IMG/VR virus record: IMGVR_UViG_3300037076_000477
Span: 1-31,291 of that record
DNA length: 31,291 bases
Reading direction: 5' to 3' (one strand)
Source: a virus
Lineage: Duplodnaviria; Caudoviricetes
Under the pieces are notes generated by a model that was not told the origin of the DNA, ran no database searches, and was given only the letters and a program-made list of their open reading frames with translations. Numbering within the stretch: the first letter of the stretch is position 1; every line of letters begins with the position of its first letter. Both the position numbers and the translations under genes were made by a program. Of this stretch, positions 1 through 31,291 are shown piece by piece.

Positions 1-336
1 TTATTTCCTTAATATCCATAGCATTATTTGAAAGGGTATCTGGACTATGAAGAACATTATTGCTATATCTAAATACCAGGAACTTGTTGAACTGAAGAAC
101 ATTCCAGAGGCGCATAAGAATAATATCACGAGTATTTTCCCTATATGCCATCCGTCCAAAACTATGAACTGTGATAATCCAAACCACTTATAACCTTGCG
201 AAGGATCACCATCCTTATATTTCAATTTCCAATAATTAGAGTAATTCATAAAGGGCGGATTGTTATAAAATGCCCCTGAGTCCATGAACCCCCATATTAT
301 ACCGGCAAGCATTAAAAGAATTATTGAGATTACCAT
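1..336 (-). CDS. Hypothetical membrane protein
   Basis: 111 aa with about 3 hydrophobic segments, co-oriented downstream of RT. Confidence 0.65.
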   Translation of the reverse strand: MVISIILLMLAGIIWGFMDSGAFYNNPPFMNYSNYWKLKYKDGDPSQGYKWFGLSQFIVLDGWHIGKILVILFLCASGMFFSSTSSWYLDIAIMFFIVQIPFQIMLWILRK

Positions 337-413
337 AAGTCAGGCCTATCCATTTTAATTCTATAACCCATTGTGAGGACAAACAGCGCAAATATTAATA
401 GTAAGATCGTCAT
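330..413 (-). CDS. Small hydrophobic peptide (27 aa), not in ORF track
   Basis: Reads MTILLLIFALFVLTMGYRIKMDRPDLW*. Its ATG overlaps the RT stop (ATGA) and its end overlaps the start of ORF 1..336, which suggests translational coupling. Confidence 0.4.
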   Translation of the reverse strand: MTILLLIFALFVLTMGYRIKMDRPDLW

Positions 414-1408
414 CCGGCTACCTCTAAAATATTTTTAATATTTCTCATAAACTTTTCTGAATTGCAATGTTTACAAAGTCCGTTCAGACTCGCAAGCGAT
501 TTCTGTATTTTATCCATGCCAATATTTACTTTAACAAATTTCTTGAACTTTCTAATGTTCTTAACCATCACTCTTTTTCCTAAAATTCTATGTTGCGGAA
601 ATTGTCTATAGCCAAGAAAATCAATCCCGCGCTTAATGTTAAAAACAGATGTTTTCTTATTTAATGTTAACCTCAATTCTGTATTCAGAAAGTTTCTAAT
701 CTCACTTAACCAGACCCACAGTTGCTTCTTATTTTTACTTAGAATAATCATGTCGTCCATGTACCGTACATAGTGTTTAATTCTTAAGGTCTCTTTAATA
801 AAATGATCAACTTGATTCAGATATATATTCGCAAATAATTGGCTTGTTAGATTTCCAACGGGAATACCAGGATTGTCGGTTGAATCGATAATTACATTTA
901 GAAGATTTAATGTTTTCTTGCATCTGATTTTCCTTTTTAGCAACTTCTTTATGGTTGCATGATCAATTGAATAAAAATATTTTTGTATATCCATCTTCAA
1001 GCAAAACACTTCTTCATTTCTCAGTTCCTTTTTTACAAATTTCTCAACTCGTTTCACTCCGGCTATTGTTCCTTTGCCTTTCCTGCATGCATAAGAATCA
1101 CTTATAAAAGTGTTCTCAAATAACGGCTCTATTACCGCGCATATTGCCTGGTGAACTACCCGGTCTCTGAATGGAAGAGCCAGAATCAATCTTTCCTTTG
1201 GCTCCCTGATAATAAATTCATTATATCGCGATGGTTTATAAGTCTCATAAATCAGTTCATTTTGTATCGTTATAAGATTTTCTTCCAGATTACTTGCAAA
1301 CTCCATTACCTCGTACTTGAACCGCTTGTTTCTTTTTGCATTCAGAAAAGCTTTGTGCAGATTGTTGAACTCAAATATTTTCTCATAAAGGTTGTTATAT
1401 GTTTTCAA
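410..1408 (-). CDS. DGR reverse transcriptase
   Basis: 332 aa with RT motifs (FRDRVVHQA, KMDIQKYFYSIDH, GIPVGNLTSQLFANIYL with the DGR-type SQ, YVRYMDD, GIDFLGY). No maturase or endonuclease domain. Next to TR and avd. TTG start. Confidence 0.96.
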   Translation of the reverse strand: MKTYNNLYEKIFEFNNLHKAFLNAKRNKRFKYEVMEFASNLEENLITIQNELIYETYKPSRYNEFIIREPKERLILALPFRDRVVHQAICAVIEPLFENTFISDSYACRKGKGTIAGVKRVEKFVKKELRNEEVFCLKMDIQKYFYSIDHATIKKLLKRKIRCKKTLNLLNVIIDSTDNPGIPVGNLTSQLFANIYLNQVDHFIKETLRIKHYVRYMDDMIILSKNKKQLWVWLSEIRNFLNTELRLTLNKKTSVFNIKRGIDFLGYRQFPQHRILGKRVMVKNIRKFKKFVKVNIGMDKIQKSLASLNGLCKHCNSEKFMRNIKNILEVAG

Positions 1409-1565
1409 TAAAGGTCCCGCGCGCGATATTGTCCAGTATGTCGGTTACTAACCGCACGCAAGAGCACGAATATTTTTGACGGTTATTTATCGTCAAGGTC
1501 ATTGTCTCCTTTTGTTCATTGCTCTGTTTTAATTCCTTGAAATTAAAATTCTGGCTATAAATAAG
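1409..1565 (-). other. DGR spacer (TR-RT) with small hairpins, likely structured template RNA
   Basis: Inverted repeats CGGTT-act-AACCG (1442-1454) and TTGACG-N9-CGTCAA (1476-1496). The position matches the spacer RNA required for priming in the Bordetella BPP-1 DGR. Confidence 0.55.
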
Positions 1566-1674
1566 AGCGACCCGGAAGCCGATGTTGTTGTTCGCATTGC
1601 CTCGTTCATTGTTGAGGTTCAGGGCACGAAGCCCGGCATTGGCACCATTGTTCCAATTGCCGCCGCGGATCGGA
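1566..1674 (-). repeat. DGR template repeat (TR)
   Basis: 109 bp with 27 adenines on the coding strand, in 11 AAY codons, one GAA, one CGA and two ATC. Matches VR1 and VR2 except at adenines (one exception in VR2). Confidence 0.96.
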
Positions 1675-1698
1675 TACCGTATTTGTTGCAGACATAAC

Positions 1699-2028
1699 CT
1701 ATGCACTTTTTATCCATCCCCCCAGCATCTTGCCGATTTCTGTGAGTTGCCTGGATAAAATTTCGTATTGTTTCAGATTCAATAGCTTAAGATCTTTTGC
1801 TATTCTAATTTTGAATCTTAAAAGATCAAGTTTTATATCAGCTTCGAATAAATATTTCTTTTTGTCCCGCGATTTATTCGCGGTTAAAAAGAGTGACAGC
1901 ATTTCAAAGAACTCATTTCTTATATCTGCGGCCAGAACAAACTTTTCCGATTTTGGAAAGTAGTTCAGGGCATTATGCAGATATTTGAAACAATCAATAC
2001 ACTTTTCAATAATTAAAAGATCACTCAA
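1699..2028 (-). CDS. avd: DGR accessory variability determinant (four-helix bundle)
   Basis: 109 aa, basic, with FPKSEKFVLAADIR and EIGKMLGGWIKS motifs. Lies between target gene and TR. Confidence 0.92.
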   Translation of the reverse strand: MSDLLIIEKCIDCFKYLHNALNYFPKSEKFVLAADIRNEFFEMLSLFLTANKSRDKKKYLFEADIKLDLLRFKIRIAKDLKLLNLKQYEILSRQLTEIGKMLGGWIKSA

Positions 2029-2084
2029 GCCAAACCATCCAAATTAAATTAGGAACAGAGATCCAAAGAACAGAGGACAGAAAA

Positions 2085-3254
2085 TCACCAAACAAAAGCG
2101 ACCCGGAAGCCGAGGCCGTAGTCCGCACCGCCTCGTACATCGCCGAGGTGCAGGGCACGAAGCCCGGCATAGGCACCATCGCCCCAATTGCCGCCGCGGA
2201 TCGGAATAGCCTCAATACCTGTATTGCTCCAGAAATAATCGTCAAGAACAGATCCGGTTGCGTATAACATTAATGTTTTTAATAATGCCACTCCTGCACA
2301 TGAAGATGAGACACTTGCATCGCAGGTAAAAGATTCAAAAGGATGCGCGTTACTTGTTGCACTTGTAGTATCACTAATCTGGCCAGCAGCATTGACCTTT
2401 AATGTATGCGCAGTACCAGGGGGAACTAAACTACCGTCTTGTAATATTGCTTTCCATAACAAAGAAGAAGAAGAAACATCCGCTAATGGATTGGCCGCGT
2501 CATTGTTGGGAATGATATTGATCTCCCCGTTGTTAAGCCTCATGCCTTTATTCCATTCCCAAACGTTACCATTCAAATCTCTGATACCATAAGCACCATC
2601 ATGCGCAGTTGTAACTCCGCCGGAGCCAGCCAACCACCTTGCAGGCGAAGTGCCATTTACAAAGTTTGCCGAATCTCCCGGTTCCCACATTCCCATAATA
2701 GTCCCAACAGACCAGTCCCGGCCAAAGGCATTGTTACCTTTGACTTCAGTTGATCCCATAATGTTTTTAGATACCAAACAGATGGCCGCCCATTCTGCGT
2801 TGGTTACCATGTGGAATCCGTTTATTGTTGTACCATTATTCAAAGAGTCGCAGGTTGCATTTGCATTATCAAAATTTATCGATTGCGCAACCAAGCCGCT
2901 TGCCTGAGTTACTGCATGCCCGCCTAAATAAGATGCCTCATATTTGCCTATAAAGATTCTTTTCCTTACGCCATTAACTGTAAAGGCAGGATGCAATGAT
3001 GTTGAAGAAAATCCACTTGTCGCGTCCCAATTAAAAGCGGGAATTTCTACCATTTCATGGTAGTTCCCGTTTTTATCATAGATCAACCAATTGTTATGGC
3101 CAAGATTTGTACCGGGGGATGCTTGAACAAATACGGCGCTATCAAGTCTTGCCAAGTGAGCTTGAATAGCATCTATTGCTTCCATCAACTGTGCATTTGC
3201 AAAACCTGATATAAGCAAGATTATAAGTAAAGACATTTTTATAATATTTTTCAT
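2085..3254 (-). CDS. DGR target protein 1, C-type-lectin (FGE-sulfatase-like) fold with N-terminal signal peptide
   Basis: Motifs IGKYEAS, TNAEW, DLNGNVWEW and RGGxW...GFR. VR1 at the C-terminus. N-terminus MKNIIKMSLLIILLISGFANA|Q looks like a Sec/SPI signal. Confidence 0.92.
   Translation of the reverse strand: MKNIIKMSLLIILLISGFANAQLMEAIDAIQAHLARLDSAVFVQASPGTNLGHNNWLIYDKNGNYHEMVEIPAFNWDATSGFSSTSLHPAFTVNGVRKRIFIGKYEASYLGGHAVTQASGLVAQSINFDNANATCDSLNNGTTINGFHMVTNAEWAAICLVSKNIMGSTEVKGNNAFGRDWSVGTIMGMWEPGDSANFVNGTSPARWLAGSGGVTTAHDGAYGIRDLNGNVWEWNKGMRLNNGEINIIPNNDAANPLADVSSSSLLWKAILQDGSLVPPGTAHTLKVNAAGQISDTTSATSNAHPFESFTCDASVSSSCAGVALLKTLMLYATGSVLDDYFWSNTGIEAIPIRGGNWGDGAYAGLRALHLGDVRGGADYGLGFRVAFVW
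2097..2205 (-). repeat. DGR variable repeat VR1
   Basis: Ungapped match to TR over 109 bp with 16 mismatches, all at TR adenines (11 A>G, 3 A>T, 2 A>C). Confidence 0.96.
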
Positions 3255-3255
3255 T

Positions 3256-3738
3256 TTAATTACCTTCCATTTTAATTGTTAATATCGGATTACCTGTGCC
3301 ATATATTTTATAATATAATTTTGTGGTGGGGGGTTTTAACTTTGAGTTCCAAATTTGCCCTGGTAAAAGAATATTCTTATCAGTGGCCGGATAACCACGA
3401 TGTTCGCTATAGCAGATTGTATCATCTGCAGTAATGCTATAACTCCACCAACTTGTAACCGGGGGAGATACCGAATCTCCACCAGCTGATATGGTTGTAT
3501 CATAGCCGCCTGAGTAAGGAGCGAGATTAACTATAGCGTCAATGTAACCGCCGATCACGAAAACATTCTTCCCGGTCCATGCACCCGATGCAGATTTAGT
3601 ATCAGTAGATGCCTTTGAAGAAGATAGACTCTCTATAGGAGTCATTTTTACGAAGGTTGAATCAAAACCATTAATGGTTTGTGCCTGGGTTAAACCACTT
3701 ATAAGTAATAATGGTATTAATAATAAAAGCGTTTTCAT
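3256..3738 (-). CDS. Hypothetical secreted protein
   Basis: Probable start MKTLLLLIPLLLISGLTQA|Q (ORF track starts at 3774). Mature part is S/T/G-rich. Confidence 0.7.
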   Translation of the reverse strand: MKTLLLLIPLLLISGLTQAQTINGFDSTFVKMTPIESLSSSKASTDTKSASGAWTGKNVFVIGGYIDAIVNLAPYSGGYDTTISAGGDSVSPPVTSWWSYSITADDTICYSEHRGYPATDKNILLPGQIWNSKLKPPTTKLYYKIYGTGNPILTIKMEGN

Positions 3739-3754
3739 TTTATTCCTCATGATT

Positions 3755-4024
3755 CTATTTTCCAAAATCTTCATAATTTAATTTTTGTTGAGTGCAAAGG
3801 TTTCGTAGGTTATGCTCCATGCGGTTTAGCTGAAGAGTTTCAGCATCTTTTACAGTTTTTAAGCTTTTAATTTCTTCTTCATTGACGGAAATTCTGAGTG
3901 CATTTGTCCCCCAGGTAACTCCAATAACGAATATAAAAGCTATTATTGTTAGGACCGCCTGGCCAAAGGTTAATACGTTTTTTGTACCTATTGATGTTCT
4001 TTTTTCTTCTGTATATTCTTCCAT
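3755..4024 (-). CDS. Small membrane protein with coiled-coil tail (lysis-associated?)
   Basis: One TM segment followed by a helical charged C-terminus. Located after the lysis genes. Confidence 0.6.
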   Translation of the reverse strand: MEEYTEEKRTSIGTKNVLTFGQAVLTIIAFIFVIGVTWGTNALRISVNEEEIKSLKTVKDAETLQLNRMEHNLRNLCTQQKLNYEDFGK

Positions 4025-4026
4025 TT

Positions 4027-4662
4027 CTATAAGCCTACTTTTAATTTGCCTTCAACTTCTGGAGCTAATGAAACATGTCCATTATCAAAATTTGCATTAC
4101 CCCGGAATTCTAAGGATGTATTAAAGAATAATACTTTTTGATTAAACGTTAATGAAGCAAATGGATAATAATTAAATTTCGATTCCTGGTACCAGGTTTT
4201 AATTCCTATTCCAATTTCCCACTTTGGCAACTCCCGGATCGTTACTGTCTGAGTTTCAGTTACAGTAATAGTCTTTTCTTTTGTAATGGTCCTCTCCGGA
4301 ATTACAAATCGATTTAAGAAGAGATCCTGATTATGATAATAATTTATATGAGCTTCAAATCCATCTGCAGAGGTTGTATCATAATATGATATCTTCTCTA
4401 AAGGACCCTCCCCAGTAGGAGACTGGGGAGAATCTTGAGGATTGACTGAAGCAGGTACCGGAGTGTACCTGGTCTTTGCGGGAGAGATTACCGCAAGCTC
4501 ATGTTTGGCAGTTGAAGTATCGGTTTTTTCTTCTACTTTAACTGCAGTTTGTTTATTTGTAATTTCTGGACATTTATGGAATAAAGAATAGCCGCCGGCT
4601 CCGGCAAGTACTCCTACCAGGAATATTCCAATCAATAAATATTTAGCCATTTTATCAGCCAT
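4027..4662 (-). CDS. Membrane-anchored protein after endolysin, possible spanin-like lysis accessory
   Basis: Probable start MADKMAK with GGAGG upstream (ORF track extends to 4755). N-terminal TM segment and beta-rich C-terminus. Function inferred from position only. Confidence 0.55.
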   Translation of the reverse strand: MADKMAKYLLIGIFLVGVLAGAGGYSLFHKCPEITNKQTAVKVEEKTDTSTAKHELAVISPAKTRYTPVPASVNPQDSPQSPTGEGPLEKISYYDTTSADGFEAHINYYHNQDLFLNRFVIPERTITKEKTITVTETQTVTIRELPKWEIGIGIKTWYQESKFNYYPFASLTFNQKVLFFNTSLEFRGNANFDNGHVSLAPEVEGKLKVGL

Positions 4663-4663
4663 G

Positions 4664-5290
4664 TTAATTCCCTCCAAGATTGTTTGGTAAGTCCTGCACC
4701 GGTGGAAGATTATTATTAAAATCATCAATAATCTGATCCCAGGTTTCAAGATCAATATTTATTAGATCAGCAGCTTCAATCTCTGCCAGCTCTTCAGGCG
4801 TTGGTATTTCATGTGGCAAAGGAGATATCTTTGCAGGATCTGTCTCGAGGAAAATCCTTGCATCAAATTTTCTTCTTTTGGTTAAACCGGATAGTTCTGT
4901 AAGGACTCCATTTACCTTTGCCTTGTTATGTTGTAGTATTGAAACAACCGCTTTATCAAAATCTTTTTTATTTATAAAACTAAGGATTGAGGATTTTTGG
5001 AAGTTTCCGGATCCGATATTGTAAAGTATATCTACACAACTCGACATCTGATGATCATTTATTTCAACCTGCAGCATTTTAGATAATGTCTTTTCATTAC
5101 TTTCAACTTCCTCGTTAAACCATTTTTCAGCCTGATCCTTGGTGCAAGTCATTCCCATGGTAACTATACGTCCATCCGGATGGGTACAGCCATAACCGAT
5201 TGTGGGAATGCCGGCAGGACATAAATAGGCCAGCAGTTTGAGACCTTCAAAGCTTTTTATATAATCACAAACGATGGCAAGAGTTCTCAT
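4664..5290 (-). CDS. Endolysin, GH24 phage lysozyme
   Basis: FEGLKLLAYLCPAGIPTIGYG (E-x8-C-x5-T) and GLTKRR. Acidic C-terminal extension. Confidence 0.92.
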   Translation of the reverse strand: MRTLAIVCDYIKSFEGLKLLAYLCPAGIPTIGYGCTHPDGRIVTMGMTCTKDQAEKWFNEEVESNEKTLSKMLQVEINDHQMSSCVDILYNIGSGNFQKSSILSFINKKDFDKAVVSILQHNKAKVNGVLTELSGLTKRRKFDARIFLETDPAKISPLPHEIPTPEELAEIEAADLINIDLETWDQIIDDFNNNLPPVQDLPNNLGGN

Positions 5291-5589
5291 TATTTCAACT
5301 CTTCCGGTTTACCGGTAATTTTTAATTTTTCCACTTCGCCATTTACCTCTATTGCTTTTTTACCCGTAGATATGCCGGCAAATAGCAACAGATCACTTGA
5401 TATTATAATGAGATATTCCATCAAGTAATTGGGATAAAATCTTAACACGAAAATAAAGCCGAATGTCATTGCGGTTGCAAATAGCAATACGGTATAGGTC
5501 GTTTGTGCTCTCTGCGAGGACGGACTTCCGTTACTCTCCGAGTTTGCTTTTCCCATCCATATCCACATTTTTGTTAAAAAGTTTTTCAT
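5290..5589 (-). CDS. Putative holin
   Basis: 99 aa with two TM segments, immediately upstream of and overlapping the lysozyme gene. Confidence 0.65.
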   Translation of the reverse strand: MKNFLTKMWIWMGKANSESNGSPSSQRAQTTYTVLLFATAMTFGFIFVLRFYPNYLMEYLIIISSDLLLFAGISTGKKAIEVNGEVEKLKITGKPEELK

Positions 5590-6087
5590 CTAATCCACCT
5601 CAATTGTAAAATTCTCTTCCTTTTCCAGGAAGCGGTCAGTTGTGAAATTAATTTTAATAGTAACATGAGCCTCTCCCTGGCCATCAGCCTTATTCATATC
5701 CAATATTCCATGAGATACGGATTCAAAAGGCTCACAATTAAATTTTTCATTAAATTCTTTTTCAATCACTCCCAGGTGAATTTTAACATCCCTGATTCCA
5801 TCAGTGCAGAATTTCCAGGGATCCTTTTTAGCATTGCAGCCAATCTCAATAACTACCTCGAGAGAAGGGCTTTCTCCGTTTTCACTTTCTTCCCGGTTTG
5901 TTGCATCATAATCTTTCACGTTAATTGCCTCAGGTATTTCAGCCTCAAACTTTTCAGTTCTCCAGTGATCTACCAAAGAGCCGATATCGGTCCTATATCC
6001 ATTCAATTTCTTGATGTCTTTTAGTTCTTCAATCAATGAAAGAACTATGGCCTGTTCACGTGTAAGATTTGTTATAGTAGATATCAT
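5590..6087 (-). CDS. Putative tail terminator / tail-completion protein (gpU-like)
   Basis: Acidic 165 aa with an LKDIKKLNGYRTDIG motif typical of tail-completion proteins. Follows the head-closure gene. Confidence 0.55.
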   Translation of the reverse strand: MISTITNLTREQAIVLSLIEELKDIKKLNGYRTDIGSLVDHWRTEKFEAEIPEAINVKDYDATNREESENGESPSLEVVIEIGCNAKKDPWKFCTDGIRDVKIHLGVIEKEFNEKFNCEPFESVSHGILDMNKADGQGEAHVTIKINFTTDRFLEKEENFTIEVD

Positions 6088-6386
6088 GATAAATTAGGTT
6101 TCAGTCTCCAGACGATTATTCCATAATCCGTTCTGTATTTTTCTGAAAGTCTCCAGGTTACATCCCTTAAAACGAGAGTATTATTCTGCAGGGGTTTATA
6201 ACTATCATAATCAGAGGCTTTCATTTCAATAATATTCTTGTAATCTTCGAATCCCATATCAACCATTGTCTGATCTTCATAGTCAGCAAAGTAGTTGATG
6301 ATAATTGAACCGGATTTGGAAGCGGTTGTTAAGACCGCTTCCTCTTCCATTCCTGTATTAAAATTTTCTTGTGAAAAATCTAACAT
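6084..6386 (-). CDS. Putative head-tail joining protein (gpFII-like)
   Basis: 100 aa, beta-rich, in the head-closure position. Confidence 0.5.
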   Translation of the reverse strand: MLDFSQENFNTGMEEEAVLTTASKSGSIIINYFADYEDQTMVDMGFEDYKNIIEMKASDYDSYKPLQNNTLVLRDVTWRLSEKYRTDYGIIVWRLKPNLS

Positions 6387-6874
6387 TAGTGGTTCTTCTT
6401 CCAGAGATATAATCCAAAATCAAAATCAGTCAGTACATTACCTGTGGTCCCAAAACATCGGACTTTGTAATAGGCATAATGCTTCGAATTAAGAGTCAAT
6501 TCTTTATAGATCGTTGTAATTGAACTATCTTTATAAAGCATTGTGTCGACCGTGGTGTAGTGACCATCATAGGTGTTGGATCCTAGCAGCTCTATGCTTA
6601 CTTTCTGATGGGAAGCAGTACCTCCGGACAGCAATCCACTGAATGTGAATCCCGGATTAGTGTCTCTGTCATAATCAGCAAAAAATAAATTTGTACTGAT
6701 TAGGGTGTCTTTAGTACTATCGATAGTACCTGAGAACATAAAAAGTTGTCCTTCAGTCTGAATAGATTTCACACTGGCATTTTTATTCCAGGATGACGTT
6801 TGGGCGTTTACCTGGGGACTTAAGGACAGAGCCAGTAATGAAATGAACAGCAGCACAAACAGATAGAGTTTCAT
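6386..6874 (-). CDS. Hypothetical protein with signal peptide inside the head module
   Basis: N-terminus MKLYLFVLLFISLLALSLSPQVNA|Q. Stop/start overlaps with both neighbours. Confidence 0.7.
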   Translation of the reverse strand: MKLYLFVLLFISLLALSLSPQVNAQTSSWNKNASVKSIQTEGQLFMFSGTIDSTKDTLISTNLFFADYDRDTNPGFTFSGLLSGGTASHQKVSIELLGSNTYDGHYTTVDTMLYKDSSITTIYKELTLNSKHYAYYKVRCFGTTGNVLTDFDFGLYLWKKNH

Positions 6875-7056
6875 TATTCCTTATCTCCTTTTTTAGAGAC
6901 AGAAGGAACAAAGATCTCAGCCTGTTCGTTATGAACAAGAAGATTAGCGTCATGAACAGAAACTCCGTCCAAAGTGCTACCTACTTTACGCTCAGAGCCA
7001 TAAAGCATAACTCTCTTCTTGAACTTCACAGATACGAGTTTTTCTTTGTTAGCCAT
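6874..7056 (-). CDS. Small capsid-associated hypothetical protein
   Basis: 60 aa directly after the major capsid gene, with a GAGG RBS. Confidence 0.6.
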   Translation of the reverse strand: MANKEKLVSVKFKKRVMLYGSERKVGSTLDGVSVHDANLLVHNEQAEIFVPSVSKKGDKE

Positions 7057-7097
7057 TTAGTTTAACCTCTCAGGTTGTTTAGTTAAAGAAATATTTT

Positions 7098-7119
7098 GCC
7101 CGGGATAAAGGCCCCGGGC
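7098..7119. terminator. GC-rich stem-loop after capsid gene (attenuator or mRNA stabiliser)
   Basis: GCCCGGG-N8-CCCGGGC. No immediate U-tract on the minus strand, so it is at most a weak terminator in that direction. Confidence 0.5.
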
Positions 7120-7149
7120 TTTGCCTATATTACTAACAGATCAGAAACA

Positions 7150-9198
7150 TTAAGAGAAATTACTACCGTATACCCAGCTTGAAGGTCTCTTCAAACCATA
7201 ATCCACATCATAGAATGGGATTATTTTAATAGATCCGTCATCGTTTAACCGGTTGATTTGTATTTCGAGTACTCCCCAGTCAGCTAAAATGATTTCAGAA
7301 GGATCACCATGCATAATTGTACTTGCGGGAACGTTCTTTGAACCAAATACCCCATGGCCAGCCATTTCATTTTTATCAATTATCTTTGCAGTCTGGCCAG
7401 CTTCAATTTTCCTTTGTTTTAATTGACCTCTAATAAGCGGAGTCATTATGTAAGGAAGATTATCTGTATTCACATTCAAATCCTCAAGAACTGTTTCAAG
7501 ATCAATTGCAGTTCCAAAGACGAAGTTTGAAATATCAGCCGTATTAACATGATCCTGTACTAAAATTCCCTTAGGTTGATTCCCGTTGCCAGATCCCTGG
7601 ATAACACCGGCATCGATTGTCTGAGATATCTGCATTAAGATATCCATCATTACAATTCCTTCCATTGCGGGTGTAGTCTGTTTAGCAGCTAACCTGGAAT
7701 ATTGAACGATAGCGGAAACTGTATGAGGTGTAAGAGTGAATTTTCCAAAATCTATATTTGATTTTGTAGCAGCTTCATTTTCACCTATCCAGTAAGCAGT
7801 TGAATGAGCTGATTTGCGTGGGAAGTCAACATAACCGACTAATCCAGACAAAAGCATTACATTAAGAGCTTTTCCGAATAAAAGTTTATTATAAAGCAGA
7901 TCAACAAAATTTCCAGCCATCAACTGAGTGGCAACTAAATTGCCAGCAGTTCCTGACATGTTTTCTCCTGAAGCGATTGTGATATCTCTTTTCAGATGAC
8001 CATAATCGATAAAGAAGGAATTATTAGATCTTGTTGGTTGATTAAGATTTTTGGATATCTGTCTTGAAGCATCTATTTCCAGAGCAGCAAGTTTAGGATC
8101 TCCTTCGACCACTGAACGTACCAGGTTCCAGATCGAGTATCCTCTCTTATCTTTATCCGGCATGTCAAGATCTGTTACCGGAGTAGCAACAGTCCTTTCT
8201 CCAGTGGTATTATTCTTAACAATGAATTCATAGAAATCACCAAGGGTTCTACCGTTTTCACAGTAATCCTCAGCGGTTTCTTGTACTTTAGCAACTCTGC
8301 CAACGAATCTCTCTGCAGTTTTCCTTATTTCCGTGCACCTTGCACGGTCTTCCTTCACTAGCTCCTCAGGTGTTTTTTTTACGGGTTCTTCCATTAGGAT
8401 TGGCTCCTTAGTTTTAGTTGTAGAATTTCGTTTATTAATAGGTTCTGAATTTCTTTTCGTTTCTTTTCCACACGAACGACATTGTTCTACCGGATTACAA
8501 TCTTTTCCACAATCCGGGCATGTACCTTCGTCGATATCTCCCTGACTCATTTCGGCCCCACAGCAATCAGAAACCATTCTTGTTTCTTTATGATCGCATT
8601 CAGCTCTTTTATTTAATTTTTCAATTGCCATGGATCTGAATTTTGAATTAGCATCAGCTCCAATTGCAACAGCAGATCCTTCCTTCAGCTCCCAGCGTGA
8701 ACGGATAACAAGATTAAAATTATCACCATAATTATTTGTGAAAGTTCTTCCTGCTATTATTCCTGTTTCATTAGGTCTGATTCTGGCAGTGAATTGAGGG
8801 AATGTTCTGTAACCGGCAGAAGTATCTGTTAAATGTCTTTCCTTAATTTTGGTCCACATATCTTCTTCGATAGAGGATATAAAAGCTTTTCCACCTACTT
8901 CAGCATTGGCCACATTAAGACTACGTATAGAACCTTTAAGATATTCAGTTGTTATTCTTAAATGTGATTCTAATAAGGGGACCTGTTTGCTATCAGGTAG
9001 AATTACATTATCAGGACCACAAAGAAGTATTTCCCTTACTATTTCCCATTCGTCCCAATCTATAACCAGGGACGGATTCTCAGTTGCAATTGAGCAGTCA
9101 ACAGATCTTTCATCCAAATTGATTGAATCAGATCTTAACTGAGTATCGCGAAATGTTAATCCCCTGGATGCTAAAAACTCAAGTTGTTGTTTTTCCAT
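7150..9198 (-). CDS. Prohead protease-major capsid protein fusion (HK97 fold)
   Basis: N-terminal S78-like protease motifs (PLLESH, SAGY, ELKEGSAVAIGAD). C-terminal capsid motifs (AGNLVATQL, AYWIGE, GSGNGNQPKGIL). Confidence 0.9.
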   Translation of the reverse strand: MEKQQLEFLASRGLTFRDTQLRSDSINLDERSVDCSIATENPSLVIDWDEWEIVREILLCGPDNVILPDSKQVPLLESHLRITTEYLKGSIRSLNVANAEVGGKAFISSIEEDMWTKIKERHLTDTSAGYRTFPQFTARIRPNETGIIAGRTFTNNYGDNFNLVIRSRWELKEGSAVAIGADANSKFRSMAIEKLNKRAECDHKETRMVSDCCGAEMSQGDIDEGTCPDCGKDCNPVEQCRSCGKETKRNSEPINKRNSTTKTKEPILMEEPVKKTPEELVKEDRARCTEIRKTAERFVGRVAKVQETAEDYCENGRTLGDFYEFIVKNNTTGERTVATPVTDLDMPDKDKRGYSIWNLVRSVVEGDPKLAALEIDASRQISKNLNQPTRSNNSFFIDYGHLKRDITIASGENMSGTAGNLVATQLMAGNFVDLLYNKLLFGKALNVMLLSGLVGYVDFPRKSAHSTAYWIGENEAATKSNIDFGKFTLTPHTVSAIVQYSRLAAKQTTPAMEGIVMMDILMQISQTIDAGVIQGSGNGNQPKGILVQDHVNTADISNFVFGTAIDLETVLEDLNVNTDNLPYIMTPLIRGQLKQRKIEAGQTAKIIDKNEMAGHGVFGSKNVPASTIMHGDPSEIILADWGVLEIQINRLNDDGSIKIIPFYDVDYGLKRPSSWVYGSNFS

Positions 9199-9210
9199 TA
9201 AAATAAATCC

Positions 9211-10845
9211 TTAATGTTTTCCATTACTTTTATAATTATCCATTGTCTCTTCGACCAGCTCTTCAATCGTTTCTCTCATTTCATCAGTAAGCTCAGACTT
9301 AGTTGAATCCACGGGACCTTCATTTGTATTGCCGCCACCAAGACTCACCTGTTGAAGCATTATATCTATACCCAGCTTACTTAATATTTTTTCTCTGATA
9401 TCTGCAGCAGCTTCCAGCCATTCGTCAATATCCTTTCCTTGCTCAGCTAACTGTTCCTCAAGATTCTCAAGAAGCCCTTCCCTGGCTAGTATTTTAGCTT
9501 TAACATCTTTGTATTTGTCAACCCATTCAGGGACGTATCCGAGAAATAGCGGTTGATTGAATTTGTCAAATTTGCTAAGAGGGAGGAGTACCGGGAAGGC
9601 TTCATTGAGAATTGCAGATTCTAACCAATCTTTATGAGTTGGTTCAAGTCTATGTTCACGGAAGAATCTCTGCAGTTCTTTCCATCCCAGACGTGAGTCA
9701 AGTGCACCATGACGTGAACTGGTATAGTTAACACCGGTTAGGTTTGATGAGAGTGTAGGAAAATCGATATCCCATCCGGAAGAGACTCCCATTAAGATAG
9801 CATCCGTGAAAGGTCCTTCAGATCCGGTGGGCCATACAGGATTATACTGATCAAAATCATATCCCTGAGGTACAACAAAGGTCTCCCCGGGTTGGATTGA
9901 CTTTACAATTATTTCTTCACCACCATCCTCGGTTACATATTCTCCGGAGACGGAGTCAGCCGTAAGATCTACGTCCTCTCCCTTTGCAGGTTTCAGAACA
10001 TTAGCTTTTCTTGCAGAAGATCTTGCATTCATTAAAGCGGCTTCCTGGAATCCTTTCAGTACATGAAGTCTTGTAGCAACAGGAGCGCACCAGGGGATGC
10101 CTCTCATCTGACCAACATATTCTTTCATGTAAATATGAATTATCTGATCTGCAGGAATCCTTATGTAGTACATTCTTGGATTCCATCCGTAAAGATCATC
10201 TCCAGGTCTATATTCGATAAACCAATAGGCCACTACTTTTCTAAGCGGTGTATGTTCAATCCCCATGGTGATGACATTACCATTAGGAAGGACCTTGTTT
10301 AACCGATCATCACAATAAGCAGATTCAATCAGTTGATAGGTAATACCAAACTTATTAGCAGTTTTTTTCTCATAAACTTTTTTAATGAAGATCTCCCCAT
10401 CCATGGCAATCGTTTTTATTTCTAATCCATTACCTTCAACAAAACTCATATCCTTGGTTACATAACAATAATCTTTCTTTGACCAGTCCCAGAATCCATC
10501 CTGGATTATTCTGTTTGCAGTAGTATCAAGTTTCTTTTTTGTTTGCCCATTAGCGGTTATATAATCAGCAGCTTTGTTACGATGGGTATATCCTTCAGGT
10601 CCAATAACATATTTTTGAAGTGTACGTAAGAACTTTCTTCCATAAGGATCATTCTGAGCTAAGTATCTGGATGCAGAACGCATAACACGTAATCCCATAC
10701 GGAGATCCCAATTGATATGGGTTTCTCCACCTTGCCAGATCTGACCCAAACGATCAATCTGACCGGAATCAAATGTCCTGGTATTCATCTTACGTGATTG
10801 GGGATTAAAAGGTCTGACTACATCGACATTAGTCTGCATTCCCAT
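9211..10845 (-). CDS. Portal protein, lambda family
   Basis: Motifs RYLAQND, VIGPEG, GQMRGIPW, VNYTSSR and WVDKYKD. Confidence 0.92.
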   Translation of the reverse strand: MGMQTNVDVVRPFNPQSRKMNTRTFDSGQIDRLGQIWQGGETHINWDLRMGLRVMRSASRYLAQNDPYGRKFLRTLQKYVIGPEGYTHRNKAADYITANGQTKKKLDTTANRIIQDGFWDWSKKDYCYVTKDMSFVEGNGLEIKTIAMDGEIFIKKVYEKKTANKFGITYQLIESAYCDDRLNKVLPNGNVITMGIEHTPLRKVVAYWFIEYRPGDDLYGWNPRMYYIRIPADQIIHIYMKEYVGQMRGIPWCAPVATRLHVLKGFQEAALMNARSSARKANVLKPAKGEDVDLTADSVSGEYVTEDGGEEIIVKSIQPGETFVVPQGYDFDQYNPVWPTGSEGPFTDAILMGVSSGWDIDFPTLSSNLTGVNYTSSRHGALDSRLGWKELQRFFREHRLEPTHKDWLESAILNEAFPVLLPLSKFDKFNQPLFLGYVPEWVDKYKDVKAKILAREGLLENLEEQLAEQGKDIDEWLEAAADIREKILSKLGIDIMLQQVSLGGGNTNEGPVDSTKSELTDEMRETIEELVEETMDNYKSNGKH

Positions 10846-11060
10846 TATATATAGCTCTCCAATATTCTGGGTACGCGTTTTCTAAGGCCAAGTTTTATTT
10901 CAAGACGGGTAATTTCTTTTCTGACAGCGGCAAGGTCCCGATATTTGAATATTCTTCCACCCGGGAGTTGAACTTCTGTAAATTCTCTACCGGCTAGTCT
11001 TGAGTATGCAGCTCTTAAATTATCGAGGTCTATTTGATCGGGGGATTTTTCGTCAGCCAT
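10845..11060 (-). CDS. Head-tail adaptor, gpW-like
   Basis: 71 aa helix-hairpin-helix pattern, immediately upstream of a lambda-type portal. Confidence 0.7.
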   Translation of the reverse strand: MADEKSPDQIDLDNLRAAYSRLAGREFTEVQLPGGRIFKYRDLAAVRKEITRLEIKLGLRKRVPRILESYI

Positions 11061-11133
11061 TACATTTTTATTAAATCATTTAAATAATAAAATTTCAATG
11101 GTGTGAATGTATTTGATTGGGAAAGTTTAATCC

Positions 11134-11160
11134 ACGAGGTTTTACCTCATTTTACCTCGT
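11134..11160. promoter_or_regulatory. Candidate operator upstream of head operon
   Basis: ACGAGGT-N13-ACCTCGT inverted repeat containing TTTTACCTC twice, in a 180-bp intergenic gap. Confidence 0.4.
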
Positions 11161-11242
11161 AACTTTTTAGTGCCTGTTTATAGGGGTTTGGTGAAAGGGC
11201 ATATAGATGAGTACGATAAAGTCCTGTGATTTTGAAGGTAGG

Positions 11243-11569
11243 CTAAAAATCGGTTACAAAGTTTTTCCCCTTTTTGATTGAAATTCGATCATTTGAAACT
11301 TCGATCTTAATTTTCTTTACTTTTTCCGGTGGAGTTATCTCGAATCTGGAAAGGATAAAATTAATAATTTCAGAAGGTGTCATATTCAATTCTTTGCTTT
11401 TTTCTTCCAAACAAATTTTATTCTCCTCGGTCAATGAAACCATCGAACCTGATAAATAATGTTCAATTAAATTATTTACAAAGGGTTGAACGTTCTTATT
11501 CAGCTTCAATATTTCCTTAACACTGTAAGGTTGGATATCTATTTTTGTTGGCTTTATATTATCAGACAA
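11243..11569 (-). CDS. Hypothetical RHH/CopG-like protein with TerL-like C-terminal tail
   Basis: VSLTEENKICLEEKSKELNMTPSEIINFIL resembles a ribbon-helix-helix. Ends ISIKKGKNFVTDF. Confidence 0.55.
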   Translation of the reverse strand: MSDNIKPTKIDIQPYSVKEILKLNKNVQPFVNNLIEHYLSGSMVSLTEENKICLEEKSKELNMTPSEIINFILSRFEITPPEKVKKIKIEVSNDRISIKKGKNFVTDF

Positions 11570-11584
11570 AATTCAATATCTCAT

Positions 11585-13594
11585 TTAATAATCGTTTACG
11601 AAATTCTTACCGGTCCTGATCTTTATCCTCTTAGGCAATATTTTCTTAGGTTCATTTTCTCCTGAGTTATTTTCTTTAGGGCCTTCTTCGTCCTGATTGA
11701 CAGCGTTTTTCTTTTTCTCCTCTGCAGTATTCTGCAGCATCTGTTTTAATATATCCCAGTTTTTAATATTTGCATATTCCAGGGCAGATAGGCAATAACC
11801 TTCAAGATCCAAAGCTTCATTCCTTGCTCTTTGTTTTACCCAATTCTTCCTGACTACTACACCTTTCTGATAAACATTAACTAATTTCTCAGATAAGGCC
11901 AGCTGCTTAAAATATTCCTCAGTTGTACCTTTAGGGAAATGCATATATCCTGGGCCAAATTCAACAATATTAAGCCTGTTAAAGATGGTTTTCTTTGCAG
12001 TATCAGTGCCGATCATGAACTGTCTGACACCAAGTTTATTCTTTTGTGATGGTCTTGAAAGTAATGGAGCTCCGGTGATACCTTGTTTGCCTCCTTTATT
12101 ATCTCCCTGCAGAGCAAAGATGAATTTATTTCCTTTCCTCTGCATTTTCTTAACAAAGGTCTGAGCATATTTGGTTGCATACCCAGTATCGATACCAAAT
12201 GCAGATAATCTTAAATAAACATCAGATTCATGTAAATATTTGGTTTCAAGGAATAATTCCACTCTTCTCCATATATTCTCAGTACTCGTATTATATAAAG
12301 TCATTGGATTGCCATAGAAGATCTGATAATCGATCAGCCAGCTCTCTTCTTCCATTCCAAATCCCTTAATCTTGACTTCAATACGATCTCCCTGGATATC
12401 TGCAGAACCTACAAGAGCCAGTACACCTTCAGGCAGCTTCTTTGAAGTATATTCCTCACACCGGTTCATAAGTTCAAGTTCATTTGGAGGTTTCGATTCA
12501 ACATCTTCATAAGGTAGACCTAACTCAAGATTAAAGAATGTTTGCCTCTCTGTAGGTTTATTCTTCTTACTGATCCAACTTCTTACGAGATCTTCCCAGG
12601 TACGGAGTGTTGAGTATAATTCTGAGATATAGAATCCTGCATGATGAATGATCTCAGGTTTATCTTTAATCCAGAGGCCATCAGGAAGCATTTTATATTT
12701 ATCACGTTCATCAAGATGAGCTTTACAGGCTTCGCACTCATAATATGTTTCCTCCGGGATATAAACTCCTTTATCGATCCTCCATCCTTTAAGATTCCAG
12801 AAGTCCAGAACCTGGAAATGATTACAGCGCGGGCACGGTACTTGTCTTTTCCTCTGATCAGAGTTTTCATAATCAGATTCAATCCGGGATCTTCCCTTGG
12901 TGGTAGGAGTTGAGATATTAATATTCTTGTATGATTCATTAAAGCCGGTTAATCTTTTCTCAACAATATTTATCGTATCTCCTTCCTCACCTGTAACCCA
13001 TTTAATACGGTCCTTCTCATCAATGAATAAATATTTAATGGATTGAGATGTTAAAGTATTGGGGGAGGCAAGTCCAACGATTGAAAGGAATCCACCAGGT
13101 ATTGTCTTTTCCAGTGTAGCATTTGAGCCATCCTTTGTTTTTGGATCTGAGACTTTCCCATGAAGCCGCTCAGTATCGCGCAACATGGGCTCTAGTTTTC
13201 TTTTGCTAAATTTTATAGCATTACTTTCAGTAGGATAACAGATGAGCATTGGCCCGGGATCCATGTCGATCAGGTATGCAATCATATTAAGCATTGCCTG
13301 GGTAAAACCTGTCTGAGCAGATTTCATTATTGAAATCTTCCGGATATATGGATCCAGTAGGCAATCCATAGGTTCATCCAGGTATTCAAAACCAACATTG
13401 GACCATAAACCAAAATTGTCGGTATCCTCCGGAGAGAGATATCTGTATTTCTTTGCCCATTCACTTACCTTTATCTTCTGAGCCGGTGTTAACTGAGTAA
13501 GTATGGTAGATACAATATCTTCCAATATTCCCTGGACTATTCCTTCCGGGATAATGAACCCTTGTTTGTTTGTTTGTTCCTGGATATATGTCAA
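11585..13594 (-). CDS. Terminase large subunit, lambda gpA family
   Basis: Motifs KSAQTGFT, FIDEKD, ISTPT, VPCPRC...CEAC, ADIQ, GIDTG and RNEALD. Confidence 0.95.
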   Translation of the reverse strand: MTYIQEQTNKQGFIIPEGIVQGILEDIVSTILTQLTPAQKIKVSEWAKKYRYLSPEDTDNFGLWSNVGFEYLDEPMDCLLDPYIRKISIMKSAQTGFTQAMLNMIAYLIDMDPGPMLICYPTESNAIKFSKRKLEPMLRDTERLHGKVSDPKTKDGSNATLEKTIPGGFLSIVGLASPNTLTSQSIKYLFIDEKDRIKWVTGEEGDTINIVEKRLTGFNESYKNINISTPTTKGRSRIESDYENSDQRKRQVPCPRCNHFQVLDFWNLKGWRIDKGVYIPEETYYECEACKAHLDERDKYKMLPDGLWIKDKPEIIHHAGFYISELYSTLRTWEDLVRSWISKKNKPTERQTFFNLELGLPYEDVESKPPNELELMNRCEEYTSKKLPEGVLALVGSADIQGDRIEVKIKGFGMEEESWLIDYQIFYGNPMTLYNTSTENIWRRVELFLETKYLHESDVYLRLSAFGIDTGYATKYAQTFVKKMQRKGNKFIFALQGDNKGGKQGITGAPLLSRPSQKNKLGVRQFMIGTDTAKKTIFNRLNIVEFGPGYMHFPKGTTEEYFKQLALSEKLVNVYQKGVVVRKNWVKQRARNEALDLEGYCLSALEYANIKNWDILKQMLQNTAEEKKKNAVNQDEEGPKENNSGENEPKKILPKRIKIRTGKNFVNDY

Positions 13595-13598
13595 TTTA

Positions 13599-14261
13599 TT
13601 AATTTTTAGTTTCTGAAGACTCCTGGATAATTACATCCAGGTGAGTTCGTGATAATTCCTGTTTTAATGTATGTGACGTTTCTTTTAGTATGATCAACAT
13701 ATCGGGCTTTGATTTAGAAGCAGCGTATAGTTTATTAATTATTCTGTATGGAAATCCATCTATGTTTTTTGAAAATTTTACAAATAGATTAGTTAAATTG
13801 AAAACAAGTGGTTTCACCGGTACGAAGTTCTTCAGCTCCTTCTGCCATTCAATCTCTTTTAGATTTGCATTTATATTTGCAAGTCTTGCCTGAGCATCAG
13901 TTTTATTTTCCCCACCGGTCTTGGCATCTTTAATCAGTAGATCCTTAAAATTTAAATATGCATGCAGGAAAGTAACCCGGTTATACTTACCATGGGCCAC
14001 TTTGCCCGGGAAGTTCTTCTCAGCTACTAGCTTGTTAACATATCTTTCTGTTTTATCAATCATCAATGCCATGTCTTTTATGGTCCCAAACTCCATGTTC
14101 TCTTTAAGATAATTTATATACCACCTGGTACACTCGACAGCATTGAATTTATTCTGTCCTAGTTTAGGCATGCCGGCTTTAACGAGTTTCTTTATATCAT
14201 ATTGAGTGACATTCAGGAGATCGCCGATCTGCTTTGAAGTAGCATATTTCGCATCAGCCAT
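13599..14261 (-). CDS. Terminase small subunit (Nu1-like, tandem winged HTH)
   Basis: Directly upstream of TerL. Two HTH-like repeats followed by a coiled-coil (DAQARLANINANLKEIE). Confidence 0.75.
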   Translation of the reverse strand: MADAKYATSKQIGDLLNVTQYDIKKLVKAGMPKLGQNKFNAVECTRWYINYLKENMEFGTIKDMALMIDKTERYVNKLVAEKNFPGKVAHGKYNRVTFLHAYLNFKDLLIKDAKTGGENKTDAQARLANINANLKEIEWQKELKNFVPVKPLVFNLTNLFVKFSKNIDGFPYRIINKLYAASKSKPDMLIILKETSHTLKQELSRTHLDVIIQESSETKN

Positions 14262-14265
14262 ATAA

Positions 14266-14718
14266 TCAAATGCCTAAGAATTCTTCCTTGGTGATAGCTT
14301 TTATTCCGAGTTCATTATACATCTCTCTTGTTTTTTTGTCAGCCTCAATTGCAATGTAAACGCTCAAATCCAGGTTCATGGACATAATAAATTGTTTGGT
14401 ATTATATTTCTTCATTTCAGTTGAAAACGAGGAGCCTGAGTCTTTAACAATATCTCGATCAATACATTGTGCTAATTCCATCGAATCATTATTAAAAAAA
14501 GAAAGCGTAGGTACCCAATATAATTGTTGTCTAAGTTGGGTTATTATTTGATATTCAAAACGATTAGATCTATTGGAATACAGATAAACCTTATCATGAT
14601 CAGAGAATTGATTAGTTATTCTCCTGTCATATTTCTCAAGTTTAATATCCTCGATTCCGGGACATTCTTTAGGATTCATTACTAATGAATAATCCAGATC
14701 AAGTATTATTACTCTCAT
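14266..14718 (-). CDS. HAD-superfamily phosphatase-like protein
   Basis: N-terminal IILDLDYSL (DxD motif), LYSNR motif II and C-terminal MYNELGI. Confidence 0.55.
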   Translation of the reverse strand: MRVIILDLDYSLVMNPKECPGIEDIKLEKYDRRITNQFSDHDKVYLYSNRSNRFEYQIITQLRQQLYWVPTLSFFNNDSMELAQCIDRDIVKDSGSSFSTEMKKYNTKQFIMSMNLDLSVYIAIEADKKTREMYNELGIKAITKEEFLGI

Positions 14719-15182
14719 ATCTTTCCTTCAATCAATTTTTTAATTTCATCTGCAGCTCTGAATTCCCAGTTAAATTCTTTAACATCTGCAGTAGTACATC
14801 TTAATAACTTCCATCCATGGATAACGGCCAGATTGTATTTCTTTGCATCCCTGGCAAATCCTTTCCCCCTGGTATGTCTTCCTTTTGAATAGATTCCACC
14901 TTCAAATTCAATACAGATCTTCTTCTCCGGAATAGCAATATCAAATTTGAATCTGCGATCATGAAGGAATCTATATTCACGGACTGCAGCTATTTTAAGG
15001 ACCTTAAGAGCATTAAATATCCTTCCCGGATAATCAAATATTTTCTTTGTTGCAATATGCCTGGCATTAATTACAGCAGCTTCCTCAAATCCTTTTAATA
15101 TATGCTTCTGTACAGCAAGCAGACCTCCTTTCTTTTGAATCTTTTCGATATCAGCCATGGACCAGTGAATGTTTCTACTCAT
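14715..15182 (-). CDS. PD-(D/E)XK / Vsr-like endonuclease
   Basis: EYRFLHDRRFKFDIAIPEKKICIEFEGG...RHTRGKGF..D..KYN...GW. Start probably MSRNIH (ORF track 15203). Confidence 0.75.
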   Translation of the reverse strand: MSRNIHWSMADIEKIQKKGGLLAVQKHILKGFEEAAVINARHIATKKIFDYPGRIFNALKVLKIAAVREYRFLHDRRFKFDIAIPEKKICIEFEGGIYSKGRHTRGKGFARDAKKYNLAVIHGWKLLRCTTADVKEFNWEFRAADEIKKLIEGKI

Positions 15183-15858
15183 TTTTAATTTTCTCAAATT
15201 CAATTACCCAAACCCATGGATTAGAATTCCAGGGATATGTTTTGCCGTTTATTTCATCCCATAAAACCCCGTAAAAAGCACGGTTATAATTTGTTTTGTC
15301 CACTGGTTTGAAATAATCGGTTGGAAAGTATTTCCCGTTTAGTGGCATTAACACATTATTTTCTTCGCTTACTGGAATTGGGGTTCCTTCTTTGATTGCA
15401 TCTTCCTCTGTTATGTCCTGTAATCTTTCTATCCGGATATCTTTTACCAGTAAATCTATGCGTGAAGCTGAGCGGGGCATAAAGATTGAAGGTGTCCATT
15501 GCCAATTTATCCAGTTTGTTCCATCATTAAACCCGTTCTCTTTTGTTCTCCATGTTTCAGGAGATGCTTTATAGCCAATATGCCCGTTCTCGTCCCGCGT
15601 AAATGTCTCCCTCGTCCAAAGTATGCTGCCCGGTTTTCCGTATTTGCATTTGAACCTTTTATTTTCTCCTGTTTCGTCTACAGTCCCATGCCATCCTTCT
15701 AAATTACTGTCGATTGACATTGGGAATTCTGAATGATTCCATAGTCCACTGTCATCAGGTTGAGGTTTCACAGTTCTCCTGGTCTGAGTTTTTCTCCCTT
15801 CTAAAATAGCCTTTACCATGGGAGTACTGAATAATATAGGATGCTCATTTTTTATCAT
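15175..15858 (-). CDS. ASCH/PUA-like phage protein
   Basis: Motifs PILFSTPMVKAILEGRKTQTRR, WTPSIFMPR, ERLQDITEEDA and NPWVWVIEF. Confidence 0.8.
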   Translation of the reverse strand: MIKNEHPILFSTPMVKAILEGRKTQTRRTVKPQPDDSGLWNHSEFPMSIDSNLEGWHGTVDETGENKRFKCKYGKPGSILWTRETFTRDENGHIGYKASPETWRTKENGFNDGTNWINWQWTPSIFMPRSASRIDLLVKDIRIERLQDITEEDAIKEGTPIPVSEENNVLMPLNGKYFPTDYFKPVDKTNYNRAFYGVLWDEINGKTYPWNSNPWVWVIEFEKIKNE

Positions 15859-16079
15859 TTAGGTGGCTCCAATTGTTTCTTGAAATCAATTATGTCGAGA
15901 AAACAGGAATCACTAAAGATTATTTGCTCCTGAGCCTGAGTTGTTACCCATTGTTTCCAGGATGGGTACCATATTATGTAAGCAAGTAAAGAGCCGGTCC
16001 GGTTATTGTAAACTTCCCAATGCTCTTTTTTATTCTTTTCAGCTTTAACAAAATGGATATATTGATATTTTACTTTCAT
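15855..16079 (-). CDS. Hypothetical protein
   Basis: In operon, with overlapping stop/start codons. Confidence 0.6.
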   Translation of the reverse strand: MKVKYQYIHFVKAEKNKKEHWEVYNNRTGSLLAYIIWYPSWKQWVTTQAQEQIIFSDSCFLDIIDFKKQLEPPK

Positions 16080-16480
16080 TTACCATTCTTCTTAAATAGA
16101 ATTTCAGTCCTAACAATGTTAAGCATGGTATTTACGGTACCATTGATAGCCTTAGCCTGGTTAATAAATTCCTTACTGAGTTTAAGTTTTTCAATATTCT
16201 CCTGCAGTGTAGCAATGATGTTACTTTCTTTTAATTTCTTTAATGTCATTGACTCACCAACTGCAACTATTTCAATAGCGTCAACAGGAAGGAATTCTGA
16301 TCTGATAATCTTTTCAGCCTCAGAATAATCCAGAACGATAAGATCTATGCTAGTGGATATATAGCACTTGTCCTCAGTGATCCTGAAATTATTAATTTTA
16401 TGTTCCCGGGTTTTATATAAGAAAGTTTTCCCCTGCCTCTGGCAAAGAGTATTTCTAAGTGTAACTAATGGTTCCGACAT
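16076..16480 (-). CDS. Hypothetical protein
   Basis: In operon, with overlapping stop/start codons. Confidence 0.65.
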   Translation of the reverse strand: MSEPLVTLRNTLCQRQGKTFLYKTREHKINNFRITEDKCYISTSIDLIVLDYSEAEKIIRSEFLPVDAIEIVAVGESMTLKKLKESNIIATLQENIEKLKLSKEFINQAKAINGTVNTMLNIVRTEILFKKNGK

Positions 16481-17160
16481 CTCTCTGTTTCCTTTATTTT
16501 TCTATTTAGTATAAGTTGATTCCGTTTAATTTCAATTATCTCTGGGTGATTTTTAAGTATTTCCTTCCTTACTTTTTTGTCCCGGATTAAATAACTACTC
16601 ACCCATTTATCAGATCTGTATCTATATTCCATATTCGTATGAATATCCTCTGGCCTGTTTCTTTTAAGATTCTGAGCCATGGTTATGAGTTTGAGATTAC
16701 CAATTCTAACATCCATACTATCTTTATTCTTAAAAATAATAATCATCCCCTCCGGTACATCCCCATATTTCTTTTCCCAAATAACTTTATGCAGCTCTCT
16801 CCAGTGTCCCTGAGATACCCGAATCCATTTATATGGTATACTATGAGTATTCCTTACTCGAATACAGCCATCATAAAGAGTATTTTTAGGAACAATTCCT
16901 TTCTTGAATTCAGATCCCGGGGAAAGATGAACACCTTTAGGACACCTGAAACCTAAATGATCCTTACTCCATTGAGTACTCTTCATTCTTGCTTCATAAA
17001 TATCTGCAGGAAGTCTTAACCCTAATCTTTTTATCTGATTTTTAACAGCACATCTACTGAGTCCAATTATTTCAGCCAGTTCTCTTTCTGTCTTTTCGAA
17101 GTATAGACTCTTCAATAAATCAATTAACTCTTCAGTCCATATTGCTTTTATACCTTTCAT
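16465..17160 (-). CDS. HNH endonuclease with N-terminal HTH
   Basis: WTEE...HTH and LHKVIWEKKYGDVPEGMIIIFKNKDSMDVRIGNL...N (HNH_3-like). Confidence 0.75.
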   Translation of the reverse strand: MKGIKAIWTEELIDLLKSLYFEKTERELAEIIGLSRCAVKNQIKRLGLRLPADIYEARMKSTQWSKDHLGFRCPKGVHLSPGSEFKKGIVPKNTLYDGCIRVRNTHSIPYKWIRVSQGHWRELHKVIWEKKYGDVPEGMIIIFKNKDSMDVRIGNLKLITMAQNLKRNRPEDIHTNMEYRYRSDKWVSSYLIRDKKVRKEILKNHPEIIEIKRNQLILNRKIKETERCRNH

Positions 17161-17162
17161 AT

Positions 17163-17819
17163 TTAATTAATTCTTAATCTTCTTTTTATTTCCTTCAGGA
17201 TGGCAATCTTATCTTCACCTTCTTTCTGTTTTAACTCTGACATCCATTTCAAATAGACCTTTCTTTCCAGAAGAAGCCGGTACTCCCCAATGATGATATA
17301 GATATCTGAAATGTTCTTTTGTTTTTCTAATTGGTCCACATCCGGATTGTCAGCTGACAGCAGAGATAGATCAAAGCCCAGATCCATCTCCTGGTCAATG
17401 TCTTTAAGCAGCAGTTTATTTATATCCATAAACTCTTTTAATCCATCCTGGGTGATCTTAGCATAGAGAGATGAATAGACTAAAACTAATTTTGCAGCTT
17501 CTTTTCTATTCTTACACTGGATAAAATTAGCCGGCAGCTTCTCCGGGATCTTAACTCCGCCTTCTTCCAGTTCCATCATTGCTTTTTTGCGGGACCGGCC
17601 ATCGAGTATCCAGATCTTTGAGTAAAGACCCGATCTCTGTTCCCAAACATTAAATGGTTGAATGAAATTGTTTACCTGGAGTGAGTTCTTTAGTTTTTCA
17701 AAGTTCTCTTCCGGAATATCTTTTAAGTTTTCAATCTGTAACCACTCTAAGTCCCGCCATTTAACCGGTCTCTGAGCTATTATCTTATTCACAATCTGCT
17801 TTGGATTTTGCTTTTTCAT
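17163..17819 (-). CDS. ParB/Srx-like N-terminal domain protein
   Basis: KLKNSL...FIQPFNVW...ILDGRSR. Confidence 0.65.
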   Translation of the reverse strand: MKKQNPKQIVNKIIAQRPVKWRDLEWLQIENLKDIPEENFEKLKNSLQVNNFIQPFNVWEQRSGLYSKIWILDGRSRKKAMMELEEGGVKIPEKLPANFIQCKNRKEAAKLVLVYSSLYAKITQDGLKEFMDINKLLLKDIDQEMDLGFDLSLLSADNPDVDQLEKQKNISDIYIIIGEYRLLLERKVYLKWMSELKQKEGEDKIAILKEIKRRLRIN

Positions 17820-17881
17820 GTTACCTTGAAATTAAAAAGAATAGAATTCATGTTATTTTCGCAAAAAAGTCGAAAGAGTTT

Positions 17882-17924
17882 GGGCTCGAACCGCACCCAT
17901 TTAAACATACTCCGGGAAGGACCC
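17882..17924 (-). other. Candidate cos site (cosQ plus cosN-like)
   Basis: Minus strand GGGTCCT (identical to lambda cosQ) followed by TCCCGG, then GC-rich GGGTGCGGTTCGAGCCC 19 nt after cosQ. Intergenic and upstream of a lambda-type terminase. Confidence 0.55.
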
Positions 17925-17954
17925 ATTGCCCGTCCCACTATGAGACAGTACTGA

Positions 17955-18581
17955 CTATACTCTTGACAGTTCATGCGCTAACCTTTCATCATATACATTG
18001 TAGAATACATCAGTCATTTCCTTTATTACCATACTGTTGCCTGACTTAGGATCGATAAGTTTGGTAATGTCAACACCAAACATTTCTTTGATCCCTGAAC
18101 CTTTCTCATTAGATTTACGAATGAATACTCCGACATGTCCACTCTTCATAGTCTGGACGAAGGATCCTCTTGATCCATCATTACTCCGATAGACTACTCT
18201 CTTACCTACTTCAACTTCTGCCTTGACACCCCACTTACCGTTCCCTCCAGTCTTTGGGTTCTTCTTCAATCTACCTGACTTAGTATATAATGCAGGTCTA
18301 CCTGCATGACCCATCTGGGTGGCATTGAACTTGTATAAAGCGATATCACCTTTAGTTATCTTGATTGTAACTACTGGGTAGTTCTTATCTGCTTTACGTA
18401 CGATCTTAAACCTTAAGTCAAGATCTTGTTTTCTTATCTTGTACCGCTCTCTGATCAGTGCACTGGCTGCAGTAATGGCAGATGAAGCGGCTCTATTCAT
18501 TGCACTAACACTTGCATTATCAATCTGTTTACCCAGATCTACAAATATCGATTTGTAACCATCCCGGATATTGTTAGACAT
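17955..18581 (-). CDS. Minor tail/tail-completion protein Z-like
   Basis: Basic 208 aa with AMNRAA...IRERYKI and FVQTMKSGHVGVFIRK...IKEMFG. Confidence 0.65.
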   Translation of the reverse strand: MSNNIRDGYKSIFVDLGKQIDNASVSAMNRAASSAITAASALIRERYKIRKQDLDLRFKIVRKADKNYPVVTIKITKGDIALYKFNATQMGHAGRPALYTKSGRLKKNPKTGGNGKWGVKAEVEVGKRVVYRSNDGSRGSFVQTMKSGHVGVFIRKSNEKGSGIKEMFGVDITKLIDPKSGNSMVIKEMTDVFYNVYDERLAHELSRV

Positions 18582-18582
18582 T

Positions 18583-18813
18583 TTAGTATCTCATATAATT
18601 GGTTGACTTTCTCTGATCACGATTCTTAGGACAAGTATCAAAGTGTTTCTGCATTGATAGTGCTTCATAAGGAATGATTAAACCCATCGCTAAAGACCTC
18701 CTCTCTTCGATATTTAAGTATGATTTATTGACCGGAATATTCTTTCCTTCTTTATTTCTTATGAATACTATCTCCGCTTTACATTCCCTGCAGTATGTGT
18801 AGTACTGTTTCAT
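18583..18813 (-). CDS. Small zinc-binding hypothetical protein
   Basis: CRECKAEIVF...GKNIPVN...HFDTCP. Confidence 0.7.
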   Translation of the reverse strand: MKQYYTYCRECKAEIVFIRNKEGKNIPVNKSYLNIEERRSLAMGLIIPYEALSMQKHFDTCPKNRDQRKSTNYMRY

Positions 18814-18830
18814 AGTGGCTTTCCTTTATA

Positions 18831-19034
18831 TTACTTCCTAAACTTCTTTGCAATCGGGCATGTCGAGAAATGTGTAATATGCCGTGTTGAATCATATAGC
18901 CTTTCCATTCCATTAAGCAGATCTTCTCTCTCTGGAGCTTTCAATGATTCTACATTGATCGGGATAAACTTTCCTTTGGATGTCTTCAGAAAGAAGATCT
19001 CCTGGCCGCATTCACAAGTCTTGTTTCTACTCAC
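18831..19034 (-). CDS. Small zinc-binding hypothetical protein (paralog of neighbour)
   Basis: CECGQEIFF...GKFIPIN...HFSTCP. Confidence 0.7.
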   Translation of the reverse strand: MSRNKTCECGQEIFFLKTSKGKFIPINVESLKAPEREDLLNGMERLYDSTRHITHFSTCPIAKKFRK

Positions 19035-20085
19035 CTATTGCCTCACTCAATTCCTGTTCAAATTCTTTTTTCTTTCGTTTGTATTCCTCTGAGTCTTTGT
19101 CAATTACTGGAATCTTTTTGATAGGCTCTGCAGTGGGTTCATCAAGATATTTATTCTTTCCGCCGGTAATATCGTTAAATGTACCCTTCCACTTGTTAGG
19201 GTTGGTATTACTGGCCATTACCTGTATTTCCTCTTTTTTCTTCAAAGCTTCATCTTTTTCTTTCTTGGTGGCTATATCGCGCTTCATACCCTCAATCGTT
19301 TTGAGCACATAGGCAACAGTGCATTTATCCTGCCTGGTTGCCTGTGCAAAGGCATCCCGGGCAATTCTAAGGTTTTCTGCATTGGTTCTATCCGATTGAT
19401 CCATAACAATCGTTTTCTTGATATCATCCACCAGGGAGAAATGGGGAGTCTTTGAAAAGTAGGTTATGAAAAGCTTTCCGATTTCTGAATCCAGATCCGG
19501 GATTTCTTTCTCAACAGATCCGGGAGGAGCAGGGACCGGTTTCTTTTCTTCTTCTACTGCTACATTAGGTTTGCTATAGGCTATAATAGGTAATGGCTGA
19601 TCATTTTGAGCAATGGATTGATCATTTTGAGCGGCCGGCCGTTCATTTTGATCAGGTAACTCATTTACCTGATCATTTTGAGCGGCTAATTCTTCATCAA
19701 AAAGGCTATTTTGATCATGTGACAAAGTTGGCTGATCATTTTGATCAGGTAATTTATCACCCTCTTCTTTAAGATAATTGATGAATTTTTTACCCATTGT
19801 ATACCATTTTGTAAGATCATTAGCTCTTCTATTGAAGTTACCTGATTCTATCCACCCTTCCTTTTCAAGGTCCACCATCCATCTTCTGATAGAACTTGCA
19901 TTGAGATACGGATAAACTTCTTGTAGAGCGGAACTACTATCATACATCCAGTAATTCCCATCTCTGTAATTTTTCATATTCTGTTGATTATATTCTACAA
20001 AGAATTGAATTCTACCTAAGAGTAGTGATTTTTCGATACCTACTTTACATGCTAATTTCTTTTCGAAAGAATGGTGACTATTCAT
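19027..20085 (-). CDS. Phage replication initiator (replisome organiser)
   Basis: N-terminal winged-helix type domain (DGNYWMYDS...YPYL...IRR...GNFNR...TKWYT) and central QNDQ repeats encoded by DNA iterons. Confidence 0.8.
   Translation of the reverse strand: MNSHHSFEKKLACKVGIEKSLLLGRIQFFVEYNQQNMKNYRDGNYWMYDSSSALQEVYPYLNASSIRRWMVDLEKEGWIESGNFNRRANDLTKWYTMGKKFINYLKEEGDKLPDQNDQPTLSHDQNSLFDEELAAQNDQVNELPDQNERPAAQNDQSIAQNDQPLPIIAYSKPNVAVEEEKKPVPAPPGSVEKEIPDLDSEIGKLFITYFSKTPHFSLVDDIKKTIVMDQSDRTNAENLRIARDAFAQATRQDKCTVAYVLKTIEGMKRDIATKKEKDEALKKKEEIQVMASNTNPNKWKGTFNDITGGKNKYLDEPTAEPIKKIPVIDKDSEEYKRKKKEFEQELSEAIGE
19598..19746. repeat. Iteron array, probable phage replication origin
   Basis: TGATCATTTTGA(G/T)C-type copies at 19598, 19619, 19640 (variant), 19670 and 19733, plus a partial copy near 19708, inside the initiator gene. 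Confidence 0.75.
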
Positions 20086-20090
20086 AATTC

Positions 20091-20858
20091 CTAACTTGAT
20101 TCGTTAATTGCAATTGATTCATCCACTGTATTATCAGCAGCGAGTGCTACTTTATCAGCAGCTTCTTTCTCTTTCAACTTTTCAGCCTCTTCCTTCTGAT
20201 TTTCGATCTCACGGTCTCTTAATTCCCTCATATAGCCTAAGAAAGAAGCATGGCAGATAGTTTGTAATTCATGGTGGAATATTGTGTCTGTAGTAGACAG
20301 CATTTCAGCAAAGAAGGATGTCATTCTTGCAGCAATGGCATCACAGACACTTCTATCCTTCATCCCTGGAGTGGATATAACCTTTGGTTGCATCAAAAGA
20401 GATCTTGCCCAGGTAAATACATCAATATCCGGATGATCTTCTTTCATGAAGCCTTCTTTGAGGTTTAGAATGAAAGAATCAACAGCAACCCGATCTATCA
20501 GGATGTTATATATGATTTGTTGACTGTCAAATCGATAATTACATTCAAATTCAAGTGACCTGGTAAGCAGCGGGAATATCTTTCCTTTAGAAGTTATCAG
20601 CAGCGGGAATATTGATTTCCTCTTTATTTCATTTATAATCTCAAGAACTCCATACTGTCTCAGAGATATTATCTTATTTGTCTCCGGATCTATCTTCTCT
20701 TTGGTCCCATAAAAAGCTTTTTGAAGCTCATAAACTTTATCTTCAATGTTTGAAAGTGTTAAATTCTGTTCAAGTCCCTGTTTTGATATAGCAAGTGTTA
20801 CAGGAGTGAATATAAAATTCAGTAATAATCTTAGTTTTTTTATGATCCAATTTTTCAT
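20091..20858 (-). CDS. Hypothetical protein
   Basis: 255-aa ORF in the early operon. Confidence 0.7.
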   Translation of the reverse strand: MKNWIIKKLRLLLNFIFTPVTLAISKQGLEQNLTLSNIEDKVYELQKAFYGTKEKIDPETNKIISLRQYGVLEIINEIKRKSIFPLLITSKGKIFPLLTRSLEFECNYRFDSQQIIYNILIDRVAVDSFILNLKEGFMKEDHPDIDVFTWARSLLMQPKVISTPGMKDRSVCDAIAARMTSFFAEMLSTTDTIFHHELQTICHASFLGYMRELRDREIENQKEEAEKLKEKEAADKVALAADNTVDESIAINESS

Positions 20859-20872
20859 TTAATGTTTCCTTT

Positions 20873-21151
20873 TTATTTAATTTCTAGATATTCTGGATGG
20901 TTTAATAGATAATCCCTATCTGCCCTCAACAACATCATAAATGATTGACATTCTGCATATATTCTTTGACCGTGAAAATCAGTTCTTGATTTATAAACTT
21001 CCATTGTGTCAATGTATTTGTCACACATTGTATCAATCTGGTTTATTCTTGCAAAGTCATACTGTTTAGGAGAGCATCCTTCGTTTAACAATATTCCTAG
21101 ACATAGCAATAATGCCAATAGCAATGGGAATAGAATTATTTTAGCATTCAT
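20873..21151 (-). CDS. Hypothetical membrane protein or lipoprotein
   Basis: Hydrophobic N-terminus followed by EGC|S. Confidence 0.6.
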   Translation of the reverse strand: MNAKIILFPLLLALLLCLGILLNEGCSPKQYDFARINQIDTMCDKYIDTMEVYKSRTDFHGQRIYAECQSFMMLLRADRDYLLNHPEYLEIK

Positions 21152-21169
21152 TTATTGTTTCCTTTTTAT

Positions 21170-21358
21170 TTAATCAGCAAAATGATTTATAATATCAGAA
21201 CCATTATAGGTCCTGATCTTTTTAAGTTTAATAAGTTTCTTTTCTACCAGGTGATCTAAAATCTTTCCTGCAGCTTCTTCAGTTATTATCTTACCTTCTT
21301 TTGTCTCCAGGTTCTTATCCAGTATCTCCTGAAATTCTTTGATAATTCTAATAGCCAT
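21170..21358 (-). CDS. Hypothetical protein
   Basis: 62 aa, coupled to the upstream gene. Confidence 0.55.
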   Translation of the reverse strand: MAIRIIKEFQEILDKNLETKEGKIITEEAAGKILDHLVEKKLIKLKKIRTYNGSDIINHFAD

Positions 21359-22107
21359 TATTCATCATCCTTTACAGGTCCTTCAAGTTTACAATATTGT
21401 TTAACTACTTTAGGAATTGGAAAATATTTGCCGGTTTCTTTTATATTGGTTAACCAGGCATAAACCTGCAGCTTCTGTTTCTCTGTCCAGCTACTTACTA
21501 TATCATGGGATGGAGTTTCATCAAAGTATTTCTCACAAAGAACGAGTTTTACAATTATTCTGTCTTCAATAGGGACTTTCTTGAGTTCCAGTTCCATCTG
21601 AGCTTTATCTTTTTCTTCCTCAGTTTCAGCCTTAGCTGGCTCCTCAGGGAATAATTCTTCCTGAGCCCGATCTCCATTCAAGTATTTTTCAGCTTCAGTT
21701 ATAAGAGTCTCTAAAGCATCGGCACAATCTTCATCCATTAAAGTCTTAGGGTCTCCCATGTCACCCGGATAATCTGTATTCTTATGAGGAGTATTTAGGA
21801 CCAATGGAGAGTTGGAATGCATTAGCTTCAATATCCCGGATATTACAGCTCCCAGGATATCATCATCACCTGAATAGGTTAAAGTGGCTCCTTTTACGTG
21901 TGATCTTTCAATAATTTCTTTATCAATAGGAATCTCACAGATAAGTAAAAGATGTCTCCTTAAATCCATAAAGGCCTGGATAAATGAAGGAAGTGGATTC
22001 TCGGGACATACCAGGGAAAGGATATCATATTTGTTATCAGCTTTCTTTACCCGGTAATGCAGCTCGATGCCGGTATTTGTTCTTTTGATTTTAGTAAACT
22101 GTACCAT
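21358..22107 (-). CDS. Hypothetical acidic phage protein
   Basis: 249-aa ORF in the early operon. Confidence 0.7.
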   Translation of the reverse strand: MVQFTKIKRTNTGIELHYRVKKADNKYDILSLVCPENPLPSFIQAFMDLRRHLLLICEIPIDKEIIERSHVKGATLTYSGDDDILGAVISGILKLMHSNSPLVLNTPHKNTDYPGDMGDPKTLMDEDCADALETLITEAEKYLNGDRAQEELFPEEPAKAETEEEKDKAQMELELKKVPIEDRIIVKLVLCEKYFDETPSHDIVSSWTEKQKLQVYAWLTNIKETGKYFPIPKVVKQYCKLEGPVKDDE

Positions 22108-22112
22108 GACTA

Positions 22113-22724
22113 TTAACTTCCTTTTAGTGAAAATTCTTTCTTTGCTCTCTCCCAGGCATCATTGATTAAATAGATATAGCCTGAATCATCACCCAGATCG
22201 GGATGATGTTTCTTTGATAATTGTTTCCATGATGCTTCAGCTTCTTCATAAGTGCAGTTCTCTGATAATTCAAGGATCTGCCACCATGCACCATTAGAAG
22301 GACCGGCATTCTCAGCAATAGCAGTGAATCCGGTAAAAGCGCGTTCAAGAAAATCAGAAACTCCATCCCTATCTATTTGCCTTAAAGAGTTAATTGTCCT
22401 TACTATTGCATGTATGTTATCTTGAACTCTCCTGTATTTATCACAGGCCAATACAACATTTTTATCTTTTCTCTTGAAATAGACTGCAACTCCTGGATCA
22501 CCTGGGTTAAATCCGGATCTTGGTCCACCGGCAAGCTTCTGTGGAATATTTGTACTGAGTATGGGATTCTTCGCTCCTAACAAATTAAGTTCGTTCTCCA
22601 GGTTGTCAGCTGCTAAGGCAATCGTCAGATCCCGTGCAAATCTTGAATCTTTCCTGTATTGAGTTCGTTTATATCCCTCCGGCCAGGTTAATGGGCAGGA
22701 AGCAATTGATTCCTGCCTATTCAT
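22113..22724 (-). CDS. Phage protein with C-terminal DnaJ (J) domain
   Basis: PLTWPEG...DPGVAVYF...ACDKY N-terminal domain, then WWQIL...KKHHPDLG...INDAW (HPD motif). Confidence 0.85.
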   Translation of the reverse strand: MNRQESIASCPLTWPEGYKRTQYRKDSRFARDLTIALAADNLENELNLLGAKNPILSTNIPQKLAGGPRSGFNPGDPGVAVYFKRKDKNVVLACDKYRRVQDNIHAIVRTINSLRQIDRDGVSDFLERAFTGFTAIAENAGPSNGAWWQILELSENCTYEEAEASWKQLSKKHHPDLGDDSGYIYLINDAWERAKKEFSLKGS

Positions 22725-24790
22725 TTCTTCACCGCTTTCTTCTTCCCGGAGACTTTCTTCTCTTTAGCCGGTTTATCAGCAGAATAAGCTTTTAATAATT
22801 TTTCTATGGCCTTATCAATTGTCTCCCTGCATCCACCAATATTATCTTTTATATTTTCCACGGGTACAAGAGGTAAATCATCCAAAGAAAATCCATCTAT
22901 GTGGAATTTATCTTTTGCAGTTACTTTTCTGAAACAGATCTGAGCATTACCAAAATTTATGTTATATATTAAATCATGATTGCTAAACCCTACTTCAGGA
23001 TGTTTGGCAATAAGATTTGAAAGATTTATTGCATTCTCACGTTTGCAATAGAGATCATCCCCCAGAGAAAACATGCATTTATTCCGGATATCGGATTCTT
23101 TCTTTCCCAGGTCCGGATCATAGCCGTTATTTTTGAAGAATCCTTTCTTTGTTTTTGCACGTTTGGCATCATATTCAACAGCTACTTCTTTTTTGATTTT
23201 ATCAACATCAATAAGCTTTTTAAGATTATTAAGAAGGATGGTAGTGTTTTCATCTTTCAGGATGCCTTCAATATTCAATCTGGCCTCTGAGAATATGATA
23301 ATTAACCACTGTATCCTTTTAAGGAGATTGATTTCAGTGGTATGGTCAGATACAAAATCAAGGAAGCCAAGTTCAGCATCATCAAGATGATAATCCTGAA
23401 ATTCATAATCATATAATTCCTGAACCTTTTCCATGCTCTGCATCTTTTCATATTTAGTAAGATCTATCTGCAGCACTTCCTTGACTAAATAATCCCTTCT
23501 TGATGATTCCAGCATCATAAAACCACGCATACAGGTTTTAATCAGCAATTCTATATCATTTATAAATATTTCATCATCTTTAACCAGGTTAACGCAGGAT
23601 TGTTTTATGACCTCCATGCACTCAGGTTGACTGATAATCTCAATTCTTCTTTTGTATCTTTCATCCGGGGTAGGTTTATTGCCTCCTGAAGAAGAGGAAT
23701 AATAAGGATGATGAACCTTGCAGCTCTTATCAGTACAGATATCGATTATCTTTCCAGTTTCAGTGCCGTCACAAATAATAGCTTTTTTACTACAATCACA
23801 TTTACTACCAGTCGCTTTTTCATAGTTGTTTTCATAGAGGAGTTCTTTATTATTTCCGGAATAATTTTCACTGACTTTCACCAATTCGATATTATTATCC
23901 TTATATGACTTAATTATATTATTGGCATGTGTAGAAAGCTTTTTCTTGAAGCATTCAGGATCGGTACAGAAATCCTTTTTATCTAATTCCGGGAAGAGAT
24001 ACTTATTATAACCGGTTCTCTTTGAACAATCCGTACAAGCTCCTGCAGCTGGCACCAGGTTAGCATCATCTTTCTTGAAACTGACTTTATGGAGATCCAT
24101 CATTATATTACCTTCAATCCATTGTCTTAATCTTGAAGGTGACTGAATATTATCGTTTGATAAATTACCCCTGTAATCTTTCAATTCATCGAGGGTTTTC
24201 TTTTGGTCTGTGGGTTGAAGCCTGGCAAGTAATATTGCATGACCAAGAATTATAGTGTCTTCATAGAAGAGTTTTTTAATTGGAGCAATAAGATCAAGTA
24301 GTTTTAATCTTTGATAAATATAGAAATCAGATTTACCAAACTTTTGAACCAGAGATTGGATATCATATTTGTTGTTTTTAATTAAGGACTGATACCCATT
24401 TGCTTCATCAAGGGGATGAACATCAGATCTATGGAGATTTTCAATTATCTGGATCTCGAGTACTTCCTGATCGGTTAGCAGCTTTATTACACAAGGCATC
24501 AGCTTTAATTCAGCAACAATAGCAGAACGATATCTTTTACCTCCAACAACTAATTCATAATGCTTCTTTCCTAGCTTTTTCTCTCTGACAGTAACAGGAC
24601 TGATTATTCCAACCTGTTTAATAGAAGAAGCAATTTCATCAACTTCTACCTGGTTAAAATTAGTTCTTGGATTAGATGGTGATGGATAAATATCATCCAT
24701 TGAGATAAGTTTATATTCTCCTTCATCAATTACTCTCGTGACTTCCCCTTTCTTTCCGGTTTTGCTTTTAGTAACCCTTTCTTTCTTCAT
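22721..24790 (-). CDS. ParB/RepB/Spo0J family protein
   Basis: PSPSNPR, SIKQVGIISPVTVR, YELVVGGKRYR and IIENLHRSD, followed by an HTH and Cys clusters. Confidence 0.88.
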   Translation of the reverse strand: MKKERVTKSKTGKKGEVTRVIDEGEYKLISMDDIYPSPSNPRTNFNQVEVDEIASSIKQVGIISPVTVREKKLGKKHYELVVGGKRYRSAIVAELKLMPCVIKLLTDQEVLEIQIIENLHRSDVHPLDEANGYQSLIKNNKYDIQSLVQKFGKSDFYIYQRLKLLDLIAPIKKLFYEDTIILGHAILLARLQPTDQKKTLDELKDYRGNLSNDNIQSPSRLRQWIEGNIMMDLHKVSFKKDDANLVPAAGACTDCSKRTGYNKYLFPELDKKDFCTDPECFKKKLSTHANNIIKSYKDNNIELVKVSENYSGNNKELLYENNYEKATGSKCDCSKKAIICDGTETGKIIDICTDKSCKVHHPYYSSSSGGNKPTPDERYKRRIEIISQPECMEVIKQSCVNLVKDDEIFINDIELLIKTCMRGFMMLESSRRDYLVKEVLQIDLTKYEKMQSMEKVQELYDYEFQDYHLDDAELGFLDFVSDHTTEINLLKRIQWLIIIFSEARLNIEGILKDENTTILLNNLKKLIDVDKIKKEVAVEYDAKRAKTKKGFFKNNGYDPDLGKKESDIRNKCMFSLGDDLYCKRENAINLSNLIAKHPEVGFSNHDLIYNINFGNAQICFRKVTAKDKFHIDGFSLDDLPLVPVENIKDNIGGCRETIDKAIEKLLKAYSADKPAKEKKVSGKKKAVKK

Positions 24791-24821
24791 TGAATCCTCA
24801 TTAAATTGTTTAGAAAACTAG

Positions 24822-24894
24822 TAGCGGAGGCAGGACTTGAACCTACAACCTCCGGGTTATGAGCCCAGCGAGCTGCCATTTGCTCTACTCCGCG
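24822..24894 (-). tRNA. tRNA-Met (CAT), initiator type
   Basis: Sequence CGCGGAGTAGAGCAAATGGCAGCTCGCTGGGCTCATAACCCGGAGGTTGTAGGTTCAAGTCCTGCCTCCGCTA. C1:U72 mismatch, A11:U24, and three G:C pairs in the anticodon stem. CCA not encoded (CTA follows). Confidence 0.93.
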
Positions 24895-24895
24895 T

Positions 24896-25150
24896 TTATG
24901 CATGTACTGGCTCCACTGTACCAGGTTTATTGTCATCAACTTGGTCTTTTAATAGTTTATGGATCTTCTTTCCTTTGAGACTTATTCCATTTAAGTCAGC
25001 TCTCGAGAGAATAGCATCAAGTGTATCTGCAGCATCTGCCAGATTCAGCAGTGCACGTTTCCAATTAGTTTGATTGATTGCCTTGGATAATTCTGTTGCA
25101 TTATCCCGGACGGCCCTGAGTTCTGTTCTATTTAGCTCAAAGGATGTCAT
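24896..25150 (-). CDS. Hypothetical protein
   Basis: 84 aa, coupled to the upstream gene. Ends 1 nt before the tRNA. Confidence 0.6.
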   Translation of the reverse strand: MTSFELNRTELRAVRDNATELSKAINQTNWKRALLNLADAADTLDAILSRADLNGISLKGKKIHKLLKDQVDDNKPGTVEPVHA

Positions 25151-25542
25151 TAGTTTTGTCTGTTAAGAATTATATTCATACCTGAGGTTGATTCTTTTAA
25201 CGGTTCTACCCAATGAACTTTAGTAACTGAATTAATATAATCCCGGTATATCTTTCTTCTTTTTGCATCATCCAATAACCCGGCATTGATCGGGAATTCA
25301 ATTGAGGATATCTTATATAGGCTAGACTTCAGATCCTCATTTTCCATTACCAGGTTATTCTTCTTATTAAGTAACACATTCCACTTTTCCAGCATAACCC
25401 TGATCTTCTTTTCAAGATCCTGATTTTCTTTGAACAGCTTATTATTATTCTGCAGTGAGCCTTTAAGATAACCTGCCTTATAAACTAAATTCATTCCTAG
25501 GGCAAGTAAAGAAGTGACGAAGATAATTCCCATGGTAAACAT
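25150..25542 (-). CDS. Hypothetical membrane-anchored coiled-coil protein
   Basis: N-terminal TM segment plus a heptad-like region. Confidence 0.6.
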   Translation of the reverse strand: MFTMGIIFVTSLLALGMNLVYKAGYLKGSLQNNNKLFKENQDLEKKIRVMLEKWNVLLNKKNNLVMENEDLKSSLYKISSIEFPINAGLLDDAKRRKIYRDYINSVTKVHWVEPLKESTSGMNIILNRQN

Positions 25543-25543
25543 A

Positions 25544-25675
25544 TTATTCCTCTTCAGTATTGGTTAATGAATCATAAATCTTTTTAGTAGTAATCTCTTT
25601 TGCTTTGTGGTAAGTAATTAAATTGGAGAAGAGTAGAAGTCCAAATACTCCCAGGATATATAGTAAGTTTTCCAT
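25544..25675 (-). CDS. Small membrane protein (43 aa), not in ORF track
   Basis: Reads MENLLYILGVFGLLLFSNLITYHKAKEITTKKIYDSLTNTEEE*. GGAG upstream, and it fills the gap up to the next start. Confidence 0.55.
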   Translation of the reverse strand: MENLLYILGVFGLLLFSNLITYHKAKEITTKKIYDSLTNTEEE

Positions 25676-25764
25676 AATGACTCCGTTTGTTTGCAGATTA
25701 AGAAACTTTTAATATTTACCAATCAATAAAATTAAAAACAGAACACCAGAGGACAGTAACCAGA

Positions 25765-26847
25765 TCAAAGAACAAAAGCGACCCGGAAGCCGATGTGGCC
25801 GTTCGCACCTCCTCGTCCACCGTAGAGGTTCAGGGCACGAAGCCCGGCACCGGCACCATCGTTCCAATAGCCGCCGCGGAGCGGAATAGACTCACCATTA
25901 GTATCAAACCAGAAATAATCGTCATGAGGTCCTGTTACCGATGGGAATATGGTCAGCTTCTTTAGTAGTTCAACACCGGCACAATCAGGGGAAACATCAT
26001 CAGCGCATATTGTATCTTTGAAAATGTGGCCGCTCCAGTTTCTTTTGGTAAATTTTGATATTCTTCCTTCATCATCAAATTTCAAAGCGCCTTCCGTACC
26101 TGGTTCTACCAAAGTTCCGTCTTCAAGTATTGCTTTCCATTGTGAACTTGATTTAGAAACATCGATTAAAGAAATAGCGGAGTTATTGTCAGGGATAATG
26201 TTTATTTCGCCGTCATTCAGGCGTAAGCCTTTGACCCATTCCAAAATATTCCCATTCAAATCATATATCCCGGATTCATTTCCGTTGTGCGAAGTTACAA
26301 TTCCTCCAGACCCGGCAAGCCATCTAGCCGGAAAACAATTATCTTTGAATTCTTTTTGATACGGTTCATGCATCCCCATAATAGTTTTAGATGAGAAGTC
26401 TTTACCATAGCGATTATTTCCCTGGACCCTGACTCCATTCATCACCTGATGGGAAATTATGGTAAGAACTGCCCATTCTGTATTTGAAATAAGATGGAAC
26501 CCTGTTATTGAGGATCCGTTATTCAGATCATTGCATGCCTGGTTTGAATTATCGAAGTTGATTGAATGAGCGACCATGCCGTTCTTTTGAATAACATATT
26601 TACCATCAAGAATTGAAGCCTGATATTTTCCAATAAATATTCTTCTTAATTTTCCATCGACAATGAAGGCGGGATGTGGATGAAAAGTATTCCCCATTGC
26701 ACAAAGGAATGTGGGTATTTCCACCATCTCATGTTGATTACCATATTGATCTAGTATCAGGTAATTGTCTTTTAAGCCGTTAACCGGTTTAATGTTTTCT
26801 GGCAATTCAACTTTGCTTGCAGCAGTTCCATTTTGTTCTTCGTTCAT
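25765..26847 (-). CDS. DGR target protein 2 (remote), C-type-lectin/FGE-like fold, no signal peptide
   Basis: Full-length paralog of 2085..3254 (HEMVEIP, HPAF, IFIGKY, WLAGSGG, DLNGN.WEW-like, DDYFW) with VR2 at the C-terminus and a charged N-terminus. Confidence 0.92.
   Translation of the reverse strand: MNEEQNGTAASKVELPENIKPVNGLKDNYLILDQYGNQHEMVEIPTFLCAMGNTFHPHPAFIVDGKLRRIFIGKYQASILDGKYVIQKNGMVAHSINFDNSNQACNDLNNGSSITGFHLISNTEWAVLTIISHQVMNGVRVQGNNRYGKDFSSKTIMGMHEPYQKEFKDNCFPARWLAGSGGIVTSHNGNESGIYDLNGNILEWVKGLRLNDGEINIIPDNNSAISLIDVSKSSSQWKAILEDGTLVEPGTEGALKFDDEGRISKFTKRNWSGHIFKDTICADDVSPDCAGVELLKKLTIFPSVTGPHDDYFWFDTNGESIPLRGGYWNDGAGAGLRALNLYGGRGGANGHIGFRVAFVL
25777..25885 (-). repeat. DGR variable repeat VR2
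   Basis: Ungapped 109-bp match to TR with 15 mismatches: 14 at TR adenines and one synonymous C>A (GGC>GGA at 25810). Confidence 0.95.
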
Positions 26848-27041
26848 TTATTCTCCGTGTTTTGTTTATTAATTGGTGAATTTATTGTCTCTCTAATGAT
26901 GCCTTGAGGTTGATTATTCTTATTAGCATTGGCTAATAATTCAGATAATTTCAATTCTTCAGCTTCATCTAATTTACTAAAGGTTTCGATAAAGGATAAT
27001 TGAAGTTCTCTCCATGCTCTTTTACTAAGATCATCCTGCAT
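26844..27041 (-). CDS. Hypothetical protein
   Basis: 65 aa, overlapping its neighbours. Confidence 0.55.
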   Translation of the reverse strand: MQDDLSKRAWRELQLSFIETFSKLDEAEELKLSELLANANKNNQPQGIIRETINSPINKQNTENK

Positions 27042-27327
27042 CAGCTATCTTCCTTCGTAACGAATCCCTGTGTACATATCTGTCTGTTGATTCAACCATT
27101 TTGTCAATATCTTTTTTGGCTATCCATCTCTCACCGCGTATCTCAACAAAAACGAGTAAACCGGTTTTAATAAATTTCTCTTCAAAAGTATTTCTGCTAA
27201 CATTCAACCGGAAAGATGCCTGATTATAATTATAAAGATCCCGCTCAGAGCTTAACCTTAATATTCTTCTGACTTCCTTTTGGAAGATTTCCATCTGCTT
27301 CTTTTCCAGTAATGTTAACCCATCCAT
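27031..27327 (-). CDS. Excisionase-like HTH protein
   Basis: LYNYNQASFRLNVSRNTF...I..G.L...RWIAKKDIDK fits the HTH_17/Xis pattern. Confidence 0.6.
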   Translation of the reverse strand: MDGLTLLEKKQMEIFQKEVRRILRLSSERDLYNYNQASFRLNVSRNTFEEKFIKTGLLVFVEIRGERWIAKKDIDKMVESTDRYVHRDSLRRKIADAG

Positions 27328-27328
27328 A

Positions 27329-27772
27329 TTATCCTTCCTTAATCTCTTTTATCATTTTATCAAGCTTGCTACAGATAGAGTTTTTTATTATCTCAAGTAC
27401 AGCGATCATCTGAGGCCTTTCTTCTTCTGTGAATTTTTCATCTTCTCCTATTTCCGATACTTTTAAGTTCAGCAGCTCCAGTTGATGAAATAGCGTAACT
27501 TCAATTTCTCTACAGGAAGAGTTCAGGTCCTTCCATGCCTGGGAAGGTTCACGGATTAAATTTTCTTTTCTTAACAGATCTTTTACTTCCTCATAGAAGC
27601 CAATAGAGAAGTTTGTAGAGATGTTCATGGCATAACTAAATGCCTGGGGAGTCATTTTAAGTTTCCTAGCTATAAAAGCATCAGAGATTTCCGGATGTGC
27701 CAGTTTCACTGCAGCAATCATTGCTTTGAGTTCTTCCTGGTATTTCTGATTCAAATTCTGTACTTCAGTCAT
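27329..27772 (-). CDS. HTH regulator (CII-like position)
   Basis: ISDAFIARKLKMTPQAFSYAM HTH, with a C-terminal helical DEKFTEEER segment. Confidence 0.55.
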   Translation of the reverse strand: MTEVQNLNQKYQEELKAMIAAVKLAHPEISDAFIARKLKMTPQAFSYAMNISTNFSIGFYEEVKDLLRKENLIREPSQAWKDLNSSCREIEVTLFHQLELLNLKVSEIGEDEKFTEEERPQMIAVLEIIKNSICSKLDKMIKEIKEG

Positions 27773-27832
27773 TCCATACTTCCGTAATTAATTTTGATAT
27801 GGTTTATAATAGTTTTTCATATCACATGTGAT

Positions 27833-28039
27833 TTAGCTTTGCTTAGGTTCTTTTGATTTATCTTTTGGGATCAGTATCAGTACATCTTTCCCATCGATTG
27901 TGTCCCGGAAGATTTCAACAGGATCTCCTTTTTCGAGCCCATTATCTGAGGAAAAGACTTTAGGAATAGAGAGTGCAAGCCCTCTTACTCCGTAAATTTG
28001 TGCGCTATGTTCGGCTATTTTGACCATTGTCTCTATCAT
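27833..28039 (-). CDS. AbrB/MazE/SpoVT-like DNA-binding protein
   Basis: GVRGLALSIPKVFSSDNGLEKGDPVEIF...VLILIP swapped-hairpin pattern. Confidence 0.7.
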   Translation of the reverse strand: MIETMVKIAEHSAQIYGVRGLALSIPKVFSSDNGLEKGDPVEIFRDTIDGKDVLILIPKDKSKEPKQS

Positions 28040-28056
28040 TTTAATAAATACTTATG

Positions 28057-28111
28057 CAAATATATACATTTTATTTTCTTTGTCAAGTAGAAATGTATAA
28101 TAATGTATATA
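28057..28111. promoter_or_regulatory. Divergent lysis/lysogeny switch: leftward promoter and candidate operators
   Basis: Minus strand TTGACA (28086-28081), then TATATTTG (28064-28057). Inverted TATACATTT (28063-28071) / AAATGTATA (28091-28099), plus AATGTATATA (28102-28111). Confidence 0.6.
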
Positions 28112-28142
28112 AATCTTATAAAATATTACTTTTAAGGCGGTT

Positions 28143-28829
28143 ATGAATGCATTATTTTGTATTACTATGAATTGGCAAGAATTTATTAACGATATTATGA
28201 GAGCGCGGAGAATTTCTGAAATGCAATTAGCCCAACTCTCTGGCATTACCCAGCCAACTATTCATAGATTGCGTAGAGGTGAAACTGAAAGGCCAAATCA
28301 AACAACAATTCGATTACTTGAGGAATCACTAAATATTAAGATTGAAGATTCAGATCCTGATGATATTAAATATGAGCCAAATCCAATGACTCAGGAACGT
28401 TTTGATAAATTACTTCAGGATGGATTAAAATTACAAGATGCTCTCCTGGTTAGAGAGTATCCATTATTGGCAACGGTTTATGCAGGTGAGCCAGCTATGT
28501 TAGAACATGTACATTATGACGAAAAGGCAGTCTTTGCTTATGACAAACAAGATCATACTTGTTTCGCTCTGAGAGTTTCCGGGAAAAGTATGGAGACAAC
28601 CTTAAGAGATGGTGATATTGTATTAGTTGATATCAGCATACCTATAACAGATGGTTGTCTTGTGGTAGTAAAACTCCGGGATGGATCTCAACTTATCAAA
28701 AGATATCATAACCTGGATGAGGTCTATATAAAATTGACATCTGATAATCATGAATACGGAGTTAGGTTAGTCAAGAAAGAAGATATCCAGGTATGTTATC
28801 GGGTTGTAAGTATTAATTTTTTCTTATAG
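28143..28829 (+). CDS. CI-like repressor (XRE HTH plus S24 peptidase)
   Basis: LAQLSGITQPTIHRL HTH; FALRVSGKSM, GDIVLVD and LIKR. Start may be 28167. Confidence 0.92.
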   Translation: MNALFCITMNWQEFINDIMRARRISEMQLAQLSGITQPTIHRLRRGETERPNQTTIRLLEESLNIKIEDSDPDDIKYEPNPMTQERFDKLLQDGLKLQDALLVREYPLLATVYAGEPAMLEHVHYDEKAVFAYDKQDHTCFALRVSGKSMETTLRDGDIVLVDISIPITDGCLVVVKLRDGSQLIKRYHNLDEVYIKLTSDNHEYGVRLVKKEDIQVCYRVVSINFFL

Positions 28830-28864
28830 AGATATTTCATTCTTTTAAAACTTATCGAGGGATT

Positions 28865-29167
28865 ATGAAATATATTTTCCTATTTCTCATTGTTTACAGC
28901 GGGTTTACGTTTTCACAAAAAGATACAATTTTTTTAATGGATGATACCTGGAAGGCAGGTACCATTGGTAAGGGTTATTGGGGTTATTATAAAATATACA
29001 CAGATTCAGGAGAGGTTAAAATATCTGATATAGATATAGACAAAATTAAATTCAGTGATGGAAGGTATATTAAACTTGAACATGAAACTCCGGAATATTA
29101 TGCGTTATACATCGGCATGGCGGCGGCCATAATCATTTTTTTAGCCTTAGCAGCTAAATCATTGTAA
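28865..29167 (+). CDS. Exported/membrane protein (lysogenic conversion region)
   Basis: Signal peptide ending TFS|Q and a C-terminal TM anchor. Confidence 0.65.
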   Translation: MKYIFLFLIVYSGFTFSQKDTIFLMDDTWKAGTIGKGYWGYYKIYTDSGEVKISDIDIDKIKFSDGRYIKLEHETPEYYALYIGMAAAIIIFLALAAKSL

Positions 29168-29242
29168 TAATATAATGTTTAATACATTGTGGACTCTTGA
29201 ATATCTAATTTTTTTAAAGAAACATTACTAACTGAGGTTTAT

Positions 29243-29722
29243 ATGAACAAATCTATACTATGGACATTTGTTTTATCACTCTCTTTTCTAATCTCATGCG
29301 CTTCTACAGGAGAAGTTGAATATCTAAGATCTGAGGTTAAAACTATACAGCAAAACTATGAAGACCTCTCAGATAAATATGGCCAGCTTCATGATCAAAT
29401 TGAAGCTCAGCATAATATGATATCGAATATTCATCTGACAGCTCCAAATACAGATGAAAATAAAACAACAGAAATAAAGAAAGAGGTATCAAGTACTCAG
29501 TGTAAAGCAATAACAAAGAAAGGATCCCAGTGTACCAGGAATGCGATTGCAGGAACAGATTATTGTTGGCAGCATTCAAAAAGTTCTGTGAAGACTGAAA
29601 AAAAAGATAGTAAAACAAATACCGGCGTTTCAGATAATACTATTCAGACAGGACCTCGAGGAGGGAAATATTATATCAATTCCCATGGTAATAAGACATA
29701 TATCAAAAAGGGGAAAAAGTAA
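29243..29722 (+). CDS. Lipoprotein with C3H motif and PBCV basic-adaptor-like tail
   Basis: Lipobox LIS|C; QCKAITKKGSQC...YCWQH; TGPRGGKYYINSHGNKTY. Confidence 0.75.
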   Translation: MNKSILWTFVLSLSFLISCASTGEVEYLRSEVKTIQQNYEDLSDKYGQLHDQIEAQHNMISNIHLTAPNTDENKTTEIKKEVSSTQCKAITKKGSQCTRNAIAGTDYCWQHSKSSVKTEKKDSKTNTGVSDNTIQTGPRGGKYYINSHGNKTYIKKGKK

Positions 29723-29723
29723 T

Positions 29724-30215
29724 ATGGAATATTCTGACATGCATCAATGTCCCATTTGTAAACAAAACATATTAAATACTTGGACCCATTGTCCTTATTG
29801 CTCGCCTACTCTTGTACAAGATTATAATAATATCGTAAAAAAGAAAAATAGAATAAGTTTAATCATTGCAGTAAGTGTTATTTGCTTTGTTATTTTAGTA
29901 AGTATAATTTCCTCCTCCAAGAATGATAATTCCACAGATGAAACGAAACCCGGAGTATATAATTCATCAGTTGATGGATCCGTATATGAAGTTGAACAAT
30001 ACTTAGAAACAAATCTCAAAGATCCCAAAAGTTATGATCCAATAAACTGGAGCAAGGTGTTTGATATGGGGATAGGGCATGCAACCCCCCATAGATTTTA
30101 TGTACGTCATAAATACCGTGCTAGAAATAGCTTTAATGGATATGTTATCGAAAATCAGATATTTTATTTAGATGATATTGGGAAAGTTATTAGTGTGAGG
30201 GAGGCCTTTGAATAG
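29724..30215 (+). CDS. Zinc-ribbon membrane protein
   Basis: CPIC...CPYC, one TM segment, LKDPKSY and YRARNSFNG. Start at MEYS (ORF track 29685). Confidence 0.7.
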   Translation: MEYSDMHQCPICKQNILNTWTHCPYCSPTLVQDYNNIVKKKNRISLIIAVSVICFVILVSIISSSKNDNSTDETKPGVYNSSVDGSVYEVEQYLETNLKDPKSYDPINWSKVFDMGIGHATPHRFYVRHKYRARNSFNGYVIENQIFYLDDIGKVISVREAFE

Positions 30216-30217
30216 CT

Positions 30218-31291
30218 ATGGCCACCATCGAAACATATAACGGATATCTTTATCTAAAATATTATGATAAGAACAAAAGATTCACGGTCCGCAAATCCCT
30301 GAAGATCAAAGCTACCCAGCAGGCACTTAGGGAAGTCAATAGAAAGCTCAAGGCAGGCGATTATAAGTACATTCTGGTTGATGATAAAGTAAAGATCAAA
30401 GATCTCAGACCACAGCTTACATTTCAGGATATCCTGGAAGACTATTATGTTTCAGAAGATCTTCAACCTGGTACCCGGTCAATTTATAAATATTCGGTAC
30501 ATCATCTTGAAGAAGCTGCCGGCAGGAAATATTTACATGAATATAACGAACAAGATTATACCAAATTGATTAACCATTTCAACCAGCTTCCAGTTTACCT
30601 CATTAAGAAGAACGATAAAACCGGAGAAAAAGAAAAAATATTACTCCGCACCGGTCTTAAGAAAAATTCAAAGAGTATGTATACCCGGGCTCTTCATGCA
30701 TTATTTGAGTACTTGGTTACTAAAAAATATATTTCTGCAAATATAATGAGCACGGTACCTCAGGAGGATAAAGAACCACGGCCAATCTTTGTTGATGATA
30801 TGAAGAAGATCCTTGATGAACTAAAGAAAACCAACAAACAGCAATATGACGTAATCTATTTTATTTACAACACCGGCATTAGAATAAGTTCAGCTCTGGC
30901 ATTGCGCTGGGAAGATATCAATTGGCAACAGGAAAATATTATTTTTAGAAATATTAAAGTCCAGGGAAAAGAATTTGAATTCCCAATGACTCCGCTATTA
31001 AAAGAATTACTTGAGGGGATGGGGAAGAAGCCAAAGGGTAAAATATTCCCTTATGTTAATAACAGCAGTTTGCATTTCTTTACCAAAGTACAGGAAACTT
31101 TGAAGCTTGATAATAGATATGGCCTGCACAAATTAAAGGCAACGTTTATTTCAGACATGGTAAATGATGGTGTTTCCCTTGAAGATCTCAGTCTGATATC
31201 TAATACTGATATCCGGACACTTAAAAAGTATTACACAAAATTAGATCAGAAACGTATCAAAGCCCGGCTTCAGGAAGTAAAGCGATTATAA
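30218..31291 (+). CDS. Tyrosine recombinase/integrase with atypical catalytic motifs
   Basis: YNTGIRISSALALRWEDI, GLHKLKATF, LISNTDIRTLKKYY. Confidence 0.88.
   Translation: MATIETYNGYLYLKYYDKNKRFTVRKSLKIKATQQALREVNRKLKAGDYKYILVDDKVKIKDLRPQLTFQDILEDYYVSEDLQPGTRSIYKYSVHHLEEAAGRKYLHEYNEQDYTKLINHFNQLPVYLIKKNDKTGEKEKILLRTGLKKNSKSMYTRALHALFEYLVTKKYISANIMSTVPQEDKEPRPIFVDDMKKILDELKKTNKQQYDVIYFIYNTGIRISSALALRWEDINWQQENIIFRNIKVQGKEFEFPMTPLLKELLEGMGKKPKGKIFPYVNNSSLHFFTKVQETLKLDNRYGLHKLKATFISDMVNDGVSLEDLSLISNTDIRTLKKYYTKLDQKRIKARLQEVKRL

Follow-up and report, generated by a model that had tools for sequence, protein, structure and literature searches.

In our preferred reading, which we hold with about even confidence, one DGR has rewritten the C-terminal variable repeats (VRs) of two paralogous TaqVP-like genes of a prophage. 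The copy next to the DGR cassette (target 1) is predicted to be exported by the Sec/signal peptidase I route, and the remote copy (target 2) is likely to be early and cytoplasmic. All positions below refer to the window, the whole 31,291-nt stretch of phage DNA that was analysed.

One template repeat serves two target genes

The DGR reverse transcriptase (RT; 332 aa, 410..1408, minus strand) matched Pfam RVT_1 (E 1.9e-23) and was 93% identical to the RT of the related phage G002. Its NCBIfam matches were all below their cut-offs, the libraries used containing no DGR-specific RT model. The RT gene lies 158 nt from the 109-nt core of the template repeat (TR; 1566..1674, minus strand; full repeat, 1553-1716). 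The accessory protein Avd (109 aa, 1699..2028, minus strand) matched Pfam bAvd (PF22296; E 1.8e-29) and NCBIfam NF033474 DivGenRetAVD (119.5 bits, cut-off 80). The TR core contains 27 adenines, and 11 of its 36 codons are AAY (Asn); a stem-loop (AATTTTAATTTC and GAATTAAAAC) lies downstream of the TR. The full repeat is present in three copies (1553-1716, 2084-2247 and 25764-25927), all on the minus strand. The cassette as a whole is flanked by the lysis genes and the tape-measure gene, which is an odd site for a DGR.

VR1 in target 1 (2097..2205, minus strand) differed from the TR at 16 positions, all of which were TR adenines. VR2 in target 2 (25777..25885, minus strand), 23.7 kb away from VR1, differed at 15 positions, 14 of them TR adenines and the remaining one a C>A change. 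Altogether, 21 of the 27 TR adenines were changed in at least one VR. The TRs of this phage and of G002 differ at seven non-A sites; at these sites the VRs of this phage carried the base of their own TR in 14 of 14 cases (7/7 for VR1 and 7/7 for VR2), as did those of G002 in 12 of 14, and the target cores of the two phages are 73% and 70% identical at the DNA level. Differences directed to adenines, together with VRs that carry the non-A bases of the local TR, indicate that one TR serves both genes, as the sequence-only reading had proposed.

The IMH-like 3' end, following the definition of Handa et al. (2019; PMC6328139), is GCTTTTGTT in both VRs, as against GCTCTTATT in the TR. T/C-rich TCTG(T) repeat elements were located just 3' of the stop codon of target 1 (2052..2084, minus strand) and 3' of that of target 2 (25734..25764, minus strand). 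Elements of this type followed all four VRs of this phage and G002 and were absent after both TRs.

It might be supposed that the DGR is no longer active and that both VRs are relics of earlier homing, left in a possibly defective prophage. VR1 and VR2 were unchanged between contigs of two runs, the C>A difference in VR2 is not at an adenine, no lectin-tipped tail fibre was seen beyond the tape-measure gene, and the tail end is directly adjoined by another integrase-bearing element. However, the identity of the VRs between assembled contigs says little, because contigs drop rare variants and present the majority sequence. Moreover, the RT and Avd frames are intact and 92-93% identical to their counterparts in G002, which has terminal repeats, both VRs have kept their IMH-like ends and flanking TCTG elements intact, and the longer record was 98% complete by CheckV. 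We consider loss of DGR activity quite improbable.

Target 1 carries a predicted signal peptide

Target 1 (389 aa, 2085..3254, minus strand) has two helices, the first of them signal-like, ahead of a TaqVP-like lectin-fold core. It matched TaqVP (PDB 5VF4) over residues 57-388 (E 1.4e-49) and phrog_2889 (E 8e-69), and it was 54% identical to target 2 over 337 residues. The AlphaFold2 model (pLDDT 88.9) showed helices at residues 2-16 and 20-40 and the core at residues 50-389. Comparison with the G002 orthologue gave a dN of 0.215 with dS saturated, and the core has been under purifying selection. The upstream ORF stops 1 nt before the ATG of target 1. The start junction was the same in contigs of two runs, and the identical 389-aa product is recorded from two contigs, on both of which the gene call uses Met1. 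The upstream ORF (172 aa, 3256..3774, minus strand) is an orphan with a signal-like N-terminus of its own (TQA/Q; here and below, a slash marks the predicted cleavage site), and it had no relative except itself in a collection of 5.8 billion proteins.

A Sec/SPI signal peptide was predicted at residues 1-21 of target 1 (3186..3254, minus strand) by hydropathy and a motif scan, with cleavage at ANA/Q and hence Gln at +1. The N-terminus, MKNIIKMSLLIILLISGFANA/QLMEAID, shows a positive n-region (MKNIIK), a hydrophobic h-region (MSLLIILLISGF) and a small-x-small c-region (ANA/Q), and the best 11-residue Kyte-Doolittle window scored 2.92 at residue 9. The call comes from our own hydropathy and motif heuristic, not from a trained predictor; the earlier observation that target 1 opens with a signal peptide followed by a short helix was confirmed, the signal itself being a prediction. 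The words "secreted" for target 1 and "cytoplasmic" for target 2 are, in the same way, predicted compartments read from the N-termini. The phage DNA has a G+C content of 36.9%, and AT-rich DNA readily encodes hydrophobic, Lys/Asn-rich peptides, which speaks against a working signal.

A similar signal style with Gln at +1 was found in three more phage ORFs (3256-3774, 6386-6874 and 28865-29167). The nearest genome matches were Melioribacteraceae and Ignavibacteriales MAGs, and a Q-value of 77% has been given for Ignavibacterium album (Bochtler 2018). AXA followed by Gln at +1 fits the rule of the host clade, and we counted this in favour of a working signal peptide.

Among 70 viral homologue ORFs, a comparable hydrophobic N-terminus was found in one, target 1 itself; there was none among 79 ORFs of a second, partly overlapping set, and none among 78 metagenome ORFs. 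Signal-like N-termini are rare but present in the same clade (P0008, with SFG/Q, and P0005). Neither copy carried a signal-like N-terminus in any of the other six phages that have two copies. The idea that a target with a signal is regularly paired with one lacking it was not supported, such a pair being found in one of the seven two-copy phage records, that of this phage.

According to a rival explanation, no functional signal is present at the N-terminus of target 1: the lectin domain would have been cut from a tail-fibre gene, and its new, orphan, AT-rich 5' end would merely be signal-like, with the protein starting at Met24 or staying in the cytoplasm, perhaps virion-bound or idle. In accord with this, the N-terminal 60 residues had no relative among the 5.8 billion proteins, and homology to the G002 fibre begins only at about residues 40-53. 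In the comparison with that fibre, 187 of 1000 shuffles scored at least as well as residues 1-23, whereas residues 24-52 were marginal (16/1000), and no DNA similarity was found upstream. The other viral homologues are all signal-less, phage DGR proteins have been described as lacking signal peptides (Benler 2018), and a start at the in-frame Met24 would give a signal-less protein opening with a helix, like many of its relatives. The odd place of the DGR, with lysis genes on one side and the tape-measure gene on the other, would also suit an excised domain. This explanation has to contend with the AXA motif followed by Gln, which matches both the rule of the host clade and the three other phage ORFs, with the tight coupling of the start to the upstream ORF, with the use of Met1 on two contigs and with the purifying selection that the core has undergone. 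A signal-like but idle N-terminus is conceivable, but on balance we doubt it, and we continue with target 1 as a predicted exported protein.

Target 2 lies in the leftward early operon

Target 2 (360 aa, 25765..26847, minus strand) is likewise a TaqVP-like lectin-fold protein (5VF4, E 2e-43; phrog_2889, E 3e-75), and it has no signal peptide. Within the first 40 residues of its N-terminus, which begins MNEEQNGTAASKVELPE, the best 11-residue Kyte-Doolittle window scored 0.36, in agreement with the earlier remark that a hydrophobic N-terminus is lacking, and no 19-residue hydropathy window exceeded 1.01 anywhere in the protein. The gene cannot be extended upstream, because ORFs were called from the first start codon after a stop.

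The start of target 2 overlaps the stop codon of the upstream ORF (ATGA), and the gene is translationally coupled to ORFs of the early operon. The first gene of this leftward operon encodes an AbrB/MazE-fold protein and occupies a Cro-like position (27833..28039, minus strand; Pfam MazE_antitoxin, E 8.7e-6). From there the genes abut or overlap down to target 2, the fifth gene of the operon, which has the Cro-like/HTH genes on one side and a ParB-like gene on the other. The best promoter-like site found was at 28086..28059 (TTGACA-16-TATATT, 11/12 matches). A CI-like repressor gene (HTH and peptidase S24; 28143..28829, plus strand) is divergent from the operon, and an integrase gene (30218..31291, plus strand; Pfam Phage_integrase, E 6.7e-13) lies at the right end of the prophage. 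Early expression of target 2 is predicted from gene position, which is not the same as timing, and a cytoplasmic location from its N-terminus.

Late and remote copies in other phages

Seven of 60 phage records, including that of this phage, contained both a late and a remote copy. All seven remote copies were located in lysogeny-switch, replication or methylase modules, and none was located in a tail module. On the tree, the remote copies formed two clades (support 99 and 100), which stood apart from their late partners, and only two changes were needed. These clades are old lineages, retained in phages whose late partners differ. In G002, the nearest relative, a 999-aa tail fibre carries the late copy as its C-terminal domain, at the tip; many cassette-adjacent homologues are short stand-alone proteins with about 18 residues ahead of the core.

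The sequence-only reading had seen here an undescribed two-compartment, two-stage system. Its late/early pair proved to be real, as the seven records indicate, but its signal occurred in no other pair, and the layout of a target on the structural side with a distal non-structural target has already been published (PMC5758913; PMC8008677; PMC12629997).

Target 2 could also be a virion protein, a second receptor-binding tip encoded outside the tail module, so that both copies would serve adsorption as Mtd does in BPP-1. The TaqVP-like family is commonly guessed to be receptor-binding (Macadangdang preprint), the lectin core and the VR are intact in both copies, and the short N-terminus of target 2 would be compatible with a place in the virion because many cassette-adjacent copies are equally short. 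The location of all seven remote copies in early or DNA-metabolism modules speaks against this, as do their position in clades of their own and the translational coupling of target 2 to early-operon ORFs; distal copies are also read as non-structural by Benler et al. (2021; PMC8008677) and in the Nature 2025 study (PMC12629997). A virion role for target 2 is accordingly unlikely in our judgement. The old remote-copy lineages, together with VRs that track the local TR, argue that the remote copy would have a selected, separate function and would not be a stray duplicate.

Proposed origin and roles of the two targets

We propose that target 1 derives from a tail-fibre-type late target, whose lectin domain was split from its fibre and gained an orphan N-terminus that would serve as a signal peptide. 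Mature target 1, starting with pyroGlu-LMEAID, would be found in the periplasm or beyond and not in the virion. Target 2 would be soluble and made early, one of the "distal non-structural targets" that have been proposed in the literature to act in phage-host conflict.

In a further step, which we put forward tentatively and regard as doubtful, the adjacent target would be a tail-fibre tip that has turned into an exported lectin, and one template would feed two binders, one periplasmic or extracellular, the other early and cytoplasmic. By binding or masking envelope structures, the exported copy could bring about superinfection exclusion or shield progeny from debris, and the early copy could engage host factors within the cell. 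Should the signal peptide be functional, a TaqVP-like DGR target encoded by a phage would leave the cytoplasm, which would contradict the published generalisation that phage DGR proteins are signal-less (Benler 2018). It would also be a case of a tail-fibre tip recruited as a hypervariable binder that is secreted.

Comparison with known DGR systems

Exported DGR targets are known from cellular systems, in which LdtA of Legionella and TvpA of Treponema are lipoproteins. The tip proteins of Bacteroides type V pili are exported DGR targets as well, in a group reported to be 70% prophage-encoded (Macadangdang preprint). Like target 1 as predicted, LdtA, TvpA and the pilus tips combine a DGR-diversified lectin-type domain with an N-terminal signal for crossing the inner membrane. 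However, the exported cellular targets are SPII/lipobox lipoproteins that belong to other families and are exposed at the cell surface, whereas the predicted signal of target 1 is of the SPI type, and the protein has neither a Cys nor a known anchor.

The Mtd system of Bordetella phage BPP-1 resembles the present one in that it belongs to a phage, includes Avd, TR and RT, and diversifies a lectin-fold protein through a VR at the C-terminus. Mtd differs in that it forms the trimeric tip of a tail fibre, has additional N-terminal domains, is the single target of its DGR and lacks a signal. TaqVP, from a Thermus aquaticus prophage DGR (5VF4; Handa et al. 2019, PMC6328139), is a homologue of both targets; it has a single-domain lectin fold of the FGE subtype and a C-terminal VR with invariant last residues. 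TaqVP differs in being the single target of its DGR, next to the cassette, and in being a monomer that was expressed with no signal (PMC6328139).

The Quimbyvirus DGR (Benler et al. 2021, PMC8008677) is similar to that of this prophage, with one TR and two lectin-fold targets, one of which lies near the tail genes. Its distal target lies among methyltransferase and nuclease genes and was read as non-structural and involved in phage-host conflict; the host is Bacteroides, and the RT is frameshifted. In this prophage, by contrast, the two targets are plainly paralogous, with 54% identity, and the adjacent one has a signal-like N-terminus, a feature that the account of the Quimbyvirus targets (PMC8008677) does not mention. 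The distal targets of gut Bacteroidota phages in the Nature 2025 study (PMC12629997) present the same picture as our seven remote copies, although its description of them gives neither a phylogeny of remote copies nor an export signal. Wu et al. (2018; PMC5758913) stated in their survey that non-adjacent targets occur inside prophages, as is the case here; that statement is silent on module, timing and compartment. To these three reports (Wu 2018, Benler 2021 and Nature 2025), the present analysis adds two points: the lineages of remote copies, and VRs that track the local TR at non-A sites.

One template repeat supplied both variable repeats

A repeat search of the window detected one repeat family with three copies, namely the template repeat (TR) and two variable repeats (VR1 and VR2). 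The 109-nt TR core (1566-1674) contained 27 adenines, and 11 of the 36 TR codons were AAY. VR1 (2097-2205) lies in target 1 (2085-3254, minus strand) and differed from the TR at 16 sites, 16/16 at TR adenines; VR2 (25777-25885) lies in the remote target 2 (25765-26847, minus strand) and differed at 15 sites, of which 14 were TR adenines and the other was a C>A change. At the 3' end, both VRs carried GCTTTTGTT, whereas the TR carried GCTCTTATT. The cassette was completed by a reverse transcriptase (RT; RVT_1) and by Avd, which matched PF22296 and scored above the NF033474 cut-off.

We compared the longer record of the window's phage (G001) with a related phage, G002 (46,826 nt, with terminal repeats). 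At an E-value of 1e-5, similarity was almost nil except for RT (93%), Avd (92%), both targets and two minor matches (75 residues of a lysis-region protein and a weak similarity between the tape-measure proteins). The two TR cores had 7 non-A differences, and at these positions the VRs carried the base of their own phage's TR in 14/14 cases in G001 and in 12/14 in G002. DNA identity was 89.7% for the cassette, and 73% and 70% for the target cores. Because the VRs carry own-TR bases despite the diverged target cores, overwriting from the local TR, after the TRs had diverged, affected the adjacent VR as well as the remote one. These data, together with the adenine-restricted differences, confirm the proposal of a sequence-only reading of the window that one TR diversifies both genes, and indicate that the TR of a complete DGR supplied both VRs.

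The cassette comparison covered window 410-3097 and 10119-12811 of the G002 locus L003, the backbones being otherwise unrelated. The cassette was far more alike than the targets, which suggests a recent exchange of the RT-Avd-TR unit.

Variants were sought in contigs assembled from three runs that carry the label peat metagenome. None of VR1 or VR2 was seen in these contigs, beyond whose reach rare variants lie, and VR1 and VR2 were the same in two runs. This uniformity could reflect a DGR that is now inactive, an explanation that we regard as quite improbable. A second cassette variant (30 differences over 295 nt) occurred in these two runs as well.

Right after the stop codons of both targets lies a T/C-rich stretch built of TCTG(T) words (2052-2084 and 25734-25764, minus strand). 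The stretch was found 3' of all four VRs of G001 and G002 (L003 and L083 in G002) and was absent from both TRs; no hairpin was predicted there. We regard it as a candidate target-site element for DGRs of this lineage.

Gene organization of the prophage

The window comprises the entire provirus record of 31,291 nt. An integrase (30218-31291, plus strand) and a CI-like HTH/S24 repressor (28143-28829, plus strand) occupy the right end and are faced by an AbrB/MazE-fold gene (27833-28039, minus strand), the first gene of a leftward operon, and every phage gene from 28039 leftwards is on the minus strand. Ahead of this operon lies the region's best promoter-like site (TTGACA-16-TATATT, 28086..28059). 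Left of the operon start, the ParB-like, small and large terminase, portal, protease-capsid fusion and lysozyme genes follow in order, with the DGR at the left end. A tail-completion/Neck1 (GpZ-like) gene (17955-18581, minus strand) was located amid a non-structural region, distant from the head and tail genes. On the 3' side of target 2, a 43-aa and a 130-aa ORF (25544-25675 and 25150-25542, minus strand), with one hydrophobic helix each, are predicted small membrane proteins within the early operon.

G001 (44,977 nt, rated 98% complete) corresponds to window 1-28039 in reverse complement, with a further 17 kb. Past the RT, it carries genes for a membrane, a pentapeptide-repeat and a DUF6734 protein, for a tape-measure protein of 751 aa and for a protein of 523 aa; a BNR lipoprotein gene and a second integrase-bearing element come next. 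This gene order sets the DGR between lysis and tape-measure genes, so that it does not close a tail-fibre module. The pentapeptide-repeat and DUF6734 genes between RT and tape-measure gene (L002:13983-16310, beyond window position 1) are unusual late-region cargo. At the prophage tail end, a second integrase, an excisionase-like HTH gene and a 928-aa primase-like gene adjoin (L112:10947-18282), probably another integrated element.

The two targets are old paralogues

Target 1 (389 aa) and target 2 (360 aa) were 54% identical. Both matched TaqVP, a solved DGR variable protein (PDB 5VF4; E 1.4e-49 and 2e-43, respectively), and phrog_2889 takes in both. An AlphaFold2 model of target 1 from a 39-row alignment (pLDDT 88.9, pTM 0.86) contained two helices, at residues 2-16 and 20-40; the linker (39-49) was poorly placed, and the core (50-389) was well defined. 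The lectin fold of the targets rests on this sequence homology and on the confident model of target 1, in agreement with the sequence-only reading, which had assigned the same fold to both.

When the cores were compared with their G002 orthologues, dN was 0.215 and 0.23, with dS saturated; both target cores are under purifying selection. A recent duplication was considered and rejected: the late copies (target 1, recorded as P0001, and the G002 late copy) and the early copies (target 2, recorded as P0002, and the G002 early copy) grouped across phages with a support of 99. By this grouping, the split between the two TaqVP-like lectin-fold paralogues is old.

Recurrence of late and early pairs

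Pairs were sought in the complete records of 35 + 25 viral contigs holding a homologue, which were loci of at least 25 kb (first batch) and at least 33 kb (second batch) from the 80 + 90 loci fetched. A pair of full-length copies separated by more than 20 kb was found in 7 of the 60 records, the window's phage included (G001, G002, G010, G029, G049, G059 and G060). In six of the seven, the differences between either VR and the TR were confined, or nearly so, to adenines; the remote VR of G049 was more diverged, with 12 adenine differences and others.

All seven remote copies were located in early or DNA-metabolism modules. That of the window lies between Cro-like/HTH genes and ParB; that of G002 is accompanied by an N6-methylase-like gene and a Pol-beta-like nucleotidyltransferase; and that of G010 has an integrase, an S24 repressor and an HTH gene on one side and DUF5131, DnaB_2 and SSB on the other. 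The neighbours were two methylases, RecU and a replication protein in G029; SbcC-like, RecT-like and replication-initiation genes in G049; a methyltransferase, a MazG-like gene and SSB in G059; and PAPS reductase, a MazG-like gene, SSB and a resolvase in G060.

A tree of 41 rows (30 of 120 database proteins, 5 other remote and 6 other late copies) was built with the last 50 residues (VR) removed. The remote copies fell into two clades, R1 (G010, G029, G049, G059 and G060; support 99) and R2 (G001, G002 and four database proteins; support 100). The tree required just two changes between remote and late states, with the late partners placed elsewhere, and an earlier 43-row tree gave the same grouping of G001 and G002. 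Target 2 could still be a virion protein; beside the early position of the remote copies, we consider this unlikely. In the preferred reading, target 2 would be a product of the early operon that is soluble and stays in the cytoplasm, and a role in phage-host conflict is proposed for it.

A signal-like N-terminus on target 1

The N-terminus of target 1 is MKNIIKMSLLIILLISGFANA|QLMEAID and that of target 2 is MNEEQNGTAASKVELPE. Hydropathy over the first 40 residues was 2.92 in target 1 versus 0.36 in target 2, consistent with the earlier description of a signal-type N-terminus on the former and none on the latter.

Several findings argue for a signal peptide. The n/h/c layout is complete, with ANA and Gln at +1, and three further phage ORFs share this SPI-type style with Gln at +1: the 172-aa ORF upstream of target 1 (3256-3774, minus strand; TQA|Q) and the ORFs at 6386-6874 (VNA|Q) and 28865-29167 (TFS|Q). 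Two others (20873-21151 and 29243-29722) are lipoprotein-like, with Cys after a hydrophobic stretch. The target 1 ATG lies 1 nt past the upstream stop, the 389-aa product is recorded from two contigs, and the 5' junction was seen in contigs of two runs. A scan of genome contigs yielded two short contigs only, from Melioribacteraceae and Ignavibacteriales MAGs, which point to a likely host clade. Bochtler et al. (2018) gave Ignavibacterium album a Q-value of 77%, the highest outside Bacteroidetes, and Porphyromonas phages are reported to obey the same Gln +1 rule.

Two observations concern the surroundings of these ORFs. ORF 6386-6874 sits among small genes directly past the capsid gene. At window 3257, another contig in runs X1 and X2 matched the window up to just upstream of the target 1 start and then continued as unlike sequence; another genome in the sample may share the target 1 5' end behind a different upstream gene.

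Other findings argue against a signal peptide. Residues 1-60 of target 1 had no relative among 5.8 billion proteins, and neither its DNA nor its protein sequence before about residue 40-53 was related to the G002 orthologue. As regards the origin of the signal, its region showed no significant similarity to the G002 fibre linker and no DNA similarity to the signal regions of the upstream ORF and ORF 6386-6874. Within viral contigs, the 48-nt signal-coding stretch was found only in the phage's own record, and the upstream 172-aa ORF is an orphan. The G002 orthologue forms the C-terminal domain of a 999-aa protein, which is taken as a tail fibre because it follows tape-measure and distal-tail genes, and a relative in an Ignavibacteriales MAG is likewise fused to a fibre-like N-terminus. 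Benler et al. (2018) detected no signal peptides in phage DGR proteins.

A hydropathy screen detected signal-like N-termini in 1/70 viral homologue ORFs (the window's own), in 0/78 metagenome ORFs and in 0/79 further viral ORFs, whose contig set partly overlaps the first. Five of the best 120 database proteins had such an N-terminus. Besides the protein of the window itself, they were P0005, P0008 (SFG|Q) and a pair carrying a twin-arginine-like RRQLL; P0005 and P0008 were not found in viral contigs. P0033 and P0072, 371-aa TaqVP-like proteins, start with the twin-arginine-like MTRRQLL..., and from this motif some family members may be exported folded. Among the seven two-copy records, pairing of targets with and without a signal, for which the sequence-only reading had suggested a recurrence test, was confined to the window's phage; the late/early pair itself recurred.

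Taken together, the signal of target 1 is a plausible but unique acquisition, and we lean towards its being functional. An accidental hydrophobic stretch, or a true start at Met24, would fit the lack of relatives and sits less easily with the complete layout and the Gln at +1 in other ORFs of the phage; we hold it possible but doubtful. Under the favoured reading of a functional signal, the late paralogue would have been a fibre tip in an ancestor, and in this phage target 1 stands alone behind an orphan, putatively exported ORF. Cleavage of target 1 is predicted at ANA|Q, with release of the mature protein to the periplasm, and receptor masking or exclusion is proposed as the role of this exported copy.

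Comparison with known two-target DGRs

According to Wu et al. (2018; PMC5758913), the DGR of a phage frequently has both an adjacent and a non-adjacent target within one prophage, and the adjacent plus remote layout is also in print in Benler et al. (2021; PMC8008677). A 2025 Nature paper (PMC12629997) described four gut prophage species in which another VR lies far from the RT and close to counter-defence genes. The layout is thus not the undescribed system that the sequence-only reading had envisaged. Its two-compartment, two-stage scheme is retained as regards the early/late pair with the remote copy in an early operon; the compartment part depends on a signal seen once. Baykov et al. (2023) described two-target cassettes of another kind, and a preprint by Macadangdang described exported pilus-type DGR targets, mostly labelled prophage-encoded. 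A phylogeny of the remote copies and a test of whether VRs track the local TR were not met in the parts of those published accounts that treat the layout. The early and late pair belongs to a known kind; what is new, and was seen once, is the late copy tagged with a predicted signal.

Follow-up and report, generated by a model that had tools for sequence, protein, structure and literature searches.

Why does a phage keep a second target gene of its DGR 24.1 kb away from the template repeat (TR), i.e., in its early region, and what might the encoded protein do there? The initial annotation took the gene for a hypervariable ligand-binding protein made early inside the cell. In the following, the window refers to the whole stretch of DNA that was analysed (31,291 nt).

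Phage, layout and host

The window holds most of a temperate, lambdoid-like prophage. Integrase and a CI-like repressor are encoded on the plus strand, and the minus strand forms a single long run that leads from early, replication, packaging, head and lysis genes to target 1, avd, the TR and the reverse transcriptase (RT). Record G001 represents the same phage (one mismatch, at position 18719, in the stretches compared) and extends beyond the RT into tail genes including the tape measure. Head genes and tail genes are separated by the DGR cassette and the lysis genes. The tail genes of G001 are followed by a second integrated element (L015:11947-19282) with an integrase, a small HTH gene and a 928-aa protein that is possibly a primase. 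Within the window, a gpZ/Neck1-like tail-completion gene (17955-18581, minus strand) lies upstream of the terminase and far from the tail module, and the early operon includes a tRNA-Met(CAT) gene (24821-24894, minus strand), which immediately precedes a 689-aa ParB-like gene. The replication-initiator gene contains, at 19594-19759, short repeats of direct and palindromic type that are likely origin iterons.

Sequencing runs with DNA of this phage are labelled peat metagenome. With regard to the host, signal peptides that end before Gln point as a rule to the FCB group. Together with a T9SS sorting domain found at the edge of G002, a related record, such signal peptides make an FCB-group bacterium the probable host. 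A scan of GTDB genomes for the host gave a single distant match.

The DGR cassette and its two VRs

The cassette shows the order target-avd-TR-RT and comprises, together with its two VRs, the following features.

410..1408, minus strand: intact DGR reverse transcriptase (PF00078; phrog_1423, 1e-127), with VGNLTSQ and YMDD motifs
1566..1674, minus strand: TR, 109 nt with 27 A
1699..2028, minus strand: avd, beside the TR (PF22296; NF033474 with 119.5 bits, cut-off 80)
2097..2205, minus strand: VR1, 109 nt; 16/27 A and 0/82 non-A positions differ from the TR
25777..25885, minus strand: VR2, 109 nt; 14/27 A and 1/82 non-A positions differ from the TR

Beside the DGR-type RT (its GxxxSQ motif is what we take to be the mark of DGR RTs), we thus find avd, adenine-specific TR-VR pairs and a difference between VR and TR at the 3' end. 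TR, VR1 and VR2 align without gaps across all 109 nt. The adenine bias of VR2 is pronounced (Fisher p=1.6e-9), and its sole non-adenine change, C>A at 25810 (GGC>GGA), is synonymous, which agrees with the initial annotation's description of VR2 as a TR copy altered at 14 adenines and one synonymous site. The TR has 14 variable codons, none of which can become a stop codon, and encodes about 7e14 amino-acid variants. A search for a third VR in the window and in the tail extension of G001 found none.

The two VRs were also said to have been diversified independently. Among the 21 TR adenines that are changed in VR1 or VR2, 17 differ between the two, which bears this out, and both peptides quoted for the VRs are exact.

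Nearly all non-adenine bases are common to VR1 and VR2, and the codons of the TR suit both paralogs by descent. Both observations fit a by-product or allele store, i.e., a VR2 that is passively rewritten, may swap alleles with VR1 and is under little selection. There is a possible parallel in the Roseburia phage Shimadzu, where orf43 carries a VR2 and both VRs are active: in the accessible part of that report, its VR2 alleles appeared less selected than its VR1 alleles (Cornuault 2019, 10.1101/575076). We nevertheless regard a mere by-product as rather unlikely, given the 17 discordant adenines, the strong purifying selection on the whole scaffold of target 2 (dN 0.21-0.27, dS above 2) and the non-coding 3' tract, which is retained in all remote copies examined.

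Divergence of the two targets outside the VR

Target 1 and target 2 are 54% identical. Outside the VR, 548/963 nt (57%) and 162/321 aa (50%) agree. The contrast with the VR itself is most visible at third positions of conserved codons, which match in 60/152 cases outside but in 23/24 cases inside. That is, the paralogs are clearly diverged except at the non-adenine positions of the VR, as had been claimed. A recent duplication, which would show as uniform identity and was named beforehand as a case that speaks against the claim, is excluded by the low identity and the third-position mismatches outside the VR.

A misassembly that joins two distant regions was the other such case. One 29.4-kb contig covers VR1 through VR2, and the same layout occurs in 10 other records. 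The window may itself derive from the run of this contig, so the runs with this DNA are not independent of it. Considering the contig, the other records and the 57% identity together, an artefact of either kind, i.e., misassembly or recent duplication, has a negligible probability.

In the VR2 region, record G001 and the contigs from runs X1 and X2 that cover it show no difference from the window, a comparison that concerns contigs only. Likewise, cluster members that are near-identical to three of the orthologs described below show no VR difference in the four that cover the VR; these are possibly the same strains. Run X1 also includes a low-depth 237-nt contig that aligns with window positions 25774-25925 and 2070-2209. 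It carries an extra VR-like sequence, with changes mostly at adenine positions, that matches neither VR1 nor VR2 and probably stems from a third related phage or a minor variant.

Target 2 and its position in the early operon

The remote gene and its surroundings are as follows.

25765..26847, minus strand: target 2, a 360-aa stand-alone TaqVP-like protein of CLec/FGE fold (phmmer against PDB 5VF4, E=2e-43; phrog_2889, 3e-75)
26844..28039, minus strand: four early genes upstream of target 2, encoding an AbrB-like protein of 68 aa, a 147-aa protein, an HTH_17-like protein of 98 aa and a 65-aa protein
28059..28086, minus strand: match (11/12) to a sigma70-like promoter at the head of the early operon, judged by consensus only; matches in this region do not exceed those in shuffles
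28143..28829, plus strand: CI-like repressor (HTH and S24)

The homology of target 2 to TaqVP (5VF4) spans nearly the full length (profile E of 8e-124) with the VR at the C-terminus. TaqVP is described as a monomeric, FGE-type C-type-lectin fold with solvent-exposed variable residues in the part of the publication available to us (PMC6328139). An AlphaFold model of target 2 from a 6-row alignment reached a pLDDT of 29.7. Only 32 residues precede the core of target 2, and they contain no hydrophobic leader (N-terminal hydrophobicity 0.36), where signal-peptide calls for both targets combine hydrophobicity with judgement by eye.

Target 2 is the fifth gene of an operon that is divergent from the CI-like gene. 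Given this arrangement and the promoter match, its expression on induction or infection is likely. The initial annotation had labelled the neighbours AbrB/CII/Xis-like. Of these labels, AbrB (AbrB/MazE-like) holds (PF04014, 8.7e-6), Xis is backed by a weak HTH_17 match only (E=0.002), and CII, assigned to the 147-aa gene, is unsupported: PHROGs and NCBIfam give nothing in its favour, and Pfam returns one irrelevant weak match. None of nine early-region proteins of the window was matched by PADLOC, and there is no clear methylase beside target 2 in the window. Compared to tail fibres or Mtd, target 2 differs in its early location, its short stretch before the core and its lack of a shaft. The tail genes of the phage sit past the RT, as seen in G001.

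The cassette-side target

By contrasting target 2 with the virion module, the initial annotation implied that the paralog beside the cassette belongs to that module.

2085..3254, minus strand: target 1, 389 aa (phrog_2889), with a signal-peptide-like N-terminus (hydrophobicity 2.92)

The contrast between the two locations turned out weaker than implied, because target 1 lies between lysis genes and avd, starts with the signal-peptide-like stretch and has no tail-fibre shaft. The window's cassette target may, judging from the sequence, be exported rather than a tail protein. In the late region, signal-peptide-like leaders ending in Ala-Gln are found in target 1 as well as in the two small proteins encoded at 3256-3774 and 6386-6874 (all minus strand). 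For the 172-aa protein encoded next to target 1, an Atlas search gave no named family.

Recent retrohoming in an unrelated phage

Record G002 comes from the same collection and runs. It represents a Mu-like phage, with a transposase, a transposition protein and a portal and protease of Mu type. In a BLASTP comparison of ORFs of at least 80 aa, its overlap with the window phage is limited to the RT, both targets, a single gene of the lysis region and a weak match in the tape measure. The RT proteins are 93-94% identical, and on the DNA level RT and avd are about 89-90% identical (window 410-2028 vs. L018:10567-12198 of the Mu-like phage). This suggests, on sequence grounds, that the DGR core may have been exchanged fairly recently between unrelated phages, i.e., lambdoid-like and Mu-like ones. 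The remote target of G002 (369 aa) is located 23 kb from its own TR among replication and methylase-like genes, with a methylase-like gene directly upstream. Its ortholog of target 1 is a 999-aa protein fused to a tail-fibre shaft (phrog_5240).

We compared for each phage the VR2 with its own TR. The two TRs differ at 7 non-adenine positions, at which VR2 carries the base of its own TR in 7/7 cases for the window and in 6/7 for G002, where the exception is located at the 5' edge. Outside the VR, the synonymous sites of the two remote genes are saturated (pS 0.75, dN 0.22), while those of the RTs are not (dS 0.68); the dN/dS row of target 1 was out of register and excluded. The remote genes must therefore have split long before the TRs. 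Since they still carry the alleles of their own TR, each has been overwritten after that split, i.e., retrohoming is recent.

The presence of orthologous target 2 genes in two unrelated DGR phages from the same runs could also reflect superinfection exclusion or phage competition, with target 2 binding proteins of incoming related phages or the precursor of a host receptor. Its binding surface is templated by the same TR as that of the host-facing target, which would suit such a role. The layout suggests, however, that the CI-like repressor would shut the operon in a lysogen, and target 2 has no export signal. Among the functional readings considered here, we rate this as the least probable.

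Family survey and origins of remote targets

In a 61-row quick tree, five short proteins (59-68% identical) cluster with target 2; they come from the 120 listed among its 237 homologs. The resulting six-member clade is well supported (SH-aLRT 99-100) and sister to the cassette targets of the window and G002. Genomic context is visible for three of its members (window, G002, L020). In L020, the ortholog is flanked by a homolog of the AbrB-like gene and one of the HTH_17-like gene, i.e., it has the same neighbourhood as in the window; L020 and L021 are too short to include a TR.

We further surveyed 99 records with a member of the TaqVP-like family, the only family covered, which comprise 49 of 80 loci and 50 records chosen with preference for long contigs; many are fragments and some near-duplicates. 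An RT is present in 62 of them (29/49 and 33/50). In 9/99 records, from about five lineages, a further copy of full length lies far away from the one at the cassette, so that, together with G002, the layout recurs in related prophages, a survey of which had been proposed. The distance of this further copy to the TR is 27-37 kb in the eight records with a TR (G096 ends before it), and all 8 testable remote copies show an adenine-specific VR with respect to their own TR (p from 1e-5 to 3e-12). Among four near-identical relatives, 11-15 of the last 45 residues of the remote protein differ, compared to 5-18 of the preceding 255. Restricted to RT-bearing records of at least 90% completeness, 5/17 have a remote copy, so the latter is dispensable in many phages.

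The second match of G065 (short, stop-interrupted, no VR), the tandem adjacent copies in G086 and G087 and the split match of G074 were not counted, and the row of G067 was too short for the tree. In G086 (C1:62790-64814) and G087 (C1:6233-8257), the two full-length paralogs stand in tandem in records in which no RT was found. G054 (C1:3528-4081) shows four TR/VR-like repeats in tandem between target and RT, possibly multiple templates.

The nine surveyed remote copies form their own clade (support 100). A single clade of all remote copies is rejected (AU p=0.0006; 41 rows, VR removed, LG+G, fast search, 5000 replicates). The family has therefore acquired an early-region target on at least two occasions.

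Among 36 hand-picked neighbours in 6/9 records, we find replication initiators, helicase loaders, methylases, Mom-like, MazG-/MazF-like, SSB and resolvase genes plus a single amidase; families of head or tail genes are absent from this set. Methylase or Mom-like genes are located near the remote targets of several relatives.

These observations bear on a rival reading in which target 2, despite the displaced position of its gene, is another adhesin or receptor-binding subunit of the virion that would join target 1 on the tail or head, or replace it there. Target 2 belongs to the same family as the cassette targets, of which the G002 copy is fused to the fibre shaft and that of the window has no such shaft. 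The early operon is also co-directional with the late genes, so target 2 could still be present at assembly, and cassette-side relatives are equally short (22-27 residues before the core), such that shortness alone cannot exclude a virion role. Egorov and Atkinson as well as Baykov et al. interpret second targets as receptor-binding proteins in the text accessible to us. On the other hand, remote copies are located among non-structural genes in 11/11 records with context (window, G002 and the 9 others) from two origins, and by eye they have neither the N-terminal helix motif nor the shaft of cassette copies. A displaced adhesin is thus improbable in our view, even if it comes first among the alternatives.

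3' signals without a hairpin

At the 3' end of VR2 and beyond the stop codon, one further feature is of interest.

25728..25776, minus strand: 3' end of VR2, IMH-like, followed past the stop codon by a pyrimidine tract of CTG repeats; a GC hairpin is absent

VR1, VR2 and four related targets have one common 3' end, distinct from both TRs, which we consider a putative IMH. The CTG tract closes with a common T-rich motif and no GC hairpin at 2046-2084 and 25728-25764 (minus strand) as well as in L017, L018, L020 and L021. Within 80 nt of the stop codon, none of the six targets of the target-1/2 clade has a GC stem (MFE -0.3 to -3.2), compared to a perfect GC stem of at least 5 bp in 22/25 other targets, remote ones included. 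For BPP-1, a GC-rich hairpin of 7-10 bp with GRNA loop, located 4-34 nt after the VR, is required and, according to the available text, nearly always present (PMC3240598). Pairing of the TR's 3' spacer with the VR's 3' tract was considered and rejected: the longest complement averages 6.7 nt vs. 6.3 nt when shuffled (mean over 70 cassettes).

Relation to known systems

Distal second targets among non-structural genes have already been published several times (Wu 2018, Cornuault 2019, Benler 2021, Dahlman 2025), as far as the accessible texts go. In Wu 2018 (PMC5758913), many phage DGRs have a non-adjacent target, within 50 kb, in addition to an adjacent one. The distal target that Benler 2021 (PMC8008677) describes for Quimbyvirus (ORF80/84) is non-structural, lies among methylases and is proposed to act in conflict; Dahlman 2025 (PMC12629997) proposes the same role for distal second targets, from other families, in four induced prophages. 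The method of Roux 2021 misses remote targets, by its own account in the part available.

According to these descriptions, Quimbyvirus, the Dahlman prophages and Shimadzu resemble the window in that one TR serves a cassette-side target and a distal one outside the structural module, the latter near replication or methylase genes and with a counter-defence role proposed. The window's remote target differs from those of these gut phages, as described, in that it is a full-size paralog (360 aa) of the TaqVP family, belongs to a phage from a peat metagenome with a probable FCB host, lies on the cassette strand and is free of a GC hairpin. The accessible descriptions of the DGRs of Wu 2018, Toutatisvirus and the Faecalibacterium two-VR phages (10.1101/2024.10.15.618418, PMC11792537) also show an adjacent and a non-adjacent target in the same prophage; early-operon placement and separate origins are absent from them.

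TaqVP, from a Thermus aquaticus prophage, belongs to the same family with a C-terminal VR, and the window's cassette copy shows the same target-avd-TR-RT order; in the text available, TaqVP is a cassette-side target, in contrast to the remote, early target 2. To BPP-1 (mtd-avd-TR-brt) the window is similar in cassette order, adenine-specific mutagenesis, AAY-rich TR and IMH/IMH*-type 3' difference. As far as described, BPP-1 has one target, a trimeric tail protein, and its required hairpin, in contrast to two targets and no hairpin in the window. New are the target protein family, the two origins, the hairpin-free VRs and the signal-peptide-like start of the cassette target; Table S1 of Wu 2018 may list the family. 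A literature search, with subscription papers mostly outside its scope, returned neither function tests of distal DGR targets nor reports on the short-ortholog clade.

Role of target 2

That a DGR cassette can send its copies to targets in trans is established, and it fits all of the sequence evidence. Following the BPP-1 model, RT and Avd would reverse-transcribe TR RNA, and the cDNA would home in trans via the common IMH-like 3' end and the CTG tract. Target 2 would then be made early in lytic growth and stay cytoplasmic, where its variable surface may bind host proteins, presumably of a defence or regulatory kind.

Target 2 is a second DGR target, and we see an even chance that it is an early, soluble CLec-fold binder of such fast-changing host proteins. 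This explanation builds on the intact RT, avd and TR, the adenine-specific VR2, its recent overwriting from its own TR and the purifying selection on the scaffold. To these it adds the operon divergent from the CI-like gene, the lack of an export signal and the old, separate lineage of the gene. The missing export signal and shaft along with two independent placements among non-structural genes favour the soluble intracellular binder, and we rank it above the displaced adhesin, the by-product or allele store, and phage exclusion, in this order. Against it stands that no ligand or partner gene indicates a specific host target and that the window's copy has no flanking counter-defence gene. The equally short cassette-side relatives, the shared direction of early and late genes, the many family members lacking a remote copy and the weaker selection on VR2 alleles in Shimadzu also count against it. 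With regard to the initial annotation, the true second DGR target, its independent and recent diversification, early operon, lack of a signal peptide and TaqVP-type fold are all supported; binding inside the cell stays at the strength given above.

More tentatively, and as a view we would call doubtful, temperate phages may repeatedly have recruited a copy of a DGR-diversified adhesin domain for counter-defence, as an antibody-like protein that acts inside the cell and is encoded in the early operon; here, homing would be hairpin-free and one template would serve both sides of the membrane via an exported and a cytoplasmic target.

The roles of distal targets are proposed rather than tested in the accessible text of publications on them. 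The comparative evidence presented here supports the view of the remote gene as a maintained DGR partner, which travels with the DGR across unrelated backbones, was recently re-templated and has at least two origins in one family. Since TaqVP is a soluble monomer with solved structure, libraries of VR2 would lend themselves to direct display or pull-down. If target 2 binds host defence proteins, it would represent a hypermutable phage counter-defence. Hairpin-free homing at 24 kb would inform both DGR target recognition and DGR engineering.
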